This document shows, in pieces, positions 1-64,000 of a stretch of DNA of 64,000 bases. The position numbers were made by a program, and so were the translations under genes. The stretch spans positions 1 to 64,000 of IMG/VR virus record IMGVR_UViG_3300028173_000007. One strand, given 5' to 3'. The stretch comes from a virus. Within the stretch, counting starts at the first letter, position 1. Every line of letters begins with the position of its first letter. The notes under the pieces are model-generated. The model was given only the letters and a program-made list of their open reading frames with translations. It ran no database searches and was not told where the DNA came from.

Positions 1-2
1 GC

Positions 3-299
3 CGCCGCCGAGAGTACGTCGGTCGCATCGAGGCCGCGCGCGACGACGACATCGCGACTGAGCCCGTGCCGAGCGTCGACGAGTACCGCGCCGCCCTCGC
101 CGGGTGGGCTCGCGGCTCGTCGCCTCGATGGCGACACCTCAAGCTCGCGGCAGACCTGCTCGCGGCGCACGGTGAGCACGCCCGCGTCTGGTTGCTCGGC
201 GAGGGGCTCGACCTTGAGCCGAGCCTGCGCCGCAAGGTCGACGAGGCGCTGCGGCTGGCGGGCGTGCTCACCGTCGTGACGCCTGACCTGTTCGATTGA
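3..299 (+). CDS. Hypothetical protein, 5'-truncated
   Basis: The frame of ORF 66..299 is open back to position 3 (RRREYVGRIEAARDDD...) with GC3-rich codons. Confidence 0.6.
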   Translation, partial: RRREYVGRIEAARDDDIATEPVPSVDEYRAALAGWARGSSPRWRHLKLAADLLAAHGEHARVWLLGEGLDLEPSLRRKVDEALRLAGVLTVVTPDLFD

Positions 300-324
300 C
301 ACGCGGGCTGAGCCCGCTGGGGAG

Positions 325-864
325 ATGATGATGAGGTCCTTTCTGGTCGGGCTGCTGCTGGTGCTCTGCTTGCCGCTCGGCGGCGCGACGATGTGCGACA
401 CCGACTCCGACGTGCCGATGCCGTGCGCGCAGGCTGACGGTGGCGTGTGCGCCTCGCCGTGGTACATCAATCGCGCGTTCGGGGTGATTCGCAACGGCGA
501 CGCCAAGCCCATCCTCGCGCTGAACGTCTACTGGCAGAACGAGCCCGCAGGAGCGGCGCTGACGGTCAACGGGGTCGTGCTCCAGTGCCAGTTCACGCCG
601 GGGTCGCGGTCGTTCCCATGCTCGGGTGGGACGTGGACGGTCACCGTCGAGGCGGCTGACGAGATCGTGGTCAAGTTCCACCCCTACAGCGGGACACCCG
701 GCAACGGGACCGCGATCTACTACAAATTCAGCGGCGACTCGTCCATTCCGGCCGGGCTCAAGCAGCCGAGCCAAATCGGGACCCTCGGTGAGTACGACTG
801 GCGCGACCAGCGCACGGGCACAGGCCGCGACCATCACGCCGACGTCTACTGGCGTGCGCGGTGA
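325..864 (+). CDS. Putative secreted beta-rich protein with signal peptide and several Cys
   Basis: MMMRSFLVGLLLVLCLPLGG hydrophobic N-terminus; GGGGAG upstream; typical codon usage. Confidence 0.7.
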   Translation: MMMRSFLVGLLLVLCLPLGGATMCDTDSDVPMPCAQADGGVCASPWYINRAFGVIRNGDAKPILALNVYWQNEPAGAALTVNGVVLQCQFTPGSRSFPCSGGTWTVTVEAADEIVVKFHPYSGTPGNGTAIYYKFSGDSSIPAGLKQPSQIGTLGEYDWRDQRTGTGRDHHADVYWRAR

Positions 865-958
865 GCACGAGCATCAGCCTCGGCGACATCGAGAGGCTGC
901 CGCGCTGTCGGCCTGACCCGATGGGCAGCGGCGACCTGTTCGACCCGGCAGACCCGGC

Positions 959-3900
959 ATGACGGCCCGTGACCTGCTCCGCTCGGCCCGCGAGGCCCTC
1001 TCCGCGGCCGAGTGGCTCCCCGTGCCCGCCCGTGTCGGTGCGGCCCTCTGGCGGCGCCAGTCGGCGACGCTGGCCAAGGGCGCCGGGCACAAGTACGTCC
1101 GCCGCGAGCGGAACCCGAACCCCCCGCCCAAATGGCGCTACTACTACCGGGCGGCCAGCGCGGCCCGCGGCCTCCGCGCCGAGCTCTACGCGGGCGAGAA
1201 GTTCCAGATCGACCACGACGGCCAGGCGGGGCACTTCGAGGTGGTGGAGCTCAGCGGCGACCGGGTGACGGTGCGGCACGACGAGTCCGGCGAGCTCGTC
1301 ACGGTGACGCGGGCGGCCCTCGAAGCCATGTTCCGAGACCACCACGCGGAGGCCATCGACGCGCACCGCGGCCGGCTCTCGCGGGACCTCACCGCGGCGA
1401 AGAAGCACGGCGCCAGTCGGCGCCAGGTGGCCCGGCTCGAAGATGAGGCCCGCCGCCACGGCCACGAAGACCTCGTGAAGCCGAAGCAACGGACCCGAAG
1501 CCCCGAGGGCATCCCGCGCACCGAGGCGCCGGATCTCCTGCTCGTCGGGTGCGTCAAGACGAAGGCGGCGCACGACGAACGGGTGCCCGTGCGCGACCTG
1601 TACCGCTCCCGCACATGGAACCGCCGGCGGGACTACGCCGAAGCCCGCGAGCTCGTCGAGGGCCCCCCCTGGGCGGTCGTGTCGGCCGGCCTGGGCGTGG
1701 TGGACCCTGACCGGCAAACGAAGCGGTACGACGCCCAGGTGAAAGACCTCAAGGGGCCAGCGCGGGCGAAGTGGCTCAAGCGCGTGCGCGGCGCCTTGAT
1801 CGGGAAGCTCTACCGAGGGGAACGGCCCGACACGCCCCGGCGCATCGAGATCATCGCCGGCGCCGACTATGTGAAGGCCGTTCGGGAGGCCCTCGAAGGG
1901 CTCCCCGTCGAGGTGGTGCAGCCCCTCGAAGGCGTGGGGCTCACGCACCAAGAACAGTGGCTCCAGGCCCAGGCCCAGGAGCTCAAGGCGCAACATGAGA
2001 CGTTGGCAGAGCAGGCCAACCGGGAGTCGCCAGGCCGGCCCGAGTGGCACGGCCGCCTATCGCACCTGGGCCTATCGTGGGCCGATTGGGAGGTGCGCCA
2101 CGACTCCGCGGCCGACGCCGTGCGGCGCATCCTGCACCTGCGCCAGAGCTCCGACGGCTGGCACTTCGAGGCGGCCGCCGCGAAGGCCCTCGGTGAGACG
2201 CTCACCGACTACGCCGGCTATCCGGTCGAAATGGAGGACGAAGACGGCGAGTCGTGGCTTGAGGTCGAGCCCGAAGAACTCCCGTCGTGGTTCGGCCGGC
2301 CCGACTGGACGCCCGAGTTTGCCGCGAAGGTCTACCGGCGCGTGGTCGAGCACATCGACGACTGGACGCCCGACGAGGACGACCACCCCGACGGCGTGCC
2401 CGAGTGGGCCGAGGGCTTTCTTCACGAGGTCATGGCCGACGAGCTCGAAACGCCGCCCGACGGCCTGCGCTTGTCGATGGTGTCGAAGGACGAAGCCCGC
2501 CGGTTCATCACGAAGCATCATTCCGCCATGCCGAAGTGGAACCATCGCGGGGTGGTTTTCACCCTGGGCGTGCGTGACCCGCGGGGGCGGCTCGTCGCCG
2601 TAGCCACCGCGAACACCCCGACGGCGCGCGCCTGGCGAGACCACCCGCGCGAACTCGACACGGGGCGCATCCTGCCCGGCCACAACGTGTTGGAGCTCAC
2701 CCGCGTTGCCAGCGACGGCAGCGCGAAGGGCGCCGCGTCCATGCTGGCCCGGCGCGTGGTCGCCCTCGGTGAGAAGGCGAAGCGCGGCGACCCGACCGCC
2801 CCCCACCTCGTGATCACCTATCAACTGGCCAGCGAGAACGGCACCACCTACCGGGCCCTCCGCGACGTGGGCCTGCGCCCCGTCGAGCTCACGAAGGGGC
2901 GCAAGGGCGCCCGCAGGGCCGGCGGCCAGGTCGACGAGAACGACGCGGCGAAGCTCCCGAAACTGCGGTGGGAGGCCGGCCCGGCGGCCATGCCGGCCCG
3001 CTGGGACCTGCTCAACGCCATGAACGCGCGGCGTGAGCACCCCGAGCAACTGGCGACCCTGTTTGCGGCCGAGCGGGCAAACGTCGCCCTCGACGACTAC
3101 TTCGCCAGCGGCTCGAACCACGAAGGCGAGATCCGAGGCTTCCACCGCCTCGGGATCAACCCCGGCGTTGCCGCCGACCGGCTCAATGACCGCAACGTCC
3201 ACGAGCTCAAGCAACTTGCGGGGACCGGCCGCAAGGTCTTCGTGGACTCTGGCGCCTTCGGTGAAATCGACTTCAATGTCCCGAAGAAGGGGCAGAAGGG
3301 CCCGCCGCGGCCGGACCTGCCCATCGGGGCGCCGTTCGTGGTGAAGCCGATCACAGACGACGAGTGGCAAAAGCGGCTGGGCCGCTATCACGAGCTCGCC
3401 CAGGTCCTCGGCGGGCAAATGTACGCCGTCGCGCCCGACAAGGTGGCGCACCAGTCGGAGACCCTCGAACGGCTGGCCAGGTACGCGCCCCAGGTGCGCG
3501 AGATCGCCAAGCTCGGCGCGCACGTCATGGTGCCGATGCAGAAGGGCCAACTAGCCATGCCGGACTTCGCCCAGGTGGCCGCGAAGCGCCTCGGGATGAA
3601 GCCGGACGCCCTCATCTGGGCAATCCCCATGAAAAAGGACGCGACCACCCTCGACGAGCTCGAAGACTTTGTGCGCGAGGCGAAGCCCGGCCGCGTTCAC
3701 CTGCTCGGGGTGGGGCCCGACTCGAAGGCCTACCCGGCGATCCGCGCCATGTTCGACCGGGTGGCCCCCGGCACGGCGCTCACCCTCGACAGCGTGAAGA
3801 TCACCGCGGCCGTGGGTCGCGACGGCACCACGCCGGACGGCAAGCCCAAGGCCCGCGCGCTCACCGCCGCGCAAGACAGGGTGCGGGAGGCTATCGAGGC

Positions 3901-4339
3901 CTCCGCGTTCCGCGCAGACGACCCCGAGCTCCCCGACTACACCGACCACGCCGCCGAGCCGAGCGAGTGGACGACGGAGGCCAGCCGCCGGCGGCTGTGG
4001 GCTACCTGGCGCGGGCGGGACGTGGCCCGGCTCACGAAGACGATCCGAGACCTGCGCGCCGAGCACGGCGCCAGAAAGCCCGTGCCCGAGCCGCTGGCCC
4101 GAGCGAGGGCCGAGCTCAAGACCCTACGCGCCGACGCGAAGCTGTGGCGAGACGACCCCGACGAGTGGATGCAGGCCCCGATCCCCGGCGCAGACCACCT
4201 GAGCAACTACGAGGACCCGTCCGTCGCGACTGACCTTGAGGACACCTGGCGCGACTGGTTCGTAGGCGCCGGCTCGGTGGCCGTCCGAAAGGAGCGCGCC
4301 ATCGTAGAGGCGTTTGGCGAAGTGGGCCGGAAACGGTAG
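959..4339 (+). CDS. KGAGHKY-tagged polyvalent protein 1: tag + DUF6884-like + Mom/XF1762-like GNAT + TGT/DpdA-like domain (1126 aa)
   Basis: LAK|GAGHKY at K40 (nt 1076). LLVGCVKTK..VRDLYRS..VSAGLG..YD (DUF6884-like). EARRFITKHH..LELTRVA..ASML..VITY..ENGTTYRA (Mom-like). VFVDSGAF..APDKV..VHLLGVG..LDS (TGT-fold-like). Motifs recognised by eye. Confidence 0.8.
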   Translation: MTARDLLRSAREALSAAEWLPVPARVGAALWRRQSATLAKGAGHKYVRRERNPNPPPKWRYYYRAASAARGLRAELYAGEKFQIDHDGQAGHFEVVELSGDRVTVRHDESGELVTVTRAALEAMFRDHHAEAIDAHRGRLSRDLTAAKKHGASRRQVARLEDEARRHGHEDLVKPKQRTRSPEGIPRTEAPDLLLVGCVKTKAAHDERVPVRDLYRSRTWNRRRDYAEARELVEGPPWAVVSAGLGVVDPDRQTKRYDAQVKDLKGPARAKWLKRVRGALIGKLYRGERPDTPRRIEIIAGADYVKAVREALEGLPVEVVQPLEGVGLTHQEQWLQAQAQELKAQHETLAEQANRESPGRPEWHGRLSHLGLSWADWEVRHDSAADAVRRILHLRQSSDGWHFEAAAAKALGETLTDYAGYPVEMEDEDGESWLEVEPEELPSWFGRPDWTPEFAAKVYRRVVEHIDDWTPDEDDHPDGVPEWAEGFLHEVMADELETPPDGLRLSMVSKDEARRFITKHHSAMPKWNHRGVVFTLGVRDPRGRLVAVATANTPTARAWRDHPRELDTGRILPGHNVLELTRVASDGSAKGAASMLARRVVALGEKAKRGDPTAPHLVITYQLASENGTTYRALRDVGLRPVELTKGRKGARRAGGQVDENDAAKLPKLRWEAGPAAMPARWDLLNAMNARREHPEQLATLFAAERANVALDDYFASGSNHEGEIRGFHRLGINPGVAADRLNDRNVHELKQLAGTGRKVFVDSGAFGEIDFNVPKKGQKGPPRPDLPIGAPFVVKPITDDEWQKRLGRYHELAQVLGGQMYAVAPDKVAHQSETLERLARYAPQVREIAKLGAHVMVPMQKGQLAMPDFAQVAAKRLGMKPDALIWAIPMKKDATTLDELEDFVREAKPGRVHLLGVGPDSKAYPAIRAMFDRVAPGTALTLDSVKITAAVGRDGTTPDGKPKARALTAAQDRVREAIEASAFRADDPELPDYTDHAAEPSEWTTEASRRRLWATWRGRDVARLTKTIRDLRAEHGARKPVPEPLARARAELKTLRADAKLWRDDPDEWMQAPIPGADHLSNYEDPSVATDLEDTWRDWFVGAGSVAVRKERAIVEAFGEVGRKR

Positions 4340-4360
4340 GGTGCAGGTCCCCAACCGGAC

Positions 4361-4408
4361 GCCGGGGACGGGGCCGCACTCGGGTCGTGTCGCGGTCCCG
4401 CCCCCGGT
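4361..4408 (+). terminator. GC-rich hairpin after the polyvalent protein 1 gene (possible terminator, no U-tract)
   Basis: GCCGGGGACGGGGCCGC (4361-4377) pairs with GCGGTCCCGCCCCCGGT (4392-4408), 16 of 17 pairs including G-U. Confidence 0.5.
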
Positions 4409-4415
4409 GCCCATC

Positions 4416-4424
4416 TGATAGGAT
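4416..4424 (+). promoter_or_regulatory. Extended -10-like element TGATAGGAT
   Basis: Fits TGnTAnnnT in an intergenic gap, upstream of GGAGGA RBS and ATG 4443. Related motifs at 16922, 22530 and 62695. Confidence 0.55.
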
Positions 4425-4442
4425 GCGGCCACCGGAGGACCT

Positions 4443-5354
4443 ATGCGGCCGCTACCCCTCGACCATCCCGTGCGTGTGACCGAGGACGCGACGCCCGACG
4501 CCCGCGGCATCTTTCCAGGCCTCGGCGACGGCGGCCCGCCTCCCGTTCCGTTGTCGACCGTCCTCTCCCCGCTACGGGGAAGCGACCGGGCCGGCGCGAG
4601 GGCCGCCCTTGAGGCCCCGACGCGCGAAACCCTGGCCGACCTCCGCGGCGCCTACCGAGACGCCGGCCTGGCCGGGCCCAAGCTCGCCGCGGCCATGCAA
4701 TCGGCCGCGCGCTACATCGCCCACATGCGCCGGCGCAACCCACGGGGGCGCACCGAGCCCGATCACCTGCGGAAAGCGGCCTACTACGCCGGCGCGGAGG
4801 CCCTCGCGGCCAAGGTGGCGCGGGAGGTGGAGATCCCCGGCTTCATCGGCCGAGTCGTGTGGATGGCCCAGGCGCGCGACCTCCGCAAAGGGGCCGGCCA
4901 CAAGTACCTTCGCCGCGTGAAGGGGGCGAACGGGAAATGGCGGTACTTCTACAAGGTGAGCGGCGGCCGCGGCCTCGGGCACGCTGACGAGTTCCACGTC
5001 GGCGCGAAGTTCGCCGGCGGCGGCGGTCACTTCGAGATCGTGAGCGAGTCCGGCGACATCGTGGAGATCCGCCACGACGAGACGGGGGGGACGCGCAGGC
5101 TGGACAAGGCGGCCCTCTCCGAGCTCCTGCGAAAGCACCACGTCGAAATCGACACCGAGGGTTTCAGCTACTACGTTGGGCGCCTCGGGCCAGCCGACGC
5201 CTATCCAGGCACGGCCGGCGCCGCCGCGGCGGCGCGCTTCCACGGGCTCGACTATCACGAGCATGGAGCGCCCGACGTGCATCCACGACGGCGCGGCCGC
5301 GGGCAGGTGGCCGCGGCTGACGGACTACTGGCCAAGGCCAAGGGGGCAGCATGA
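4443..5354 (+). CDS. KGAGHKY-tagged protein 2 (long leader + tag module, little cargo; 303 aa)
   Basis: GGAGGA RBS; LRK|AAYY, LRK|GAGHKYLRRVKGANGKWRYFY..GHFEIV..IRHDETG; ends LLAK|AKGAA. Confidence 0.8.
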   Translation: MRPLPLDHPVRVTEDATPDARGIFPGLGDGGPPPVPLSTVLSPLRGSDRAGARAALEAPTRETLADLRGAYRDAGLAGPKLAAAMQSAARYIAHMRRRNPRGRTEPDHLRKAAYYAGAEALAAKVAREVEIPGFIGRVVWMAQARDLRKGAGHKYLRRVKGANGKWRYFYKVSGGRGLGHADEFHVGAKFAGGGGHFEIVSESGDIVEIRHDETGGTRRLDKAALSELLRKHHVEIDTEGFSYYVGRLGPADAYPGTAGAAAAARFHGLDYHEHGAPDVHPRRRGRGQVAAADGLLAKAKGAA

Positions 5355-8300
5355 GCACGGACCTGATCACGCGAGCCGCGGCCCTCCTGGGGCGCGTGCG
5401 CGGCCACCTCGACGAGATCCCCGAGGCCGCCGGCGTGCTCCTGTGGGCCCGCCAGTCGGGCGAGCTCGTGAAGGGCGCCGGCCACAAGTACGTCCGGCGG
5501 GTGAAGGGCGCGAACGGGAAATGGCGGTACTTCTACGACGTGACGGGGGGCCACGGTGCCGCGCACCACGCAGAGATCCACCTCGGCGCGAAGTTCAAGG
5601 TTGAGCACGAGGGCAAGGCCGGCCACTACGAGGTGACGAAGGAAGACGGCGGGTGGGTGACCATCCGGCACGACGAGACGGGACACGAGGCCAAGGTCAA
5701 GAAGACCACCGTTCAAACCATGATCAAGCGCCAGCACGCGGAGCTATTCGCGGCGCACCGCGAGCGCACCGCGCGAGACGTGAAGGCGGCGAAGAAGTAC
5801 GGCGCCAGCGCGAAGCAGAAAGCCCGCCTGGCGGCGCACGCGAAGAAGTACGGGCACCACGACCTCGCCAACGAACTCACCGACACGGCCGCGCCCGATC
5901 ACGCCGGCGAATACGGGCGTCACGCGGAGCGAGCTCGCCACCACCACGACGAGGCCAGCAAGGCCACGCCCGGCACCCCCGAGCACAAGAAGCACCGCGC
6001 GGCCAGCCTGGCCCACGAGAAGGCGCGCGAGGCGCATAGCCGAGCCATCGGTGACACCGAGGCCTCCGCGGGCGCCTTCGAGGCCTCGAAGGCCGCGGAC
6101 GCACTCACAGTCGAGCACCCCGAAGTCCACGCGGCCCGCCGAGCCCTCGAAGCACACGAGCGGAAACGTCAACAGGTCTCCGACCGCATGTACCGGCGAA
6201 CGAAGGCGGGCAGCGTCTCCACCGGCGCCCGTGCCGCCTACGACCTCAAGATGGGGCAGCTAGTCGAGCAGGAAGGCCACCTCCGCGCGGCCCTCGCCGC
6301 GGCCGAGGACAAGGCCAAGCGCGGGCCCGACGGCGAGCTCACCACCGACGAGCTCGCCCAGCGCCGCGCCGCGGCCGAGGCCTCGGCGCTCAAGCGCCGG
6401 GGGACCGGGAAGCCCGACGAGCCCGACAACGTGGTGCAGTTCCCGAAGCCCGAGCCGAAGCCCGAGCCCGAGTCGACCCGACCCGACCCGGCCCTACTCG
6501 CCCCGCTGGCCGACAAACTCGTCTCGCAACTGCTCCCCGGCATGAAGGGGCACGCGAAGCGCGCCGAGCTCCTGGCCATCGCCGCCGAGCACCTGGCGAA
6601 CATGGTCGGGCAAGAGCCCTCCGAGGAAACGGCGCAGGCCCTCGCGGCCGCCCTCACGACGAAGGCGCGCGAGCTCTCCGCGTCCAACGTGGTGCGCCTG
6701 GGCGGCCTGGGCGGCCGGAAGACGAAGCAGGAGAAGGCCGAAGCCTGGATGCGAGACGCGGCGGCGAAGCAGCGCGCAGGCCTGCGAGACGGCAAGCCGG
6801 GGCACCGCATCCACTACACCGGCGACCGGGCCAACAGCCCGCGCAACGGCGAGGTGATCGCCGCGTTCCCCGGTCACTACCGGGTGAAGTGGGACGACGG
6901 CACCGAAGGCAACGTCGAGCGGATCGGGGTGCGGGGCTGGGATAACGCCGGCGCCCGCTTCCATTGGGAGGACGAGAACCCGAGCGGCGACAGGAGCCCC
7001 GAGGCTATCGAGGAAGGCAAGCGGCAAGCGGTGGCCCACCGGGAGGCCGCCGACAAGGTGGCAGCGGCAGAGAAGGCCGAGCAGGACCGGAAGCACGCGG
7101 GGTGGCACAAGCCCGCCGACCGCACCGAGGCGTCCAAGCGGCTCAAGGCCGCGTTGCAGAAGCTCTACCCCGACGGCCAGTGGAGCGTGACCGGGGGGAA
7201 GGGGACCGGCTACGGGTGGCTCAGCATCAACGGCACCTCTGAGGCCGAGGGGAAGCTGCGCGACGAGCACCGCATTATCACGAGTGTTTCCAGCGGCAGT
7301 CGTGATTCCACCGTGCGGGACCTCGAAGAAGCGTCGGGGATCTTCACCCCCGGCGAGGGCCTCGCGCCGGGCAGCGTGGCCAGGAAGCACGCCGACAAGG
7401 CCGCAGCCGAGGCCGCAAGGCGCGAGGGCGCCGGCACCACGCGCCACGTCGGCCAGGTGGTCACCATCGGATCCAACCGCCGGCGCTACGTCGTGGTGAG
7501 CTCCGAGCAGGTGGGGTCCAGCCCGCCCCGCTACAACTTGTCCGCCCTCTCGGGCGGGATGCGGGGCTCGGGGCCGTCCTCGGTGTCCGCCGACGACCTC
7601 ATCCCCCACGCCGACCAGCGGATCACCTTCGACGGGGCCCAGGCGGCCGACCGCCGGGCCCGCGCGCTCCGCTCGCTGGCGCTCAACAGCAACGCCGACC
7701 CCGACACAAAGCAGCGGGTCCGGCTGGCGGCGAGCTCGGGGGGCGCGGTCCTCTCCCCGGCCGAGCTCGCCCAGCGCAAGGCCGCCGCCGACGCCGCGGC
7801 CCTCAAGCGCACGAAGGCGCCCGAGGTCCCCCCGGTGAAGCCCCCGGTGAAGCCCCCGGTGAAGCCCCCGGTGAAGCCCCCGCAAAGCGACTCGGGCCGG
7901 TCGGACGCTGACAAGCCCTCTCCCCAACCGGCGGCCCAGCGTCCGGCCGGCTTTTCTGCCCCCGTCGCTTTCACCGGCGAGACCCGCGAGAGCGTGACGA
8001 AGAAGCGCGGAAACACCGTCTGGAGCGTGCCCCACGCGGGGAGCATCCCCGACGCGCAGTTCACGGCCATGAAGGACGCCGCGCGGGAGCAGAAGGGCTA
8101 TTACCTGCGCGGCCAGGGCTTCACGTTCCGCGACCCCGAACACGCCCGGCAATTCGTCGCGGCCTGGGGCGCCGGTGACGGTGCGGTCCCGACGACGACG
8201 CCCGACGCGGACGGGAAGCGCCGCGCCAGGGCAGATCGGGCGAAGAAGCGAACGAAACCCGACGGCTTCGACGCGGCCGAGGGCGCCGGCGAGGGCTGGC

Positions 8301-10903
8301 GCCGCAAGCGGGACGCCCTGACCGGAACCGAGGGCAAGGTCGCCCGCGTGGTGATCACGCAGAACCCCAACGGCACGCACTCGGCCACCGTCCACGGCCG
8401 CAAGCTGGAGGGCGAGCATCGGTTCCCCTACGACGCCGGCAAGGCCGCCGCGGCCGAGCTCGGGCGCCTACAGGCGATCCGCAACGCCGACCGCAACCGG
8501 GAGATCGCCAGGCGCCAGGCCTCGAAGTTGGGGCTGGTGAGGGCCGAAGCCCCCCCGGCTCCCCCTGCGACGATCCAGCCGACCCGCGACGAGACCGAGC
8601 CGGCCATGACGGCCCGGCACGCGGCCGAGATCCAAGCCATCGAGGACGGCGAGCTCAAGCCCAGCGAGAAGTTTGACGCGCGGCGAGACGCCAAGGTCCG
8701 GCACGAGGTCGAGGCCTTCGAGGCCGGCCACCGCTGGCAGGACCCCGCGAAGGTGCGGGAGACCCACGCGAAAGCCACGCGCCGCGGCTTCAACACCTGG
8801 GGCGGCCGGCGCCAGGCGGGGTGGAAGCATCATGGAATGGAGACCGAGCGCGCGGCCCTCCCGAAGATCATGGAGCGCCACCGCGCACACGAGAAGGCCC
8901 AGCGCGCCCACCAGCGCGCCACCGGGTCGGCGGCCTCCCGGCTGACGGCGCTCTATAACCACCTGACCAACGGCGGCGCATGGCGCGACAGCGCGCCCGA
9001 GGTGGGCGAAGTCGTGAAGCACCGCAACGACACCAACGAGGTCAAGACGGTGGGCTCTCGCAACGCCCGAGTCGGGGGCCGCCTGCGCGGCCACCGCGAA
9101 CTCGGGATGCCCCACGCCGAAGGCCTCGCCGCGGTGATCTCGTCGGCGACCGACGACGACCTGTCCGAGCTCTCGGCCGGGCACGCCCAGCACGGGGGGC
9201 TACAGTCGCAGGGCTCCCCCGGCCTCTCGCCCTACGGTTTCGGCATGGAGGCCGCCAGCGCCGAGGTGGAGCGCCGGCAGAAGGCGGGCACCTGGGCGCC
9301 TTCGAGCGAGGCCCCAGCGCCGCGCACCGTGGCCGCCCTCAACACGGCCCGAGAGGCGATCAAGGCCGCGCGCAAGGCGCGAAACGACGCCAGCGACCGT
9401 CGGACGGAAGGCCGGCAGAAGCTCGCCGGCGAACACCTGGCGAAGATCGGCGCGACGCGAGCCCCGGCCCCGAAGCGGACCAGTCGGCCGAAGGCCGCCG
9501 CGGAGGCCTACGCGGCGGACTACGGGCGGGACGCCCGCATCGACCACCACGCCGAGCGGGTGTCGGTGGTACGAACGACCGGCTGGGATGGAAAGACGCC
9601 CTCGTGGCACGTCGTCGAGCACCACCACGACGGGACGCACACGCGGCACGCGGACAGCGCCATTGACCGCAAGCGGGACGCCCTCGCCTACGCCGAGGAC
9701 GTGCGGAAGACCCGCAAGGCCGCCGGGGCCCCGACGGACGCCCACCTGGCCATCGCGGCCGACCTCGACCACCTCGCCCGGCACGTCGACAACGCCCAAT
9801 ATGAGGTGCCCGAGCACCTGCACGGGGCCCTTGACGCGCGCGACTTCAAAGAGCGCGGAGTGGCGCACTCCGACGCATGGCGCGAGGCGCACCCGCGCGG
9901 CACGAACCCCCTCGGGCTGGAGCGGCACAACGACGCGACCTACATGCGCGAGCTCGCACACAAGCTCCGCTCGGGCATGAGCGGCAATACGCAGGTGATC
10001 GGCGGCGAGATCCACGGCGGGCCAGGCGTCCTCGCACGCCACGAGGGCGGCTATGCGAAGGCCCGAGCGAAGGCCGTCGCGGACAACGCAGATCGGCCGG
10101 AACAGCACCGCGCGGGGAACTACGGCCACGTCGTCGGGCACAACAGGTCGGCCCGTGTGGCCGACCGCGCCCAGGTCATGCACGACGCCGAAAAGCACCT
10201 GGGCAAGTGGCGGGCGATCATGCACGACCCGACGACCCCGGCCGGCGATCTGCACGAGCCCGAGCAGGGCACCGCGAACCACGCGATGCGGGTGGCGAAC
10301 AGCGACGCGCACCGGAAGGCCTACCGCAACGGCTACACCTTCGAGCGCGGCGGCCTCCCGGCCGAAGGCGTCGAGCGGGACTATCACGAGGCCCTCACCG
10401 GGATGGACAACTACGCGCGAAAGCGCGCCGTCGAGGCCATGAAGTCAACCGGCGTTCGCCCCGTGCCTCACGGGCACTTCCACACCGCGCAATCGAAAGC
10501 GCCCGGCGTGCCGCTGGCGAAGGCCTACCCGCCCGCGCTCATGCGACCCTTGGCGCGCGCTGACCGCCTCCTGGCGCTCGCCAAGGGCGATACGGGGTGG
10601 CGCACCATGCCGAACGTCGTTCGGATCAAGTTCGGGGCTGGCGGGAAGATTGAGGCGGGCCCGTCGCACATGATCGGCCGGCGCTTGCAAGACGTGAAGC
10701 GCGGCGCCAAGGCGGCCGTGGACACGTCGAGGATGGCGTCTGGGTATCATGTGACCGTCAACGAGGCCGGCGTGCGCGCGAGTGGCTTCCAGCCAGAGAA
10801 GCACGCGGAGACGGGATACGGGGGGTATGGGTCTTTCACGACCGGGACGCAGCCGACCAGTCGGGGGCGTTGCATGGCGCGCAACGGATGGCCCGATACA
10901 TGA
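5351..10903 (+). CDS. KGAGHKY-tagged giant polyvalent/internal virion protein 3 (1850 aa), with an LPD29-like segment
   Basis: ATGA overlap with the previous stop; LVK|GAGHKY at K41. His/Ala/Arg-rich. EASKRLKAALQKLYPDGQWSVTG..GWLSI (LPD29-like, ~7118-7233). LAK|A and LAK|G sites near the C-terminus. Confidence 0.85.
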   Translation: MSTDLITRAAALLGRVRGHLDEIPEAAGVLLWARQSGELVKGAGHKYVRRVKGANGKWRYFYDVTGGHGAAHHAEIHLGAKFKVEHEGKAGHYEVTKEDGGWVTIRHDETGHEAKVKKTTVQTMIKRQHAELFAAHRERTARDVKAAKKYGASAKQKARLAAHAKKYGHHDLANELTDTAAPDHAGEYGRHAERARHHHDEASKATPGTPEHKKHRAASLAHEKAREAHSRAIGDTEASAGAFEASKAADALTVEHPEVHAARRALEAHERKRQQVSDRMYRRTKAGSVSTGARAAYDLKMGQLVEQEGHLRAALAAAEDKAKRGPDGELTTDELAQRRAAAEASALKRRGTGKPDEPDNVVQFPKPEPKPEPESTRPDPALLAPLADKLVSQLLPGMKGHAKRAELLAIAAEHLANMVGQEPSEETAQALAAALTTKARELSASNVVRLGGLGGRKTKQEKAEAWMRDAAAKQRAGLRDGKPGHRIHYTGDRANSPRNGEVIAAFPGHYRVKWDDGTEGNVERIGVRGWDNAGARFHWEDENPSGDRSPEAIEEGKRQAVAHREAADKVAAAEKAEQDRKHAGWHKPADRTEASKRLKAALQKLYPDGQWSVTGGKGTGYGWLSINGTSEAEGKLRDEHRIITSVSSGSRDSTVRDLEEASGIFTPGEGLAPGSVARKHADKAAAEAARREGAGTTRHVGQVVTIGSNRRRYVVVSSEQVGSSPPRYNLSALSGGMRGSGPSSVSADDLIPHADQRITFDGAQAADRRARALRSLALNSNADPDTKQRVRLAASSGGAVLSPAELAQRKAAADAAALKRTKAPEVPPVKPPVKPPVKPPVKPPQSDSGRSDADKPSPQPAAQRPAGFSAPVAFTGETRESVTKKRGNTVWSVPHAGSIPDAQFTAMKDAAREQKGYYLRGQGFTFRDPEHARQFVAAWGAGDGAVPTTTPDADGKRRARADRAKKRTKPDGFDAAEGAGEGWRRKRDALTGTEGKVARVVITQNPNGTHSATVHGRKLEGEHRFPYDAGKAAAAELGRLQAIRNADRNREIARRQASKLGLVRAEAPPAPPATIQPTRDETEPAMTARHAAEIQAIEDGELKPSEKFDARRDAKVRHEVEAFEAGHRWQDPAKVRETHAKATRRGFNTWGGRRQAGWKHHGMETERAALPKIMERHRAHEKAQRAHQRATGSAASRLTALYNHLTNGGAWRDSAPEVGEVVKHRNDTNEVKTVGSRNARVGGRLRGHRELGMPHAEGLAAVISSATDDDLSELSAGHAQHGGLQSQGSPGLSPYGFGMEAASAEVERRQKAGTWAPSSEAPAPRTVAALNTAREAIKAARKARNDASDRRTEGRQKLAGEHLAKIGATRAPAPKRTSRPKAAAEAYAADYGRDARIDHHAERVSVVRTTGWDGKTPSWHVVEHHHDGTHTRHADSAIDRKRDALAYAEDVRKTRKAAGAPTDAHLAIAADLDHLARHVDNAQYEVPEHLHGALDARDFKERGVAHSDAWREAHPRGTNPLGLERHNDATYMRELAHKLRSGMSGNTQVIGGEIHGGPGVLARHEGGYAKARAKAVADNADRPEQHRAGNYGHVVGHNRSARVADRAQVMHDAEKHLGKWRAIMHDPTTPAGDLHEPEQGTANHAMRVANSDAHRKAYRNGYTFERGGLPAEGVERDYHEALTGMDNYARKRAVEAMKSTGVRPVPHGHFHTAQSKAPGVPLAKAYPPALMRPLARADRLLALAKGDTGWRTMPNVVRIKFGAGGKIEAGPSHMIGRRLQDVKRGAKAAVDTSRMASGYHVTVNEAGVRASGFQPEKHAETGYGGYGSFTTGTQPTSRGRCMARNGWPDT
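7829..7882 (+). repeat. 12-nt tandem repeat (CCCCCGGTGAAG)x4.5 encoding a (PPVK)4 linker
   Basis: Direct reading of the sequence; in frame within 5351..10903. Confidence 0.95.
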
Positions 10904-11508
10904 AGGACATTCGCGCCATCCATCGCCACGCCGACCCGATGAAACACGCCGAGGATCTCATCCAAGAGCACAACGCCGCCGCCCACGCGGCGGCCGACGA
11001 GCGGGCCGCCGCCGAGCCGGCGAGGATTCGAGCGCGTGACGCGGCGTGGCGGGCCGAAGCCGCCAGGTCGTCGCGAGCCGAGGCCAAGGCGATCATCGCC
11101 CACGCCGACCGGGTGACCCCCGCCGCCCTCCGAGGAATTGCCCGCCGCGCTGCGGCTATGTCGCCCCAGGCAAGAGACAAGGCGCACGCGGCGAACATGG
11201 CCCACGCCCGAAACATGCTCGCGATGGGCGAGCGTGCCGGCGAGGTCCCCGCGAACGCCGCGGAGCGCGCGATGGCGACATATGCCCACGCTTCGCGGTT
11301 CGGGGGCCTTGAACTGGCGACGGCGGTGGCGGCCCTGCCCTCGCTTCGGGCCCTTGCGGCTCACAAAAACGACCCAACGATCATGCCGCTACGGTTCGAC
11401 CTGGCAAACGCGCGCAACGGGCAGCACACCGGCGACGGGTGGGAGGCGTTCGCCCCCGAGCACGTTCACATCGAAGCCGCGCCTCGCCGCGCTCGGGGTG
11501 CGGCGTGA
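10900..11508 (+). CDS. Ala/Arg-rich hypothetical protein
   Basis: ATG 10900 overlaps TGA 10901-10903 (ATGA coupling); same frame as ORF 10870..11508. Confidence 0.65.
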   Translation: MKDIRAIHRHADPMKHAEDLIQEHNAAAHAAADERAAAEPARIRARDAAWRAEAARSSRAEAKAIIAHADRVTPAALRGIARRAAAMSPQARDKAHAANMAHARNMLAMGERAGEVPANAAERAMATYAHASRFGGLELATAVAALPSLRALAAHKNDPTIMPLRFDLANARNGQHTGDGWEAFAPEHVHIEAAPRRARGAA

Positions 11509-11770
11509 GCGGCGGGCCCCAGGAGACGCCCCAGGCCTTCACGCCGCCCCTGTCCATGCCCTTGACACCTCTGGCGGCTGTTTCCTACGGGCTTCCTGCC
11601 ACTTCGGCGCCGCCCACGGGCCCGTGGGATGGCGGCCCGGTGTTCATCCAGAGCTTGTCCTCGCCTCTACCCGACGAGTGCCCGGCGGAGCGGGCGTGCC
11701 CTAATGTCGAGCAGACGGATGACCTGAGCGCGATTGACTAGCACCTGAGCTTTCAGGATGTGCCCGCTGT

Positions 11771-12016
11771 GTGTTCGACTGGCGGGCCATGCTCCGCGAC
11801 TGGACTACCCGGCTGGTGCCGTTCGTGATCGCCTGGGCCGCGTGGACCGAGCTCCGCGTTCACGATCTGGAGCAGGAGAACCGCCGATTGACCGCGGAGA
11901 ACGCCCGACTCGACGACGACGTATCGAAGACCACCGACGCGGTGCAGGCGGCGAAAACGCAGCTTGCCGGCGTGGGCGCGCGCCTCGATACCGCCCTCAC
12001 GCTACTGAGGAATTGA
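11771..12016 (+). CDS. Small membrane-anchored coiled-coil protein
   Basis: LVPFVIAWAAW hydrophobic segment followed by heptad pattern LEQENRRLTAENARLDDDV. Confidence 0.65.
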   Translation: MFDWRAMLRDWTTRLVPFVIAWAAWTELRVHDLEQENRRLTAENARLDDDVSKTTDAVQAAKTQLAGVGARLDTALTLLRN

Positions 12017-12018
12017 CC

Positions 12019-12450
12019 GTGTGGGTGCTGGTGCTGGTGCTACTCCTGCCCGACGCAGGGCTCCCCGACGCGGGCCCCGTTGCCGTTGACGCGGCCGCCC
12101 CCGATGCGGGAACCCCCGACGCGGCGATCCCGATGCTCACCCCCGAGGCCGCGGCCAGGCTGGCCGCCATCGAGGCCCGCGAGCGGGTCCACGTCGAGTG
12201 GCTGCGCGCTGTGAGGACGCCCCGCGTCGGCCCCGTCCCGAAGCGGGTCGAGCGGACGCGCCGCCGGCGCGCGCACCGCATCGGCCGCGCGGAGGCCCGC
12301 CGACGAGCTCTCGCGGTCGCGCGTCGCGCCCGAGCTCGTGCGGAGGCGCGCGCCCTGCTATTCGAGGCGGCGGCGCAGGTGGAGCAGGCGCAGTATGAGG
12401 TGCAGGCCCTCGCCCCAGAGCAGGAGCAGGAGCAGGAGCAGGCCCCGTGA
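12019..12450 (+). CDS. Signal-anchored protein with PDAG/DAA repeats and Arg/Ala coiled coil
   Basis: GAGGA RBS then GTG 12019; VWVLVLVLLL-PDAGLPDAGPVAVDAAAPDAGTPDAA; ends (EQ)n; GTGA overlap with the next gene. Confidence 0.6.
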   Translation: MWVLVLVLLLPDAGLPDAGPVAVDAAAPDAGTPDAAIPMLTPEAAARLAAIEARERVHVEWLRAVRTPRVGPVPKRVERTRRRRAHRIGRAEARRRALAVARRARARAEARALLFEAAAQVEQAQYEVQALAPEQEQEQEQAP

Positions 12451-14954
12451 GCCAGTTGCCCTTGGTTTTTGAGCGCGCGGCCAGAGCGCGCGCCTCGCGG
12501 GCCGTCGAGGTCCCCGAATGGATGGGTCGCATCCTGTGGGTGAGGTCGCGCGGTGAGCTCATGAAGGGCGCCGGGCACAAGTATATCCGGCGCGTCGCGG
12601 CGAAGAACCCGCCCCCGAAATGGCGCTACTACTACAGCGCCGGCGGCGGTGCAGGCCTGGGGCACGCCGACGAGATCACCACCGGCGCCGCCTTCAAGCT
12701 CTCGCACGGTGGCCAGGCGGGGCACTTCCACGTCACGGCAGAACTCGACGGCGACCTCGTGCGCGTCCGCCACGACGAGACGGGGCACGAGGTCGAGATC
12801 ACGCGGGCGGCCCTCGCGGCCATGCTGCACCGCGAGCACGCCGCCCTTGTGAGCGGACACGCCGCGAAGGTCAAAGAGGATCTCGAAGCGGTGAAGAAGC
12901 ACGGGACCGCGGCCCAGCGCGCCCGTGTCGAGTCCCGTGCCCGGCGCTACCAGCACACGCGGCACCTGGCAGAAGACGCAGGGGTGGGCGTCCGCCCCTA
13001 CGTCTCGCCGCGCGAGCGTGAGCTCACCCCAGCCGAGGCCGAGGTGCGCCGCGTGGCCTACGCGATCAAGCGCGCCCACGAGACCCCCGAGGACACGAGG
13101 ACCGCCGCGCGCGCGATGGCCCAGGCCGTGCCCGCCCTGGCCCAACTTGTGCCGATCCCGTCCTCGAAGGGCGACACGCGCGCGAACGCCGCCCTCTGCG
13201 AGCAGATCGCCGGCATGGTTCACGGCGCCTCGGTGGCCGACGTGCTGCACCGGCTGGCCCCGACCGAGCCCTCACACCAGCGGCGCAAACGTGGCTTGGC
13301 CGGGCACACCGCCGACGCGCACCGCTTCGAGGTCACCGGCGAGCTCGACGCGGCCCGGCCCGTGATCTTCGTCGACAACGTGACGACGAGCGGCGCCACC
13401 TTCGAGGCCGCCGGGCGCGACGTTGGCCGCGGTACAGGGGTGGCCTACGCGAAGGCCACGAGCGACAACCCCGCCGCACCTGCACCGACCGCCTGGCGAA
13501 GCGGCGCCGATGGGCACGGCGGGGCCGGGCTCCGCATCCTGAGCCTGTTTTCTGGCGCAGGTGGCTTCGATATGGGGCTCCACGCGGGGCTACCTCACGC
13601 GCGCACCACCGGCCTATGCGAGATCGACCCCTACGCGCGCAAGGTCCTCGCGCGCGCCTTCCCCGGCGTCGCCCAGCACGAGGACGTGAACACCCTCGCC
13701 AGCGGCGAGGACAAGCCCGCAGAGCGCCCGAACATGATTATCGGGGGCTTCCCATGCCAGGATCTCTCGGCGGCCAACGTGCGCGCCAAGGGGCTCAGCG
13801 GGGAGCGGTCGGGGCTTTACCGCAAGATGCGCGACATCATCGAAGGGCAGGACCCGGATTGGGTCGTCTTCGAGAACGTCCCTTTGCTGCGCTCACGCGG
13901 CCTCGACGTGGTGCTCATGGATATGCAGGCCCTCGGCTATGAGGTGACCTGGGATTCAATCTCTGGCGCGTCGGTGGGAGCTCCACACCAGCGAGATCGG
14001 GTGTTCGTGGTGTGCCACCGCCCAGGCGTCAAGCTCGACTGGCAACGGCCCGACCGTGAGCTCACGGGGCACCACTGGCAGTCGGACCCGCCTCCGCTCC
14101 GCGACAGCGGGACGCACAGGCAGACCCGGATCGCACACACGGTCCTCGCGGGTAACGCGGTGATCCCCCAGGTGGCCGAGCACCTGGGGGAGATCATCGG
14201 CGGGAGCTCGCCAGGCCAGGCCGAGCCCACCGGGAAGGAGATCGCCAGGTGGACCGGCGACGCATGGGTGAGTCCGAAGGGGAAACCCGTGGTGAAGTTC
14301 CCGCGCGCCGGCCTGCTACGCGACGGCGTGGTCTACGAGAACGAACACACGAAGCAGGACGGGGGCGGCATCCGAGAGGGCGACAAGGTGTGGGTCCGCA
14401 ACACCGACTCGGCCGGCGGCGGGGACGTATACGACGCAGAGCAGCGGCTCGCCCTCGACCACCTCACGCGGAACACGACGATCCCCCCGGCGATGCAAAC
14501 CACGGTGGACGAGCTCGTGTCCTGGGGCATCGTCGACAAGACCGACAAGGGGTACACCTTGACGGGCTGGGGTGAGCACGCCGTCGAGAACATGAGCCAG
14601 TGGACCTACGACGGCGAGGGCGGGGTCAATGATGCGTTCCTCGGGCGCGTCCACTACGTCAACGGCGACAGCTACGACGTGGAGCTCCCGAACGGGGATA
14701 TCGAGCCCTTTGACGAAGAATACGTCCGGCTCATGCCGACGGTCGTCAAGAGCGACTGGAAGGGCTACGGCAAGGCGGATTCCGAGAATACGCCGCAGTA
14801 CGACACGGGGCGCGCGGGGCGCGACCGGGGCCGCCAGCTTATGCACTGGGTCGACGGCTACATCAATCCGAAGTTCGCCGAGTGGCACATGGGTTTTCCG
14901 AGGGGTCACTTTGACGTAGGCCAGGCCCCAGACGACTATAAGCCGATCAAGTGA
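12447..14954 (+). CDS. KGAGHKY-tagged protein 4: tag + ComF-like phosphoribosyltransferase + C5 DNA cytosine methyltransferase (835 aa)
   Basis: LMK|GAGHKY at K40. LVPIPSS..VIFVDNVTTSGATF (PRPP-binding loop). ILSLFSGAGG, CEID, GGFPCQDLS, FENV, QRDRVFVV and GNAVIPQVA are C5-MTase motifs. Confidence 0.9.
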   Translation: MSQLPLVFERAARARASRAVEVPEWMGRILWVRSRGELMKGAGHKYIRRVAAKNPPPKWRYYYSAGGGAGLGHADEITTGAAFKLSHGGQAGHFHVTAELDGDLVRVRHDETGHEVEITRAALAAMLHREHAALVSGHAAKVKEDLEAVKKHGTAAQRARVESRARRYQHTRHLAEDAGVGVRPYVSPRERELTPAEAEVRRVAYAIKRAHETPEDTRTAARAMAQAVPALAQLVPIPSSKGDTRANAALCEQIAGMVHGASVADVLHRLAPTEPSHQRRKRGLAGHTADAHRFEVTGELDAARPVIFVDNVTTSGATFEAAGRDVGRGTGVAYAKATSDNPAAPAPTAWRSGADGHGGAGLRILSLFSGAGGFDMGLHAGLPHARTTGLCEIDPYARKVLARAFPGVAQHEDVNTLASGEDKPAERPNMIIGGFPCQDLSAANVRAKGLSGERSGLYRKMRDIIEGQDPDWVVFENVPLLRSRGLDVVLMDMQALGYEVTWDSISGASVGAPHQRDRVFVVCHRPGVKLDWQRPDRELTGHHWQSDPPPLRDSGTHRQTRIAHTVLAGNAVIPQVAEHLGEIIGGSSPGQAEPTGKEIARWTGDAWVSPKGKPVVKFPRAGLLRDGVVYENEHTKQDGGGIREGDKVWVRNTDSAGGGDVYDAEQRLALDHLTRNTTIPPAMQTTVDELVSWGIVDKTDKGYTLTGWGEHAVENMSQWTYDGEGGVNDAFLGRVHYVNGDSYDVELPNGDIEPFDEEYVRLMPTVVKSDWKGYGKADSENTPQYDTGRAGRDRGRQLMHWVDGYINPKFAEWHMGFPRGHFDVGQAPDDYKPIK

Positions 14955-14961
14955 GGACGCT

Positions 14962-16644
14962 ATGACCCGCCGAGAGCAACGGATCGCGCGCTTCCGCAAG
15001 GCCTGGGGCCGCGACGACCTACGGAAATCCGACGTGGCCCGTGGTGGCCGCTACGTCTACCGGGTGAAGAAGGGCAAGGGCTGGCACTACGTCTACCCCG
15101 AGGACCTCCAGCACCACGCCAGGCCGCACAGCGAGCCCGAGCCGCAGACCCACCGCCATGAGCACGGGGACCTGCGCGAAGACCTCAAGGCCGACGAGCT
15201 CGCCCGCATGGGCGCGAAGATGGGCGGCGCCAGGCTGGACCGGGAGAACCACGACTCGAAGGGGAACCCGATCCTCGTGCCCGTGCGCGACCCGCACCAC
15301 GAGTGGAACAGCCTTCGTGAGAAGATCAGCGCGCGGATCGGCAACGTGGGAGACCACCCCGACGCGCTGGCGCGTGAGGCGGACTGGAAGAACGCGGAGG
15401 CCTCGACGCCGGCCGATCTCGTGAAGCTGGCCGAGGCCACCGCGCCGCACTACATGGACTGGTGTCGCGGGATTGCCAAGGCCGTTCCGGCGGCCGCGGC
15501 CTACGCGGGCGAGGGCGACCAGTACGCCACAAAGACCCTCAAGAGCCTGACGCGAAAGGTGACCTCGAAGGCCGAGCGGCTCGTGGATCGCGGCAGCTTC
15601 ACCGACCACGCGGCGGCCGTGGCGCACGTCTGCAACGACCAGATCGGGGATTGCCTGCGCGCGTCCCTGCTCGTCGACCACGCCGAGGACGTGAGCAAGA
15701 TCGTGGCGTCCATGCGGACGCACGCGAAGGCCATCGGCGGGGACGTGCTCGTCGAGAACAAGTGGACGAACGGCGAGCGGGGCGCCTACTGCGCCGTTCA
15801 CGCCTGGGTGCAGTTCCCCACGCCCGACGGCGGCCACATGCAGGCCGAGCTCCAGATTCACCCGCGCGCCATCCTCGGCGCGAAGGAGAAGATGCACCTC
15901 ATCTACGACGTGACCCGCGAAAACGACTTCAAGGGGGACCAGCGCGCCTACGACTGGAGCTCGAAGCTGACCTTCGCCGCGGGCATGGCCCGAGTGGCTG
16001 GCGCGGAGCACCCGCACACGCGCAACCAGCGCGAGGCCAACGCCCACCACGCCGACCGCGCCGACCTGCACGGCTACCACGCCGAGGAAAGCGCCCACCC
16101 CGACGACCGGGCGCTCCACGCGAAGGCGGCCGGTCTACACGCCCAGGCCGCCGCCCAGGCCTCGAACCTGCACGGGGCCGGGCACGCCGAGGCCGAGGCC
16201 GCAGCGTTCAGCGCGCGCGCGGCGGGGCAGGTCGCCAACTACGTCCCCGAGCACCGCACCGCGGCCGCCGAGCATGGGAAGGCCGGGCAGGGCGCCGGCC
16301 ACCAAGACGCGATGGCCGCTCACCAACAGGCGATGGCCGCCCACCTGGCCGGCGACGAGAATGCGGCGGGGCTCTCGCACCGCGCCAAGGCTATGTCCGC
16401 GGCCCTGCACTCCCGCGACCACGACACGGCCCACAAGTACGGCGTTCACAACCACAACCGGACGGCCGGGCACCACGACGAGGCCGGGATCAAGCTCAAG
16501 GGCCAGGAAGCCCGCGTTCACCGAGACGCGGCCCAGGCCCATCGGGCCGCGGCCCATGCCCACAAGCGAGGCGACGCCCGCGCCGGGTCACTGTCCCGCG
16601 CCGCCATCGCGGCCACCGGCCGCGCGGGCCAGCACATCGGGTGA
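14962..16644 (+). CDS. Variant-tagged protein 5: RelA/SpoT-like nucleotidyltransferase (alarmone-synthetase fold) + His/Ala-rich tail (560 aa)
   Basis: LRK|S..GGRYVYRVKKGKGWHYVY N-terminus. KTLKSLTRK, IGDCLR, GAYCAVH, AELQIH and H-x-x-Y motifs of the RSH synthetase fold. Confidence 0.75.
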   Translation: MTRREQRIARFRKAWGRDDLRKSDVARGGRYVYRVKKGKGWHYVYPEDLQHHARPHSEPEPQTHRHEHGDLREDLKADELARMGAKMGGARLDRENHDSKGNPILVPVRDPHHEWNSLREKISARIGNVGDHPDALAREADWKNAEASTPADLVKLAEATAPHYMDWCRGIAKAVPAAAAYAGEGDQYATKTLKSLTRKVTSKAERLVDRGSFTDHAAAVAHVCNDQIGDCLRASLLVDHAEDVSKIVASMRTHAKAIGGDVLVENKWTNGERGAYCAVHAWVQFPTPDGGHMQAELQIHPRAILGAKEKMHLIYDVTRENDFKGDQRAYDWSSKLTFAAGMARVAGAEHPHTRNQREANAHHADRADLHGYHAEESAHPDDRALHAKAAGLHAQAAAQASNLHGAGHAEAEAAAFSARAAGQVANYVPEHRTAAAEHGKAGQGAGHQDAMAAHQQAMAAHLAGDENAAGLSHRAKAMSAALHSRDHDTAHKYGVHNHNRTAGHHDEAGIKLKGQEARVHRDAAQAHRAAAHAHKRGDARAGSLSRAAIAATGRAGQHIG

Positions 16645-16697
16645 TCTCGACTGGACCCCTTGACGGGTGTCCGGTATCCTATGAGTGGAGGTGAACC

Positions 16698-16901
16698 ATG
16701 TACTACGTTCTGACTGGCGGCGAGCCGGTCGAGGTCCGCAACGGGAAGGTGTACCACTGGACGCAGGCGGGGCAGAAGGTCGCCGCGCCCAAGCTCTCGG
16801 TGAGCGAGGTGGAGAACGACGGCTACGCGCTTCCGGCCGAGAAGGTCCCGGCCGCGGTGAGGGCCTACAACGCCAAGTGCGCCCAGGCCGCCCGCGCCTG
16901 A
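16698..16901 (+). CDS. Small hypothetical protein (67 aa)
   Basis: Strong GGAGGTG RBS; clean ORF with typical codons. Confidence 0.75.
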   Translation: MYYVLTGGEPVEVRNGKVYHWTQAGQKVAAPKLSVSEVENDGYALPAEKVPAAVRAYNAKCAQAARA

Positions 16902-16921
16902 CGCGCCCCGCTGGCGCCCCG

Positions 16922-16930
16922 TGGTAGGAT
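16922..16930 (+). promoter_or_regulatory. Extended -10-like element TGGTAGGAT, probably driving a leaderless mRNA
   Basis: In-frame GTG at 16938 follows the element after a 7-nt spacer; no RBS. Confidence 0.5.
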
Positions 16931-19727
16931 GCCGCCCGTGGACACACCGACCCGAGTAGCCCGAGCTCGGGCCCGCGCGCAGCTTGCCCCGGCCCCTTCC
17001 CGTGAGCTCCGCGCCCAGGCCTACCGCGCCTCGCTGGTGAAGGGCGCCGGGCACAAGTACGTCCGGCGCACCCCCAATCCCAACGCCCCCCCGAAATGGC
17101 GGTACGACTACCAGCACCGCAACTTCAACGGGCGCGGCTCGGCCGAGAAGGTCGACGCGGTGTCCCGACGCCATATCACCGAGGGCGCGAAGGTCGCAGA
17201 CGGGAAGGGCGCAGGGCATTGGGAGGTGCGAGAGCTCGAAGGTGGGGGGGTCGAGCTCGTCCACGACGAGACCGGCGAGCGCAAGGCGTTCGACAACGCC
17301 TACAGCGCCGCGCGCCACCTCAACGAAGCGCACGCCCCCCTCACGAGCGAGGCCACGAAGGCCCGCCGCGCGCGCCGGGTGCGCGAGTGCAAGATCGCCG
17401 CTCGCCAGGCGGCCCAGGCGCACCGAGACTTCGAGAAGGCCCCGTCGGTGAAGGGGCTTCGCAAGTGCGCGGCCGGCTGGGCGGCGGCCCTCAACCTCGC
17501 GCGCGCTGGCGCGCTGGATTGGGAGGACCTCTATCGGTGGTTTCCGAGCACCGTCGAGCCGCCCGCCAGCCCCGCGGAACTCGGGCGCGAGCTCGCGGAG
17601 CTCCGCGCGGAGATCGCCCTGTTCGGCAGCGCCCGGCCGTGGTCGGCATCCGAGGTGCTCCAGCACCGGCACCCCGACCGGATCAAGAAGGCCGTTCGGT
17701 TCCGCTACCTCTACCGCCTGGCCGACGGCCTGGGCGGGGCGTGGCAACAGGACACGCAAGCGGAGGACCGGCACAACAGGTGGCCGCCCGCGTGGAACGG
17801 GAAGTACCTCCGCGGCACCTGGGATGGGGTGCCATCGCTTGCGCGAAGTGTCACGAAGCCGCCGACCGCTCGGAAGGTCGCCGCCGCGCTCCGCGGCAGC
17901 AACGCCGCAAAGGACATCGGCCGCAACACTTGGATCGTCGTCGGCGCCAACTTCGAGAAGCTCCCCGACGACGCCACGGATCACGAGCGGGAGGTGGCCC
18001 GGCTGGCCCGCGAGCTCATGGCCCAGCACAAGGGCTACATCGCCGGGGTGGACGTGTCGGAGTCCCTGCCGACGGGTGAGTATGAGCTCGGCGCCGCCGC
18101 CCGAGCGTTGCACATCGACTCGACGGTCCCCGTCGAGAAGATGCGGCCCGAGGCGCTGGCGCCGCCGGCGCCTGTGACGCTCGCCGCCTTGTTCGAGACG
18201 GCCCAGGAGAAGCGGCGAACGCTCGGGGTGGACGATACGCCGCTTGAATGGCCCCCCGGCGCAGACCCTCAGATGGCAGTCGGGGAGCTCATCGGGGCCC
18301 GAGGCATGGTCACCATGCCGACGAGCATGGCTATCGCGGCCCTCAACGCAGGTCGCGCCCAGGCCGCCGAGCAGGTGCGCGCGAAGCACGCGCAGTCCTG
18401 GGCGCCGGTCCAGGCGAAGATCGCCGCCGCGCTCGCCGCGGTGGGCGAGCTCCCCGGCACGAAGGCCGATCACCTGACAGACGCGCTCATCGAGCAGACG
18501 GGGCTATCACGGGCCGAGGTGGCCACGGCCGCGGCCTACGCCAAGGCCGAAACGCGAGTAGTCGCGGGGCGGGTCGGCCGGCTCGAAGGTGAAGCGTCGG
18601 AGGTCTACTCGAAGCTCTATCACGGCGAAATGAAGGAGGCCGGGGCCGCCGTCGAAGAAGCCTTGACTGAGGATCACGAGTGGATGCTCAAACAGGATCC
18701 CGTCGCGACGTTATGGATGGTGGCGCCCATGCTCAAGACGGACAACGGCGGCCCTCTGTCCAAGGCCCTCGGGCCTGAGATCGCCCAGCGGGCGACAGCG
18801 GCCTACGACGCCGGCCTGGCGGCGCGCGACCGGGAGGTGAAGGCTCGCAAGGCCTCGCGCGAGGCCCGTGTAGGGCCCAGCGAGGCCCGCAAGGTGTGGG
18901 CCGAGTGGTTCCCCGGCGAGAAGATGCCGAAGCCCGAGGCCTGGCGGCTCGACGGGGCCCAGGCCGACGCCTTGGGTCTCGACGCCGCGGCGATGCGCGA
19001 GGTGAGGCGCCGCGTGCGCGAGAAGGCATCGAGTGAGGACCTCGCGCATATCCGCGAAGCCCTCGGGATCAAGGGCGACCCGGCGGCCGGCCTGGCCAGC
19101 CTCGACACGGGCACACCGGAGCAGGTGCGCGCCTCGTGGCGCACGGGCGCTGGGGTCAAGAAGACCCCCGAAGAATTCCGCGCCGAGCCACTAGACCGAT
19201 TCCAGAGCTACGACACGCAGACGGACCCTGGGAGGTTGGCGCACCTGTTCGCCAACGTGGCGCAGTCGGTCGTCCCCCGGAACGTGCGGATCGACTTGTA
19301 CCGGGGTGAATTCCGAGCGCACGCCGGGCACGAGGGCATCATCCGGCAGGACATGGGCCCGGCTGGAGCCGTGAACGCAAGAACGCTGTGGCACGAGTAC
19401 GGACATCAAATCGAGTTCGGAAACAAGGCCATCGGTGCGGCAACTAAGGCCATGCTCCGCGAGCGATGCGCTGGCGAATCAGCGACCCACCTCGGCGCCG
19501 GGTATGAGGCCTACGAGGTGGCCTACGAGGACGAGTTCGCGAGCCGGTACACCGCGAAGCACTACGACCACGTTGGAACCTCAGAGGTGTTGAGCATGGG
19601 CATTGACGCCTACCTTCACGACCCGGCCGAGCTCCAACGGGACGATCCCATGCTCTTTGGCTTCGTGCTGGCCGTCGTCTCGGGAGCGTTCGGCCCCGCC
19701 ACGGGTCACTTCAAGGCCAGGTCGTGA
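16929..19727 (+). CDS. KGAGHKY-tagged protein 6 with C-terminal zincin metallopeptidase domain (true start may be GTG 16938)
   Basis: LVK|GAGHKYVRRTPNPNAPPKWRYDY..GHWEV..VHDETG; C-terminal TLWHEYGH (HExxH, ~19392) followed by YTAKHY..SEVLSMG (third ligand Glu). Confidence 0.8.
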   Translation: MPPVDTPTRVARARARAQLAPAPSRELRAQAYRASLVKGAGHKYVRRTPNPNAPPKWRYDYQHRNFNGRGSAEKVDAVSRRHITEGAKVADGKGAGHWEVRELEGGGVELVHDETGERKAFDNAYSAARHLNEAHAPLTSEATKARRARRVRECKIAARQAAQAHRDFEKAPSVKGLRKCAAGWAAALNLARAGALDWEDLYRWFPSTVEPPASPAELGRELAELRAEIALFGSARPWSASEVLQHRHPDRIKKAVRFRYLYRLADGLGGAWQQDTQAEDRHNRWPPAWNGKYLRGTWDGVPSLARSVTKPPTARKVAAALRGSNAAKDIGRNTWIVVGANFEKLPDDATDHEREVARLARELMAQHKGYIAGVDVSESLPTGEYELGAAARALHIDSTVPVEKMRPEALAPPAPVTLAALFETAQEKRRTLGVDDTPLEWPPGADPQMAVGELIGARGMVTMPTSMAIAALNAGRAQAAEQVRAKHAQSWAPVQAKIAAALAAVGELPGTKADHLTDALIEQTGLSRAEVATAAAYAKAETRVVAGRVGRLEGEASEVYSKLYHGEMKEAGAAVEEALTEDHEWMLKQDPVATLWMVAPMLKTDNGGPLSKALGPEIAQRATAAYDAGLAARDREVKARKASREARVGPSEARKVWAEWFPGEKMPKPEAWRLDGAQADALGLDAAAMREVRRRVREKASSEDLAHIREALGIKGDPAAGLASLDTGTPEQVRASWRTGAGVKKTPEEFRAEPLDRFQSYDTQTDPGRLAHLFANVAQSVVPRNVRIDLYRGEFRAHAGHEGIIRQDMGPAGAVNARTLWHEYGHQIEFGNKAIGAATKAMLRERCAGESATHLGAGYEAYEVAYEDEFASRYTAKHYDHVGTSEVLSMGIDAYLHDPAELQRDDPMLFGFVLAVVSGAFGPATGHFKARS

Positions 19728-20725
19728 GGTTCCGCGCGACGGTCACCGCCCCAGGCGGCGGGGAGCCCCACGAGTTCGCCGCCGGCGAGGGTCTCACCAT
19801 GACCCCGAGCCCCGAGACCGTGGGCCTGTGGGTGGGCCGCGTTCAACACCGTTCAGGCCGGATGCCTGGGGCCTACCGAGGCTTCGACCCCGAGGACCCG
19901 CGCCAGGTGGCCGACGCGGCCGACTTCCTTCGGTGGAAGGGCTGGCGCGTCGAGGTCCACGAGGACACGGTTCCGCTTCTCCCGAAGCCCCCCGGCTTCG
20001 ACAGGCGCCCCGAGGCCGAGCGCCCGGCCGGTGAAGGCTTCACGCTGGCCGAACTCGGCCAGTCGCACCTTGCGGGCGAGCTCGCAGCCGAGCGAGTCGC
20101 CGCGGCGCGCGCCGAGCTCGCGCAGCCTGCGGCCAACTTGGCGAAGGCCCACCCCATCGGGCCGCCACCCAAGCGCAACAGAAAGACCTACCCGTACCAG
20201 GGGACCATTACCTATGCGGGGATCATCCCGATCCGCGTAGAGAACCGGGCCGGGTCGATGCGCCGCGGCGTGGACGGCGACGGGCGCAAGTGGGCCACGA
20301 AGATGCACGACCACTACGGGGAGGTCGTCGGCACCCTGGGCGTGGATGGTGACCCCGTGGACGTGTTCGTCGGGCCGCTGGAGCACGCACCCTGGGCGTA
20401 TGTAGTCCATGCCACCGACCCCCGCACGGGGCGCTACGACGAGTGCAAGATCATGATGGGCTATGGCACCAAGCGAGAGGCGGCGGCGGCCTTCCGGGGG
20501 CACTACGACGGGCCCGGCTTCTACGGGGCGATCCGCAAGGTGGCGTTGACGGAACTTCTCGCGTGGCTTCGTGATCCGAAGAATCGAGGTCAAAAGGTCA
20601 CGGCCGGTTCCGCACTTTCAAAGGGCTGTGAGGTAGAGTCCCCCGGCGAGGGTCGAGCCGCCCGCGCAGAACGCGCGCAGAAGCGCGCCCACACGCAGGC
20701 CGCGCCGAAGCGCGGGGAGGGGTAG
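19724..20725 (+). CDS. Inorganic pyrophosphatase-like (polyvalent-protein type) protein flanked by LAK|A and LSK|G sites
   Basis: IRVENRAGSMRRG..W..M..HYG....GVDGDPVDVFVGP..YDECKIMMGY is the DGDxxD family I PPase-like signature. Confidence 0.8.
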   Translation: MRFRATVTAPGGGEPHEFAAGEGLTMTPSPETVGLWVGRVQHRSGRMPGAYRGFDPEDPRQVADAADFLRWKGWRVEVHEDTVPLLPKPPGFDRRPEAERPAGEGFTLAELGQSHLAGELAAERVAAARAELAQPAANLAKAHPIGPPPKRNRKTYPYQGTITYAGIIPIRVENRAGSMRRGVDGDGRKWATKMHDHYGEVVGTLGVDGDPVDVFVGPLEHAPWAYVVHATDPRTGRYDECKIMMGYGTKREAAAAFRGHYDGPGFYGAIRKVALTELLAWLRDPKNRGQKVTAGSALSKGCEVESPGEGRAARAERAQKRAHTQAAPKRGEG

Positions 20726-20727
20726 CC

Positions 20728-22575
20728 GTGGCGAGGTGGTGGGAGCGAGTCGGGGAGAGCGCCGGGGCGGCGCTGGGTGACGGCCTGGCCGCGATGGGCG
20801 AGGGCATGGCCGCGGTGAATGAGGGCATGAGCAAGGCCCGCCGCCGAGACTCCGCGCAGACGGCAGAGAGCAAGGGCCAGGACACCGCCGCGGCGCGCGC
20901 GGTGGCCACGCCCAGGCGCGGCGGACTCGCAGAAGCGAGGGCCGCAGGGGGGAAGGGCGCAGGCCTGGAAGGGATCTTCACCGATCCCGAGCTCGAACTA
21001 TTCATGACGCGCACGCCGGGCGGGGACTACGCCGAGCGGCCGAGCGGCGTCGCGTGGGACGTGTTGAGGCGCATGGCGAAGACGCCGCCCATCGCGGCCG
21101 TCGGAAACACCATGTGCGATGGACTCGCCGAGTTCTGCACGCCCAGCGACAATCGACACCTGCCCGGCTTCCGCCTCCGCGTCCGCGGGAAGGATGCGCG
21201 GTACAGCCCCTCGAAGGCCGAGCGGGGGGCGCTCGACGAGGCGCAGGCGTTCCTCTACAACTGCGGCAACGTGGGCGACGTGGCCGAGCTCGTCCACCGG
21301 CCGACCCTCGAACAGTGCGTGCGCGCCGGCTTCTGGGATTCGTTCCGGTTTGACCAGTTCTGCGCCCAGGTAGAGCCGGCCGCGGGCTGGCGCCCAGGTG
21401 GCCGCTTCGAGGCGCACCGCTTCTATGCCTGGCCTGGCCACACGATGCGGCTCGCCATGCCGCCAGAGGACGGGTCTCGGCTCGCCGACGACGACTTCAA
21501 GGCAACGCGGTACGTCCAGATCGACCGCCACGATCAGGTGGTGGGATCGTTCAACGGCCAGCAGATGCTTTGGGGCACGATGCGCCCCATGACCGACATC
21601 GAGAACGCCGGCTATGGGTACTCGGTGTTGGAGCAGTTGGTAGACGTGCTCGCCGGGTGGTTATACGGCTACGGGTACAACAAAGCGTACTTCAAACAGG
21701 GCGCCAACGTGCGCGGCATCCTGCAATTCGACACCGAGCCGCCGGCGAAGCAACAGCGCCGTTTCGAGCGGTACTTTCACGCGCTGGTGTCGGGTGTTGG
21801 CAACGCACACAAGGTTCCTATCGCGTGGGGCGCGAAAGCTCAGTGGATCGGTCTCGGGCAGACGAACAAAGACATGGAGTTCAACCAGTGGATGGATTTT
21901 CTGACGAAGCTCCTATGTGCGATCTGCGGCATCGATCCCGCTGAAATCAACTTCACATACGGGAACAGCGGCCAGGGCTCCGCGATGGGCACGGCCTCGG
22001 CCGCAGAGAAGATCGAAGTGAGCCGCAACCGTTGGCTACGCCCCCGCGTGCGGAGCCTGTTCGAGTGGCTCAACAAGTGGGTAGTTTGGACCCGCTGGCC
22101 CGAGCTCGAAGCCGTCCCGACGGGGCTCAACGAGCGGAGCGAAGAAGCGGAGCAGGAGCGTTTGCTCAAGCTCGTGGAGAAGACGCACCACGTTGACGAG
22201 GTGCGCGCCATGATGGGCGACGGCCCGCTCCCGAAGAAGGACGCCCAGGAGACCCCCGGCGGCGTGATTCTAAATCAGGTGTGGCAGCAGGCCACCGCGC
22301 CCCAGCCCGAGGGCATGGGCGGCCCAGAGGGCGAGGGCGGCCCCGAGGGCGGCCCCGAGGGCGAAGGCCAGGGGGACGCCAGCGACGAAGACGTTGCGAA
22401 CGCCGAAGAAGCCTTGTTCGGTGGCGCCAAGGGCAAGCCCGACGACGGCGACGGCGACGGCGACGGCGACCCCTTCGACGAGAGCAAACTTGCAAAGAGC
22501 TTCGAGACGCGCCAGGCCAGAGCGGCCCGTGGTAGAGTGCGGGCGCGCGTGCAATTGAGACCACGGGAGGACTGA
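20728..22575 (+). CDS. Portal protein
   Basis: GYGYSVLEQL..YNKAYFKQGANVRGIL..NKDMEFNQWMDFL..GIDPAEINF resembles SPO1/Twort-like portals; acidic C-terminal tail ending near LAK|S. Confidence 0.9.
   Translation: MARWWERVGESAGAALGDGLAAMGEGMAAVNEGMSKARRRDSAQTAESKGQDTAAARAVATPRRGGLAEARAAGGKGAGLEGIFTDPELELFMTRTPGGDYAERPSGVAWDVLRRMAKTPPIAAVGNTMCDGLAEFCTPSDNRHLPGFRLRVRGKDARYSPSKAERGALDEAQAFLYNCGNVGDVAELVHRPTLEQCVRAGFWDSFRFDQFCAQVEPAAGWRPGGRFEAHRFYAWPGHTMRLAMPPEDGSRLADDDFKATRYVQIDRHDQVVGSFNGQQMLWGTMRPMTDIENAGYGYSVLEQLVDVLAGWLYGYGYNKAYFKQGANVRGILQFDTEPPAKQQRRFERYFHALVSGVGNAHKVPIAWGAKAQWIGLGQTNKDMEFNQWMDFLTKLLCAICGIDPAEINFTYGNSGQGSAMGTASAAEKIEVSRNRWLRPRVRSLFEWLNKWVVWTRWPELEAVPTGLNERSEEAEQERLLKLVEKTHHVDEVRAMMGDGPLPKKDAQETPGGVILNQVWQQATAPQPEGMGGPEGEGGPEGGPEGEGQGDASDEDVANAEEALFGGAKGKPDDGDGDGDGDPFDESKLAKSFETRQARAARGRVRARVQLRPRED
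22530..22538 (+). promoter_or_regulatory. Extended -10-like element TGGTAGAGT inside the portal 3' end
   Basis: TGnTAnnnT upstream of GGAGGA RBS and ATG 22580. Confidence 0.35.
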
Positions 22576-22579
22576 CCAT

Positions 22580-23005
22580 ATGAGCCACGCTTCGACCTTC
22601 GCCAACCCCTCGGATGCCGCCGCACAAGGCATCCTGAACGACTTGCGTTACCGGCCCTACGTCGTGCGCGAGGAAACGCCCGTCGCGAACCGCGTCGAGC
22701 GGGTCATGCGCGCGCTGGTGCCGGGCCGCATCGTCGGCGCCGACTCGTGGATCCGCACCGGCGGCGGGAACGTCACCACCGCGGACGTGCGTATCAACGG
22801 CGCCACCGTCATCGCGGCCGTCATGAGCCACGACGGCGCCACCGACGCCGAGCTCATCGAGGCCGCGCTCAAGACCGACCACGCGGACTACGACGCCACC
22901 GACAAGGTGATCAAGTTCGACGCCGGCGACGTGATCAGCGTCGTGTGGACCGCCCTCGGGGCTGGCGCCGCCGGTGGCCAGGTTCAGGTCAACGTCCAGT
23001 TCTAG
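22580..23005 (+). CDS. Hypothetical beta-rich structural protein
   Basis: GGAGGA RBS; C-terminal FDAGDVISVVWT..GQVQVNV beta pattern; head-gene context. Confidence 0.7.
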   Translation: MSHASTFANPSDAAAQGILNDLRYRPYVVREETPVANRVERVMRALVPGRIVGADSWIRTGGGNVTTADVRINGATVIAAVMSHDGATDAELIEAALKTDHADYDATDKVIKFDAGDVISVVWTALGAGAAGGQVQVNVQF

Positions 23006-23066
23006 CGGCTGGCGAGGCCATCAACACGGGTGAGCCGCCCCCGGCTGGCGGCCGGGAGGCGGGACC

Positions 23067-23477
23067 TTGGCCCTTGACCTGATCATGGACGTGAACGTCA
23101 CGGCGGCCAGCCGCCAGTCGGGCACGTCCGCGACGGCCGACGCCGAACGGGGCTTTGCCCCGGCGCGGCGCATCCGGCAGACGGTCTCCACCCTCACGCG
23201 ATCCGCCTTGCACGCACCGTTCGAGGTCGCAGCGGCCGAGAACCGGCAGATCGACTTGGGCAGCCTCACCGATCCGCGCTTCCTGTTCGTGGTGGTCTAC
23301 AGCGGCACGATCAAGGTTCGCACGTCCGGCGTCGCCGGCGAGGCCCTCTCCGTCTCCCCACCCGCCACCGGGCAGGTGGGTTTGTTCCTGATCACGGCGC
23401 CCGCGACGGGGCTGTGGCTGGAGAATGCGGGGACCGACCCCGTGCTGTGCGAGGTACTCGCCGCCGGCCTGGAGTAG
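23067..23477 (+). CDS. Hypothetical beta-rich structural protein
   Basis: GGAGG RBS with TTG start; typical codon usage. Confidence 0.65.
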   Translation: MALDLIMDVNVTAASRQSGTSATADAERGFAPARRIRQTVSTLTRSALHAPFEVAAAENRQIDLGSLTDPRFLFVVVYSGTIKVRTSGVAGEALSVSPPATGQVGLFLITAPATGLWLENAGTDPVLCEVLAAGLE

Positions 23478-23483
23478 CCGCCG

Positions 23484-24800
23484 GTGGAGCCTCTCACCCT
23501 CACCGTGGACGCCGCCCCCGGCGAGCTCGCCGCCCGGCTCCCCGAGGTGGTCGCGGCACTCCTGCGCACCGACCCCACGTCTACCCCGCGCATGGTCCGC
23601 GAGGCCACCGAGGCGCTCCACAAGGCGCAGTCGGAACCGGACTGGTGGCGGTGGCCCGTCGGCGCCGCCCTGACCGCTGCGGCCCGCGACGTGGCCATGA
23701 AGCGGGCCGAGCGGGTCAAGCGGCGGGTCTTCGAGGTGCTGGGGGTGCCCGAGCTCCAGAAGTCCGCCGCAGACGACCTGTGGCTCACCCCTGAGCGCCT
23801 GGCGCGGCTCCAGGCCGCGATCCGTGACGAGCACCTGGCGCTGGCCGTGGAGCTCTACGGCCCGACGGTGATCCCGGCCGACGAGCTCGCGCGGCTGCGG
23901 CTCGAAGGCGTGCTCACCGACTTGGACATCGAAGAAGCGCGCGGCCTGGGCGTGTTGGGCGTTGGCGTCCCCCTCGGCCACGGCATCCACGCCGACGAAG
24001 CCGCCGGTGAGCTCACCGCAGAAGAAGCCCGCGACTTGGCCGAAGACCTGGCCGCGACGTGGGACGGGTGGGACGACGAGCCCGAGCCCGAGCCCGAGCC
24101 CGGTGCAGACCCGCCGCCCCCGCCGGCTGACCCTCCCGCGGGTGTGGCCCCAGCGGCCCCCGCGGCGCCGGCGGGGGCACCTCTTACCGAGCGCCAGCGG
24201 GCGGCCCAGGCGGCCCGGCTGCGCGGAGGTGCGCAGATCGTCGGGCTGGGGAACCGGGTGGCCGCGGACCTGACGACCGTCGCTATCGACTCCACGGGGC
24301 CCGAGGCGCAGAAGCGCCGGCGGGCGGTGGCCGAGGCCATCGCCCAGGGCATCGAGACGGGCGCCAGCCGCTCAGACATTCGGCACGCGGTCGCGATGGC
24401 CCTCGGCGGGGACTACGCGCGCGACCTCGACCGCATCGTCAAGACCGAGCTCCACGCGGACATGCAGACCGGCCAGCGCGACGCCCTGCTCCACGAGGAA
24501 GGGCCCGACGTGCGCGTCGCGGTGACCCTCTCGCCGGGCGCGTGCCGCAACTGCCGGCGCCTGTACGGCGGCCAGTCGTTCAAGGCGGCCGACCTGCCCC
24601 TCCCCTCGGTCAACTTCCGGGTGAAGGCGGCCGACCGGGTGGCGTGCGTGCCGCCCGCGCACCCCAATTGCCAGTGCCATATGCGGTGGTTGCCGATGCG
24701 GTGGGGCGTGGATTCCGAGGGCCGGCCCGTGCCGCCCTCGAAGCTGGAAAAGAGTATCGAGCCGCGGCCGCGCTTCGTGCGGCGGCATAGGCCCAAGTGA
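23484..24800 (+). CDS. Head morphogenesis protein, MuF / SPP1 gp7-like
   Basis: DLDRIVKTEL..ACRNCRRLY..PPAHPNCQC is the typical MuF C-terminal signature; lies after the portal; LHK|A, LQK|S and LEK|S sites. Confidence 0.85.
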   Translation: MEPLTLTVDAAPGELAARLPEVVAALLRTDPTSTPRMVREATEALHKAQSEPDWWRWPVGAALTAAARDVAMKRAERVKRRVFEVLGVPELQKSAADDLWLTPERLARLQAAIRDEHLALAVELYGPTVIPADELARLRLEGVLTDLDIEEARGLGVLGVGVPLGHGIHADEAAGELTAEEARDLAEDLAATWDGWDDEPEPEPEPGADPPPPPADPPAGVAPAAPAAPAGAPLTERQRAAQAARLRGGAQIVGLGNRVAADLTTVAIDSTGPEAQKRRRAVAEAIAQGIETGASRSDIRHAVAMALGGDYARDLDRIVKTELHADMQTGQRDALLHEEGPDVRVAVTLSPGACRNCRRLYGGQSFKAADLPLPSVNFRVKAADRVACVPPAHPNCQCHMRWLPMRWGVDSEGRPVPPSKLEKSIEPRPRFVRRHRPK

Positions 24801-27800
24801 GGACCCCGATGGACCCGTTCGACACCCGAAGCCTTCGGTTCACCCGCCCCCTCCCGGTCGAGCTCACAAAGGGCATGGAGCCCGGCGATGAGTTCGTCCC
24901 GGTCTCGAAGTACCTCGGCGTGCTCCTGTGGGTCGGCCAGTCGGGCGAGCTCGTGAAGGGCGCCGGGCACAAGTACCTTCGGCGGGTGCCGGACGGGCGC
25001 GGCGGCTGGCGCTACTTCTACAACGTGGCCGGCGGCGGCGGCCTCGGCCACCACGACGAAATGCAGGCCGGCGCGAAGTTCAAGCTCGCGCACAACGGCC
25101 AGGCGGGGCACTTCGAGGTCCACGAGGATCACGGGGATCGCGTCACCATCCGGCACGACGAGAGCGGCCACGAGACGCGCGTCTCGAAGAAGGCGCTCCG
25201 CGCCATGCTCCACAAAGAGCACGCCCAGGCCGTCACGGCGCACACCGCGAAGGTCAAAGAGGATCTCGCCGCGGTGGCGAAGCACGGGACGGCGGGGCAG
25301 AAGAAGCGGCTACAGGCCCGCGCGGACAAGTACGGCCACACCCGGCACCTGCTCCGCGAGCAGGAGAAGCACGGGAAGACCGCCGAGGGTCACACCCGCA
25401 GCGGGCGGGAGATCCCCCACGTCGACTCCCACGGCGACGAGCGCGACGAGGCGACCGAGGATTGGGGCCAGGAGGACCACGACGACGCCGCGCGCCACCA
25501 CGCCGCGGCTGCGCGCGGCGCCGGCGCCGGCGCCGCCCACGTCAAGGCCGCCCACCTGGCCGCCGCCGCCCACCACCGCGAGGCCGCGTCCACGGTCCCG
25601 ATCAAGAAGCTCGACGAAGACGAGCGGGACCTTGCGCTCGACGTGATCGGCCGGCTGCGCCGCGAGATCGGGAAGCTCAAGAGCGGGCTCGAAGCCGGCG
25701 CGAAGGAAGAACAGCGGTTCGGCGGGCACTCGGTGTTCCGCACTCACCACGGGATGCACTCGTTCACGGCGCCCACCGGGGCCGACAAGGGCAAGATCGC
25801 GGAGGCCTGGATCACGTCGCACCTTGAGCGCGTCGGGCACGAGGCCATGAAGGAGGCCGCCGACAAGCACTATGGCGGCGAGAACGAAGACGCCCCCCAC
25901 GAGCACGGCATCCCCGAGAACGTACTTCGCGCCGTCCGCGCCACGCTGCGCCCCGAGGTGGTGAGCGCCTGGAGCATGGGCGGTATCAAGCTCATGGACG
26001 ACGGCCAGGCGCAGAAGAAGGCCGCAGCGGCGGCCAGCGCCACCGGGAAGCAGGCCGTGGCCGACAAGGCCAAGCGCGCCGAGGCGAAGAAGGCCCGCGC
26101 GGCCGAGAAGAAGGCCGCCCGCGCCGAGAAGGCGCGCGCCGAGGCGAAGCCCGAGGACGACCCGAAGCGGGGCCCCGACGGCGAGCTCACCGAGAAGGAG
26201 AAGGAACAGCGCCGCGAGAACGCGCGGCGCCGCAAGGGGACCGGGAAGCCCGACGAGCCGAAGAAGGGCCGCGCCCCGGCCTTCGACAATGAGACCTGGG
26301 CGAAGAAGTACGGGAAGCACGCGGAGAACGTCGAGGTCGTCGGCGGGCACATGACCGTATGGCAGATGGGCCAGAGCGGGAGCATGGGCACCCGCGGAAA
26401 CTGGTACGTCACCGCGCCCAACGGGAAGAACGTCGGCCGGGCGGCCAGCGCGGAGAAGGCGCGGGAGGTGGCCGAGCAGAAGGCCGCTCAGCACAAGCCG
26501 CTCGGCGCTGGCGAGGTGCTGGACGAGATCCGCAAGCGCGGGGGCCACGGCATCGCGGACGGGATGCACGCGGACGCGAAGGAACGCACCGAGGGCCACT
26601 ACACCGCCACGACGCACACCGGGAAGAAGATCCCCAAGGGCGGCCCAGGCGAGCACACCGAGGGCTGGAGCTCCGCGGAGCACTCCAGCGCGGCGGCCTG
26701 GCACAAGAAGCAGGAGGACGCCAAGCGAGCGGACCCGCGTTCAAGCCTCGAAGACGCGAACCACCACGGCCGCATGGCCGAAGCGCACCTCGGGGCCTAC
26801 ACGGCGATCCACGAGGGGCGGACGAAGGCGCGGAAGGCGAAGGACTTGGCCGCGCTCAAGGCCGACCCGAAGGCGAGGTTCCACGACGCCCTTGCGTCGA
26901 CCGGGTACGGCCCCGGCGGCCGGGGCTATGAGGCCGTGCGGGACTACATCGGCCTCGCCAACAGCCCCGAGGAAGCGGGCACCCTGGCGGCCGCCCTCGA
27001 CTACTCGGGAGAGGCGGGCGCGCGTAGCTTCGAGGCCCTGGCGGCCCGAGCTCTCAAGGTGTCCCCGGCCGAGCTCGTGACGCGCAAGCGCGCCCACGCA
27101 GCGGCCGGCGCGGCCGCCGGCGGCGCCAAGGGCGACGAGCCGAAGCGGGTCGGCGGGGAGCTCACCGAGAAGGAGAAGGAGCAGCGGCGGGAGAACGCGC
27201 GCCGGCGGCGCAAGTTCACCCCCATCGACCCGAAGAAGGCCGCAGTCCCCGAGCACCTCCGCGCGGGGACTGCGGCGCAGGTGGGCGAGAACATCGCGGC
27301 GAACGCCAAGCTCGCCAGCACCGACGACGAGCGACAGAACGTCCGCGATCACGTCTCGCGGCTACTCGCCGCGGGGACGATCACGTCCGAAGCCGGGGAG
27401 CGGGCGTACCTGGCCGCTGGGCTGACGAAGGACGGCGGATTCAAGGCGGCCGAGCCCGCCCCCAAGGCCGAGCCCGCCCCCAAGGGGCGGGAGGCCCGCC
27501 AGGCCGAACACAAGCGCCGAGGCGGCGAGGCGGCGACCGCTCACCAGGCGGTCGCCGACCACCAGAGCGCGTGGATCAAAGAGCAGGGCGGGTCCGCCAA
27601 GTTGCGCGAGCGCGGCATCCGGCGCATGGACCAGATCCCGGTGCCGGACGAGCTCAAGATGAAGCGCCAGAAGGCGCGGGATGCCGTTGCGGCGCACCAC
27701 CACGAGAACGGCGGCGCGGGCGGCTTCACGGCCGCGGCGATCAACGACGCGACCGCCTTTATCAAGCGCAGCGAGGCCAGCGGCGGCAACTTCGAGGTGC

Positions 27801-30800
27801 TCAAGTGGGCCCGCGCGGTGTTGTCGCAGATCAAGGCGGCCGGCCCCAACGCCGTGCGCGACACCCCCCCGCACCCCGGCAAGGGGAGCGCCACCGCGAC
27901 CGCAGAGAAGTTCCTCGCCCGGCTGCGCGACCAGAACAGCCATTGGGGCGGAGACGACCGCAACGACGTGGGCGATGCCATCGTGAAGGAGGGCCGAAAC
28001 AAGCGGACGGGGGCCGCGGAGCACGTCGTCAACTTCACGACCCGCCGCGGCCGCGAGGACCACCAGCGGCTCGGGGCCATCGCGACCGGCTTCGGCGGCC
28101 AGATGGTGCGGCGCAAGGGCTTCGTGTTCGCCACGCCTGAGAAGGCGCGCGCCTTCGCGGAGGCGCACGCCATCCACCACGGCACGGGCTCGCCCTACAG
28201 CGCCAGCAAGGCGGCCCAGGAGCCCGAGGGCGGCAAGCGGGGGCCCGGCGGTGAGCTCACCCCCGACGAGCTCGCCCAGCGCCGGGAGAACGCCGCGAAG
28301 CGCAAGGGGACGGGAAAGCCCGACGACGCGCCCAAGGCGAAGCCGAAGAAGGCCGACGAGCCCAAGGCGAAGCACCACCACGACGGTTGGCCCGAGGACC
28401 AGTACCAGCGCGCGCAGGCCTTCCGGCGCGCGCTCTATGAGGGCCCGATCAAGCTCGGGAACGGCGGCCAGGTGGAGACCACCGACACGGGAGTCAAGGT
28501 CACGCACCCCGACGGGCGTGAACACGAGATGCGCGTCCCCAGGATCGACCGCGACAACACGGCGATTGAGGCCGCGGAGAACGGCGGGCCCGTGATCGCG
28601 GCGCCCCTGGGCAGGATGGAGGGCTACACCGCGAAGGCCGACGGCCTCCCGGTGGGGGGCCGCGCTCACATCGCGTACAACAAGGGCCAGGACGCCCTCG
28701 CCAAGCTCCACGCGCACGCCAGCGCACGGGCCCGCGGTGAGAAGGTGGACGCCGGCGAGCTCCACGACGCGGCCGAGGCCGTCACGCGACACGCCCAGGC
28801 CGTCGAGGCGGCCCACACCCGCCGCGGGAAGCCGCGGGACGCGGCCCTGCGGAAGCGCGGAAGTCTGATCGCGCAGCGAGACGCCGTGCTCTCCAGCGCC
28901 CAGGATGCCGTCGCGTTCCACGGCCAAGGCAAGCCCGACCCCGAGGCCTTCCACGCCTGGGCCAAGGACAAGAGCCCCGAGAAGCTCGTAGACCTGGCCG
29001 CGAAGGTCACCGGGGAGGGCGGGCACCCCGCCGCAACTGAGCTCGCCTTCGGCAAGGTGCCGGCGCACGACATCGTGCGCGCCGCGATGGACAGCATCGG
29101 CAAGACCGGCTCTCGTGCCCGAAGCATCCCCGCCACCATGCGGCGCGCGGTCCATGCCCTCGGCCACCTGGCGGGGGAGCACCGCGGACACGAGAGCATG
29201 GCCCTCGGCGCGGCCTGGACCGACCTTCCCGACGCGGTGTTGGAGGGGATCAAGACCCGAGGCCGCACCGCAGACGGCAAAGACTGGCACCCCAACGGCC
29301 AGCGGAAGCGCGCCGCGGAGAACGCCGTCGGTGAGCTCCGCGCCCGCGACAACGCCGCCCAGCGGCTCGGCGTGCCCCGTGTCGAGGTTCAGCCGAAGGT
29401 GGGGGTCAACGGCACCGAGCTCAGTCACTTGGCGGCGGGCATGAGCGACCTTCGCAAGCGGGCCAGCGCCGGCGACAAGCACGCGGAGGGCGAGATCAAG
29501 ATGCGCGGCATGGCCGCCGATCTCCTGGGCCACGGGAAGCACGTCCTCGACTCCCTGCACGACCACGGCGGCGTGCATGAGGTGTTCGGCGGCGACCACG
29601 AACACATCAAAGCGCCGGACGGGAGCACCTACCGCCGGAACACGGGCCACGCCGGCGAGACGACGTGGAAGAAGGTCGGCGCGGACGGCACGACCGGCGA
29701 GTCGTGGAACCGCGGGGCGAGCCGCGCGGCTCTCGAAAAGCAGCACGGCACCGACGGGTGGGGCGACGCCAACGAGACGAAAGAGCAGGCCCACGGCCGG
29801 CTACTGGCCGACCTGAGCACGCAAGCCGGGCAGACGAGGCGGACGCCTGGGCGAAAGGAGCTCAGCGGGTACGACAAGACGGGGATCGCGATCCGCCAGC
29901 ACCTCGAAGGCTCGAAGCTCATCGAGCACGACGAGCACGGCCCCGTGTCGCTCGGCCAGGTGGCCGAGGTCATGGACCGGCACCAGAACGTCGCGGAGGC
30001 CGGCTCGAAGCGCGACAACATCCCCTCGCCCAACTGGCCGGCGAAGCTCTCCGACGAGCGCCTGGGCGAGATCGTGAAGCACCGCAACGAGCCCGGTCTA
30101 CACGACCGCTTCCACCGGGAGCAGACCGCGCGCGCCGATCACGAGCTCCACCAGGGCGACCACGGCGATCACGAGGCGGCGAAGTCCGGTAACGGCTGGA
30201 CGGTCAAGAAGGGCGGAAAGCACACCGGGATCAAGGCCGACACGAAGGGCGAAGCCCTGCACGCGGCCGGGATGCTCCACCGAGGGGACTCGGGCGAGGA
30301 CGTAGAGCACGCCCTCGCCACGGGCACGGCGAAGCGCGCGGTGGGCGTCTACAAGGAACGCCGGCGCCAGGCCGCCGCGGGGGCCGACGCGGCCAGCCTG
30401 CACGCCATGACGCAGGCGACGGCGCCCGCCGCCGGTGAGTTCAACGTCGAGGCGAAGCCGCACACGACCCGAGCGAAGGCGGCCGCCCGCATGGCGAAGT
30501 TCGCCAGCACCGAGGATGATCGCGTCAACTTGCAGAGCTACCATGTGAAGGATGGGCACGCCACCGCGACGGACGGGCACCGCCTGGCCAGTATCCCCGT
30601 GAAGGGTGACCACGAGGACGGGGCGACCTACCGAGCTCACGGCGACGCGGTGCCGAAGCACATCGAGGGCGACGCCGAGAAGGTGGCCGCGTGGCACAAG
30701 GGCTGGGGCCGAGGCTCGCAGAGCGACGTGAACTTCCCCGACTACACGCAGGTCACGCCCAAGGGGCACCCCCACGTCGATCACGTCGATGCGAAGCACC

Positions 30801-31141
30801 TCACGACCGCACTTCGGATGCTCAAGCCGCACATGGACGGGAAGGTCCCCCACATGCGCCTTGAACGGAAGGACGGGAAGCTCTACGCCACCGCCGACGT
30901 GGGCCACGCGGTAGACGGCGGCGTGGCACGCATCCACCTGGGCGACACCTCGCACCCTGACGGGCAGGTGGGCATCAATCACAAGTACCTCTCCGACGCG
31001 ACGCAGGGCGCAAAGGGCACGGTCCAGATCAAGACCGGGAGCATGAAGCCCCGAGCCGACGACAGCGACCACGGCCTCGCGCCGATGGCCGTACACCGCG
31101 AGGACGGCGAGAAGCACATCATCATGCCGCTGCGCGTGTGA
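24797..31141 (+). CDS. KGAGHKY-tagged giant polyvalent protein 7 (2114 aa) with C-terminal DnaN beta-clamp-like domain (start may be ATG 24809)
   Basis: LTK|G and LVK|GAGHKYLRR..WRYFY; C-terminus ATDGHRLA..FPDY..V..P..GINHKYL.D..IIMPLRV. Confidence 0.85.
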   Translation: MRTPMDPFDTRSLRFTRPLPVELTKGMEPGDEFVPVSKYLGVLLWVGQSGELVKGAGHKYLRRVPDGRGGWRYFYNVAGGGGLGHHDEMQAGAKFKLAHNGQAGHFEVHEDHGDRVTIRHDESGHETRVSKKALRAMLHKEHAQAVTAHTAKVKEDLAAVAKHGTAGQKKRLQARADKYGHTRHLLREQEKHGKTAEGHTRSGREIPHVDSHGDERDEATEDWGQEDHDDAARHHAAAARGAGAGAAHVKAAHLAAAAHHREAASTVPIKKLDEDERDLALDVIGRLRREIGKLKSGLEAGAKEEQRFGGHSVFRTHHGMHSFTAPTGADKGKIAEAWITSHLERVGHEAMKEAADKHYGGENEDAPHEHGIPENVLRAVRATLRPEVVSAWSMGGIKLMDDGQAQKKAAAAASATGKQAVADKAKRAEAKKARAAEKKAARAEKARAEAKPEDDPKRGPDGELTEKEKEQRRENARRRKGTGKPDEPKKGRAPAFDNETWAKKYGKHAENVEVVGGHMTVWQMGQSGSMGTRGNWYVTAPNGKNVGRAASAEKAREVAEQKAAQHKPLGAGEVLDEIRKRGGHGIADGMHADAKERTEGHYTATTHTGKKIPKGGPGEHTEGWSSAEHSSAAAWHKKQEDAKRADPRSSLEDANHHGRMAEAHLGAYTAIHEGRTKARKAKDLAALKADPKARFHDALASTGYGPGGRGYEAVRDYIGLANSPEEAGTLAAALDYSGEAGARSFEALAARALKVSPAELVTRKRAHAAAGAAAGGAKGDEPKRVGGELTEKEKEQRRENARRRRKFTPIDPKKAAVPEHLRAGTAAQVGENIAANAKLASTDDERQNVRDHVSRLLAAGTITSEAGERAYLAAGLTKDGGFKAAEPAPKAEPAPKGREARQAEHKRRGGEAATAHQAVADHQSAWIKEQGGSAKLRERGIRRMDQIPVPDELKMKRQKARDAVAAHHHENGGAGGFTAAAINDATAFIKRSEASGGNFEVLKWARAVLSQIKAAGPNAVRDTPPHPGKGSATATAEKFLARLRDQNSHWGGDDRNDVGDAIVKEGRNKRTGAAEHVVNFTTRRGREDHQRLGAIATGFGGQMVRRKGFVFATPEKARAFAEAHAIHHGTGSPYSASKAAQEPEGGKRGPGGELTPDELAQRRENAAKRKGTGKPDDAPKAKPKKADEPKAKHHHDGWPEDQYQRAQAFRRALYEGPIKLGNGGQVETTDTGVKVTHPDGREHEMRVPRIDRDNTAIEAAENGGPVIAAPLGRMEGYTAKADGLPVGGRAHIAYNKGQDALAKLHAHASARARGEKVDAGELHDAAEAVTRHAQAVEAAHTRRGKPRDAALRKRGSLIAQRDAVLSSAQDAVAFHGQGKPDPEAFHAWAKDKSPEKLVDLAAKVTGEGGHPAATELAFGKVPAHDIVRAAMDSIGKTGSRARSIPATMRRAVHALGHLAGEHRGHESMALGAAWTDLPDAVLEGIKTRGRTADGKDWHPNGQRKRAAENAVGELRARDNAAQRLGVPRVEVQPKVGVNGTELSHLAAGMSDLRKRASAGDKHAEGEIKMRGMAADLLGHGKHVLDSLHDHGGVHEVFGGDHEHIKAPDGSTYRRNTGHAGETTWKKVGADGTTGESWNRGASRAALEKQHGTDGWGDANETKEQAHGRLLADLSTQAGQTRRTPGRKELSGYDKTGIAIRQHLEGSKLIEHDEHGPVSLGQVAEVMDRHQNVAEAGSKRDNIPSPNWPAKLSDERLGEIVKHRNEPGLHDRFHREQTARADHELHQGDHGDHEAAKSGNGWTVKKGGKHTGIKADTKGEALHAAGMLHRGDSGEDVEHALATGTAKRAVGVYKERRRQAAAGADAASLHAMTQATAPAAGEFNVEAKPHTTRAKAAARMAKFASTEDDRVNLQSYHVKDGHATATDGHRLASIPVKGDHEDGATYRAHGDAVPKHIEGDAEKVAAWHKGWGRGSQSDVNFPDYTQVTPKGHPHVDHVDAKHLTTALRMLKPHMDGKVPHMRLERKDGKLYATADVGHAVDGGVARIHLGDTSHPDGQVGINHKYLSDATQGAKGTVQIKTGSMKPRADDSDHGLAPMAVHREDGEKHIIMPLRV

Positions 31142-31413
31142 CGGTGGACGAACCGCGTTCAATCCGGTGCGGCTCGTGTGGCCACACCATCGGGGCTCAC
31201 CAGGGCGGCCGGCTCAAGTTGCGCGTGCGTGTCCTGGCGTTCGGGCCGGACGGCGCCGCGAAGGCCCCGTGCCCGCGCTGTAAGCGCGACACGCCGGTTC
31301 CGGTGGAGCTCGCCCCCGAGTACCGGCCGGCAGCCCTCAACCGCCAGTCTCGGGCCGCAGCCGCGCGAGCTCGGGCCGCGGCCAGGTTGACGCACGCGCC
31401 CGAGACGCCTTAG
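31138..31413 (+). CDS. Com-like zinc-ribbon protein
   Basis: SIRCGSCGH..CPRCKR matches the CxxC..CPRCK pattern of phage Mu Com-family proteins; GTGA overlap. Confidence 0.65.
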   Translation: MTVDEPRSIRCGSCGHTIGAHQGGRLKLRVRVLAFGPDGAAKAPCPRCKRDTPVPVELAPEYRPAALNRQSRAAAARARAAARLTHAPETP

Positions 31414-31416
31414 CCT
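31387..31416 (+). promoter_or_regulatory. Sigma70-like promoter TTGACG-N18-TAGCCT upstream of the head operon
   Basis: -35 at 31387-31392 and -10 at 31411-31416, just before a ~110-nt non-coding gap. Confidence 0.55.
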
Positions 31417-31474
31417 CTCGGGCAGACGCGATAGCGACACTCATTAGCGGCCTAGTCCCCCAGGGGACACCGAG

Positions 31475-31507
31475 AGGCGCCCAGGGGAGACCCTGTGGCG
31501 CCTTTTT
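31475..31507 (+). terminator. Intrinsic terminator-like hairpin in the protease leader
   Basis: AGGCGCC-CAGGG-[GAGA]-CCCTG-t-GGCGCCT followed by TTTT; GNRA tetraloop. Confidence 0.7.
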
Positions 31508-31525
31508 GCGTTTGGAGAGCCCGGC

Positions 31526-32377
31526 GTGACCATGCCAGCCCCCAGCCCCACAACCCGCCTTCACGGGTGGATGCCGTGGGAGGCCTTTTTCAAGGCCGAC
31601 GCGCCCAAGGGCAAGCGGCTACGCATTCGCGGCATCGTGAGCACCGAGCACCGAGACCTACAAGGCGAGGTGGTCGTGCAGGCCGGCCTCGACTGCTCCC
31701 CGATCTCGCAAGGCCGCGGGTGGTTCAACGACAATCACCGCCGCGAGACGGGCCAGGAGCTCGGCATCCCGACGAAGGTGTGGCGAACGAAGGTCAAGGG
31801 CGTACCGGCGACGGCCGTCGAGGGCTACCTGCTCGACACGCCCGAGGGCCGGCGCGTGTGGACGAACGCGCGCGCTCTCGCGGGGACCGGCCGCAACTAC
31901 GGTTTCAGCGTCGAGGGCGCGATCCTCGAACGGGACGTGACCGACCAGAAACGGATCGTCCGCTCGGTTGCCCGGCAGATCGCGATCACCCGTTGCCCGG
32001 TCAACCCGAACACCGAACTTGAACCAATCGCCAAGAGCCTCACGGCGCACATGGAGAAGGCCGTCCGCTTGGGCGCCGCCTTCCCTGGCGCCAGCGGCCA
32101 GCCTGGCCAGATGGGCGCGCTGGTGCCGCAGGACCTCGGCCGTCGGGCCGACGGCCACGACGACGAAGTGCAGTTCTTCGGGGGCCTGGCCTTCGATTGG
32201 GCCGCGTTCGCGCGGTCTCACAGCGCATCGGACGCCCTCAGAAACGGGCGCCGTCGCACACGTCCCCGCCTGGAGAAATCCCAGGCAGTCGCCTATGTCC
32301 GCGCGCGGCTCCCCGGTGCCACCGACGCGCAGATCAGAACCATCCTCGCCGGCGCGTCCGGCGCAACTGGAGCGTGA
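31526..32377 (+). CDS. Prohead (capsid maturation) serine protease
   Basis: IRGIVSTEHRDLQGEVV..WFNDNH..GFSVEG..IAITRCPVNPNT (His/Ser, HK97/herpes-assemblin type); located between portal and capsid. Confidence 0.9.
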   Translation: MTMPAPSPTTRLHGWMPWEAFFKADAPKGKRLRIRGIVSTEHRDLQGEVVVQAGLDCSPISQGRGWFNDNHRRETGQELGIPTKVWRTKVKGVPATAVEGYLLDTPEGRRVWTNARALAGTGRNYGFSVEGAILERDVTDQKRIVRSVARQIAITRCPVNPNTELEPIAKSLTAHMEKAVRLGAAFPGASGQPGQMGALVPQDLGRRADGHDDEVQFFGGLAFDWAAFARSHSASDALRNGRRRTRPRLEKSQAVAYVRARLPGATDAQIRTILAGASGATGA

Positions 32378-32379
32378 AC

Positions 32380-33177
32380 ATGGAGATCCTGCCCTACCTC
32401 AAAAGCATGGCGAAGGGTGGCGACAAGGCCGCGCTGGCGTGCCTCAAGTCGATGGCCGGTGACGGCAACGACGACGCGGCCGATGCGGTCCACGAGCTCG
32501 AAGGCGGCGACGTGGACGGCGGGAACGGCTCGGAGGCCGGCGACGCCCTCAACGGCGAGTTCGGCAAGTCGGAGGACTTCGGCCCCCTGTTCGACCTCGA
32601 CGCCCTCGACAACGAGATCGCGGACGCGGAGCCCTTCGCCAAGTCGGAGGACTACCCCGAGGTGCCCGACGCCCGCGAGATCATCGGCGCCCAGGATGGC
32701 GTCGCGGCCGCGATGGCGATGGACGCCGACGATCTCGTCGAGGGCTTCGTCAAGGGCGTGTCGGAGGCCATCGACCGCCTCGGTGACGCGACCCTGTGGA
32801 ACGGGACCGGCGTGGAGGCGATGGCGAAGTCCGTCACCGCCATTGGCGAGATCCTGCACGCGCAGACCGACGCCCTCGGCGAGCTCCGCAAGGGCATGAC
32901 CGAGCTCCGCGCCACCTTCCTGAGCCGCGGCGCCGGCCTGGCCGGCGTGGACGCGGCGCAGCCCGCGGCCCGCCCCCGTCTGCGCAAGTCGCTGGACGAC
33001 GACGCGCTGGGGGCCCCCAGCGCCGGTGACGACCTGAACACGTTGCGGAAGTCGCTCCGCACCATGCGCGGCGCGACCTCCCGCGACGACACGGCGAAGC
33101 AGGCCATGATCGGCGAGGCCCTCGAAGACCTGACCATCGGCGAGACGGCGCGTGCGCGCGCCCTCGTGGCCGGCTGA
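32380..33177 (+). CDS. Capsid scaffolding protein (265 aa)
   Basis: GGAG RBS and ATG 32380 (the ORF track starts too early); acidic, helical, between protease and capsid; repeated hydrophobic-x-K|S/G sites. Confidence 0.8.
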   Translation: MEILPYLKSMAKGGDKAALACLKSMAGDGNDDAADAVHELEGGDVDGGNGSEAGDALNGEFGKSEDFGPLFDLDALDNEIADAEPFAKSEDYPEVPDAREIIGAQDGVAAAMAMDADDLVEGFVKGVSEAIDRLGDATLWNGTGVEAMAKSVTAIGEILHAQTDALGELRKGMTELRATFLSRGAGLAGVDAAQPAARPRLRKSLDDDALGAPSAGDDLNTLRKSLRTMRGATSRDDTAKQAMIGEALEDLTIGETARARALVAG

Positions 33178-33252
33178 CACACAACCTGCGCGGCGCGTAG
33201 GGCCGCACTCGGACCACCGGGCGCCTGGCGCTCTCAGATTGGAGAAACCATC

Positions 33253-34758
33253 GTGGAAATTGCGGACATTTTCGGCGGACAGGCCGAGGTCACCGGCGCC
33301 GGCGTCGCGGCGGCGCTCGGGAAGGGCTCGGTGGGCGAGCTCCTCAAGTCGATGAGCGTCGGGGCGACGTTCCCGGCCCAGATCGGGGACCTCAACCCCG
33401 GTCAACTGATGGCGACGGTCCCCCAGGACCTCGACGACGTGCTCCACAACATGAGCTTCGACCCGCGGAAGCACACCTTCCTGTTCCGCGAGACCCACCA
33501 CGACAAGGTGTGGAGCACGGTTCACCAGTACGTCCGCAAGCAGTCGCAGGGCTCGCTCGGCCGTCGGTTCATGTTCCACCAGGAGGGCGGCCTGCCGCCC
33601 GAGTCGGACAGCACCTACACGCTGGAGCAGGTCGCGATGAAGTTCGCCGGCTCCGTCCGGCGGCTCCCGATCCAGGCGCGGCTCGTGAAGTCCATCGCGG
33701 GTAACACCGTGAAGGCCCAGAACAAGGACGGGGCCGAAGAAATCCTCGCCGGCATCGAGTGGGCGATGCTCTACGGCAACCCGACCGTGAACCCGATGAC
33801 CTTCGAGGGGATCAAGCAGTCGATGATCCGCGAGGGGATCAGCCTCGACGCCGGCGGCATCGCGCCCACCGAGGCGCTCATCGATGAGGGCATGGAGCGG
33901 ATCACCGAGCGGCCCAACTGGGGCTACCCGACCGACATCCTGTGCAGCCCCCGGATGCACAAGACGATCCGGCAGGTCTACGCGCCCCGAATGCGCTCCA
34001 TGCTCGGCAAGGCCTTTCACCCCAACTACAGCTTGAAGGGCATGACCTTCGATCACTGTGCCGAGGGTGACGAGGTGCGGATTCGGAAGCACCCGCTCGC
34101 CATCGAAGAAGCCCCCGTGTGCGACGAGCTCGGGGCCGGCCCCGACCCGAGCAAGCGCCCCGTGCTCCCCATCGTGATCAGCCAGCCCACGCCGGCCAAC
34201 GACGCGGACAGCCTGTACGGCAACGGCCAGGCGGCGCGCGCCGGCGGCGTGGTCAAGTACCGCGCCGTGGCCATCAACGAGTACGGGATGAGCGTCCCCC
34301 TGACCCTCAACGACGCCAACATCGGCGCCGGCCAGTCCGCGCCCTTCACGATCAAGGATGGCGCCGTCCCCGGCGCGCTGAACCGGGCGACCGGCTTCAT
34401 CATCTACCGCACCGAGCCGGGCCTGCTCGCGCCCACCGCCACGCAGATCGACGAGATCAGCGCGGCCAGCGGCGCGAACGTGACCTACACCGACCGCGCC
34501 GAGAACCTGCCGGGGTGCTCCGACCTGTTCCTCCTGAGCAACAACCGCGAGGCCTTGTGCTGGAAGCAGTTGCTCCCCTTCTTCAACTTCCCGCTGGGGA
34601 ACCTCGACACGTCCTACCGCTGGGCGCTGCTCCTGTTCGGGGCCCTCAAGATCGCGTTGCCCCGGCACCACGCCGTGATCCGCAACGTGAAGCCCGACCT
34701 CGCGCTGCGCCAGGTCTTCGGGCCCGGCGATCAGAGCTCGGCCCAGGCCAACCTGTAG
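33253..34758 (+). CDS. Major capsid protein (SPO1/Twort/A511-like)
   Basis: LLK|SMSVG N-terminal processing-like site; STVHQY..EGGLP..DSTY..MKF..IEWAMLYGN..FEGI; YRAVAINEYGMS insertion. Confidence 0.9.
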   Translation: MEIADIFGGQAEVTGAGVAAALGKGSVGELLKSMSVGATFPAQIGDLNPGQLMATVPQDLDDVLHNMSFDPRKHTFLFRETHHDKVWSTVHQYVRKQSQGSLGRRFMFHQEGGLPPESDSTYTLEQVAMKFAGSVRRLPIQARLVKSIAGNTVKAQNKDGAEEILAGIEWAMLYGNPTVNPMTFEGIKQSMIREGISLDAGGIAPTEALIDEGMERITERPNWGYPTDILCSPRMHKTIRQVYAPRMRSMLGKAFHPNYSLKGMTFDHCAEGDEVRIRKHPLAIEEAPVCDELGAGPDPSKRPVLPIVISQPTPANDADSLYGNGQAARAGGVVKYRAVAINEYGMSVPLTLNDANIGAGQSAPFTIKDGAVPGALNRATGFIIYRTEPGLLAPTATQIDEISAASGANVTYTDRAENLPGCSDLFLLSNNREALCWKQLLPFFNFPLGNLDTSYRWALLLFGALKIALPRHHAVIRNVKPDLALRQVFGPGDQSSAQANL

Positions 34759-34760
34759 CC

Positions 34761-34796
34761 GGTTGAGACGGGCGCCGGCTGGCGCCCGTCTCAACC
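34761..34796 (+). terminator. Perfect 16-bp inverted repeat right after the capsid stop (terminator or mRNA stabiliser)
   Basis: GGTTGAGACGGGCGCC-GGCT-GGCGCCCGTCTCAACC; no U-tract. Confidence 0.75.
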
Positions 34797-34865
34797 CTCC
34801 CGCTTGGGTGCGGTTGCCCGCCCGCGGCCCCTGTGCTCACACCTGCCGGGCATGGAGCGGCTTTC

Positions 34866-35114
34866 ATGCCCACGTTCACAGCCCACAACCCTTGTGCCTC
34901 GGGGCCAGTCCGAACGTCGCATGGCGTCTTCGAGGCCATCGACGGCACAATCACATTCGTTGGCGCTCCCGAGCTCGCAGACTACTTCCGCTCGACGGGG
35001 TGGGAGGTCGTCGTGCAGACTCCACCGAAGCCCGCCGCACCGAAGCGGGCGCCGAAGCGCGGACGCAAGCCGAAGGCGGCCGCGGAGACGCCCCCGAGCG
35101 GGGGCGAGGGGTAA
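34866..35114 (+). CDS. Small protein with basic Pro/Lys/Arg tail following the capsid gene
   Basis: GGAG RBS then ATG 34866, in the frame of ORF 34833..35114. Confidence 0.65.
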   Translation: MPTFTAHNPCASGPVRTSHGVFEAIDGTITFVGAPELADYFRSTGWEVVVQTPPKPAAPKRAPKRGRKPKAAAETPPSGGEG

Positions 35115-35117
35115 CCG

Positions 35118-35633
35118 ATGGCGTCCGTCCTCGACATTCTCCGCAGCCTGGGCCGCCTGGGCCTGCGCCTCGACGTGGCCGCGATTCAGCGGTCATTCTC
35201 CCGAACCTCGAACGCCCTTCACGTTGTGACCGGGCCGGCGATGCCGGTGTACGCGAACATCGAAGCGGCCCGAGGCCTCCCCTACAACGACGTGGAGCCG
35301 CTGCTTTCGCAGGCGGGAGCGGCCGCGGCCGCGGCGCCGGCCGACCCCGCCGACATCAACGACGCGGCGAAGGATGCCGCGCTGGAGACCCGGTACTTTG
35401 GCCGAGCTCGCCTGTTTTGGCGGAACACCGCCGGCGGGACGCGCACGTCGGTCAACGTGACCGTGTGGGCCCGCACGGCCCTCGGCTGGGTCAAGACCAG
35501 TGACGCGGTGGTCGCCCTGGCCGAAGGCACCGAGTGGGTCATGGCGAACGTGGCCTATCGGGACGTGTACCTCGAAACGACCCTCACCGGGGGCGCCGGC
35601 GAGGTGACGATCTACGTCGGCGGGGAGGGCTGA
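35118..35633 (+). CDS. Hypothetical structural protein
   Basis: GAGGGG RBS; clean ORF in the operon. Confidence 0.7.
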   Translation: MASVLDILRSLGRLGLRLDVAAIQRSFSRTSNALHVVTGPAMPVYANIEAARGLPYNDVEPLLSQAGAAAAAAPADPADINDAAKDAALETRYFGRARLFWRNTAGGTRTSVNVTVWARTALGWVKTSDAVVALAEGTEWVMANVAYRDVYLETTLTGGAGEVTIYVGGEG

Positions 35634-35634
35634 C

Positions 35635-36108
35635 GTGCCGTCCCCGCTCAATTCGCCGCCGGTGTTCCTTCCCTTCGCGCCGACGCACGACACGTTGCCG
35701 TCGTCGCCCTACACGGGCCAACAGGTGACGCACGCGGCGTCGGGGGTGGTGTTCCGGTGGAACGGCGCGGCCTGGGCCGCGGCCGCGCCTGGGCGGGAGG
35801 TGGCGCCCGCTGGCGCTGGCGTGGTGGTGGGGCGACTGGTGACCGTTGTGGCTGGCCTGGCCGAGCTCACCGACCCCGCCGCGCACCTTCACTGTTCCGG
35901 CATCGTGGAGGCGGTCGTCGAGGCCCTCGCCGTCTTCCGCTTCGCTGGGCCGGTGGCCGGTTTCTCTGGCCTCACACCCGCCGCGACGATCTACGCCGGC
36001 GCCGGGGGGCTCCCCGTCGAGGACCCCGACGACGCCGAGAACGTGATCGCCGTCGGGTATGCCAGTGCGGCCGACACGATCCACGTTCAGCCGTCCGTCG
36101 GTGGGTGA
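35635..36108 (+). CDS. Hypothetical head decoration/fibre-associated protein
   Basis: GQQVT..GVVFRWNGAAW motif; C-terminal GLTPAATIY..VGYA pattern seen in capsid cement/fibre proteins. Confidence 0.6.
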   Translation: MPSPLNSPPVFLPFAPTHDTLPSSPYTGQQVTHAASGVVFRWNGAAWAAAAPGREVAPAGAGVVVGRLVTVVAGLAELTDPAAHLHCSGIVEAVVEALAVFRFAGPVAGFSGLTPAATIYAGAGGLPVEDPDDAENVIAVGYASAADTIHVQPSVGG

Positions 36109-36406
36109 GCCCTCGCGCCCGGTGGCGGCGGACCTCCTGCTCATCGCCCTACTCGACGCGGGCGGCGCGCGGCATGGTCGCGTAGTGGTCTCGGGGAACC
36201 GATGCCGGTTCCACCTTGACCTTGAACGCTTGGACCGCGAGGGCCTCGCCGACAACCTGGCGCTTCTGGCGTCGGCTGTGCGTGAGCTCCCCGAAGTTGC
36301 AACGACGGCCGACCTGGCCGACCTGTTTGAAACCTCGGTCCTGCGACAGTGGGACCGGGCCATCAAGGCCGCCAAATCGGCGGTACAACACGCCCGCAGG
36401 AGATAG
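36101..36406 (+). CDS. Hypothetical protein
   Basis: GTG 36101 overlaps the end of the previous gene; fills the operon gap. Confidence 0.55.
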   Translation: MGEPSRPVAADLLLIALLDAGGARHGRVVVSGNRCRFHLDLERLDREGLADNLALLASAVRELPEVATTADLADLFETSVLRQWDRAIKAAKSAVQHARRR

Positions 36407-36409
36407 CCC

Positions 36410-36874
36410 GTGCCCCGCAAGCCCTCACGCGCCCGCAAGACCTCAGTGTCCGAGTCGGAGGCCCGCGTAGCGGACCTGTTCGAGCGTCTCCAGGCGCACG
36501 GAAACGCCGAAATCGAGGCCTGGAATGCCCAGGTCGTCAAGATGGAGGCCGCCTGGGGCGCCTACCGCGCCCACCGCGTCGGCCGCATTCAGCGCGCAAA
36601 CACGGTCCTCGGCGGCCTCAAGGATAAGCTCGTCGACTTCGGCCGCGTCGGGCAGGGCCGCGCCCCGCTCTACGCCGACCGGCGGCCCCTGGCGGACCTC
36701 TACCGCGAGGGCGTGGCGGTCCTGGGCGACCCCATCCCCGAGGACGACGCCGCAATCCTGGCCGTTCTGGGCGCCGAGGTGGCCGCATTCCTGGCCGAGT
36801 CCCCAGCCTTGCCGCCCGCACTTCCGGCGCCCACCGAGGACGACGCCGACGAACTCATCGAGCCTGAGCTCTAG
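36410..36874 (+). CDS. Hypothetical helical protein
   Basis: AGGAG RBS; GC3-rich codons. Confidence 0.7.
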   Translation: MPRKPSRARKTSVSESEARVADLFERLQAHGNAEIEAWNAQVVKMEAAWGAYRAHRVGRIQRANTVLGGLKDKLVDFGRVGQGRAPLYADRRPLADLYREGVAVLGDPIPEDDAAILAVLGAEVAAFLAESPALPPALPAPTEDDADELIEPEL

Positions 36875-36958
36875 CGACGGCGCCGTCCTCGGGATACGCT
36901 CCAGGCGCCCGAAAGGCCCGCACGCTCGCTCGCATAAACCCAACTGAGAGGTGCGCTT

Positions 36959-39751
36959 ATGTCTTTCGGGACCCCCGTTTCCTTGCGCCGGTGGGATACC
37001 ACCGCCAACAAGATCGCCCGGCTCAACGCCAACGACACGGACGCGAACAACGTCCTCGCCATGAACCAGATCCGCGCGGGCGAGTTTCACCTCGCGTCGG
37101 GCGGCGGCGGGTCCCCGATCTACGACGGGGCGACTGGCGCCGTGGCTGTGGCCACGCTGCGCGACAGCGGCGCGCACAACTTCGGCCTGAGCGGCGCCGC
37201 GATCACCTTCGATGGTGACGTGGTGGTGTCGGGCGATCTCATGCTCACCGGGCAGACCTTGACGGTCAACGGCGAGGTGAGCCTCACCGACTCGCACGTC
37301 TACATGAACGCGGGCTACCAGACGGCCGCGGGCCGCGCCGGCGGCCTGGCCGTGAACTACTTGCCCACCGCCACGGTGGACACGGCGAACGGCGCGGTTG
37401 CGGCCACCACCCTCGCCACGACCGGGACGGGGATCTTTGCCGCGGGCGATTTCGTGCAGATCGCGAGCTCGGACAACGGGATCGACGGCGTGTACGAGGT
37501 CGTGAGCCACACGGCAAACGTCCTGACGATCAACGGCACCCCGACCCACCAGTTCTGCGCCACGGCGATGGCCGTCGGCACCGAGGACACCGGAACGAAG
37601 CTGACGAAGGTCACCGTTTCGGTGCTCCAGGCGGGCACCGATGGCCTGTGGGAGATGGGCAAGGGCGCCACCGCGTCGGACTTGACCTCCGACCTGGAGG
37701 ACCTCGGCGCCGCCGCCCTGACCGGCATCCTCGAAGACCTCGACACCCTGGGGGCGGCGGCCTCCGACGGGCAGTTCATCGTCGCCACGGGCGCGGGCGC
37801 CTTCGCCTACGAGTCCGGCGCCACCGTCCGCACCTCGCTCGGGCTGGCCATCGGCTCGGACGTGCAGGCCTATGACGCCGAGCTCGCCGCGCTGGCGGGC
37901 CTGACCTCGGCGGCCGACGGCCTGCCCTACTTCACCGGCAGCGGGACGGCCGCCCTGGCCACCATGACCGCGGCGGGCCGGGCCATCCTCGACGACGCCG
38001 ACGCGAGCGCCCAGCGCACGACCCTGGGCCTGGCCATCGGCTCGGACGTGCAGGCCTACGACGCGGAGCTCGCCGCGCTGGCGGGCCTGACCTCGGCGGC
38101 CGACTCCCTGCCCTACTTCACCGGCAGCGGGACGGCCGCCCTGGCCACCATGACCGCGGCGGGTCGGGCCATCCTCGACGACGCCAACGCGAGCGCCCAG
38201 CGCACCACGCTCGGCCTGGCCATCGGCTCGGACGTGCAGGCCTACGACGCGGACCTGGCCGCCATCGCCGCGCTGGCCAACACCGACGGGAACTTCATGG
38301 TCGGCAACGGCTCGGCCTGGGTGGCCGAGTCCGGCGCCACGGCGCGCACCAGCCTCGGGCTGGGCACCGGCGACTCGCCCACCTTCGCCAACGCGACCCT
38401 GACGACGGACCTCACCGTCGCCACGATCACGGGCCAGGCGTCCTCGGTGGTGATCGGCGCGGCCTCCGACATGGTGAGCATCGGCTCCTACGGCGGCGGG
38501 AACACCCTCACCATGTACGGGTCCACCGTGTCGATCTCGGGCGACGACGGCGCCGTCGACACCATCGGCGCCGGGCTGAACTTCACGGGCGGCATGGGCG
38601 GCGCCTACAGCGCGACGAGCGCGGCGGGCGGCGGCGGCTTCAACTTCAACACCGGGTCGGGTGGGGCCGGCGGCGGGTCCGGCCTCGACGGCGCCGCCGG
38701 CGGCGATGTCTACTTCACCTTGGGGGGCGGCGGGTCGAACATCGGCTTCACCGGCGGCAAGGGCGGCAGCTTCAACGTGTCCGGCGGTCAAGGCGGCGAT
38801 GCGGAGAATGGTGGCGACGTGACCTTCGACGCCGGCATGGCCGGGTCGGGCGGGTCCGACGGCGCGATCAGCATCGGCGCCAGCTACGCACTCACCCTGG
38901 CGCTGGCGAACAGCGCCACCACGACGAGCGCCTACGGCCTGTGGGACTTCGCCAACACGGGCGGGTCCACCGGGAACGCCGACTTCGACGTGGCCGGCTA
39001 CGCGCAGTTCGCGGGGGCGGTCGAATTCGACTCCACCGTGCAACTGGACGGGGCGGCCACCTTCAACGCGGACGCGACCTTCGCCGACGCCGTGAAGGTC
39101 CAGTTCGGGACCGGGACCGATGCCGACATCGCCTGGGTGGACGGGTCGAGTCTGCTCGACTTCAACGTCACCGGCTCGCTGGAGATCGACACCTCGGCCG
39201 CCATCGCCATCGAGAGCTCGGGCGGGGCGATCAGCATCGGGGCCGACGCGGTGGCCCAGGCGATCAACATCGGCACCGCCGGCGCGCGCACGGTCAAGCT
39301 CGGCAACACCGCGGCCACCGTCGAGATCGACGGGCCGGTCGTCCAGCAGATCGACGAGGGCTGGGGCGTCAAGACCGGCGCGGGCGGGCTGGACGTGGCC
39401 ACCAACACGGTCGGCACCGGCGCGGTGGTCTACTTCTCGGGCAACGACACGCTCAGCGGGGCCACCGCGGCCAGCAGCGGGGGTGCCGAGGATACCTTCG
39501 GCGTGTACGATGGCACGACGATTGTGGACCGTGGTCCGGTGACCATCGCGAAGAAGACGGGGGCGGCGTGGACGGCGGGCGACAAGGTGTACCTCGACCC
39601 CACCAACAGCGAGGCGACCACCACGGCCCCCAGCGGGTCGAGCGAGTGGGTGCGCAGCCTCGGCCGCGTCATGACCTCGGCGGCCAGCGGGGACGCCACC
39701 GGCCGCGTGTGGCTGACCCTCTCGGAAGACCCGATGCAGAACCCGGCGTAA
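36959..39751 (+). CDS. Long Gly/Ala/Thr-rich fibre protein (probable head/neck fibre, 930 aa)
   Basis: GAGGTG RBS; tandem 62-aa repeats (LGLAIGSDVQAYDAELAALAGL..LPYFTG), Gly-rich GG repeats and C-terminal AGDKVYL..TTTAP..LGRV; encoded between capsid and neck genes. Confidence 0.8.
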   Translation: MSFGTPVSLRRWDTTANKIARLNANDTDANNVLAMNQIRAGEFHLASGGGGSPIYDGATGAVAVATLRDSGAHNFGLSGAAITFDGDVVVSGDLMLTGQTLTVNGEVSLTDSHVYMNAGYQTAAGRAGGLAVNYLPTATVDTANGAVAATTLATTGTGIFAAGDFVQIASSDNGIDGVYEVVSHTANVLTINGTPTHQFCATAMAVGTEDTGTKLTKVTVSVLQAGTDGLWEMGKGATASDLTSDLEDLGAAALTGILEDLDTLGAAASDGQFIVATGAGAFAYESGATVRTSLGLAIGSDVQAYDAELAALAGLTSAADGLPYFTGSGTAALATMTAAGRAILDDADASAQRTTLGLAIGSDVQAYDAELAALAGLTSAADSLPYFTGSGTAALATMTAAGRAILDDANASAQRTTLGLAIGSDVQAYDADLAAIAALANTDGNFMVGNGSAWVAESGATARTSLGLGTGDSPTFANATLTTDLTVATITGQASSVVIGAASDMVSIGSYGGGNTLTMYGSTVSISGDDGAVDTIGAGLNFTGGMGGAYSATSAAGGGGFNFNTGSGGAGGGSGLDGAAGGDVYFTLGGGGSNIGFTGGKGGSFNVSGGQGGDAENGGDVTFDAGMAGSGGSDGAISIGASYALTLALANSATTTSAYGLWDFANTGGSTGNADFDVAGYAQFAGAVEFDSTVQLDGAATFNADATFADAVKVQFGTGTDADIAWVDGSSLLDFNVTGSLEIDTSAAIAIESSGGAISIGADAVAQAINIGTAGARTVKLGNTAATVEIDGPVVQQIDEGWGVKTGAGGLDVATNTVGTGAVVYFSGNDTLSGATAASSGGAEDTFGVYDGTTIVDRGPVTIAKKTGAAWTAGDKVYLDPTNSEATTTAPSGSSEWVRSLGRVMTSAASGDATGRVWLTLSEDPMQNPA
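37829..38270 (+). repeat. 186-nt (62-aa) tandem repeat, two full copies plus a partial third
   Basis: TGGCCATCGGCTCGGACGTGCAGGCC recurs at 37845, 38031 and 38217. Confidence 0.9.
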
Positions 39752-39768
39752 GCCGAAGGGGGGCGTAG

Positions 39769-40092
39769 ATGGCCCGACGTAAGAAGCCCGCGCCCCCCAG
39801 CTTCGGCGCCGAGGTCCCGCTAGGGGATCTCGTCGCCAGGCTGGCCGTTGCGGCCCTCGTGACGCGAGTCGGTCGCCCCCATGAGGTGCCCGCCATGCAA
39901 CGCCAGGCGGACGCCTTGACGGCGGCCCTGAACTCGGTGCCGTGTCGCTTCGATCTCACCGCCACCGACGACGCCGGCGCCGAGTTACTACAGCGAGTCG
40001 AGGCCGGCGACCTGGGCGTCCTCGACGCCATCGTTCGAGCGAGCCGGGCCGGGCATGGACTCACTGTGACCCCCACGAAGGTTTCGCCATGA
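39769..40092 (+). CDS. Hypothetical protein
   Basis: ORF in the operon; ATGA overlap with the next gene. Confidence 0.6.
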   Translation: MARRKKPAPPSFGAEVPLGDLVARLAVAALVTRVGRPHEVPAMQRQADALTAALNSVPCRFDLTATDDAGAELLQRVEAGDLGVLDAIVRASRAGHGLTVTPTKVSP

Positions 40093-40331
40093 GCTCCCCG
40101 CCTGTGGCCAACCGCTTTGGCGTCACGGCCTCAATCGAGGACGGGCTCGCCGTCCTCTCGTTCGCCTACCAGCCGCCCGCGGTGCCTGGCCGGGAGCCGC
40201 GGGGCCCCGTCGTGGTGAGCACGCAGGCGCTCCCGCTACCCGTGGTGCGCGGCCTCCGCGCGGCCCTCGAAGAACTCGAAGTGCGCCTCGCCCAGCACGA
40301 GGTCACGACTCGCCCGACAGGGGGGCACTAG
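40089..40331 (+). CDS. Small hypothetical protein
   Basis: ATG 40089 coupled to the upstream stop; ANRFGV..LSF..LPLPVVRGL beta-beta-helix pattern. Confidence 0.6.
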   Translation: MSSPPVANRFGVTASIEDGLAVLSFAYQPPAVPGREPRGPVVVSTQALPLPVVRGLRAALEELEVRLAQHEVTTRPTGGH

Positions 40332-41720
40332 GTGGCCATCTTCGGCAAAATCGGACAGCCCGTTCGCATTCAGGCCCCGATCTACGAGCTCGACGGGGTG
40401 ACCCGAAAGGCCGGCGTCGCGGCCGACGTGGACGTGCAGGTGCTCGTGGGTGGCGTTGACGCCGCCCTGGCGTCCACCGTCAACGAGATCGCCACCGACG
40501 CGGGCCCCGAGTACCTCGTGACCTTCACGCCGCTTGTGGAGGGCCTGCACACCGTCCGCATTCGCTACGCCCCGACCATGACCGACCTCGGCGACGAGGT
40601 GCAGGTGTGGCGGCACAACTTCAACGACTTGGCGGGATTTACGGTGCTCCCGCTGGCCCGCGCGGCGGTGGACGTGGGGAACGCCGTCGAGCTCCGCGTG
40701 CGCTTCGTCCTCAACGATGGCACGCCGTTTGATCCCTTCGAGCTCCGACAGGTGGTGATCACCAACGCGGACACGTCCGCGGTGCTGTGGACTATCGGCG
40801 CGGCGGGCATCGAGCGACTGGCCGAGGGCGAGTATCGCGTCTGGACCCCCGTAGCCCTCGGCGAGAGCCTCACGCTGGCGGATCGTTGGTACTTCAAGGG
40901 CTTCAACGGGTCGGAGCAGTCGCGGGGCTTCGCGCGCGTCGTGGCGGCCGTGGTGGGCGCCACCGACCTGCTCGTCACGGTCGAGCGGCTCAAGCGTCAC
41001 GAGCTCGGCGGGGTGGACCTCACCGACAACGACGGAAACCCGCTGGCGCTGGAGACCTTCGAGGAATCCATCCGAGAGGCCACCGACGAGCTCGCCGCCC
41101 GGCTGGATATCAAGCTCGCGCCCGAGGTGGTCACCGAACACCACGACTACGACCTTTCCCGGTGGTCGATGTTCGGCTGGACCGAGGTAGACCACCGGCC
41201 GCTGCGCGAGGTCCTCAAGGTCGAGGCCTCATACCAGGGTAGCGGCTACGTCCTTCCGTTCCCCGTCGAATGGATCAACATCGTTGACCCCGACTTCGGG
41301 CAGTTCAACGTGGTTCCGCAGACGGGAACCCTTGAACAGTTCCTCACCATGCAAGCGGGTAACGCGGTGGGCTCGCTCATGCCCGTGTTGCACCCCGGCG
41401 GATCCCCGTGGTGGCCGAACCTCTTTCACGTCACCTACCGCGCCGGCTTCGACGTGGGGAAGGTGCCGCCGCGCATTCAGAAGGCGATTGCGCTCAAAGC
41501 GGGCATCGAGATCCTCAACATCGCCGGCGAGATGATCATCGGGTCGGGCATCGCCAGCCAGTCGATCAGCATCGGCGGCCTCTCGCAGTCGGTGTCGACG
41601 ACGAGCTCGGCGACGAACGCCGGACACGGCGCGCTCATCATCCAGTTCACCAACCAACTGAAAGAGCTCATTCCGGCCATCCGGCGCCAGTACCACGGCG
41701 TGAGCTTCGGGGTGGTGTGA
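40332..41720 (+). CDS. Head-tail adaptor/neck protein with N-terminal Ig-like domains
   Basis: C-terminal VTYRAGF..GIASQSISIGGLSQSVSTTSSATNAGHGA resembles SPO1/Twort-like head-tail connectors. Confidence 0.75.
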   Translation: MAIFGKIGQPVRIQAPIYELDGVTRKAGVAADVDVQVLVGGVDAALASTVNEIATDAGPEYLVTFTPLVEGLHTVRIRYAPTMTDLGDEVQVWRHNFNDLAGFTVLPLARAAVDVGNAVELRVRFVLNDGTPFDPFELRQVVITNADTSAVLWTIGAAGIERLAEGEYRVWTPVALGESLTLADRWYFKGFNGSEQSRGFARVVAAVVGATDLLVTVERLKRHELGGVDLTDNDGNPLALETFEESIREATDELAARLDIKLAPEVVTEHHDYDLSRWSMFGWTEVDHRPLREVLKVEASYQGSGYVLPFPVEWINIVDPDFGQFNVVPQTGTLEQFLTMQAGNAVGSLMPVLHPGGSPWWPNLFHVTYRAGFDVGKVPPRIQKAIALKAGIEILNIAGEMIIGSGIASQSISIGGLSQSVSTTSSATNAGHGALIIQFTNQLKELIPAIRRQYHGVSFGVV

Positions 41721-41721
41721 C

Positions 41722-42591
41722 GTGGCCGAGTGGTGGATCGACAAGGCCGGCCAGCCGGCCAGGCGGGCGCCAAAGCACGGCGGCAAGAGCTCGGGCGTCT
41801 ACTTCGATCCCGACAAGTTCGAGCGGGCCATTCAGGAACAGGGCGACCTTGTGCGCTGGGAGCAGGCGGCCCGGTGCCCGTGCTCGAACCCCACCGGCCA
41901 CGCGGACCCGCTGTGCGAGTCCTGCGGCGGGCAGGGCTGGGAGTATCACTCGCCCCTTGAGATCCGCGCCATCGTCGACCGCCTGGAATTCAGGATCGAC
42001 GCGCTGGAGAAGATGGGGGACTTGGCCTTCGGCTCGGTCGCTTGCACGTTGCAGCCGGTCCACCGGCTCAATTTCCGCGACCGGCTGGTGCTACTTGAGA
42101 ACGTGATCGGTCACTCGGAGCTCACCCGCCGGCGCGGCCAGGTGGACCGGCTCGCCTTCCCCATCGCGCACACCACCGAGCGGGTGCTCACGAAGAACGC
42201 CGCCGGCGAGGAAGTGGTGCGCCAGTGGAAGGCGGGCGTCTTGCGCTTGCGGTTGCAGACCGGCGACCGCACGCCCGGCCCCGTGCTCCGCGAGGGCCTC
42301 GACTTCGCGGTGACGGGCGACGGGCGCATCGACTGGAGCCTCGGGGACCAGCGCGGGACCGCCCCAGGGCTCCCCGAGGGCCCCCGCGCGCCAGGTGGCG
42401 CCTACGCGGTGACCTACTACCACCACCCGAGCTACATCGTGTCCAACTGGCCCTATGCCATGCGAACGCTCCACGTCCAGCGGAAGCGCCCGAGCCCCGA
42501 GCACCTCCCCGGCCCGATCAGCGCCTTCGCCCAGCTTGAGGCCCGCCGCGACGAATTCGGGGCGACCATCGTGGAGGATCCCGGTGCGTGA
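41722..42591 (+). CDS. Neck/head-closure protein
   Basis: VRWEQAARCPC..CESCGGQGW motif typical of Twort-like neck proteins; position in the operon. Confidence 0.75.
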   Translation: MAEWWIDKAGQPARRAPKHGGKSSGVYFDPDKFERAIQEQGDLVRWEQAARCPCSNPTGHADPLCESCGGQGWEYHSPLEIRAIVDRLEFRIDALEKMGDLAFGSVACTLQPVHRLNFRDRLVLLENVIGHSELTRRRGQVDRLAFPIAHTTERVLTKNAAGEEVVRQWKAGVLRLRLQTGDRTPGPVLREGLDFAVTGDGRIDWSLGDQRGTAPGLPEGPRAPGGAYAVTYYHHPSYIVSNWPYAMRTLHVQRKRPSPEHLPGPISAFAQLEARRDEFGATIVEDPGA

Positions 42592-43558
42592 GAAGGACCT
42601 CGGCGTCGAGCTCGACGCGCTGCTAGACCTTGAGGGGTGGGGGCGGACCTCGGTGGAGCTCCGCTTGCGCCGCATCCTGCGAATGGCGCGCGCGCACGCG
42701 GTCGAGCTCGCCGGGACCCGCCTCGAAGGGCCGCGCCAACAGTGGGTCGACGCCCTGGGCGAGCCGACCTTCGAGGCCCTCTCCCCCACCATCATGCGCG
42801 CGTCGCTGGTGCTGGGTGAGGGCGGCGCCGCGGGCAACGTCAAGGCCTTCGCCCACATGCTCGAAGAAGGCGCCCCCGCGTGGGATCTGCGCCTGACCAT
42901 GTTCCCCGGCCGCCCCGAGAAGCAGCACCAGATCAAGCGGGACGCCGAGGGGTTTCGCTACCGTTCGATCCCGTTCAAGCACTCAATGGGCGGCGCGAAG
43001 CCCGCGGGGCACCAGTTCACCCGAACCGGCCAGCGCCCCAACAGCCTCGCCCACCGCGGAGCTCTCGACTTGGCCGGGGCCCAGGTCGTGAACCGCGCGG
43101 TGTCCGATGGGATGGCGCGGATCAAGGGCCGCGACGCCCGCCGCGCGGCGGGCCAACTTCCGCCGCACACGCGCGGCAACACGCGCACCGCGCCGGGCCT
43201 CCCGACGAAGTGGGGCGAGCGCCTCGACGCCGGCCTGGCGCCCATCCTGCGGCAACGGCACGTCACCGACATTTTCTCGGGCATGGTCCGCACCTCGAAG
43301 GACTACGAGAAGAAGCAGGACGAGGGCGGCCACATGACGTTTCGGACGATCTCGGAGAATCCGGGGACGCACCGCTACGACACCGACGGACGCGGAGGCC
43401 CAGGAGGAAAGCGCAACGTCATGGGGAACACCTCAGAGCGCAACTGGACGCACCCCGGCTTCCCTGGCGTGTTCATCCTGCGCGATACGCAGTCCTACGC
43501 CTTGAGCATCGCCGGCGAGCACTTCGGCCCGCTCGACTCGGGGGCCCCCGGTGCGTGA
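42584..43558 (+). CDS. Neck/tail completion protein
   Basis: GGAGGA RBS then GTG 42584; IPFKH..TFRTISE..WTHPG motifs. Confidence 0.65.
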   Translation: MREKDLGVELDALLDLEGWGRTSVELRLRRILRMARAHAVELAGTRLEGPRQQWVDALGEPTFEALSPTIMRASLVLGEGGAAGNVKAFAHMLEEGAPAWDLRLTMFPGRPEKQHQIKRDAEGFRYRSIPFKHSMGGAKPAGHQFTRTGQRPNSLAHRGALDLAGAQVVNRAVSDGMARIKGRDARRAAGQLPPHTRGNTRTAPGLPTKWGERLDAGLAPILRQRHVTDIFSGMVRTSKDYEKKQDEGGHMTFRTISENPGTHRYDTDGRGGPGGKRNVMGNTSERNWTHPGFPGVFILRDTQSYALSIAGEHFGPLDSGAPGA

Positions 43559-44243
43559 GCATCCAGACGACGCCCTCGGCCCGCAGGCCGTCGCGCCTGG
43601 CGACGGTGGCGCACACTCGCTGTACGCCTTCGCGGAGCGGTTGTTTGTAGAGGCCCTCGTCAACGGGGTGATCCAGTTCCAAGCGAACCCCCGGCATTGG
43701 GATGCCCTGCTCGGCTTCATTGACGAACTCGAACGGGCCAACGTGCGCCGCGTCATGGAGGCCCGCCCGCCCTCGATTCGCCACGGCTACGCGCGCGACG
43801 GGGACCCCTGGCCGGTGATCGGGGTCACGCTGGGATCTGAGGTCCCGAACCTCGACGTAGCGGGGGGCGTGCTGGCGGTCGAGGATGGCGTGCTGGAACT
43901 CGGGGAGATCCGAACGCAGAACCTCGACTTGACGATCTACGCGGACAATCCCGATCTGGCGCTGTACCTGTATCACTGGACGAACTACGTCCTACTCGCG
44001 CACACCGATTGGCTGCACCGGCAGGGTTTGATGATGCCGCAGTTCACCTCGGGGCAGGAGCTCGCGCCCGACCCGCGATACCTCCCCGAGACGTGCTATC
44101 TTCGGCGCGCGACTTGGCAGGTGACCGGCGAAGTGTACGCCGCGATCCCCATGCGTGACCCGCCGGGGCGGGTGTACGCAGCGAACCCGACGGCGGTCGT
44201 AGACGGTCACCGCGGGCTGATCCGAACCGGAGGTGCGGAATGA
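43551..44243 (+). CDS. Putative tail terminator/completion protein
   Basis: Immediately upstream of the sheath gene; WPVIGVTL..E pattern. Confidence 0.55.
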   Translation: MREHPDDALGPQAVAPGDGGAHSLYAFAERLFVEALVNGVIQFQANPRHWDALLGFIDELERANVRRVMEARPPSIRHGYARDGDPWPVIGVTLGSEVPNLDVAGGVLAVEDGVLELGEIRTQNLDLTIYADNPDLALYLYHWTNYVLLAHTDWLHRQGLMMPQFTSGQELAPDPRYLPETCYLRRATWQVTGEVYAAIPMRDPPGRVYAANPTAVVDGHRGLIRTGGAE

Positions 44244-46738
44244 GTGCGAGCTCGGTGCAGACGACGAAGGGCTCAACCCACGTCCCCGGCGTCTATAACG
44301 AAACGAAGGTCGTCGGCATCCCCCTCGCGACGCCTGGCGCAAAGGTGCTCGTGCTCATCGGTGAGGCCGAGGGCGCGGAACCGGGCAAGATCCACACCCT
44401 CACGCGGCCGGGCGCGGCCCGCGCGCTCTTTCGCTCGGGTGACCTGCTCGACGCGGCCCTCATGGCCTTTGACCCGAGCCGCTCGGCGAAGATCACCGGC
44501 CGCCCGGCGCAGGTGTTCGCGTACAAGACGAACCCCGCCACGCAGTCGGCCGTCACCCTCGGGAACGGGGACGGTGACGCCCTCGTGCTCACCAGCCGCG
44601 ATTATGGCCTGTTCACGTCGCGCATCGGCGTTGACCTGACCTTGGGGACGAACCAGGGCTTCAAGGTGGACGTGGAGCTCGACGGGAAGACCGAGAGCGC
44701 CGACGACCTCGGCGGCGTCGCGGCCTTCACCGCCGACTACGCCACCACCGGCGACGCCGCCACCATGCAAATGGTCGTGAGCGACACCGAGATCCGCGCG
44801 GACTACACGGTGGCCCGTGCCGGCCTGGCGATCACCGACCCGGCCGCGGCCGGACTCGTCGAGGTCCTGAGCTCAAGTGCCTACGACGCGCACCAGCGCG
44901 TCACCGTCTATGGGCTGGACGCCGGCGGCGATCCGGTCTTCGAGGTCTTCGCGCTCAACGGCGTGACGGCCGTTGTCGGGTCGCAGACCTTCGGCCAGGT
45001 CACCGGCTGGCGCGTGGATGGCGCCACCGCTGGCGTGATCACGGTGCAGGAGGACGGCGCGGGCGGCGTGCTGGACACCACCGCGGCCACGCTCAGCGTG
45101 GCGGCCACCGGCAAGGTGGAGGTGGTGAGCACCGACGCCGACGACACCGGCCGGATCATCGTCGAGGGCCTCTCCGCGGCCGGGAACCCCATCGCGGAGA
45201 CGCTCACCCTGGCCGGCCTGGGCGTGGTGGCCGGCGCGCTCGTCTTCGACAAGGTGACGCGCGCGCGCCTCGTGGGCGTGGCCGAGGGCAACGTCTCGGT
45301 GCGGCAGAACAGCGACAACGCGGTCGCCTTCACCATCGCCGCGGGCAGTCTCACCGCGGGCGTGGACATCAACGAGGGGCTGTACCTCCCCGACGCGATG
45401 GCCTTCGACTCGGTGATCAGCACCATCCTTGACGCGGCCAGCGTGGGCGCCGTCCTCGTGGTGCGCGGGCTGAACCGGGCCGGCGCCGCGGTGGCCGAGA
45501 AGGTGGCCCTGCTCGACTCGGCCGTGCTCACCACCGCCGACGTGGTGCAGGTGACGCAGATCGAGCTCGGCGCCCTTCCGGTGGCCCGCACGGTGACCCT
45601 CTCGGGAACCGCGGCGAGCTCGAAGGTGGCCGAGCGGCCGCTACTGCGCGACGCCGTGGCCTACTTCAACGCCCTTCCCGGCTTCGCCGCGGCGACGGCC
45701 TCCCCGGCGGCCTTCAAGGTGGTGGACCTCGACAGCGCCAGCCAGTCGATCCGAAGCGCGACCCCCGTCGACTTCGGCGCCGATCTCGTCGCCCTCGTGG
45801 GGTGGTTCAACGCTTCGAGTCGACTCGTCTCGGCCGCGGCCAGCGCCGGCGCCACCGGGGCGCCCTCAGTCCTCGCACAGCGCGCCTACCTCGTGGGCGG
45901 GGCCGAGGGCACCACGGCGATGGATCATTGGCGCGCGGCCCTCCTGGCCGCGAAGAAGGCCACCCTCGACGCGGCCTTCAAGGCCTCCCGCCAGGTGATC
46001 GTTCCCCTGAGCGACTCCGATGCGGTCCACAACCTGATCAACGGCGAGCTCCGCGCCCGCGACGGCGTGCATGAGGCCGCCGCGTTCCTCGGGCTCGCCA
46101 CCACGAAAGACAAGGCCGCGATCAAGACCGCGATCCGCGCCGGGAACAACCGGCAGATCGCGTTCAGTGCGCAACAGGTGGTGGCCTTCGACGACAGCGG
46201 CGCCGAACGCACCATGCCGGCGTGGTCCTGGCCCGTGCTCCTGGGCGCGCTCATGTGCGGCAGCCGCACGGCCGAGCCGCTCACCGAGGCCGAGGGCAAC
46301 ACGATCCGCACGGTGAACCATGCGTCGTGGGATGCGGTCGACGACATCGAGGAAATGATCGCGGCCGGGCTGATCGTCGTGCATGGGCGCCAGGTGGTGC
46401 GCTCGGTGTCCTCGTGGCTGGAGGACGACAATCGGTACTACACCGAGGTCTCCACGAATGAGAGCCTCGACGACTCGGCCTTCAACATGCGGCGCGCGCT
46501 GCGCCCGCTGGTGGGGGCGCCGGACTTCGACGGGAGCGCCTCGACGCTCCGCTCCGCGGCCTTGGCCGAGCTCGAACGGCAGGTGACCCGCGGCGAGATC
46601 AAGACCTTCAACCCCGAGGGCGTGGTCGTGACGGACATCGGGGACGGCTTCGACGTGGACTATGAGATCGAGCCCGTCGAGCCGATCAACTTCATCCGGC
46701 CGACCGCCTACGCTCAGCCGCTCTCTGTCCGCATCTAG
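44240..46738 (+). CDS. Contractile tail sheath protein (832 aa, with inserted repeats)
   Basis: HVPGVY..LIGEAEG..FRSGDLLDA..SRDYG N-terminus; LVGGAEG; C-terminal YEIEPVEPINFI. Confidence 0.9.
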   Translation: MSASSVQTTKGSTHVPGVYNETKVVGIPLATPGAKVLVLIGEAEGAEPGKIHTLTRPGAARALFRSGDLLDAALMAFDPSRSAKITGRPAQVFAYKTNPATQSAVTLGNGDGDALVLTSRDYGLFTSRIGVDLTLGTNQGFKVDVELDGKTESADDLGGVAAFTADYATTGDAATMQMVVSDTEIRADYTVARAGLAITDPAAAGLVEVLSSSAYDAHQRVTVYGLDAGGDPVFEVFALNGVTAVVGSQTFGQVTGWRVDGATAGVITVQEDGAGGVLDTTAATLSVAATGKVEVVSTDADDTGRIIVEGLSAAGNPIAETLTLAGLGVVAGALVFDKVTRARLVGVAEGNVSVRQNSDNAVAFTIAAGSLTAGVDINEGLYLPDAMAFDSVISTILDAASVGAVLVVRGLNRAGAAVAEKVALLDSAVLTTADVVQVTQIELGALPVARTVTLSGTAASSKVAERPLLRDAVAYFNALPGFAAATASPAAFKVVDLDSASQSIRSATPVDFGADLVALVGWFNASSRLVSAAASAGATGAPSVLAQRAYLVGGAEGTTAMDHWRAALLAAKKATLDAAFKASRQVIVPLSDSDAVHNLINGELRARDGVHEAAAFLGLATTKDKAAIKTAIRAGNNRQIAFSAQQVVAFDDSGAERTMPAWSWPVLLGALMCGSRTAEPLTEAEGNTIRTVNHASWDAVDDIEEMIAAGLIVVHGRQVVRSVSSWLEDDNRYYTEVSTNESLDDSAFNMRRALRPLVGAPDFDGSASTLRSAALAELERQVTRGEIKTFNPEGVVVTDIGDGFDVDYEIEPVEPINFIRPTAYAQPLSVRI

Positions 46739-46746
46739 GAGGACCG

Positions 46747-47190
46747 ATGCCCAACGCGAACACCGGAATTCAGCGCGGCGCAGTCCAGCACGGCGCTCGC
46801 GGCTACCTCACGGTTGGGGGAAAGACGGTCGGCTATGTGCAGTCCGTCTCCTGGCAAGAGGGCACCGAGTTTCAGCCGCTCGACGTGCTCGACAACTTGG
46901 AGACCGAAGAACACGTCCCGGTGGCCTACACCGTGTCGGGGTCCGTCTCGCTGGTGAAGGTGGTAGACCGCTCGCTCAAGCGGGCCGGGATTCAGACCCC
47001 CATCGCCCAGGTGCTCGGGGCGGGAACGCTCACCATCGAGATCAAGGACCGCCCGACGGATCAAGCTACCAACATCATCGAGGGCGTCCGGTTCAGCACG
47101 AAGTCGGGCAACATGGCGAAGCGCCAGATCACCGTCGAGAATCTCCAGTTCGTCGCGCTTCGGATGCGCGACGAGTCGGGGCTGGTGTAG
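46747..47190 (+). CDS. Tail tube protein
   Basis: 147 aa after the sheath; VGYVQSV..EEHVPVAY..VENLQFVAL; AGGAGG RBS. Confidence 0.85.
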   Translation: MPNANTGIQRGAVQHGARGYLTVGGKTVGYVQSVSWQEGTEFQPLDVLDNLETEEHVPVAYTVSGSVSLVKVVDRSLKRAGIQTPIAQVLGAGTLTIEIKDRPTDQATNIIEGVRFSTKSGNMAKRQITVENLQFVALRMRDESGLV

Positions 47191-47251
47191 CAGCACCGCC
47201 CCCCCCCACCCGCACCCCGGCCAGGCCGGGCCTCACGACCAGGGGTAGACC

Positions 47252-47710
47252 ATGACGAAGACCGACGACGCCGCCGCCCTCCTGGGCGAGCTCGACGAAG
47301 CCGCGGCCCTCCGCGAGCTCACCAGCGCAGGCAAGCCCACCGACGCCCCCGAGATCATCCCCCGCGAGAAGGTGATCGGCATCCACTACAGGTGCGGCGA
47401 CGGCGAGGTGCTCGAAGGTGCGCTCACCTTCTCGGTGCCCAGCGTGCGGCAAGAGCGCGTGATCGAGGCGCGCAAGGCGCAACTGTGCGGCGGCATCCCT
47501 CCGATCACCGAGGCGGGTATGTACCTCATCGAGCAGATCGCTTACTTGGAGGTCTGCACCGCCAACCGGCCAAAGTGGATGGCCGAGGTGCAGGACATCC
47601 CCGACCCTGCGCTCCTGGGCGCCCTGTATCGGGAGGCGCGCGAGCACCACGCGCGGTTTCGTGGAGCCGCGCGCGATCTTCGGCCGGGTGCTGGGGACGC
47701 TCAGCGATAG
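47252..47710 (+). CDS. Tail assembly chaperone (G-like)
   Basis: Between tube and tape measure; IAYLEV..PKW..LY..FR pattern. Confidence 0.75.
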   Translation: MTKTDDAAALLGELDEAAALRELTSAGKPTDAPEIIPREKVIGIHYRCGDGEVLEGALTFSVPSVRQERVIEARKAQLCGGIPPITEAGMYLIEQIAYLEVCTANRPKWMAEVQDIPDPALLGALYREAREHHARFRGAARDLRPGAGDAQR

Positions 47711-47981
47711 CGAGGCCCGCGTTCGCCAGGCCTGGGAGGATGTCTTCGGGCAGCCCGCGGCGGGCAACCCGCTTTGGCATGACCAGCCCTGGGCGGTGAG
47801 CCTGGCCGCGGTGCTGGAGAAGCGCGTCCGCGAGGACCGCGCCGACCCGGTGGCCTCGCGGGAACTCGAACACCTGCTAGAGTCCTACCTGTCCGGCCGT
47901 GACCCTGACCGATACGACCCGGTGGTCGACGAGATCGAGGCGGCCATCGCACGGGGCGAGGACCCCTTCGAGGACTCGTGA
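47661..47981 (+). CDS. Tail assembly chaperone extension (T-like), probably reached by a +1 frameshift
   Basis: +1 frame relative to 47252; begins within CGG-TTT-CGT (47654-47662); no nearby RBS; GTGA-coupled to the next gene. Confidence 0.65.
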   Translation: MEPRAIFGRVLGTLSDSEARVRQAWEDVFGQPAAGNPLWHDQPWAVSLAAVLEKRVREDRADPVASRELEHLLESYLSGRDPDRYDPVVDEIEAAIARGEDPFEDS

Positions 47982-49801
47982 GCGACTACAAAACCACCCT
48001 CAAAGTCGACGCGGATACCTCGGGGCTCCAGGCCGCCCGCGACGAGCTCGCCAAACTCCACGAGGAACGCGCCCGCTTTGAGCAAGGCCGAGACCCGACC
48101 ACCGGGGCCCCCGGTGGCGCCGGGGGCCCCGGTGGCGGCGCGGGGGGTGGCGGTGGCGGCGGCGCCGAGGGCGGCGCGCGCGCGGCCCGAGAGGTGGAAG
48201 AAGTAGAGCGCCGGCGGGTGGTCACACGCGACGGGCGGGTCACCACCTACGACTACGACGAAGACGGCAACCTCACCCGCACGAGGACCCGGCGCACCGT
48301 CGGCCAGTGGGGAAAGGACACCGCCGGCCAGGCAGTCAATCAGGCGCCGGGCTACGGCATGATCGCGACTGCGCTCGCCGGCATCCCGGTCATTGGCGGG
48401 CTCCTGGCGTCGGGCGTCTCGGGCCTCATGGAGACCCGCAGCCGCTATGCCGCCTATGAGTCCTCAGAGGCCGACCTCCTGGCGCTTGAGGGCAACACCC
48501 GCACCAGTCGGCCCGAGGGCCTGGGCGTGCGTCTGGGGCTCGGGCCGGCGGCCCTGCGCGGGCAACTGCGCGGGCTCCTGGGCGGCGGGTACAACCAAGA
48601 CGCCCTGACGAGCGCCGGCATGGGCGCAGGGGCCGACGCCATCGCCCGGCGGCTGGCCGTCACGGCGGCGCTCACGGCGGGCGATGCCTACGGGATCGAC
48701 TCGGGCACGTTCGGGGAGTACCTCGGCCAGTGGAAAGAGGGCGGGGGCCTCTCCCGCCGGTCGATGGGCAGCACCGACCCATACTCCCACATGATGCTTT
48801 CGATGAGCGGCGCGCGGCTGGCCGAGAATTCGCCCCAGGACATCGGCCGCTATCTGTCCATGATCGCGGCGAACACCGCGAACATGGCCGAGCAGGGGCT
48901 CAACATCGACCCGCTGGCGCTGGTGACCCTCGGGGAGACTCTGCGCCAGGTGGGAGGCGGGAGCGCAGCGGGGATTGACCTCTCGCGCCAGGCTACAGGC
49001 CTGCGCGGCATGAAGGCCGGCCAGGCCTGGGGGAACATGCTCATGGGCGTGGGCCGCGGCCAGGGCTCGCCCATGCAGGAGGCCATGATTCACGACCTCA
49101 TGGGGACCGGCGACGGCGAAAGCTACTTCGAGAACAGCTTTCGGCTTCAAAACGTCATGCATAACCCGCAGGAGGCGGCGGGCCTGCTCCTGAGCACGAT
49201 CAAGCGGTTTCGGGAGTCGCCGGGCGACAAGTACGAGCGGTGGTGGACGATGAGCCAGTTCTTCCCCGACCAGAACCCGAACGACCTCATGGCGTGGCTC
49301 ACCGGCGACGAGCTCCCCGAACTCGGGGAGGTGTCGGCAGCCCTCGGGGGGAACGTCGGGGACACGGCGGCGGACATCGGCAAGCGCGCCGGCCGGTCCC
49401 GCCAGTTCAAGAAATCCGAGGCGGGCATGGAACGCGAAGACGTGCAACGCCTTCGCGGGGACGCCTCGGCCCGAGGCTTTGTGCTCAAGGCGGATCGGGC
49501 TTTCTTCGACGCCAAGCGGGTGATTCTCGACACAACGATCCTCACGCCGGGAAGCCTCCTGATCAAGACCATCGACCACCTCAAAGACAAGGCGACGGCG
49601 GCGCCGGGCGACAAGGGCGTCATGCGCCAACTGCAAGAGTGGCTCCTGCCAGGCGGGGCGGCGGCCAAGGGGGCGAAGGCGGTCCCGGTCAAAAAGACCC
49701 AAGTGGAGATCGTGCCTACTGAGGGCCTTCAACACATGTTCCGGTTCATCGAGCGTATTGAAAGCGGCGAGGGCGAAGGCGCCTTCTCGAACTACGGGTG
49801 A
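47978..49801 (+). CDS. Tape measure protein (607 aa)
   Basis: Position after the chaperones; Gly/Ala-rich helical with hydrophobic LAGIPVIGGLLA segment. Confidence 0.7.
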   Translation: MSDYKTTLKVDADTSGLQAARDELAKLHEERARFEQGRDPTTGAPGGAGGPGGGAGGGGGGGAEGGARAAREVEEVERRRVVTRDGRVTTYDYDEDGNLTRTRTRRTVGQWGKDTAGQAVNQAPGYGMIATALAGIPVIGGLLASGVSGLMETRSRYAAYESSEADLLALEGNTRTSRPEGLGVRLGLGPAALRGQLRGLLGGGYNQDALTSAGMGAGADAIARRLAVTAALTAGDAYGIDSGTFGEYLGQWKEGGGLSRRSMGSTDPYSHMMLSMSGARLAENSPQDIGRYLSMIAANTANMAEQGLNIDPLALVTLGETLRQVGGGSAAGIDLSRQATGLRGMKAGQAWGNMLMGVGRGQGSPMQEAMIHDLMGTGDGESYFENSFRLQNVMHNPQEAAGLLLSTIKRFRESPGDKYERWWTMSQFFPDQNPNDLMAWLTGDELPELGEVSAALGGNVGDTAADIGKRAGRSRQFKKSEAGMEREDVQRLRGDASARGFVLKADRAFFDAKRVILDTTILTPGSLLIKTIDHLKDKATAAPGDKGVMRQLQEWLLPGGAAAKGAKAVPVKKTQVEIVPTEGLQHMFRFIERIESGEGEGAFSNYG

Positions 49802-49805
49802 GCCG

Positions 49806-51491
49806 ATGATGGGAGACCTGCCCGTCAAGGGGCACGACAAGTTGCGGCCAGGTGCGCAGGTGGTAGACCACGGGCACCGCTACACGCCGCGGTTGACCTT
49901 CTACAGCTACGCCAGCGGCGAGCTCGAAGCGGGCGCATACGTTACGGGCTTCGACGTGTCCACCGATCTGAGCAACCCCGAGGGCCAGTGGTCGGCCACG
50001 CTCAAGCGGCGGATCTTCCCGCTGGGCGACAGCGACGCCCAGCCGGACGTTGACCGCGATTGGGGCGCGCTCCTGAGCCCCGGCGACTGGTGTCTGATCA
50101 CCGTTCACGACGGCCACCACGGGTGGCCGCTTCGCCTGGGCCGCATCGACGATATCCACCGCTCGCGCGAGGCCGGCCAGGGCGGCGTGACGCGCTACAC
50201 CTACAGCGTGAGCGGCTCGAACGCGGGCTCATGCCTCACGAAGCACGAGGTGGTGGTCCTCCCGCAGTTCAAGGGCGCGACGGCGGCCGACCTGCTCCGC
50301 GACTTGGGCCCGTTTCACCGCTCCCTGGGCCGGGTCCTGTTCCGCTTCGGGAAGGATGGCGTGGCGCCGCACGAGCTCGTGCCGTCCCTGCTCTACTTCT
50401 TCCTCGGCCGCTACACCGGCGAGACCTACGGGCGCTCGGCGGCGCCGGTCTTCACCCTTCCGCCGACGATGCCGGTCAAGCCCATCGGCCGACCGGAGGA
50501 CGTGTTCGGGCGGCTGGGGGACGGCTGGCCCTTGGGCGACCTCCTGCGCTTCGAGACCGAGCGCCTCGACGGGCGCGTCGTGATCCGAGAGCTCATGGCC
50601 GGACTGCCCGACGGCCAACGGCTGTGGGACTACCTCGGGAGCTTCTCAGACCCCGACGTAAACGAGTTCTTCGTCGACTTCCTCCCGAACTCCTGGGAAG
50701 TGGGAAAGTCTATGTCCGTCGAGGACTTCACCCACGACGGCGGCGACATCGACTTCTCGCCGCGCGCGGTGCTGCGGCGCCGGCCCTTCCCGTCGGAGGC
50801 CTACATGACGGCCCGCGCTATCGGCTTCGGCGTGGAGCCCATCGGGCCGACCGGCGTCGAGCGGTGGCAGCGTCTCCCCTGGACGATGATCGACGAGCGC
50901 CAACTGCAATCGGACGAGACGGGGCGCAGCGACCGCGAGCGGTTCAACTTCTACTTGTCCCTTCCGCACTCCAGCTTCGGCGGCCACCCCTACTCGCTCG
51001 CCCTCGGCTCGGGCTCGCGCGGCGAGCTCCCGATCACGGCGGGGACCCGCAACGCGGTGGGCGAGGGGACCGACCTTGACCGCGCCGAGCGTCACGGGTG
51101 GCGCAGGCGGGAGATCCGCTCGCCCTACCTCCCGACCGACCCGAGGGCGCACACCGCGCAATACTACGTCTGGAGCCGGCTACTTGCCGACTGGAATCAG
51201 GGGAACGCCGAGCGATGGTCGGGGACCCTGACCACCGGCCGGATGCTCCCCGGCGTGCGGGTGGGCGAGCGGCTCCACGTCTTTCGGGACGGCCGCTCGC
51301 GCGTCGAGGGGTACTACATCGAGCGGGTGTCGCACTCGTGGCGGCGCGCGGGGACCGGCGAGCGCACCAGTACAACGATGTCCGTCACGAGGGGCAGCGA
51401 AGACCCGCTCGGCGGCTACAGCCCGAAGGGCTGGGGGGCGGACACCGACGGCGCCGACCTGCGGCGGATCCTGATCGGAGACACCGCGTGA
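49806..51491 (+). CDS. Baseplate hub protein (gp27/gpD-like)
   Basis: After the tape measure; NEFFVD..LRRRPF..GVRVGERL..YYIERVSHSW..TMSVTRG. Start taken as ATG 49806. Confidence 0.75.
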   Translation: MMGDLPVKGHDKLRPGAQVVDHGHRYTPRLTFYSYASGELEAGAYVTGFDVSTDLSNPEGQWSATLKRRIFPLGDSDAQPDVDRDWGALLSPGDWCLITVHDGHHGWPLRLGRIDDIHRSREAGQGGVTRYTYSVSGSNAGSCLTKHEVVVLPQFKGATAADLLRDLGPFHRSLGRVLFRFGKDGVAPHELVPSLLYFFLGRYTGETYGRSAAPVFTLPPTMPVKPIGRPEDVFGRLGDGWPLGDLLRFETERLDGRVVIRELMAGLPDGQRLWDYLGSFSDPDVNEFFVDFLPNSWEVGKSMSVEDFTHDGGDIDFSPRAVLRRRPFPSEAYMTARAIGFGVEPIGPTGVERWQRLPWTMIDERQLQSDETGRSDRERFNFYLSLPHSSFGGHPYSLALGSGSRGELPITAGTRNAVGEGTDLDRAERHGWRRREIRSPYLPTDPRAHTAQYYVWSRLLADWNQGNAERWSGTLTTGRMLPGVRVGERLHVFRDGRSRVEGYYIERVSHSWRRAGTGERTSTTMSVTRGSEDPLGGYSPKGWGADTDGADLRRILIGDTA

Positions 51492-52609
51492 AGCCACCGT
51501 TCCGCTATCAGGAGGCCACGCCGCGCCGGGTGCGCGGGCGTCCCCCGCGCCAGGTGAAGCAGACCTTCCCCACGCGGGGGGTCGTCATGGCGGTTCACTT
51601 TGCAGACGAGACCGAGGGCGGCGAACTCCCGTCCGCGGCCTACCACCACCCCGCCCAGGTGACGTGCGACGTGTTGACGTGGTGGGGCGGCGCTATCTAC
51701 GACGTGCCGGTCATGCAACGCGGATCCTCGGTGGGTGACGCGGAGCTCTGGACGCCGCGGCCGGCGACGCGGACCCTCGACGGATCCCCGCTCGTGTGGG
51801 AGCAGACCCCCGAGGACGCCCCGGCCGACCCCGAGAACACCGACGGGGAGTGGGTCGTCGTCGCGTTCTTCGACGGGGACCCCTCGGCGCCCTACATCGA
51901 GGGGAGCATCCCCCACCCCAGGACGCGGCGCGCGCACGGTGGCGCCCAGGCCCGCGAGGCCTTCGACCCCACGGCCGACGGCTCTATGCCGATCACACCC
52001 CACGGGCATGAGCGGTACACCGCTCACGCGGGGTCTGTGCTGCGCGTGGACGCTTCGGGGAACGTCCGCTTGGACACGCGCCAGGCCGGGGAGGACCAGA
52101 CCGGAGAGGGCGCCCCGAGCGGCGGTCATGTTGACGTGGATCTCCGCTCGGGCGCCTGGGTCACCCTTCGATACGACGGCGGGCGCCAGGTGCGCTTGCG
52201 GCTCGACGGCGACGGCACCCCGCAACTGGATATCTTCGCAGGGGATCGGCCGCTGGCGCGGCTCTCGGACTACATCGAGATCAACGCCACCACGTCGCCC
52301 CTCTGGGCCGCATTCATCGCGGCGGTGGTCGCCGCACACCAGACGGTCATTCCGCCGCTACAGGCCGCAGCGAACGCCCAGGGAACCACGGTGGACGCCC
52401 TCGCAGCCTGGGCGGCAACGCCGGCCCCGCCCAACAACGGCCGGCCCCCGTTCGTCGCGCCTGACGTGGGCGAGGTGCTCCCTGTGCCGCCGCCGGCGGC
52501 GGGCCCGTTCCCGGCGCCATACGATCAAACGCCCGGCGGCGCCCCGCCGGCGGGCTTCCAGGCGGTCGGCCAGGTGGTCACCGCGAGCTCGCAGATCCGG
52601 GGGACCTGA
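51488..52609 (+). CDS. Baseplate central spike (gpV/gp5 OB-fold-like)
   Basis: GTGA coupling; GEWVVVAFFDGDPSAPYIEGSIPH OB-fold signature, then beta repeats. Confidence 0.75.
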   Translation: MKPPFRYQEATPRRVRGRPPRQVKQTFPTRGVVMAVHFADETEGGELPSAAYHHPAQVTCDVLTWWGGAIYDVPVMQRGSSVGDAELWTPRPATRTLDGSPLVWEQTPEDAPADPENTDGEWVVVAFFDGDPSAPYIEGSIPHPRTRRAHGGAQAREAFDPTADGSMPITPHGHERYTAHAGSVLRVDASGNVRLDTRQAGEDQTGEGAPSGGHVDVDLRSGAWVTLRYDGGRQVRLRLDGDGTPQLDIFAGDRPLARLSDYIEINATTSPLWAAFIAAVVAAHQTVIPPLQAAANAQGTTVDALAAWAATPAPPNNGRPPFVAPDVGEVLPVPPPAAGPFPAPYDQTPGGAPPAGFQAVGQVVTASSQIRGT

Positions 52610-54382
52610 ATGGCAGTCACACACAGCGAGCGCCCGAGCCGGTGGCGGTTCACCTACGCGATGGAGCTCGTCGCCATCGACGGCAGCGGCCGCGGCGCGA
52701 ACCGGGTGCTGAACCTCCCGATCAACCCGACTTCCGTCGCGTACCGGAGCACGCCCGGCAACGATGAGACGTGGACCGCTGGCGGCGTAGCCCTCGAAGA
52801 TTCGGGATTCGTGTCTCGCGATATCACGATCCAGGGCTCGCCAGGCCTGGAACCGAAACGGGGGTGGAAACTGGAGAGCACCGACCCGCACAAGCCGGAA
52901 ACGGGCTTCACCTTCCGAGACGGAAACGAGCTCTTTGCGGAGCTATGGCGGTGGTTCGAGTTCTACGCCGAGCTCAAGCGCCGACAAGACGTTGCGAGCA
53001 AGTGGTTCATGGTGTGGCACGACTTCCGCCGCGGCTGGCATTGGGTCGTGCAGCCGAAGGAGTGGGACACCTCGCGGGAGGCGAAGCAGCACCGGCTACA
53101 CCACCCGTTCGAGTTCCGGCTCAAGGCCGTTTCGGACTACGACGCGCTCGCCCTGGGCGGCGTGGCGGGCTTCTTCGCAGACGTGCGGAGCGCCACCGAC
53201 GAGATCGCCGGGCTCCTGCTCGACGCGGCCGGCTACCTGGCGGACATCGACTCGTTTCGCTCGGAGGCCGACCAGACGTTCCTCGGCGGCATCCAGCAGG
53301 TGATCTCGGCGGGCGGCCGCATCCTCGACGGCCTGGCCGCGGTCTCCGCTGGCGTGCGGGACACCCTCAACTTTGAGAACCGACTCGCGGCGCAGATGGC
53401 GACGCTCGTGGACGGGCTCGCCTACGAGCTCAGTGCGGCCTTCGGGAAGCACCGAGACGGCGCGGCCGCGCCGGGGGCTGGTGACCCTTGGACGCCTGGG
53501 AACCAGCCGGCGAGCCGCGCGGTGGCGGCCTACCGGGCCACGCAGCAAATGTCGCAGTCCCTCGACCGGATGAGAGCTCGCCGCGACCTGTGGGAACCGG
53601 ACCTTCCCGAAGCGCGCGCCCGGCGGCGCGCGCTTCGAGCGGGCGCAACGGCCCTCAGTGACGCGGAGGTGGCCGCGCCCGGCGTGCTGGCCATCGGTGC
53701 CCGCGCCACGGCCGGGTCGGCGTACACGCGCGCTCTGGCGCGCAGACGAGAGGCCGAGCGGGAGAGCTTGCCGACCTACACGGGGACTCGGGCCTACGTC
53801 GTGGCGCCGGGGGACACCCTGCTCTCGATTGCGCTCGAAGAAGTGGGGGCCCGCGACGCATGGACGGATATTGCGGCCATCAACAGCCTGCGGCACCCCT
53901 ACATGAGCCGAGCTCGCACGCCGGGCACGGTGGCGCCTGGGGATACGATCATCGTGCCCACCTTCGGGACCTCGAAGCCGTCCCCCAGGGGCACGAGGGC
54001 TGAAATCGAGCGGGAGGCCCTCGGGGTGGACTTCGAGCTCACCGCCGGCGGGCTCGTCTACAACGCCGCCGGCGACGGCTACCGAACGGTGGAAGGTGTG
54101 GCCTGCTACCTGCAATCCATCAACGAGGTGCGCTTCGGTACGAAGTTCGGGGAGAACCTCACCTGGCCGTCCGTGGGCATCCTGGCCCCGGTGGGCTCGC
54201 CCAATCGCGACGGGACACCATCGGCTGTGGCACTCTCTGTGCGCCGCGCGTGCCTCACCGACCCGAGGACGGCCGAAGTTGTGGATCTCGAATTCATCGA
54301 CGGTGGAGACACCATCGACGTAGTGGCCACGCTCCGACCCCAGGGGTTTACGGGTACGCTCACCGTCCAGCGGAGGGCCTGA
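52610..54382 (+). CDS. Fused tube-initiator + LysM + gp25/gpW-like baseplate protein
   Basis: N-terminal LPINPTSV; YVVAPGDTLLSIA..WTDIAAINSL (LysM); C-terminal VEGVACYLQSI..LTDPR. Confidence 0.75.
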   Translation: MAVTHSERPSRWRFTYAMELVAIDGSGRGANRVLNLPINPTSVAYRSTPGNDETWTAGGVALEDSGFVSRDITIQGSPGLEPKRGWKLESTDPHKPETGFTFRDGNELFAELWRWFEFYAELKRRQDVASKWFMVWHDFRRGWHWVVQPKEWDTSREAKQHRLHHPFEFRLKAVSDYDALALGGVAGFFADVRSATDEIAGLLLDAAGYLADIDSFRSEADQTFLGGIQQVISAGGRILDGLAAVSAGVRDTLNFENRLAAQMATLVDGLAYELSAAFGKHRDGAAAPGAGDPWTPGNQPASRAVAAYRATQQMSQSLDRMRARRDLWEPDLPEARARRRALRAGATALSDAEVAAPGVLAIGARATAGSAYTRALARRREAERESLPTYTGTRAYVVAPGDTLLSIALEEVGARDAWTDIAAINSLRHPYMSRARTPGTVAPGDTIIVPTFGTSKPSPRGTRAEIEREALGVDFELTAGGLVYNAAGDGYRTVEGVACYLQSINEVRFGTKFGENLTWPSVGILAPVGSPNRDGTPSAVALSVRRACLTDPRTAEVVDLEFIDGGDTIDVVATLRPQGFTGTLTVQRRA

Positions 54383-54385
54383 TCC

Positions 54386-55789
54386 ATGTTCGAGCTCCAG
54401 ACTGACCGGGAGGTGCGGGAGCGGCTCGTCGCTCGTGTCGTCGCGCGGTCGGTCCTCTCCGACCTGGCACCGGGCGATCCCATGCTACAGCTTCTCGGGG
54501 CGGCCGCCCTGGAGTTCGAGGGGGTGTATCTGGCCGCGGCCGAGATCCTCGCCCTGTTCAACCTCGACGACGCCACCGGGGAAGACCTCGACGAGCGCGG
54601 CGCCGAGGTCCTGCCCGACGGGCTCCCCAGGGGCGGGGCCTCTCGGGCCGTCGGCCAGCTTCGGTGGACCGCGCCGAACGCCGTCGCCGTCGAGGTGCCG
54701 ATCCCGGCGGGCACCGTCGGCGCCCGCGCGGGGTCGCCGCCGACGAACTACGTCACCACCGAGGCCGGGCGCATCCCGGTCGGGTCCACGCAAAGCGAGG
54801 CCCTCACCGGGGGGGACATCGCCGCGGCCGCGGCCGCGCCAGGTGGCGCCGCCAACGCGGCCATCGACTCGGTGCAGGTGTTCGTCGGGGCCGTGCCCAA
54901 CGCGACCATTCTCACGAACCCCGCGCCCTTCCAGGGGGGGCGCGACGCCGAATCCGACGCGGACTACCGCGACCGGATCCGCGCCCACCTGCGGACCCTC
55001 TCGCGGTGCATCCCCGAGGCCCTCGAACAACGCGCCCGCTCGGCCGAGGTCGCCGGGCGTCGCGTGACCGCGGCGCGCACCTGGGAGGATCCCGTGAACC
55101 GGGGGCACGTCGTGGTCTACATCGACGACGGTAGCGGCCAGCCGGCCGAGACCGCGGCGGCCGCGGCGGTGGTGTTCACCGACGCGGTGGCTGGGGCGGT
55201 GGGGGGCGAACAGGAGTTCTACGTCCCCCTCTGGCCCGTGTTCGGCAGCCTGACCGTGACGCACACGCCCAGCGGCGGGCCCGCCGCGGTGCTCACCGAG
55301 GGCACCGACTACGTTCTGATCGGCTCTCGCGGCCTCGTGTGGCTCACGTCCTCGGCCTTCCCGACCGGCCTCGCGACCGGGGCCAAGTTGGAGGTCTCGG
55401 CGTACACGCACTATGCGGGGCTGATCCGAGAGGCTCAGCGGCGAATCGAGGGGGACCCGGCAGATCGGGTGAACTACCCGACTTGGCGCGCGGGTGGCGT
55501 GGTGGTCGACGTGCTCCCCCCCGTGCTTCGCCAGGTGACCGTGACGGCGCACGTTGTGGCCGACGTGGACGCAGACCGAGAGGCCGTGGTCGCGAACGTC
55601 CGCCGGGCGCTGGCGGCCTATGTGAACGGCCTTGGCATCGGCCGCGCCGTCGTCCATTCCGAACTCGTGGAGCGGGCGATGGGCGTTGCGGGCATGTACG
55701 ATGTGACCATCGAGGCGCCGGCGGCGAATATCCCCGTAGCCTTCAACGCCGTGGCGCGCGTCACCACGGCCAACTTGACCGTTTTGTAG
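54386..55789 (+). CDS. Baseplate J-like wedge protein
   Basis: ATGEDLDER..IPAGT..GGRDAESDADYRDRI..VYIDDGSG..YVNGLGIG. Confidence 0.9.
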   Translation: MFELQTDREVRERLVARVVARSVLSDLAPGDPMLQLLGAAALEFEGVYLAAAEILALFNLDDATGEDLDERGAEVLPDGLPRGGASRAVGQLRWTAPNAVAVEVPIPAGTVGARAGSPPTNYVTTEAGRIPVGSTQSEALTGGDIAAAAAAPGGAANAAIDSVQVFVGAVPNATILTNPAPFQGGRDAESDADYRDRIRAHLRTLSRCIPEALEQRARSAEVAGRRVTAARTWEDPVNRGHVVVYIDDGSGQPAETAAAAAVVFTDAVAGAVGGEQEFYVPLWPVFGSLTVTHTPSGGPAAVLTEGTDYVLIGSRGLVWLTSSAFPTGLATGAKLEVSAYTHYAGLIREAQRRIEGDPADRVNYPTWRAGGVVVDVLPPVLRQVTVTAHVVADVDADREAVVANVRRALAAYVNGLGIGRAVVHSELVERAMGVAGMYDVTIEAPAANIPVAFNAVARVTTANLTVL

Positions 55790-55798
55790 GGGGCGCAG

Positions 55799-56251
55799 GT
55801 GGCGAAACCGATTGCGATCACGGGGGGCGAGCAGACCCACGCCTACGCCGATCTTCCGCTGGTGGTGGGGCTCAACGGCGCATCATCCACCGCGGACGCC
55901 GGGCGGACTATCGTGTCCTACTCGTGGACCTTCCTCGAAGTCCCCCAGGGCTCGGCGGCGGTGCTGGCCAGCGCCGCCACCGCCACGCCGAACTTCACCG
56001 CAGACAAGCCGGGAACCTACCTCGCCGTGCTGGAGGTCACCGACTCGGGGGCCGAGATCAGCGACACCGACGTTCGGACCATGCCAGCGACGGCCTACGC
56101 GGCCGTGACGGTGACCACGCAGTTTCTCGCGCTCAAGGTGCCGGCCTGGCAGCAGCGGCGCGTGTCGCGCGAGCTCCAAAGCAACTGGCACGCCCTCGAC
56201 GCGGAGATCGGCGCCGTGCGCGGCCGCCTTGACGCCCTGGAGACGCCCTGA
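55799..56251 (+). CDS. PKD/Ig-like domain protein
   Basis: LNGASS..IVSYSWT..P.GS..FTADKPGTY..LEVTD. Confidence 0.8.
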   Translation: MAKPIAITGGEQTHAYADLPLVVGLNGASSTADAGRTIVSYSWTFLEVPQGSAAVLASAATATPNFTADKPGTYLAVLEVTDSGAEISDTDVRTMPATAYAAVTVTTQFLALKVPAWQQRRVSRELQSNWHALDAEIGAVRGRLDALETP

Positions 56252-57378
56252 TGGCCCTTCGCTACTCGTTCTTTGCCGCCGACGGCACCGGCGCCGGCGT
56301 GACCGGCCTCACCCCCACGGTGGAGACCTGGCGGACAGCCGCGGGCGGCGCCCCATCGGACGCCCAGCCGAGCTTGACCGAGCTCGACGCCACGAACGCG
56401 GCCGGCTGGTACTACTTCGATCTCGACGTGCAGGCGGACACGCTGATCGGCATCGACTTCACGGCAGCGACGACTAACGTCAAGGGCCCGAGCGGCTATA
56501 GCGGTGGGCGTCGCGTGTCCGCCGAGCTCCAGACCACCGACGCGGCCTTCACCAGTGCGCGACTCGCCAACCTCGACGAGCTCGGCGGCTCGAACCTGCC
56601 AGCCGACGTGGATACGCTCGTCGCGCGGCTCACCGCGACTCGCGCGGGCAACCTCGACGAGATCACCGGGACCCGCCTCTCCGAGCTCGACCCGGCCAAC
56701 ATGCCGGCCGGGGTGTCCACGGCGTCGGCCCAGGCCACGACGGCGGCCACGCAGGCCACGACGGCGGCCACGCAGGCCACGACGGCGGCCACGCAGGCCA
56801 CGACGGCGGCCACGCAGGCCACGACGGCGGCCACGCAGGCCACCGCGGCCTCGGCCTCGGCCGCGACGGTTGAGACGCGGCTCTCCGCGGGTCGCGCGAG
56901 CAACCTCGACAAGATCGACGACGCGATCTCCAACGTGGCCGACAACGTGTGGGACGTGGCGGTCGGGGTGCCCGTCGTGGGCAGCTTCGGGGCGGCGGTC
57001 AACGACCAGCCCTCCCGCGTCTTCGCGTTCAGCCTGGGCGAATTCGATGCCGCGACGATGATCGCGGAGATCCTCGCGTGTTGCCGGGCCACCTCCGACA
57101 ACGTGTGGGCGAAGATGCCCGCCGCGGCGGCCGCGCCGAACGGATCCTTCGGGTGGTTGCTGGAGCTCGCCGCGCGCATCGCCGCGAAGGTCAACGTGGT
57201 TGTCGACCCCGGCACCTTCGACGGGGTGAAGATGGAAGACGGCGCGATCCGCGTCTACCGCACCTTGGCGCACGCGGACCTCGACAACCCCGCAAACGCC
57301 ATCGCGACGATCAGCCTGGCCGCGGTCTATGACGGCTCCGACAACCTCGACAAGCTCACCGGGACCGAACCGGGGTGA
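56251..57378 (+). CDS. Fibre-like structural protein with heptad repeat stalk
   Basis: GWYYFDL N-terminal beta domain; RxxNLD repeats; (QATTAAT)5. Confidence 0.75.
   Translation: MALRYSFFAADGTGAGVTGLTPTVETWRTAAGGAPSDAQPSLTELDATNAAGWYYFDLDVQADTLIGIDFTAATTNVKGPSGYSGGRRVSAELQTTDAAFTSARLANLDELGGSNLPADVDTLVARLTATRAGNLDEITGTRLSELDPANMPAGVSTASAQATTAATQATTAATQATTAATQATTAATQATTAATQATAASASAATVETRLSAGRASNLDKIDDAISNVADNVWDVAVGVPVVGSFGAAVNDQPSRVFAFSLGEFDAATMIAEILACCRATSDNVWAKMPAAAAAPNGSFGWLLELAARIAAKVNVVVDPGTFDGVKMEDGAIRVYRTLAHADLDNPANAIATISLAAVYDGSDNLDKLTGTEPG
56731..56843 (+). repeat. Perfect 21-nt tandem repeat (CAGGCCACGACGGCGGCCACG)x5 plus partial
   Basis: Direct reading; encodes an exact heptad. 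Confidence 0.95.
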
Positions 57379-57980
57379 GCTCACGGCACACCATCGCGGC
57401 GATCACGGGGGGCTTCGGCCTTCCCGGTGTCTACGCGCCGGGCGTCCTGACCGAGCTCGTCCCCGCTCCAACGCTGGCGGACCCGCCGCCCGAGCCGGGG
57501 GGGTGGGGTGACCGCTTCGGGGAGGACTTCGGCGGGGGGGTGCCTGCACCTGCGGCGCAGTCCCCGTCGACCACCATCCCTGACGATGGGGGCCTGTTCC
57601 TGACCGTGACCCTCTACGGGGCGCCGAACGGCCGCTACAGGGCCACCGTGGGCGGCGTGGGGGCCTACTCGGGCGTTCCGGGGCAGGGCTTCGACCTCTA
57701 CCAGTCCGGCGAGCCGGTCCCCGAGCAATTCGGGGAGGGCGCCATCCTCTCGGTGCGAACGCTGCGCTTCGTCGCGCCGGCCGGCCTGGCCACCGGGGCT
57801 CACGACATCGTGATCGCCGGGCCGGGGGGCTACGTCGAGACCTTCGCCGGCGCCGTGAGCGTCGTGCGCCGGCCCCGGCGCGTCCTCGATTACTCATTCA
57901 GGGCTAAGTTCCCGCCGGGCTCATACACGGCGCTACGGGGGCTCGTGGAGCTCCCCAGCGGGGAGGTCCTCGACCCGTGA
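57375..57980 (+). CDS. Hypothetical baseplate-associated Ig-like protein
   Basis: GTGA coupling on both sides; IPT-like GAHDIVIAGPGG. Confidence 0.65.
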   Translation: MSSRHTIAAITGGFGLPGVYAPGVLTELVPAPTLADPPPEPGGWGDRFGEDFGGGVPAPAAQSPSTTIPDDGGLFLTVTLYGAPNGRYRATVGGVGAYSGVPGQGFDLYQSGEPVPEQFGEGAILSVRTLRFVAPAGLATGAHDIVIAGPGGYVETFAGAVSVVRRPRRVLDYSFRAKFPPGSYTALRGLVELPSGEVLDP

Positions 57981-59287
57981 GCATCTACAGGAACGGCCGC
58001 GAGGTGACCGACGCCCTGGGCGACGAGTTCAACCGCCTCGCCGGCGCCATCGCGACACGCCTTGTCGCAGACCTCCCGCCGGCAGGTCACGAGACGCCGC
58101 CAGCGGGCGCGGTGGCCGCGCAGGTTGAGACCACCTGGGCGATGGATGCCGCGGGCGGCGAGGTCATGATCCGGGGCGAGCGCATCCCCTACACGAGCGC
58201 CGGCGTGGGCCTGCTCTCGGGGCTCACCCGCGACCCGTTCGTCACCGAGACGTACCGCCGCGGCGAGCTCGTGGTGTACCTGGGTCGCACGTCGGCGCTC
58301 GACGAAGCGCGGGCCATGCTTCTCGCGCGCACGGCCGAGGGCCCGTATCTGGCGGTCAAGGGGCGCAACCTGGGCGTGCCTCGCTACCTGAACGTGACCG
58401 AGCCCACCTATCGGTTGCTGATCCTCGCCCTGGCATACATGCCGGCGAAGGGATCGCGGGACAGCCTCGACACCCTGCTCGCGGCCCTGTTCGCTGATCA
58501 GGGCCTCGACGGCACCGGGGAAGCCTTCGCGGACGGGCGGGTAGTGGCCGCGGTGGGCACCTTCAAGGCGTCCATGCGCGGGCTCATGGTAGACGTGGGC
58601 GCCCCCGCGATCCGCACGCGGATCCTTCGGGTGAGCGGCGACGGCGCGACGATCTGGTGCGACCGGCAGGGCTCCCCGCATTGGCTCCCCGCGGCCTTCC
58701 CGCCGGCGAACCCCGCAGCCTTCCACGTCCACCCCTGGGCGGTCTCTGAGCCGGCAGACCGGCCCTGCACCGTGCGGGTCACCGTGCGGACGCGGCCCGC
58801 CGCGTCACCGCTCGGCTACGCCTACCTCGCGCCGGCCGAGATCGTGACGCCGGTCGCCGTTGGCCAGGTGGCCGTCACGCACACGATCCGCCAGGTGCTC
58901 GGGGTGTGGCTGGCCACCGACGCCCACCGGACGGGCACGAACTACGCCACGTCCAACACCTTCGCGGGGTCCGTCGTCACCCTCGACACCCCGCTCCCCG
59001 GCGCCCTCCCCGACGTGGTGGTGGACTACGGGTGGGCCTATCCCGAGGGCGGCGCCGGCGCCGGGGGTCTGCCCGGTGACGCCACCGGCCGCGGCACCGC
59101 CGAGATCCTGCCCGGCGTCCACGTTCGCAACCCTGACCCCATCATGGCGGGCGAGGTGCAGGTGGGCGAGCTCGTGCGATATCCGCTCTACCTGGGCGGG
59201 CGCCTGTCCGCGCTTCGAGCTATCCTCGACGCGCTCACCGTGGCCGGGGTGATCGCTGAATCCGATATCGGGGTGTGGGAGTCGTAG
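57977..59287 (+). CDS. Baseplate wedge protein (gpI-like)
   Basis: TAEGPYL..GRNLGVPR..YRLLIL..KGS..L; ends L.ALTVAGV. Confidence 0.65.
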   Translation: MSIYRNGREVTDALGDEFNRLAGAIATRLVADLPPAGHETPPAGAVAAQVETTWAMDAAGGEVMIRGERIPYTSAGVGLLSGLTRDPFVTETYRRGELVVYLGRTSALDEARAMLLARTAEGPYLAVKGRNLGVPRYLNVTEPTYRLLILALAYMPAKGSRDSLDTLLAALFADQGLDGTGEAFADGRVVAAVGTFKASMRGLMVDVGAPAIRTRILRVSGDGATIWCDRQGSPHWLPAAFPPANPAAFHVHPWAVSEPADRPCTVRVTVRTRPAASPLGYAYLAPAEIVTPVAVGQVAVTHTIRQVLGVWLATDAHRTGTNYATSNTFAGSVVTLDTPLPGALPDVVVDYGWAYPEGGAGAGGLPGDATGRGTAEILPGVHVRNPDPIMAGEVQVGELVRYPLYLGGRLSALRAILDALTVAGVIAESDIGVWES

Positions 59288-59288
59288 C

Positions 59289-61721
59289 ATGAGACGAGTC
59301 ATTTTCAAGCTCGACGGGCAACGGCTCGACCGCCCCGACGCGGAGGCGCTACACGCGCTCCCCGACGAGGCCCTCCGCGACATTCTCCGCGGGCTGGTGA
59401 GCGGCGCGGAGAAGTTCGTCCTGGGCGGCTTCGAGGTCACGTTGACCGGCCCGAGTGAGCCGAAGCAGATCAACGTCGCACTCGGGGCCGCGGTGAGCGG
59501 CTGGACGCGCGACGACGGCGTGACCGAGTACGGGCAGCTACTCGACGAGGGGCTACAGGCCGCGCTCTTGTACGACTTCGCCGGCCTGGCCGCCGGCACC
59601 TATTCGGTGTGGGTCCGTTTCGCCTACGTCGAGGGGCAGACCGCGAACCGCGCCTACCTGGCCGACGTGGCCGGCGTGGGCGTGGAGCGGGTGCAGCCCA
59701 CCGAGACGCGCCTCCTGGCCGATTGGGAGCTCACCGCGACCCGAGACGGCGTGGACCCTGATCCCGGCTTCGGGTGGCTGCGCGTGGCGCGCGTGGCCTA
59801 CTCGGGCGCCGATCTCGTGGATACTGACATCGTGCTCGGCCGCGAATCTCTGTTCGAGGGCGTGGGCACCGCGAGCGGCTGGGCCCTTCCCGATCACAGC
59901 CGAGACGACGACCGCCTGGCGAACGGCCTGACCACGCTCAAGACCTGGGCCTGGGCCATCATGCGCCGGGTGCAGGAGCTCGGCGGGGCCAAGTGGCACC
60001 GCGCGCCGCTCTACGCCGAGAACGTCCGCAGCGCCAGCACCGAGATCGGCATCGTGGACGGGACCGGCGATGCCGACAGCGCGCACCTCAAGTTGACCTC
60101 ACCAGTGGCCGCCCTGGCGCTCACGGTGCAGTTCGCGGGAGGCGTGGGGCAGGACCCCCGCGCCGGGGTGGTCTTTCATCCCCAGGCGGCGGCGCCTGGC
60201 CAGTGGGACATCGACGCATCGGCTGGGTCTGTCCTGCTCTCGGCCTCTACCATCCGGCGCTACATTCGCGGTGCCGGCGGCATCCTCTCGCGCACCGCCG
60301 GCGCGAACGCCCTACTCACGAACGCCGGCGCGGCCCTGCACACCTTCCGCGGCCTGACCTTCCGCGCAGCGGCGGGGGGTGACCCCCTTCTCCTGCTCAA
60401 CGGCGGCGACCTGACCTTCGTGGACTGCCGTTTCGAGGACACCGGCGGGGCCACGTCTGCTCTCGTGGAGCTCACCGGCGCGGCGCGCGTCCGCTTCATC
60501 AACTGCACCTGGGTCCCCGCCGCGGGGGCTGACGGCCTACTGGTGAACCATGCCGGCGCAGACGTGGTACTCGACGGCTGCACCTGGGCCGGCGGCCGCT
60601 ACGGCGCCCAGATCGCCACCACGCCCGCGCGGCTTCTGGTGCGCGCTCCGCACTTCACCGGCGGCATCGACACCGGGATCAAGGGCGCGGCCGGTGGTGA
60701 GGTGCTGGAGCTCACCGGGCCCACCTCGGACGGCTCGATTGTGACTGCCCTCGTGGACCTGGGCGGCACGGCGCCGGTCTTCTACTCGGGGGCCGGCGCC
60801 GCCGATGCGCTGGTGCCCAACACGGGGGACGTGCGGCCCTCGCTGGACGCCGGCGTGCTCCGAGCTCGCAAGGGGCGCCTGTACCTCGACCACCGGACGG
60901 GGGGCGCCGCGGGCGGCCGGTATATCTACGCCGCCGACGGATTCCTCAAGGGCACCGCGCGCGACCTGGGCGCCCTCGACGCCGACTTCCGCTATCTGCA
61001 CGCCGGCGGGCGGCGGGTCATGCTCCAGTCCGGCACGGCCGGCCGAGGCCGCGGCATGGTCTACGACCCGACCGAGATCGGCGGCCTGGGCCTGATTCAG
61101 ATCGCGGACGTGGACGACCCCGGCGGGGGCGAGGTCGTCACGCCCGACGTGGGCCTCAACGCTGACCGCATCCTCCTGGGCCGGACCATCGGCGCGAACG
61201 CGGCCGGGTGGCTGACCCGACACACGGCCTTGCGCGGGTGGGTCCGCATTCGCGTGGACGAAGGTTTCGCGGCGCCCTACTTCCAAGTCGAGTCCGCCCG
61301 CGGGGACGGGACGCCAATCGCGGTGACGCGCGAGCTCGACGACGTGAACGGAGACGCCCACTACTACACGATCCGGCATGACGCCTTCGGCGGCGGGATC
61401 GACACATGCTTCTCGGCGCAGGGCTACGCCGGGGCACTCGGTCAACGAAACTACGACCAGAACGCGGCCTTTTCCGAGACCCTCGGCCGGACCTTCCACG
61501 TTGATCTGCGGCAGTTGCAGATCGGCGGGGACGTGACACTCGTCCTCGTGCCCTACATGCGCGAACCGAACGGCGACATCGTGCATTTCAAGGGCGATGC
61601 GACCTGGGCGACCGCCATCGGGACCTATTGGGATCTGCCGAAGGCCTACGAGATCCACGTCCAGGCCCACGGGAAGGCCGGCGCGGAGTTTGTCGAGGGG
61701 GGTGGTGACCTCTGGCCTTAG
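59289..61721 (+). CDS. Tail fibre/tailspike with right-handed beta-helix segment (810 aa)
   Basis: N-terminal baseplate-attachment region (VLGGFEV..INVALG); FRGLTF, TFVDCRF, RFINCTW and VLDGCTW pectate-lyase-like repeats. Confidence 0.75.
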   Translation: MRRVIFKLDGQRLDRPDAEALHALPDEALRDILRGLVSGAEKFVLGGFEVTLTGPSEPKQINVALGAAVSGWTRDDGVTEYGQLLDEGLQAALLYDFAGLAAGTYSVWVRFAYVEGQTANRAYLADVAGVGVERVQPTETRLLADWELTATRDGVDPDPGFGWLRVARVAYSGADLVDTDIVLGRESLFEGVGTASGWALPDHSRDDDRLANGLTTLKTWAWAIMRRVQELGGAKWHRAPLYAENVRSASTEIGIVDGTGDADSAHLKLTSPVAALALTVQFAGGVGQDPRAGVVFHPQAAAPGQWDIDASAGSVLLSASTIRRYIRGAGGILSRTAGANALLTNAGAALHTFRGLTFRAAAGGDPLLLLNGGDLTFVDCRFEDTGGATSALVELTGAARVRFINCTWVPAAGADGLLVNHAGADVVLDGCTWAGGRYGAQIATTPARLLVRAPHFTGGIDTGIKGAAGGEVLELTGPTSDGSIVTALVDLGGTAPVFYSGAGAADALVPNTGDVRPSLDAGVLRARKGRLYLDHRTGGAAGGRYIYAADGFLKGTARDLGALDADFRYLHAGGRRVMLQSGTAGRGRGMVYDPTEIGGLGLIQIADVDDPGGGEVVTPDVGLNADRILLGRTIGANAAGWLTRHTALRGWVRIRVDEGFAAPYFQVESARGDGTPIAVTRELDDVNGDAHYYTIRHDAFGGGIDTCFSAQGYAGALGQRNYDQNAAFSETLGRTFHVDLRQLQIGGDVTLVLVPYMREPNGDIVHFKGDATWATAIGTYWDLPKAYEIHVQAHGKAGAEFVEGGGDLWP

Positions 61722-61927
61722 CCGAGGACGCCGGCCGCGGTGAGGCGCTCAACCGCCCTCGCCAGGCGGTAGCGGTCGAGCTCGGTACAGACGGCGGACG
61801 GTAGGACGACCGCGCTTCGGACGGGGCTTCTGGGGTCGTACCATTCCTCGACGCACGACAACTGCGGCACATCGCCGCACGTCCAGCCCTTCGCGGTGAG
61901 GTGCTCGGTGAGCTCAAGGCGCGTCAC
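61718..61927 (-). CDS. Small hypothetical protein (69 aa)
   Basis: GTG 61927 overlaps the stop of the upstream minus-strand gene; MTRLELTEHLTAKGW... Confidence 0.55.
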   Translation of the reverse strand: MTRLELTEHLTAKGWTCGDVPQLSCVEEWYDPRSPVRSAVVLPSAVCTELDRYRLARAVERLTAAGVLG

Positions 61928-62499
61928 TGGCCGAGCAGCGCGGATACCGTGGCGTAGGGCTCGCCAGGCACGAAGGGTTTGCGCACATAGGGCACGCCCA
62001 GGTCCTCGGCCACCCCAGGCGCGAAGGTGGCCGAACCCGACATCAACGCGAAGGGCACGCCCAGCGACGCCGCCAGCACCCCGAGGTCTCGCCCGTAATA
62101 TGGGTCCATGTGCAGATCGGAGAGCACCGCAAGGGGTGTGCGTCTGATCCACCAGCCCACCGCGACCGGCCGCAGGGGGATCACGGGGACCGTGAGGTGC
62201 ATCCCGAGCATTCGCGCCACCGATTTACGAATGTAGGCCTGATCGTCCACCACGAGGACGGCGCGGGTGTAGGGCCCGAACCGCGGCTTCGCAAACTGCG
62301 CCAACATGCCGAAGGTGCAGCCCTCGACGTGTTGGATCGCGCCCCGCGAGGCCCCGGTCTCGTCGCACATGGCGCAGCGCCAGGACACCCCGCCCGTTCG
62401 GTCTCGGTCGTACTCACCAGTCGCCCCGGAGTGAAACATGGTCGCGCTTCGGGGCGCGGGGCCATCCTCGAACGGCAATCCGACCGGCCGCTCAGACAT
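61924..62499 (-). CDS. Response-regulator receiver domain protein with N-terminal CxxC..H..C motif
   Basis: VLVVDD..VLSDLHMD..G..PFALMSG..YVRKPF are the REC motifs; WRCAMC..H..C; start taken as ATG 62499. Confidence 0.8.
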   Translation of the reverse strand: MSERPVGLPFEDGPAPRSATMFHSGATGEYDRDRTGGVSWRCAMCDETGASRGAIQHVEGCTFGMLAQFAKPRFGPYTRAVLVVDDQAYIRKSVARMLGMHLTVPVIPLRPVAVGWWIRRTPLAVLSDLHMDPYYGRDLGVLAASLGVPFALMSGSATFAPGVAEDLGVPYVRKPFVPGEPYATVSALLGQ

Positions 62500-62617
62500 C
62501 GGACCACCACCCCAGCCGAGCACCGGCGACGAAGACCCCCAGGGCCCCACCGCTGACCAGCGACAGCACCAGAAGCCCGTAAGCCCATGCCGCCGCGTCG
62601 TCTACCCCTGTCCCCAT
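62492..62617 (-). CDS. Small single-pass membrane protein (41 aa)
   Basis: GGGAGG RBS; AWAYGLLVLSLVSGGALGVFVAG. Confidence 0.6.
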   Translation of the reverse strand: MGTGVDDAAAWAYGLLVLSLVSGGALGVFVAGARLGWWSDV

Positions 62618-62642
62618 GCGAGCCCTCCCGTTGTGTCCAGTG

Positions 62643-62671
62643 AGCGTGGACGGCATACGAACGCCTGTCAA
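62643..62671 (-). promoter_or_regulatory. Possible sigma70 promoter TTGACA-N17-CACGCT for the minus-strand cassette
   Basis: Perfect -35 at 62671-62666; weak -10. Confidence 0.4.
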
Positions 62672-62694
62672 TGTTCTGCGCCCGCTCACGCTGG

Positions 62695-62703
62695 TGATAG
62701 GAT
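62695..62703 (+). promoter_or_regulatory. Extended -10-like element TGATAGGAT upstream of the lysis genes
   Basis: Identical to 4416-4424; followed by GAGGTGA RBS and ATG 62729. Confidence 0.55.
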
Positions 62704-62728
62704 CACCAGCCTAACCCGAGGTGAGTCA

Positions 62729-63580
62729 ATGAGCTTTGCGACTGCTCTCGCCGCTCTTGAGGCGGCCCACGCCGACGAGCTCCGACACGTCTCCCGTGAG
62801 GGCGCACACGAGCGGCTCGACCTCGAAGCGAGGATCGCGGAGCTCAGCGCGGAGCTCAGCGCGCGCCAGGTGGTGCCCTCCCCGCAGGCGGCGCCGCTCG
62901 GGGCGGGCACCGAGCTCGGCGGGCCCGGTCGCGTGGCTGTGTCGGCCGCGCTGGCGGACTGGCGCGCGGTCGTTCAGGAGCCGCCGGGAACGGGGGCCGA
63001 GCGCATTCACGAGATCATCGAGGCGTGCGGGTGGGGCTACTCGGTGGTCTCGGCCGACGAGCGGGCCGAGCGCCGGCGCGATGGCCAGCCGCACCCCGAC
63101 CGCTACACCCACAACGGGGATTTCTCGTGGTGTGGGTGTGCCGTGGGCTCGTGGTGGGCCCAGGCCGCTTTGCGGCCCGTCTGCCGTCCTGGCATCGACG
63201 AGCGAAGCGCGCGCAGCTACAAGCGGACCCCGCTCAAGGTCTTTTCGTCGTGCTACAGGCTCGTCCACCACTACGCGGCGGGTACGCCGCGGATCGTTGA
63301 CCCCGAGGGCGTGCAGGCCGGCGACATCGTGATCGTCGGCCCGAAGCCTGGCCACCGCAAGGCGAGGACGTGGGGCGCGCATGTGACGATGGCCACCGGG
63401 CCGCTACAGGCCGACGGGGAGGTCCCCACCGTCGAGGGGAACGCCAAGGGGCGAGGCCCGAACGGTGACACCTACGAGGGCGTGGTGTGTCGCTCTCGGC
63501 CGCTGGCGAGCAACCGCGCTTCCGTCTACCGTGTGCTCCATTGTATCCGGCCCATCGCGGCCGACTTCGCGGAGGTGTGA
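62729..63580 (+). CDS. Endolysin, CHAP-type Cys/His amidase/peptidase with N-terminal coiled coil
   Basis: SWCGCAV (Cys), AGDIVIV, AHVTM (His), TVEGN; true start ATG 62729 with RBS. Confidence 0.8.
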   Translation: MSFATALAALEAAHADELRHVSREGAHERLDLEARIAELSAELSARQVVPSPQAAPLGAGTELGGPGRVAVSAALADWRAVVQEPPGTGAERIHEIIEACGWGYSVVSADERAERRRDGQPHPDRYTHNGDFSWCGCAVGSWWAQAALRPVCRPGIDERSARSYKRTPLKVFSSCYRLVHHYAAGTPRIVDPEGVQAGDIVIVGPKPGHRKARTWGAHVTMATGPLQADGEVPTVEGNAKGRGPNGDTYEGVVCRSRPLASNRASVYRVLHCIRPIAADFAEV

Positions 63581-64000
63581 TCTTGTCCCGTCTCGTGTTC
63601 CTCATGTTCGCCCTCGTGCCGGCCGCTGCGCTGGCCCAGGAGGCCGCCGCGGCCTCCCCCTGGGCCTCGGCCCTCGGCTATCTGCTCCAGGCGGCAGCGG
63701 TCGTCCTGCTCGCCCTCGCGAGCCTGGCCTCGAAGCGGCTTTTGGCCCGCTTCGGCGTGAAGCAGTCCGCGGAGCTCCAGGCCGCCATTCAGAACACGGT
63801 ACGCACCGGCGTATCCGCGGCCGAGGAATGGGCCGCGCGAGAGCTCAAGGCCGGACGGGTGCCCGACAGCCGCGAGAAGTTCGAGCTCGTGCTAGGGCTC
63901 GTCAAGGCCGCCTGGCCGAAGGCCCGCGAGAACGATGTTGTGCAGGCCATCGACGCCGAGCTCGCGCGAACCCCTGGCCTGGGCGCCACCGGCAAGCGCG
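63577..64000 (+). CDS. Holin-like membrane protein (LL-H-like), 3'-truncated; absent from the ORF track
   Basis: My translation: (V)ILSRLVFLMFALVPAAALAQE..LGYLLQAAAVVLLALASLA..VRTGVSAAEEW..EKFELV..AIDAEL; follows the endolysin with GGAGG RBS. Confidence 0.7.
   Translation, partial: MILSRLVFLMFALVPAAALAQEAAAASPWASALGYLLQAAAVVLLALASLASKRLLARFGVKQSAELQAAIQNTVRTGVSAAEEWAARELKAGRVPDSREKFELVLGLVKAAWPKARENDVVQAIDAELARTPGLGATGKR

What the first reader, a model, noticed from the sequence alone, without database searches (positions are those of the whole stretch)
959..31141. Modular address-tag-plus-cargo system: one N-terminal module fused to many unrelated enzymes around the portal gene
Seen: six genes (959, 4443, 5351, 12447, 16929, 24797) carry the same ~110-aa module. 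It consists of a leader (about 40-55 aa in five of them, often P..G.(L/I)LW.R..GEL) ending in L-x-K, then GAGHKYxRR-loop-WRY(Y/F/D)Y..G.K(F/V)..G..GH(F/Y/W)xV....G..V.(I/V/L)(R/V)HDE(T/S)G and a helix. Gene 14962 has a variant (LRK|S..GGRYVYRVKKGKGWHYVY). Downstream of the module the proteins are largely unrelated: DNA-modification domains, PRTase + C5 MTase, RelA/SpoT-like, zincin, and giant His/Ala/Arg-rich proteins. They take up about 23 kb among the head genes. Known: T4 internal proteins use a short cleaved capsid-targeting sequence, P1 packages DarA/DarB, and polyvalent and MuF-fused proteins are delivered with phage DNA. Inference: this is a reusable folded tag that loads a panel of anti-host or anti-defence enzymes into the head for co-injection. 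I do not recognise this tag family as described.
Basis: partly seen in the sequence, partly recalled or inferred. Interest (0 to 1): 0.93.

Follow-up and report, generated by a model that had tools for sequence, protein, structure and literature searches.

The report
Cleavable header domain on phage cargo
An uncultured high-GC phage puts the same, apparently undescribed ~160-residue "header" in front of six unrelated enzyme proteins next to its portal gene, and the header carries the likely cut site of the phage's own head protease, so it probably marks proteins that are loaded into the capsid, trimmed there and injected with the DNA.

Summary
Six genes share a ~120-170-aa module (HMM E 1e-49 to 1e-59); gene 14962 keeps only its cut site and hairpin.

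The module matches no Pfam, PHROG, NCBIfam or PDB entry. It has about 660 relatives at 50% clustering, all in uncultured phages. None turned up in 50,697 GenBank phage records or 72,556 plasmids.

AlphaFold (pLDDT 85) gives a leader helix, a floppy hinge, a basic beta-hairpin, a Tudor/SH3-like barrel and a three-helix bundle.

New here:
- In relatives the module recurs 2-4 times inside giant polyvalent proteins, once before each cargo block.
- The hinge motif (L/V/I)-x-K|(G/A), with K 97% conserved, also ends the capsid protein's N-terminal leader in 16 of 16 related phages. It holds 54% of all lysines in their scaffold proteins.
- A conserved assemblin-fold prohead protease sits beside these genes.
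- Module genes lie directly after, or fused to, MuF.

Best reading (about 0.57): a head-loading header that the prohead protease cuts. Packaging and cleavage are inferred, not measured, and which part is the address is open.

It is a new variant of known polyvalent or packaged effector systems. This scan noted what looks like the same domain earlier in another genome (e1-4098524).

The parts
959..4339 (+). Header-bearing protein 1 (1126 aa). Header at 1007-1366, putative cut after K40 (codon 1076-1078, L-A-K|GAGHKY). Cargo: DUF6884 plus a Mom-like/XF1762 acyltransferase plus an uncharacterised C-terminal domain.
4443..5354 (+). 303-aa protein with the header in an internal/C-terminal position (4818-5162). 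Putative cut after K149 (codon 4887-4889). No enzyme cargo behind it. In relatives its N-terminal 125 aa plus header are fused to the 5351-type cargo.
5351..10903 (+). Header-bearing giant (1850 aa, Ala/His/Arg-rich). Header at 5402-5758, putative cut after K41 (codon 5471-5473). No HMM-recognisable cargo domain.
12447..14954 (+). Header-bearing protein (835 aa). Header at 12495-12860, putative cut after K40 (codon 12564-12566). Cargo: a PRTase-like motif plus a C5 cytosine DNA methylase.
14962..16644 (+). 560-aa protein with a minimal header only (L-R-K|S plus the basic hairpin RYVYRVKKGKGWHYVY, 15019-15108). The RelA/SpoT-like reading is only weakly supported.
16929..19727 (+). Header-bearing protein (932 aa). 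Header at 16971-17351, putative cut after K38 (codon 17040-17042). C-terminal HEYGH (19392-19406) is a putative zincin.
19724..20725 (+). Polyvalent-type InPase protein without the header. It has L-A-K|A about 20 residues before the InPase domain.
20728..22575 (+). Portal protein.
22580..23477 (+). Two small genes (141 and 136 aa), conserved between portal and MuF in close relatives. Function unknown.
23484..24800 (+). MuF-like minor head protein. Its stop overlaps the start of the next header gene.
24797..31141 (+). Header-bearing giant (2114 aa) in the conserved post-MuF position. Header at 24887-25246, putative cut after K54 (codon 24956-24958). C-terminal DnaN/clamp-like domain.
31526..32377 (+). 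Prohead maturation protease. The Peptidase_S78 signal is weak, the predicted fold is assemblin/T4 gp21-like, and H71 and S128 are invariant. Conserved upstream of scaffold and capsid protein in 15 of 15 relatives.
32377..33177 (+). Scaffold protein (266 aa). Eight of its 12 lysines sit in the context (L/I/V/M/F)-x-K-(G/A/S).
33253..34758 (+). Major capsid protein. It has L-L-K|S at aa 30-33 (33340-33348), at the end of an N-terminal leader.

Best explanation
The module is a "cargo header" for proteins carried inside the phage head. It has three parts.
1. A leader of 13-55 residues, usually an amphipathic helix reading E-(I/L)-P-x-W-(L/M)-G-x-L-L.
2. A flexible hinge, (L/V/I)-x-K|(G/A). This is the motif I infer to be the cut site of the phage's own prohead protease.
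3. A folded body that stays on the cargo: a strongly basic beta-hairpin (HKYxRR...(W/Y)RYxY), a Tudor/SH3-like barrel with invariant GH and HDE(S/T)G, and a three-helix bundle.

Proposed course of events. The header proteins are made late from the same strand as portal, MuF, protease, scaffold and capsid protein. The header, through its leader, its body or both, brings them into the procapsid, probably near MuF and the portal. The protease then cuts at the hinge. In relatives it would cut at every internal header of a polyprotein. This yields separate units that each begin GAGHKY..., stay in the DNA-filled head and leave with the DNA to act on the host or on the incoming genome.

Shown: the repeated domain; its architecture and conservation; its recurrence at unit boundaries; the synteny and fusion with MuF; the presence of the protease; the statistical signature of the K-motif in scaffolds and capsid leaders.

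Inferred: that the motif is cut, that the proteins are in virions, and that they are ejected.
For: - Six copies with E 1e-49 to 1e-59.
- The family has 663 representatives at E<=1e-3. In 94 of the 150 best the first copy starts within 60 aa, and 34 of 150 hold 2-4 copies.
- Multi-copy relatives are bona fide polyvalent proteins carrying SNF2, a methylase, LPD1 and ddrB-ParB.
- Across 229 instances K at P1 is 97% conserved, L/V/I at P3 91% and G/A at P1' 94%, even where the leader cannot be aligned.
- In the AlphaFold model (pLDDT 85) the only stretch below pLDDT 50 is residues 37-42, G-E-L-V-K-G, which is exactly the hinge.
- The protease gene 31526-32377 has weak S78 matches (6 of 15 homologues, best E 6e-4). 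Its best structural matches are almost all herpesvirus assemblins and T4 gp21. It lies upstream of scaffold and capsid protein in 15 of 15 relatives.
- All 16 capsid proteins have L-x-K|(A/S/G) about 30-45 aa from the start.
- Scaffold lysines sit in the motif in 8 of 12 cases in the window, against 8 of 144 in tail and other genes (Fisher p 7e-7). In 13 relatives it is 115 of 214, against 32 of 309 in capsid proteins (p 1.6e-27).
- The MuF gene lies directly upstream of a header gene, or is fused to it as in L004 and L007.
- The order MuF, header gene, protease, scaffold, capsid protein is conserved.
- None found in 72,556 plasmids.
Against: - There is no virion proteome, no N-terminal sequence and no cultured member.
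- All header-bearing records belong to one clade: 24 of 28 share the portal and 21 of 28 the capsid protein. Linkage to head genes is therefore partly inheritance.
- The P1 lysine could be conserved for a reason other than cleavage. No covariation test was possible because every relative uses K.
- The motif is not depleted inside cargo, as avoidance of stray cuts would predict. It is slightly enriched (938 observed against 758 expected).
- Internal headers keep their leader, which a simple "leader = address, then discarded" model does not need.
- The InPase gene in the same block lacks the header, so the header is not required for every gene there.
- Four invariant His plus Asp-Glu are unexplained by a pure tag role.
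Confidence: 0.57

Rival explanations
1. The module is mainly a nucleic-acid-binding domain that tethers the enzymes to phage DNA, either in the head or after entry. It is shared because most cargo acts on DNA. Encapsidation would depend on something else, such as the leader alone or MuF.
For: - The hairpin has a median net charge of +6 and the module a median pI of 9.45.
- Small SH3/Tudor-like barrels include DNA binders: the integrase C-terminal domain and an ssDNA-binding PWWP domain appear among the weak fold matches.
- Much of the cargo is DNA-directed: methylases, Mom-like, ParB-like, SNF2, topoisomerase IB, clamp-like.
- Hairpin-only copies exist in gene 14962 and three times in P0187.
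Against: - Cargo also includes InPase, RelA_SpoT, ART, 2H phosphoesterase, a kinase, PAPS reductase and a zincin.
- The barrel plus helix is acidic, with median charge -3.
- The fold matches are weak (Z about 6, E >= 0.02) and generic.
- DNA binding does not explain the invariant hinge lysine or the placement at every unit boundary.
- This reading is compatible with the main explanation rather than exclusive of it.
Confidence: 0.2
2. The module is an enzyme or self-processing domain. Its invariant His, Asp and Glu form a catalytic or metal site that cuts the polyprotein in cis at K|G or carries out another reaction.
For: H28, H77, H92, D93, E94 and H114 are 93-98% conserved across 229 instances. 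Iyer et al. 2017 (PMC5512222) note that strongly conserved polar residues mark possible enzymes among uncharacterised polyvalent-protein domains. The module sits exactly at unit boundaries.
Against: - The same K-motif is massively enriched in scaffolds and present in capsid leaders, neither of which has the module. That points to a trans-acting protease.
- P1' is Gly or Ala, so there is no Ser/Thr/Cys nucleophile for an acyl-shift self-cleavage.
- A ~50-residue Tudor-like barrel has no protease precedent among the matches.
- The His cluster could equally be a structural metal site. I had no model coordinates to measure it.
Confidence: 0.08
3. The proteins are not virion cargo. The module is an oligomerisation or regulatory domain of late-expressed intracellular enzymes, and its linkage to head genes reflects only the conserved gene order of one phage clade.
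For: The family is confined to one clade with shared portal, capsid protein and protease. There is no direct virion evidence. The header-less InPase gene sits in the same block.
Against: - Fusion to MuF in L004 and L007, and immediate adjacency in 11 of 20 loci.
- The cargo repertoire is that of phage-type polyvalent proteins, which PMC5512222 links to virion genes and MuF.
- The hinge motif is shared with substrates that the prohead protease meets only inside proheads.
Confidence: 0.12

Closest known systems
Phage-type polyvalent proteins (Iyer, Burroughs, Anand, de Souza, Aravind 2017, J Bacteriol, PMC5512222)
   Same: Large proteins that combine disparate enzyme domains (InPase, ddrB-ParB, LPD1, ART-PolyVal, 2H, RelA/SpoT, methylase with SNF2, zincin). 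They are encoded among late virion genes, are often linked or fused to MuF, and are predicted to be packaged, processed into units and injected.
   Different: That paper proposes zincin-like metallopeptidases as the processing enzymes. It describes no repeated header at unit boundaries. Here each unit opens with one specific ~160-aa domain that carries a prohead-protease-type hinge, and in this phage the units are split into separate genes. The domain matches none of the LPD families present in Pfam. I could not check the LPDs that never entered Pfam because no supplement is held.
T4 capsid targeting sequence of internal proteins, and the N-terminal 30-residue packaging signal of P1 DarB (Mullaney and Black 1996, as cited in PMC9024508; PMC9024508)
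   Same: An N-terminal element directs diverse proteins into the procapsid. In T4 the prohead protease removes it after targeting. The cargo is anti-restriction or host-modifying enzymes delivered with the DNA.
   Different: Those are short peptides with no folded domain. The T4 site is (L/I)-x-E, cut by an S77 protease. Here the leader is followed by a conserved folded body that would stay on the cargo, the inferred site is (L/V/I)-x-K, and the element is reiterated inside polyproteins.
MuF polymorphic toxins of temperate phages (Jamet et al. 2017, BMC Biol, PMC5576092)
   Same: A constant N-terminal head-associated domain is joined to highly variable C-terminal effector domains, encoded next to the portal.
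   Different: There the constant part is MuF itself. The six window proteins have no MuF domain. MuF is a separate upstream gene, fused only in some relatives (L004, L007).
Ejection and inner-body proteins of giant phages SPN3US and phiKZ, processed by the prohead protease (PMC10052503)
   Same: Paralogous families of head-internal proteins have N-terminal propeptides that the prohead protease removes at a simple consensus. That consensus also occurs several times within the propeptides of cleaved head proteins such as gp53.
   Different: The consensus there is A-x-E. The paralogues share their mature bodies rather than a common header on unrelated enzymes. These are different phage lineages with no sequence relation.

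Membership tests
Phage-type polyvalent proteins (Iyer et al. 2017) | Two or more domains of disparate biochemical activity in one polypeptide | tested here: met
   Gene 959 has DUF6884 plus a Mom-like/XF1762 domain. Gene 12447 has a PRTase-like motif plus a C5 methylase. Relatives combine LPD1, ddrB-ParB, SNF2, methylases and InPase.
Phage-type polyvalent proteins (Iyer et al. 2017) | Encoded among late virion genes, often linked or fused to MuF | tested here: met
   The genes share a strand with portal, MuF, protease, scaffold and capsid protein. MuF is directly upstream in the window and fused in L004 and L007.
Phage-type polyvalent proteins (Iyer et al. 2017) | Packaged in the virion and delivered with the DNA | not testable with these tools
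   There is no cultured member. Virion proteomics is needed.
Pfam LPD families / any catalogued domain family (for the header itself) | Significant HMM match of the header to a catalogued family | tested here: not met
   Pfam, PHROGs and NCBIfam give nothing over the header. The best are SH3-like hints at E about 0.04. No Pfam domain is common to the 73 relatives. LPDs of the 2017 paper that are absent from Pfam could not be checked.
T4-type capsid targeting sequence | Short N-terminal peptide ending in the (L/I)-x-E site of a gp21-type (S77) protease | tested here: not met
   The hinge is (L/V/I)-x-K (K 97%) and the protease is S78-like/assemblin-fold. The resemblance is functional only.
T4-type capsid targeting sequence | Sufficient to direct a foreign protein into the capsid | not testable with these tools
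   This needs a reporter-fusion experiment.
MuF polymorphic toxins | MuF domain at the N-terminus of the same polypeptide as the variable effector | tested here: not met
   None of the six proteins has a MuF match. MuF is the neighbouring gene 23484-24800. Relatives L004 and L007 do have a MuF-header fusion.
Tudor/SH3-like small beta-barrel fold (header residues ~70-127) | Structural superposition on solved Tudor/SH3 barrels | tested here: inconclusive
   SETDB1 Tudor: 47 residues at rmsd 1.8 Å, Foldseek E 0.03. BAHCC1 TTD: Z 6.1. These are weak matches and say nothing about function.
Caudovirus prohead serine protease, Peptidase_S78 (for gene 31526-32377) | Pfam PF04586 match above the gathering score | tested here: inconclusive
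   15.1 bits against a cut-off of 21 (E 0.026). Six of 15 homologues match weakly, best E 6e-4. A search of the whole record found none.
Caudovirus prohead serine protease, Peptidase_S78 (for gene 31526-32377) | Assemblin-like fold, conserved His and Ser, position upstream of scaffold and capsid protein | tested here: met
   The top Foldseek rows are almost all herpesvirus proteases and T4 gp21 (E 0.009-0.1). H71 and S128 are invariant. The gene is syntenic in 15 of 15 relatives.

The most novel reading that the evidence does not exclude
The header is a portable, self-sufficient encapsidate-cut-release device. Its leader and folded body dock any downstream protein in the procapsid, and its basic hairpin perhaps holds the protein on the packaged DNA. 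A single protease-specific hinge turns phage polyproteins into individual injected enzymes. That would be a polyprotein strategy, like that of RNA viruses, operating inside a tailed-phage capsid. It would also be a ready-made tag for programmable protein delivery.
Probability: 0.3. Interest if true: 0.8.

Novelty: new variant of a known kind. Interest (0 to 1): 0.62.

Why it matters
How phages choose which proteins to carry in the head is known for only a few model phages: the T4 targeting sequence, the P1 Dar proteins and MuF fusions. How giant polyvalent proteins are cut into working units has only been guessed at.

This family offers a concrete, testable rule for a whole clade of uncultured phages:
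- a defined folded header;
- a predicted cut site, (L/V/I)-x-K|(G/A/S);
- an identified protease;
- about 660 natural header-cargo combinations.

If confirmed, it would give a catalogue of injected anti-defence enzymes that can be read directly from sequence. It would also give a candidate tag for loading foreign proteins into capsids.

Tried and rejected
- Catalogue searches for the header. Pfam at E up to 10, PHROGs, NCBIfam, a PDB sequence profile, Foldseek against PDB and VIA-align wide gave only SH3/Tudor-like hints and generic helix bundles.
- BFVD. It gave one probable family member, a "DdrB-like domain-containing protein" of an uncultured phage (E 1.9e-5).
- tblastn against GenBank phages with three different members (the module alone for one, whole proteins for two), and against plasmids with the window's module. 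No header match. P0137 matched Synechococcus phages only through its kinase cargo.
- Covariation test. Three capsid proteins lack K in the aligned column. I asked whether their phages' headers change too. They keep K, but those capsid proteins turned out to have L-x-K|(A/G/S) four residues further on. The result is consistent but is not a covariation proof.
- Avoidance test. I asked whether the motif is depleted inside cargo. It is not (938 observed against 758 expected from shuffles, z +7), at about the same per-lysine rate as tail proteins. The test was uninformative.
- A whole-record search with PF04586 found no protease. The gene was found only after a lead from earlier scan note e1-6109653 and then checked directly.
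- Gene 14962 as RelA/SpoT. No Pfam or PDB hit, only a weak alignment.
The protein Atlas would not take the sequences. The supplement of PMC5512222 is not held.

Full report
**Setting.** The window is the first 64 kb of an 89.6-kb IMG/VR virus record (CheckV 63% complete, about 71% GC). From 959 to 34758 all plausible genes lie on the + strand, often with overlapping stop and start codons. In order they are: five header genes and one variant, InPase, portal, two small genes, MuF, a giant header gene, a zinc-ribbon gene, protease, scaffold and major capsid protein.

**Observation.** The repeated module is real.
- An alignment of the six copies has 23 invariant columns, with 34-54% identity to the 5351 copy.
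- A profile built from it finds exactly those six places in the whole record, at E 7e-49 to 1.8e-59.
- In gene 4443 the module is internal, at residues ~126-240 of 303.
- Gene 14962 keeps only L-R-K|S plus the hairpin.
- The cargo is heterogeneous. DUF6884 plus a Mom-like/XF1762 domain (gene 959) and a C5 methylase (gene 12447) are HMM-supported. A DnaN/clamp-like C-terminus (gene 24797) has weaker support. The PRTase, the zincin (HEYGH) and RelA/SpoT rest on motifs or weak alignments.

**What the module is.**
- No Pfam, PHROG or NCBIfam family and no PDB sequence matches it.
- AlphaFold2 with a 50-sequence alignment gives a confident model (mean pLDDT 85).
- The model shows leader helices (3-15, 25-38), a hinge, a beta-hairpin (49-61), a small barrel (81-117) and a three-helix bundle (118-177).
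- The only stretch below pLDDT 50 is residues 37-42, G-E-L-V-K-G.
- Fold searches match only Tudor/SH3-like barrels (SETDB1 Tudor, 47 residues at rmsd 1.8 Å; Z about 6) and generic helix bundles.
- Across 229 instances the near-invariant positions are L/V/I-x-K-(G/A)-x-x-H-K-Y-x-(R/K)-R, (W/Y)-R-Y-x-Y, G-x-x-F, G-H, H-D-E-(S/T)-G and a helix His.
- The hairpin is strongly basic (median +6). The rest is mildly acidic.

**Distribution.**
- A profile search of 1.84 billion representative proteins finds 663 relatives at E<=1e-3 and 426 at E<=1e-10.
- Of the best 150, 94 have the first copy within 60 residues of the start. Thirty-four carry 2-4 copies spread along proteins of up to 3,600 aa.
- These multi-copy proteins are classic polyvalent proteins with SNF2 plus a methylase, LPD1 and ddrB-ParB.
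- Precomputed Pfam domains of 73 relatives add InPase, ART-PolyVal, 2H phosphoesterase, GNAT, RelA_SpoT, PAPS reductase, topoisomerase IB, N6 methylase and ferritin. A kinase also turned up.
- No source gives any of these proteins a name.
- tblastn with the window's module and two whole relatives found the header in none of 50,697 GenBank phage records. The window's module found it in none of 72,556 plasmids.
- A single-pattern scan of GTDB genomes found three loci, one in a Myxococcales MAG with portal and MuF nearby.
- IMG/VR gave 38 loci.

**Context.**
- Of 28 header-bearing viral records, 24 have a homologue of the window's portal and 21 a homologue of its capsid protein, including 5 of 5 complete records. 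The family therefore marks one phage clade.
- Within 10 kb of a header, 28 of 41 loci hold the portal and 20 hold a MuF homologue.
- In 11 of those 20 a header starts within about 250 bp after the MuF homology. In L004 and L007 the two are in one reading frame.
- The recurrent order is InPase, portal, two small genes, MuF, header gene(s), protease, scaffold, capsid protein.
- Similarity between the window's header proteins and those of other loci is mostly confined to the first ~170 residues.
- The post-MuF gene keeps its header and clamp-like end, while the middle varies from almost nothing to about 1,300 residues.

1. The lysine is 97% conserved, also at internal copies and where the leader cannot be aligned.
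2. Gene 31526-32377 is a prohead protease. An earlier scan note pointed me to it and I then tested it. It has weak Peptidase_S78 matches in 6 of 15 homologues, invariant His and Ser, and a predicted fold whose best PDB matches are almost all herpesvirus assemblins and T4 gp21. It lies upstream of scaffold and capsid protein in 15 of 15 relatives.
3. All 16 capsid proteins carry L-x-K|(A/S/G) 30-45 residues from the start. The window's reads S-V-G-E-L-L-K|S, close to the headers' Q-S-G-E-L-V-K|G.
4. Scaffold proteins are saturated with (L/I/V/M/F)-x-K-(G/A/S). In the window it is 8 of 12 lysines, against 8 of 144 in tail and other genes (p 7e-7). In 13 relatives it is 115 of 214, against 32 of 309 in capsid proteins (p 1.6e-27).

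Scaffolds and capsid leaders are the classic substrates of prohead proteases. From memory, HK97 gp5 is likewise cut after a lysine (K103|S104). The parsimonious reading is that this clade's protease cuts after hydrophobic-x-Lys, and that every header presents such a site in a flexible hinge. Because these proteases act inside proheads, a conserved site argues that header proteins are there too. None of this has been measured.

**Mechanism proposed.**
- Late co-expression with the head genes.
- Entry into the procapsid through the header, near MuF and the portal.
- Cutting at the hinge. In polyprotein versions this would happen at each internal header and release separate header-body-plus-cargo units.
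- Retention in the filled head, possibly with the basic hairpin on DNA.
- Exit with the genome.

Which part is the address is open. Short-leader members (13-22 residues, for example L031 and L033-L037) look like T4-type targeting peptides. However, internal copies keep their leaders, solo modules exist (P0074 at 165 aa, gene 4443), and hairpin-only mini-headers exist (gene 14962, three in P0187). This suggests that the body, or the hairpin, has a role of its own.

**Rivals.** These are a DNA-tethering domain, a catalytic or self-cutting domain built on the invariant His/Asp/Glu, and a non-virion role with linkage explained by clade ancestry. The first is compatible with the main model. The second is disfavoured by the motif's abundance in module-free scaffolds. 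The third is disfavoured by the MuF fusions and the shared protease motif.

**Comparison with the known.**
- The system belongs to the polyvalent-protein theme of Iyer et al. 2017, which predicted packaging, MuF linkage and processing, though by zincin peptidases.
- Functionally it resembles the T4 capsid targeting sequence and the P1 DarB N-terminal signal, MuF polymorphic toxins, and the protease-trimmed ejection proteins of giant phages.
- It differs in having a folded, reiterated header with a lysine-type hinge.
- I found no paper that describes it.
- I could not compare it with the LPD families of the 2017 paper that never entered Pfam.

**Earlier notes of this scan.** One note (e1-4098524) describes what appears to be the same domain in another genome, with the same internal recurrence. 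Many other notes report analogous tags and protease-type junctions in other phages. These are unchecked AI notes and I did not use them as evidence.

**Verdict.** It is a new variant of a known kind. Interest is moderate to high because the model is specific and directly testable.

Noticed in passing
window 26171-26251, 28241-28321 (gene 24797) and 6323-6415 (gene 5351); a third copy lies near aa 782-815 of the 24797 protein: A ~27-35-aa motif, G-P-(D/G)-G-E-L-T-x-x-E-x-x-Q-R-R-...-(K/R)-(K/R)-G-T-G-K-P-D-(E/D), recurs three times in the 2114-aa giant and once in the 1850-aa giant, about 1 kb apart. It lies between unrelated segments and could be a second kind of linker or binding peptide.
   Followed up: partly
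window ~30470-31141 (C-terminus of gene 24797): The last ~220 residues resemble a sliding-clamp (DnaN) domain (phrog_947 E 8e-11; TIGR00663 E 2.9e-5). This end is conserved in the post-MuF header genes of L010, L011 and L012, although the middle of the protein is not.
   Followed up: partly
window 19724-20725: The header-less InPase protein has L-A-K|A at aa 139-142, about 20 residues before the InPase domain. Portal and MuF also have such motifs near their ends (aa 34-37 and 588-591; aa 91-94 and 421-424). They may be trimmed by the same protease.
   Followed up: no
P0187 (712 aa, RelA_SpoT relative) and window 15019-15108: Hairpin-only mini-headers (K-G-x-x-x-G-H-K-Y-x-x-R...G-G-W-x-Y-x-Y without the barrel) occur three times in P0187, about 200-230 aa apart, and once in gene 14962. 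The hairpin may be the minimal functional unit.
   Followed up: partly
alignment A4 (protease homologues of L042-L056): One protease-homologue reading frame also matches Pfam DUF5661 (E 2.9e-13). In that phage an extra domain may be fused to the prohead protease.
   Followed up: no
G001:C1:35247-36932 (portal of a related record): The portal homologue is read through one in-frame TGA. This could be a sequencing error, a split gene or recoding. The TAG in the G012 portal match is probably an artefact of the record's terminal repeat.
   Followed up: no
window 325-864: A 179-aa protein with a lipoprotein-like signal peptide (MMMRSFLVGLLLVLCLPLGGATMC...) lies just upstream of the first header gene. 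It could be a moron or a superinfection-exclusion protein.
   Followed up: no
window 4443-5354 versus L004/L007/L002: In relatives, the N-terminal 125 aa plus header of gene 4443 are fused to the 5351-type cargo in one ~1650-aa protein with a single header. The window therefore shows a header duplication together with gene fission.
   Followed up: partly

Follow-up and report, generated by a model that had tools for sequence, protein, structure and literature searches.

The window analysed here is a stretch of 64,000 nucleotides (positions 1 to 64,000 of the IMG/VR record IMGVR_UViG_3300028173_000007) from an uncultured phage with 71% GC. It carries a head gene block in the order portal (20728), MuF (23484), cargo (24797), protease (31526), scaffold (32380) and capsid (33253), together with further cargo genes, and six of the cargo proteins share a domain of about 130 residues, referred to here as the tag. 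The features are given below, with a hyphen within a motif marking the bond after Lys at which cutting is predicted.

959..4339, + strand: tagged cargo protein, 1126 aa, with DUF6884 (tag profile E 4e-65); junction LAK-G after K40 (1076-1078), tag domain running on to about 1480
4443..5354, + strand: tag-only protein, 303 aa (tag profile E 9e-57, residues 105-273); LRK-A after K111 (4773-4775) and LRK-G after K149 (4887-4889) bracket a 38-residue leader segment
5351..10903, + strand: tagged cargo protein, 1850 aa; junction LVK-G after K41 (5471-5473)
12447..14954, + strand: tagged cargo protein, 835 aa, with a C5 DNA methylase domain; junction LMK-G at K40 (12564-12566)
14962..16644, + strand: variant-leader protein, 560 aa, by sequence only; FRK-A after K13 and LRK-S after K22 (15025-15027), then GGRYVYRVKKGKGWHYVY
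16929..19727, + strand: tagged cargo protein, 932 aa (tag profile E 1e-43); junction LVK-G at K38 (17040-17042)
20728..22575, + strand: portal protein (Pfam Phage_portal, phrog_12); candidate trimming sites near both ends, K36 (20833-20835) and K590 (22495-22497)
23484..24800, + strand: MuF-like minor head protein (Pfam Phage_Mu_F, weak, E 3e-5); sites K47, K93 and K423 flank the MuF domain (residues 282-400)
24797..31141, + strand: giant tagged polyvalent protein, 2114 aa (tag profile E 2e-75); LTK-G (24869-24871) and LVK-G (24956-24958) bracket a 29-residue leader
31526..32377, + strand: prohead serine protease, 283 aa (phrog_1028 head maturation protease, E 9e-28); candidate self-cleavage sites K23 (31592-31594), K170 (32033-32035), K178 (32057-32059) and K251 (32276-32278)
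32380..33177, + strand: scaffold protein, 265 aa; 10 motif sites, at K8, K12, K23, K63, K88, K125, K150, K171, K203 and K224
33253..34758, + strand: major capsid protein, 501 aa (phrog_752, E 2e-49); predicted maturation site LLK-S after K32 (codon 33346-33348)

The domains recognised in the window include the C5 methylase, DUF6884 and, in a neighbouring protein, InPase (PF18823). The giant protein is listed from the GTG at 24797, and an ATG at 24809 has the better ribosome-binding site. For the variant-leader protein (14962-16644) true membership in the tag family is unsupported, and its tag label is one of resemblance alone, because the tag profile gives no match.

We counted as motif sites every Lys with L/I/V/M/F/Y/W/C at -2 and S/G/A directly after it, obtained expected counts from composition-preserving shuffles and ranked the 76 genes of the window by enrichment. 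The top five were the scaffold (10 sites observed vs 1.06 expected, p<=0.001), the protease (4 vs 0.75, p 0.006), gene 4443-5354 (4 vs 1.06, p 0.025), the MuF protein (3 vs 0.77, p 0.036) and the capsid protein (4 vs 1.64); the portal, with 3 sites vs 1.8 expected, shows no significant enrichment over the whole protein. The original prediction held that one protease site links capsid, scaffold, portal, protease, MuF and cargo, and its scaffold counts were right: of its 12 Lys, 11 precede S/G/A, and in 10 of these a hydrophobic residue stands at -2. Every site that it named is present, namely LGK-G24 and LLK-S32 in the capsid protein, MSK-A36 and LAK-S590 in the portal, FFK-A23, IAK-S170, MEK-A178 and LEK-S251 in the protease, LHK-A47, LQK-S93 and LEK-S423 in MuF, and LAK-G, LRK-G, LVK-G (three times), LMK-G and LRK-S at the tag junctions.

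Taken alone the scaffold count is circular, because the motif was defined from the scaffold. We note the comparison of head with tail proteins that had been proposed as a check: 24 of 77 Lys lie within the motif in head-assembly proteins vs 9 of 157 in tail and other genes, which stay at background level (Fisher p 5e-7), and with the scaffold excluded the head-assembly count is 14/65 (p 0.001). The context is also specific for Lys. In head-assembly proteins it holds the same 24/77 Lys vs 7/168 Arg (p 2e-8), Arg being the commoner basic residue in this phage. The motif is confirmed as real in the head proteins of the window.

A motif this short, defined after looking at a scaffold, might still be a by-product of the composition or helical periodicity of amphipathic helices and have no proteolytic role, and scaffolds are indeed helical, with much Ala, Ser and Leu. 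We consider this very improbable: composition-keeping shuffles yield about 1 site per scaffold, the scaffold context holds 1/14 Arg vs 10/12 Lys, the protease, itself no helical scaffold, has its excess of sites at conserved, disordered positions, and the capsid site sits where A511-type capsids have their maturation site.

Upon examining the protease, we found it to be 37% identical to SPO1 gp3.2 over 166 residues (E 1e-18), with two motif sites aligning between them. Against Pfam PF04586 (Peptidase S78) it scores 15.1 bits (E 0.026; gathering cut-off 21) and SPO1 gp3.2 scores 23.7 bits, while PDB sequence searches using the protease and its profile returned nothing useful. H71 (NDNH) and S128 (GFSVEG) would be the catalytic residues; neither varies among 11 homologues, whose identity falls as low as 33%, and K23 and K178 are invariant across the same set. 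All four candidate self-cleavage sites are retained in the 5 closer homologues. The AF2 model has a pLDDT of 69.5 overall, with blocks within residues 21-150 at 74-91 and residues 159-212 disordered. Its best PDB match is a weak one to T4 gp21 (5jbl; E 1.5e-3, probability 0.99), and the next are herpesvirus proteases, all at E >1e-3. The gene lies between those of the portal and the scaffold and capsid, an order that relatives keep.

Twelve related uncultured phage records, a 94.9-kb relative and eleven more, show the pattern too; contig searches needed an alignment of capsid homologues, the single capsid protein as query having given no matches against genome contigs and viral contigs. The top three of 82 genes in the 94.9-kb relative are scaffold, MuF and protease, its MuF homologue having 5 sites vs 0.88 expected (p 0.002). 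Scaffold homologues carry 5-15 motif sites each, and 12 scaffolds pooled give 111 sites among 189 scored Lys, with a P1' preference of S > A > G. Among related scaffolds some sites move position with the motif retained, and three of the window scaffold sites align with those of SPO1; Pfam and PHROGs gave no match to the scaffold. In three portal homologues one site was found near each end in all, in columns that do not align, and the portal YNK-A319, conserved inside the portal fold, is probably a structural residue. The MuF site positions are conserved only loosely, without alignment between homologues.

With 27% identity to SPO1 gp6.1, the capsid protein is a distant homologue of the SPO1/Herelleviridae type. 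Ten homologues all keep its L30 and K32, with S or A at P1'. The other N-terminal capsid site put forward originally, LGK-G24, is not conserved in relatives, and neither is LVK-S146. A511 Cps is reportedly cut between Lys23 and Ser24. The window K32 occupies the same N-terminal place as EDALK-S (K23-S24) in an A511-like phage and EDVVK-S (K24-S25) in a phage K-like phage, and the proposed link to A511-type capsids thus holds at the sequence level, through capsid homology and site position.

Among cultured Herelleviridae, SPO1 has 11 scaffold sites vs 1.4 expected, 8 protease sites vs 1.9 and LNK-A23 in the capsid protein, and the K-like phage has 7 scaffold sites vs 1.5 and 7 protease sites vs 1.8. 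Enrichment in the A511-like phage is confined to the protease, the scaffold having 3 sites vs 1.61 expected (p 0.21). The family thus resembles the window phage in the order portal, protease, scaffold and capsid, in motif enrichment in the protease of SPO1, K-like and A511-like phages and in the scaffold of the first two, and in a capsid site about 23-32 residues in. Unlike these phages, that of the window is uncultured, has 71% GC, places MuF and a giant cargo gene between portal and protease, and encodes six or seven tagged cargo proteins. We found no published Lys motif in the literature on Herelleviridae, HK97 and T5 proteases, and no paper on Herelleviridae stating a scaffold-wide motif, although one may exist.

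Such sites might be cut by another enzyme, either a Lys-specific protease of the host or a peptidase carried within the cargo proteins; in favour of the latter, Iyer, Burroughs, Anand, de Souza & Aravind 2017 (PMC5512222) proposed that polyvalent proteins are self-processed by embedded zincin-like peptidases. We regard this as highly unlikely. A search of the cargo proteins against Pfam (E<=0.01) returned no peptidase family, with large parts lacking any match, the motif lies in the classical targets of a prohead protease (scaffold, capsid N-terminus and the protease itself), and from SPO1 to the tag-bearing phages it goes together with this protease family. The motif is most likely the cutting site of the head-maturation protease; the evidence supports this reading for the head proteins, and for the cargo it is plausible.

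Next, we investigated the cargo. The leaders of the six tagged proteins and of the one variant, hence of six or seven window cargo proteins, end in the motif, as is general across the tag family. The original prediction extended the motif to all cargo, which is borne out for the leaders (10/13 Lys) and fails for the bodies, which lie at background (21/443 Lys). Bodies that are enriched or internally diced are ruled out, the motif being at or below background there; the body of the giant protein has 4 sites (whole-protein composition estimate about 9.5), and its three repeats of about 30 residues are ruled out as cut sites because they have no hydrophobic P3. The cargo signal is a single site at the start of the common domain of about 130 residues. 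Sites directly before the tags do exist, as had been claimed, and the seven are paralogous copies and not independent events.

The tag domain consists of a GxGHKY hairpin, a small Tudor/SH3-like barrel (Z 6.6) and helices. Its family comprises 718 representative clusters, with genome contexts taken from IMG/VR loci and record-wide searches; Pfam and PHROGs gave no match to it, and it is absent from all GenBank phages searched. A single giant protein carries as many as four copies, the internal ones being preceded by clusters of sites. Across the family the junction has a hydrophobic P3, a free P2 and G/A/S at P1' (G > A >> S), to which 186/198 domains conform, and at least three non-conforming junctions (P0015, P0092, P0143) have a conforming site 1-8 residues upstream. 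Within 60 residues upstream of tags 154/369 Lys are in the motif vs 627/9650 in bodies, and extra upstream sites precede 70/92 internal tags vs 26/83 N-terminal ones.

Candidate support for removal of the leaders by the protease, which we infer, comes from these upstream site clusters, from retention of the junction Lys in 188/191 domain copies from 150 diverse proteins, from a model of 5351..10903 in which K41-H45, between the leader helix (25-37) and the beta hairpin, form a low-confidence loop (pLDDT <50), and from co-occurrence, 9/10 tag-bearing viral records carrying the prohead protease and the tenth record being 61% complete. The leader motif had been offered as independent support for encapsidation of the cargo; its bearing on that prediction is indirect.

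The junction Lys could instead be structural or functional, because the junction belongs to a continuously conserved domain. The motif would then be a protease site in scaffold, protease and capsid, whereas the Lys-Gly of the tag would remain uncut, for example as the turn before the HKY hairpin or as a nucleic-acid contact, and the cargo would stay full length. The junction indeed lies inside a conserved block, LW..Q..L.K-GAGHKY, its Lys varies less than most scaffold sites do, its P1' favours Gly over Ser, and Tudor/SH3-like barrels are fold classes that often bind nucleic acids. Against this, a free P2 with a hydrophobic P3 is exactly the pattern of the scaffold sites, at least three of the exceptional junctions have a conforming site a few residues upstream, leaders are bracketed by more sites mainly where the tag is internal, the model places the junction in a loop of low confidence, and the variant leader of 14962-16644 keeps LRK-S though GAGHKY is lost. 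We therefore consider an uncut junction unlikely, while giving it real weight.

Comparison with known systems places the proposed cutting of leaders in context. T4 gp21 (L/I-x-Glu; the capsid-targeting sequence of IPI-III and Alt) uses one motif across its substrates, and phiKZ, 201phi2-1 and SPN3US gp245 (A-x-Glu) form a shared-motif protease system like that of the window, the motif recurring in ejected proteins as well as in scaffold or core, capsid, portal and the protease. T4/phiKZ-type systems also strip off N-terminal propeptides, with several cuts in long ones (PMC10052503). An assemblin-type fold may be shared as well, at the weak match described above. Unlike T4 and phiKZ, the window has Lys at P1 throughout, not Glu, and its protease sits on a different protease-clan branch, grouping with SPO1 gp3.2 and S78. 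The conserved element of T4 is a short peptide that is removed, whereas that of the window is the domain that would remain after a leader of about 30-40 residues, and it recurs inside polyproteins, unlike in T4. The window system appears to work like the T4 capsid-targeting system without being a member of it; T4/phiKZ-type protease-processed head cargo is known, and what seems new here is a lysine-specific version.

HK97 gp5 is cut after Lys103. HK97 gp4 (Peptidase S78), the example of protease-tail-mediated encapsidation, would be of the same Pfam family via the SPO1 homologue and likewise has a C-terminal tail behind a disordered, site-bearing linker; unlike the window phage, HK97 has neither a separate scaffold nor known cargo proteins. 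Polyvalent proteins as described by Iyer et al. are giant multi-domain proteins adjoining portal and MuF and predicted to be packaged and injected, which the window proteins of 835-2114 aa, with C5 methylase, DUF6884 and the neighbouring InPase, resemble. They differ in that release there is proposed to be by embedded peptidases whereas the linkers here carry the prohead protease motif, in that the window tag is outside Pfam and PHROGs, and in that MuF is a separate gene.

Overall, we consider it likely that the motif reflects the specificity of the phage's own prohead protease, which would cut the scaffold, the capsid protein, itself, probably portal and MuF, and the cargo leaders. What the sequences show is that the motif is enriched, Lys-specific and conserved and that it co-occurs with the protease; cutting at the sites, this protease as the enzyme responsible and a place for the cargo within the head are inferences from those patterns. 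A serine protease of HK97/SPO1 type with a putative assemblin fold (31526-32377) would recognise [L/I/V/M/F]-x-Lys followed by Ser/Gly/Ala. Inside the prohead it would dice the scaffold at about ten sites, the fragments exiting, take the first 32 residues off the capsid protein, cut away its own N-terminal peptide and C-terminal tail, and probably trim the ends of portal and MuF. It would also cut just ahead of the domain heading the six large cargo proteins, and in relatives with fused cargo these cuts would split the fusion into its units, each of which would begin with a tag domain.

More tentatively, and a little short of evenly balanced in our judgement, leader, site and tag may form a general modular unit for cutting and loading. 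Any tagged enzyme block could then be loaded, alone or as a polyprotein with up to four tags, and the site clusters in its linkers cut, so that the head would hold separate effectors, each starting with a GxGHKY Tudor/SH3-like domain that would keep it on DNA or on the inner head until injection.

If the sites are cut, the motif reads out which phage proteins pass through the prohead and predicts mature ends and the splitting of giant polyvalent proteins into working enzymes, which in the window include a DNA methylase and a DUF6884 protein. Tryptic proteomics is blind to such cuts because trypsin also cuts after Lys, and this may be the reason why the scaffold-wide pattern went unremarked. 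For the SPO1/K/A511-type prohead protease the motif offers a concrete specificity that is testable in cultured phages, and the unnamed tag family would be a marker of probable injected proteins in uncultured phages. Should the modular reading be true, it would describe a widespread and hitherto undescribed delivery route for phage polyvalent proteins.

The 89.6-kb uncultured viral record, of which the window covers 64 kb, has 71% GC and is estimated to be 63% complete, with nearly all called genes of the window on the + strand. The portal is preceded on its 5' side by five large genes, one 303-aa gene and one InPase-domain gene, and the head region reads as follows.

Head region of the window (coordinates; strand; product and family match)
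20728-22575; +; portal, Pfam Phage_portal, phrog_12
23484-24800; +; MuF-like protein, Pfam Phage_Mu_F (weak)
24797-31141; +; giant protein (2114 aa), no family match
31138-31413; small zinc-ribbon protein, weak zinc-ribbon matches
31526-32377; +; prohead protease, phrog_1028, E 9e-28
32380-33177; +; scaffold, no family match
33253-34758; +; major capsid protein, phrog_752, E 2e-49

Gene starts are approximate (alternatives ATG 24809 and ATG 31532), and sites are therefore reported as codon coordinates. The nearest cultured relatives of the capsid protein are in SPO1-group Bacillus phages (27% identity), Thermus phages and other Herelleviridae. The 1.5-kb stretch separating the 1850-aa and 835-aa cargo genes holds a 212-aa Ala-rich ORF (10870-11508, GC3 0.81), which overlaps the 1850-aa gene at its end in another frame, and then a short ORF whose product has a hydrophobic segment and a stretch resembling a coiled coil (11738-12016). 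Gene classes differ sharply in lysine, which makes up 4-8% of cargo proteins (959-31141) and 0-3% of most tail gene products (35118-63580), two of which have none.

The original prediction was that a single protease site, hydrophobic-x-Lys followed by Ser, Gly or Ala, links the head proteins and all cargo proteins. The cargo proteins share a domain of about 130 residues with a GxGHKY hairpin, here called the tag. All its site counts were reproduced on recounting, including the scaffold, in which 11/12 lysines precede S/G/A and 10/12 additionally carry a hydrophobic residue two positions before the lysine. Because the motif had been derived from the scaffold, this count alone is circular, and we examined other genes and phages as well. 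Comparing each gene of the record with 1000 residue shuffles of itself, without prior grouping, we found that the five most enriched among 76 genes are head genes only.

Most enriched genes (gene; motif sites observed; expected; p)
Scaffold; 10; 1.06; <=0.001
Protease; 4; 0.75; 0.006
Gene 4443-5354; 4; 1.06; 0.025
MuF; 3; 0.77; 0.036
Capsid protein; 4; 1.64; 0.064

Tail and other genes (35118-63580) hold 9 sites, against about 13.5 expected from composition. The head-versus-tail comparison that had been proposed gave the predicted enrichment, with 24/77 lysines in the motif in five assembly proteins and 9/157 in tail and other proteins (Fisher p 5e-7); without the scaffold, the assembly proteins keep 14/65 (p 0.001). 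The context is specific to lysine: arginine, twice as common in the assembly proteins, occupies it in only 7/168 cases (1/14 in the scaffold), which argues against an artefact of helix periodicity or composition.

Starting from capsid homologues at 57-61% identity, we reached seven IMG/VR loci that share the gene order of the window; their scaffolds are 37-44% identical to that of the window and carry 7-9 sites each. Some sites are kept in place across relatives (MAK|GG, PFAK|S/G, ALAK|S/A/G, L[RQ]K|SL), and others lie a few residues away and still match the motif. Among the 82 genes of a 94.9-kb relative (96% complete), the three with the highest enrichment are those for the scaffold (8 sites vs 1.05 expected), MuF (5 vs 0.88) and protease (4 vs 0.96). 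In six tag-bearing records that are more distantly related, 5-15 sites (0.5-1.9 expected) fall in the gene 3' of the protease and 4-7 in the protease itself. Pooling 12 scaffolds, 111/189 scored lysines lie in the motif, with P3 mostly Leu, P2 free and P1' Ser (61), Ala (41) or Gly (27). All four sites of the window protease are retained in 5/5 closer homologues, K23 and K178 being invariant in eleven. In the capsid protein, L30 and K32 are unchanged across ten homologues (identity down to 37%), the lysine being followed by S or A. The predicted capsid site LGK|G24 is not conserved in homologues, nor is LVK|S146 among those compared.

Judging by sequence comparison with SPO1, K-like and A511-like phages, the motif predates the phage group of the window. 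SPO1 matches the window in gene order and has 11 hydrophobic-x-K|S sites in its scaffold (1.4 expected), 8 in its protease (1.9 expected), LNK|A23 in its capsid protein and two N-terminal portal sites, with adjoining neck and tail genes at background. The protease is likewise enriched in the K-like Kayvirus (7 vs 1.8; scaffold 7 vs 1.5) and in the A511-like Listeria phage (5 vs 1.4), in which the scaffold shows no enrichment (3 vs 1.61, p 0.21). The capsid N-termini of these two phages read EDVVK|SFQTGYG and EDALK|SFTTGYG, respectively. In 1995, Loessner and Scherer reportedly located the cleavage of A511 Cps at the Lys23-Ser24 bond, the place of EDALK|S. SPO1 gp3.2 and the window protease share 37% identity (E 1e-18), FFK|A of the latter aligning opposite ILK|S and IAK|S opposite VVK|S; three scaffold sites also align between window and SPO1, in a weak alignment. 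The Pfam Peptidase_S78 cut-off is passed by SPO1 gp3.2, and the window protease alone falls below it, with H71 and S128 invariant among its homologues. The best PDB matches of its AF2 model, all weak, are T4 gp21 and herpesvirus assemblins; K170 and K178 sit in a 54-residue linker, disordered in the model, C-terminal to the catalytic domain. In scaffold, protease and capsid protein, the motif is very probably the site of the window protease.

Turning to the cargo, six proteins of the window (starts 959, 4443, 5351, 12447, 16929 and 24797) share a conserved N-terminal module, in the order leader with hydrophobic helix, L-x-K-G-A-G-H-K-Y, WRYxY hairpin, small barrel and helices. The leaders do carry the site (10/13 lysines), but the bodies are not enriched (21/443); the giant protein body has 4 sites, against about 9.5 by a composition estimate for the whole protein. 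With enrichment confined to leaders, the statement that all cargo proteins are marked rests on a single feature of a paralogous module. A second upstream site lies 29 residues ahead in 24797-31141 and 38 residues ahead in 4443-5354; the latter product (303 aa) is essentially a 149-residue leader plus the tag domain, without an enzyme block. The look-alike leader of the protein at 14962 ends LRK|S; the tag profile does not match this protein and so does not support it as a family member. The InPase-domain protein (19724-20725; PF18823, residues 160-282) has no tag and carries LAK|A after K141, directly ahead of the domain. At 26156-28333 the giant protein has three very basic repeats of about 30 residues (GELTEKEKEQRRENARRR...), which BLASTP of the protein against itself does not report; lacking the motif, they were discarded as part of the cut-site system.

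A profile built from 15 tags, run against 1.84 billion cluster representatives (E<=1e-3), matches 718 representatives with up to four tag copies per protein; the tag is absent from Pfam, PHROGs and every GenBank phage searched. For the best 150 of the 718 (198 tag domains), the junction residue just before the tag is Lys in 188/191, with L/V/I/M/F at P3 in nearly all, P2 free and P1' Gly (128), Ala (56) or Ser (3); the non-conforming junctions are few, and at least three have a conforming site 1-8 residues upstream. The AF2 tag model (pLDDT 79) shows K41-H45 as a loop that links leader helix and hairpin and has pLDDT below 50. The main rival explanation, that the junction Lys-Gly is structural, appears unlikely to us. 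With the junction excluded, the motif takes in 154/369 lysines of the 60 residues ahead of tags and 627/9650 of those in bodies (odds ratio 10, p 1e-76); the upstream sites are partly homologous and hence not independent in the test. Extra upstream sites accompany 70/92 internal tags, often in clusters of 2-3, and 26/83 N-terminal tags; such clusters ahead of internal tags would be the appearance expected of polyprotein linkers. A homologue of the window protease is present in 9/10 tag-bearing viral records, the tenth being 61% complete. That the tag junctions are cut is, on balance, the reading we favour. Within the folded tag domain of the 150 representatives (P0014-P0163) the motif is rarer (70/2467 lysines, 2.8%, vs 6.5% in bodies), which may reflect avoidance of cutting or merely domain composition. 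With a middling Z of 6.6, the barrel is similar to Tudor/SH3/KOW folds; we take this as a common small fold in the model and not as an indicator of function. In some relatives (loci L003, 1-7751, and L014), 280-530 residues of a very long open frame overlapping the MuF gene end come before the tag, so that another block of the same protein precedes the tagged unit.

We propose that the prohead protease would cut after hydrophobic-x-Lys where a small residue comes next, degrading the scaffold, maturing the capsid protein at K32|S33, processing itself at its own sites and probably trimming portal and MuF. Further cuts would fall in the leader or linker ahead of each tag, as originally predicted for cargo leaders inside the prohead. 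The proposed logic matches that of T4, in which gp21 works with a capsid-targeting sequence. It is shared with phiKZ/SPN3US, in which a single A-x-E motif occurs on ejected proteins as well as on capsid, portal and protease, and long propeptides undergo several cuts (PMC10052503). Unlike in those systems, the candidate sites have Lys at P1, the protease probably falls in the S78/SPO1 branch, and the conserved part is a domain predicted to remain on the product. Iyer et al. 2017 predicted that polyvalent proteins are packaged and released by embedded peptidases (PMC5512222); prohead-protease processing at tag-linked sites, as proposed here, is absent from that work. Mature cargo would start GAGHKY and fused cargo units would come apart, and it is plausible that the tag or leader is the element loading cargo into the head. 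If the product of 4443-5354 is cut at K149, a free tag domain of about 154 residues would result, possibly an adaptor or core component.

Follow-up and report, generated by a model that had tools for sequence, protein, structure and literature searches.

A multi-domain phage protein links a DpdA/TGT-like barrel to Mom-like and DUF6884 modules

Introduction

Of the means by which phages counter restriction, DNA marks of the 7-deazaguanine and Mom types belong to the best studied. DpdA enzymes, which possess the TGT fold, swap guanine in DNA for 7-deazaguanines, DpdC converts dPreQ0 to dADG, and Mom of phage Mu modifies adenine. To our knowledge, all characterised DpdA enzymes are small and cytoplasmic and fall into four phage subfamilies and one bacterial subfamily.

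Many phages have DpdA as their sole gene of this kind and are believed to draw on host preQ0 (PMC6884629). DNA-modifying enzymes can also travel with the virion, as P1 DarB illustrates that such enzymes can be packaged (PMC5512222). Here we describe a further large family that has the DpdA-like fold and catalytic residues and is without a curated model. Its members mostly reside inside giant multi-enzyme proteins encoded beside head genes.

Results

We analyzed a stretch of 64,000 nucleotides (the window) that forms the first part of the IMG/VR record IMGVR_UViG_3300028173_000007. The source is an uncultured phage with high GC content (71%), and the record measures 89.6 kb and is 63% complete, leaving ~37% of the genome missing. 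An ORF on the + strand (959-4339) encodes a multi-domain ('polyvalent') protein of 1,126 aa with four parts, namely an N-terminal tag, a DUF6884 domain, a Mom/XF1762-like GNAT and a DpdA/TGT-like barrel module. A spurious reading frame in DNA of 71% GC was ruled out by homologues and domain matches: one homologue is 97% identical, and another 58 large homologues exist. A tblastn search of the whole protein against 50,697 GenBank phage records gave no match. The initial annotation had proposed three candidate DNA-modification domains in one tagged polypeptide. All of them lie within this ORF, and their assignment withstood tests by HMM, structure, profile-profile comparison and gene neighbourhood. 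A zincin peptidase was not seen in the protein. No published account of the three-module combination was found in the literature searched, and the architecture points to an undescribed anti-restriction toolkit.

The tag corresponds to a ~165-aa N-terminal module (977-1477, + strand) that is common to six of the record's ORFs, with starts at 959, 4443, 5351, 12447, 16929 and 24797 (module HMM, E 5e-22 to 4e-69). It consists of a KGAGHKYxRR...KWRYYY segment, a small beta-rich core (...RHDESG) and a helical KKHGAS...HGH tail. No Pfam family matches the module, and a search of the Protein Atlas with the tag gave no usable match. Among the homologues, a regular expression for the tag retrieved only the protein itself and the relative with 97% identity, plus part of the pattern (GxGHKY) in the homologue P0165, while divergent and internal copies beyond these were recovered with phmmer and the HMM. 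The homologue P0065 carries two internal copies (phmmer).

The genes for the five other large proteins that share the module lie around those for portal and MuF. Portal (20728) and MuF (23484) lie 16-19 kb downstream of the ORF within a run of similar large ORFs. Homologues of the protein carry InPase, ART-PolyVal, ddrB-ParB, C5-MTase and RelA/SpoT domains, the first four of which are typical of polyvalent proteins (PMC5512222). With three enzyme-type domains and a tag in one polypeptide encoded together with virion genes, the protein resembles polyvalent proteins such as P1 DarB, which likewise join several unrelated enzymatic domains and are found beside portal/MuF (Iyer et al. 2017, PMC5512222). 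A text search of that study for TGT, Mom, TIM-barrel and YaaA domains returned none; the barrel matches no Pfam family and is therefore not among the LPD domains of the study that are included in Pfam. Because the N-terminal module is shared, the gene sits upstream of portal and MuF, and polyvalent proteins offer an analogy, we infer that the protein may be packaged and become active within the head or just after injection.

The DUF6884 (YaaA-like, DpdC-like) domain had been suspected at ~1532-1965 and was placed at nt 1538-1966 (+ strand, aa 194-336) by Pfam PF21818 (E 1.5e-23; 83.9 bits against a gathering cut-off of 30). Both motifs described for DUF6884 (PMC11701544) are intact, CxxxK as C198-VKT-K202 and the LSAxxG type as VS242AGLG. 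C198 (nt 1550-1552), which sits in the CxxxK motif, is the single cysteine of the entire protein. Three PADLOC DpdC models matched weakly (E 2.7e-4, 5.9e-4 and 3.4e-3) and partially, at profile positions ~45-103 of ~312. DUF6884 is present in 17 of 60 large homologues, and in all four barrel-carrier records that have it, it shares the ORF of the barrel.

The Mom/XF1762-like GNAT module (2381-2974, + strand) comprises a core of aa 502-672 (nt 2462-2974), close to the acyltransferase previously placed at ~2465-2975, and a conserved N-terminal extension that begins at aa ~475. The NCBIfam model XF1762_fam NF045478 matched at positions 4-143 of 143 (E 1.9e-12) with a score of 47.2 bits, just under the curated cut-off of 50. 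Among PHROG families, phrog_1384 ('Mom-like DNA modification protein') matched at E 2.4e-6. PF25680, the Mom model of Pfam, did not match. When the module was aligned with Mu Mom and the Mom protein of phage L048 using hhalign (prob 68%, E 4.8e-5), HHS/HYS and ELTRV/ELNRM were paired. The resemblance to Mu Mom/XF1762 lies in similarity along the whole XF1762 model, the match to the PHROG 'Mom-like' family and the HH[SY] and EL[TN]R motifs. In contrast to Mu Mom, which is a late protein of ~230 aa and has a Com regulator, the domain is here part of a 1126-aa protein, and it differs further in the sub-cut-off score and the missing Pfam Mom match. Homologues of aa 475-690 are found in 18 members of the barrel family (phmmer).

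For the third domain, an AF2 model built from a 40-sequence alignment reached pLDDT 91 and displayed eight beta/alpha units, whereas single-sequence input gave pLDDT 36. The core of this (beta/alpha)8 barrel spans aa 713-973 (3095-3877, + strand). A TIM barrel had been annotated at ~3092-3800 with the strings VFVDSGAF, PD, HLLG and DS. The barrel and all of these motifs (PD within APD) were found, but the proposed end at 3800 proved too early, as a C-terminal extension (aa 974-1126; 3878-4336, + strand; phmmer and alignment) continues the module to nt ~4336. The conserved blocks of this extension (~975-1022 and ~1056-1121, with a DYTD...W motif) trail the barrel in many relatives, both fused and stand-alone (phmmer).

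The motif residues are D763 (3245-3247; DSGAF, end of beta3), D827 (3437-3439; APD, after beta4), Q861 (3539-3541; beta5 position), H914-L-L-G917 (3698-3709; HLLG) and D944 (3788-3790; DS, end of beta8), all on the + strand; D944 falls in strand 263-269 of the AF2 model. D763, D827, H914, G917 and D944 are kept in 228-229 of 229 family sequences (D763 and D944 in 228, D827 in 229), and an aromatic residue (F or Y) occupies position 767 of DSGAF in 227. The initial annotation had singled out the TGT fold's catalytic Asp residues for inspection; they are thus present and, at this level, invariant. Q861 is found in 218 of the 229 sequences and replaced by His in five, including that of L048, which is linked to Que genes. 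The His of this Que-linked subgroup corresponds to His181 of DpdA (PMC10164549). The structural Zn site of TGT is absent from the barrel module because the C-terminal extension has no Cys. The DpdA sequence of phage 9g likewise lacks a CxCxxC motif and, judged from sequence, the Zn site may not be a defining feature of phage DpdA.

The barrel region is more than a chance similarity because at least 836 representative clusters (50% identity) match it at E<=1e-3. It was matched by none of the models of Pfam (TGT PF01702, DUF6610), NCBIfam and PADLOC DpdA, tblastn against the 50,697 GenBank phage records gave chance-level matches only, and sequence and profile searches of the PDB found only a designed TIM barrel. 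Two independent structure searches, by comparison, ranked DpdA or TGT first. In hhalign, 229 family sequences aligned with a diverse phage DpdA profile (prob 91.6%, E 8e-7), which paired D827 and Q861 with LDG and FHxGE of DpdA. Against the 9g family alone, the probability was 73-78% over 142-145 columns with the pairings DSGAF=DSGAF, APD=LDG, HLLG=VHGFG and CDS=CDS. DSGAF also pairs with DSGGF of E. coli TGT; against this one TGT sequence hhalign gave a probability of 0.4%, with the motifs nonetheless in register. In the barrel and in DpdA, the DSGAF, HxxG and CDS motifs are located at matching strand ends. The family HMM had no match in records with DpdA1 (9g, Hilltopfarm), DpdA3 (CP220, phiST) or DpdA4 (HVTV-1), a set that includes actinophage, and 9g-type DpdA clusters are also without a precomputed Pfam domain. 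These data show that the barrel, in which all catalytic-type residues are intact, falls into a subfamily of the DpdA/TGT base-exchange fold that is large, uncatalogued and Zn-less.

Phage DpdA1 (Enterobacteria phage 9g gp03, CAjan DpdA; PMC6884629) is among the closest described systems. Both are TIM barrels with DSGAFS, an Asp after beta4, [H/Q]xG after beta5, VHxxG at beta7 and the CDS nucleophile motif; both span ~300 aa and show no evident Zn motif, and hhalign links them at 73-92%. Yet identity is <20%, Gln stands for His at beta5 and K-K for G-G at beta6, and the barrel described here has its own conserved C-terminal extension, usually resides inside giant multi-domain proteins and is usually carried by genomes without que genes. 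Compared with the bacterial DpdA/DpdB/DpdC system (Salmonella Montevideo; PDB 7UI4; PMC10164549), the barrel lacks Ins1, Ins2, Ins8 (the large DNA-binding insertion of DpdA) and the Zn site, and it is phage-borne without restriction partners (DpdD-K) rather than part of a host defence island. DpdA4/DUF6610 (Halovirus HVTV-1 gp69; PMC10516641) is similar in being a divergent DpdA subfamily missed by Pfam TGT. The DUF6610 HMM weakly matched the Que-linked subgroup of the barrel family (E ~4e-5 to 1e-4, sub-cut-off) but missed the barrel of ORF 959-4339 and most relatives, and the family HMM missed HVTV-1.

The absence of queuosine-pathway genes noted for the window extends to the entire 89.6-kb record (63% complete), in which we detected no FolE, QueD, QueE, QueC, QueF or TGT; the search elsewhere in the genome that had been suggested for folE and queC/D/E was hence negative across this record. 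A QueC match was found in only 2 of 16 complete barrel-carrier genomes, so most family members are without a dedicated base supply. One Que-linked relative is encoded by L048, a 70-kb phage genome (97% complete), whose full-length family member (HMM E 1e-84) directly adjoins QueE (TIGR04349, E 2.5e-83) and QueC (E 7e-27) and lies 2.4 kb from a Mom gene (PF25680, E 5e-31). The pathway of L048 is partial, as QueD/PTPS, FolE and QueF are absent. Within the family the barrel is repeatedly fused to, or located beside, Mom-like and DUF6884 modules. Mom/XF1762 matches occur in 12 of 47 barrel-carrier records, in 10 of which they share the ORF of the barrel or lie at most 4.2 kb away. ParB-like domains are recurrent partners of the barrel in other proteins.

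Discussion

With moderate confidence, we interpret the product of ORF 959-4339 as a phage polyvalent protein, a multi-enzyme cargo for DNA hypermodification and restriction evasion. The barrel would flip guanine out of DNA, and D827 and Q861 would recognise this base by its 2-amino-6-oxo edge. D944 at the end of beta8 would attack C1' to give an intermediate in which enzyme and DNA are covalently joined, D763 of DSGAF at the end of beta3 would serve as general acid/base, and guanine would be replaced by a 7-deazaguanine base of the preQ0 type. It would be supplied by the host pool or by genes within the missing 37% of the genome. DUF6884 with the sole cysteine may process or recognise the inserted base in a manner comparable to DpdC, while the Mom-like GNAT may add a second, acyl-type mark, either to adenine as in Mu or to the deazaguanine side chain. 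N-terminal module and gene position suggest that the protein could be placed inside the capsid or tethered to it, so as to work on phage DNA during packaging or just after ejection, as is the case for P1 DarB. If the activity is confirmed, the protein would enlarge the catalogue of DNA base-exchange enzymes, tie DNA hypermodification to the polyvalent/injected-protein strategy and provide a test case for a DpdA-type enzyme in a phage without a preQ0 pathway.

The same enzymology might operate without packaging. The protein would then be a late cytoplasmic enzyme that acts on replicated DNA before packaging, and the N-terminal module would serve DNA binding or oligomerisation. Canonical DpdA and Mom are indeed cytoplasmic in their action and follow replication (PMC10516641; Mu Mom annotation), and the two internal copies of the module in P0065 are unlike an N-terminal targeting signal. 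Nevertheless, six large multi-enzyme ORFs flanking portal/MuF share the module, homologues contain hallmark polyvalent domains, and P1 DarB exemplifies packaged DNA-modifying enzymes (PMC5512222). We therefore regard a non-packaged enzyme as possible, though not what we would expect.

It is also conceivable, but unlikely in our opinion, that the TGT-fold barrel does not insert 7-deazaguanine at all. It might excise or exchange another base in the manner of a DNA or RNA glycosylase, or target host tRNA or host-modified DNA. In that event the polyvalent protein would attack or disarm host nucleic acids after entry instead of marking phage DNA. Such an activity would fit the 14 of 16 complete carriers without QueC and the 89.6-kb record without que genes, the Gln that most members have at beta5 like tRNA TGTs instead of the His of DpdA, the conserved K-K pair in place of the G-G of TGT/DpdA at beta6, and the fused DUF6884, a domain predicted to bind damaged DNA and to flip bases (PMC11701544). 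On the other hand, the family member of L048 adjoins QueE and QueC, the guanine-reading Asp and Gln/His as well as both catalytic Asp residues are conserved, and host preQ0 is thought to supply many DpdA-only phages (PMC6884629).

A more far-reaching variant of our preferred reading of a cargo for hypermodification appears distinctly improbable to us. Here, a single virion-borne or portal-tethered machine would write a novel compound mark. In one version, the barrel would insert a base obtained without a phage que pathway, and the GNAT and the single-Cys DUF6884 would derivatise that same base; the barrel family would then represent a fifth DpdA subfamily with a substrate of its own.

Finally, the reading of the third domain as an ordinary TIM-barrel enzyme, for example an aldolase, a sugar epimerase or a glycosidase-like protein, that has no functional relation to base exchange in nucleic acids and only convergent TGT likeness is disfavoured and very improbable, given that DpdA or TGT came first in both structure searches, that DSGAF, HxxG and CDS at the DpdA strand ends are paired in the profile-profile comparison, and that Que, Mom and DpdC-type genes are neighbours and fusion partners of the barrel.

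The protein belongs to a group of tagged ORFs around the portal gene

The source record in IMG/VR is a linear sequence of 89,587 bp with 71% GC and an estimated completeness of 63%, and the window represents its first 64 kb. A portal (20728-22572), a MuF-like protein (23484-24797), a capsid protein and baseplate J are encoded. A run of very large ORFs lies around the portal and MuF genes, and the first of them (959-4339, plus strand) encodes the three-module protein of 1,126 aa. Just upstream, close to the record's left end, a 179-aa ORF (325-864, plus strand) possesses a hydrophobic signal-like N-terminus (MMMRSFLVGLLLVLCLPLGG). Directly upstream of the portal gene, ORF 19724-20725 (plus strand) encodes an InPase (PF18823) domain protein; six homologous polyvalent proteins carry this domain as a fusion with a DpdA-like barrel.

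Searched with an HMM of the tag, the ~165 aa at the N-terminus, the record gave six matching ORFs (starts at 959, 4443, 5351, 12447, 16929 and 24797). The copies (959-1477, 4443-5354, 5351-5900, 12447-13020, 16929-17460 and 24797-25360) are located at the head of the large ORFs around portal and MuF, except in ORF 4443-5354, where the tag occupies the C-terminal half. Its layout comprises KGAGHKYxRR..KWRYxY, a small beta-rich core ending in RHDETG and a helical KKxGxxxxQxAR..YGH tail. The tag matched no known family, and divergent copies are present in other phages. P0065, a metagenomic relative of 1,997 aa, carries two internal copies (aa 752-892 and 1399-1531), the second immediately before its DpdA-like barrel, so that the tag behaves like a unit that can be repeated rather than a strict N-terminal signal. 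The tag is a module common to cargo-like proteins, with a putative role in capsid targeting.

Judging from its tag and gene position, the protein may be associated with the capsid. We consider a polyvalent DNA-hypermodification protein the most likely reading of ORF 959-4339 and hold it with moderate confidence. On this reading the barrel would exchange guanine in the manner of DpdA, using D944 as the nucleophile and D763 as acid/base, and further marks would be added or processed by DUF6884 and the Mom-like module. Cytoplasmic action of the same enzymes at a late stage, rather than as cargo, is less likely; this alternative concerns timing only and overlaps with the hypermodification reading.

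Text searches of the polyvalent-protein survey (Iyer et al. 2017, PMC5512222) retrieved no TGT, Mom, TIM-barrel or YaaA domain. The DpdA literature examined covers bDpdA and DpdA1-4 only; a term search of one DpdA paper yielded no DpdA fusion, and a literature search no Mom-DpdA pairing. No published description of the finding came up in the literature searched.

The third module is DpdA-like

The third domain had no match in Pfam, NCBIfam, PADLOC or PDB sequences, and tblastn of 50,697 GenBank phage records gave none. An exhaustive HMMER search recovered 836 representative clusters at E<=1e-3 (292 at E<=1e-30), whose members stand alone as proteins of 270-450 aa or form portions of polypeptides as long as ~4,300 aa. 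Pattern scans located the family at 46 loci in IMG/VR and at 13 in bacteria or MAGs. Its HMM found no match in DpdA1-, DpdA3- or DpdA4-carrying records. The top match in BFVD was an 'ART-PolyVal-like' protein of an uncultured phage holding the same domain (E 3.5e-17). Further matches at E<=1e-3 included chains named queuine tRNA-ribosyltransferase or tRNA-guanine transglycosylase (Mycobacterium, Arthrobacter, Achromobacter, Sulfolobales viruses) as well as unnamed proteins of phiST and nt-1, phages known as DpdA carriers. Aligned profile to profile with the DpdA family of phage 9g, the domain reached 73-78% probability across ~145 columns that extend from DSGAF to the CDS motif. A more diverse DpdA profile (9g-like plus Vibrio, Stenotrophomonas, Rhizobium, Sulfitobacter, Arthrobacter and Mycobacterium phage sequences) gave 91.6% (E 8e-7, 93 columns). 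The TIM-barrel proposed in the initial annotation is real.

The catalytic residues of DpdA are Asp95 (end of beta3), Asp130, His181 and Asp256 (beta8) (PMC10164549), and conserved residues of the barrel occupy these positions. D763 (in D-S-G-A-F, end of beta3), D827 (after beta4), Q861 (after beta5), H914 and G917 (H914-L-L-G917, beta7) and D944 (beta8) are invariant or nearly so across 229 family sequences, Q861 being replaced by His in a small subgroup. The catalytic Asp residues for which a check had been proposed are present. Unlike DpdA/TGT, the barrel module lacks the Zn site (the sole cysteine of the protein, C198, lies in DUF6884) and the large Ins8 insertion, carries a K-K pair at beta6 where TGT and DpdA have G-G, and has its own conserved C-terminal extension. 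This extension reaches the ORF end and is found with the barrel in stand-alone relatives as well, so the module spans nt ~3095-4336 and not the ~3092-3800 first annotated.

A family member is encoded beside QueE and QueC

A compact island (9986-14496) in L048, a 70,214-bp IMG/VR record of a phage 97% complete, suggests a tie between the barrel family and 7-deazaguanine chemistry. Here a full-length stand-alone member (family HMM E 1e-84) overlaps with QueE (TIGR04349, E 2.5e-83) at the end of the latter gene. QueC is next (TIGR00364, E 7e-27), and the distance from the member to a Mom gene (PF25680, E 5e-31) is 2.4 kb; the island also holds a 135-aa ORF that matches no family. The beta5 residue of this member is His, and DUF6610, the Pfam family of DpdA4 (PMC10516641), matches the protein weakly. 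QueD, FolE and QueF were found nowhere in this phage, making the pathway partial. Against the tie, QueC was matched in only two of 16 complete carrier genomes. The lack of queuosine-pathway genes, initially stated for the window, extends to the entire 89.6-kb record (63% complete), in which no TGT, QueC, QueD, QueE, QueF or FolE was found. A large phage group with DpdA but without synthesis genes has already been noted and may rely on host preQ0 (PMC6884629). We regard a TGT-fold enzyme that has a different substrate or target as less likely than the hypermodification reading. A generic barrel is highly improbable.

DUF6884 and Mom-like modules accompany the barrel

The DUF6884-like segment annotated at ~1532-1965 is genuine (aa 194-336, nt 1538-1966, plus strand; Pfam E 1.5e-23) and contains both family motifs, CxxxK and SAxxG (PMC11701544). 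The invariant Cys of CxxxK is C198 (nt 1550-1552), and its being the only one in 1,126 aa would fit a putative catalytic role, e.g. nitrile attack as in QueF-type chemistry. Three DpdC models of PADLOC matched the domain (E 2.7e-4 to 3.4e-3), covering only part of the model length; DpdC converts dPreQ0 to dADG in DNA (PMC10164549). DUF6884 is carried by 17 of 60 large homologues and shares an ORF with the barrel in all four viral records having it.

The segment proposed as a Mom/XF1762-like acyltransferase at ~2465-2975 was likewise recovered (aa 502-672, nt 2462-2974, plus strand). It matched phrog_1384 'Mom-like DNA modification protein' (E 2.4e-6) and the full NCBIfam XF1762_fam model (E 1.9e-12, 47.2 bits versus a cut-off of 50); the Pfam Mom model did not match. 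A profile of 19 relatives of the segment aligned to Mu Mom plus a metagenomic Mom with 68% probability, pairing HHS with HYS and ELTRV with ELNRM. Mom or XF1762 models matched in 12 of 47 barrel-carrier records, in 10 of these within the barrel's own ORF or <=4.2 kb away. Using phmmer, homologues of aa 475-690 were located on either side of the barrel in 18 barrel-family proteins, and P0052 possesses all three modules in a different order.

ParB-like domains are present in five homologous polyvalent proteins. In four Mycobacterium and Arthrobacter phage loci (L063, L064, L066 and L067), an annotated ParB-like gene adjoins the annotated DpdA or lies <=2 genes away, with QueC, QueD or FolE close by; in a fifth actinophage, LizLemon (L065), the upstream gene is annotated only as hypothetical. 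The pairing of ParB-like and DpdA genes parallels bacterial DpdB-DpdA.
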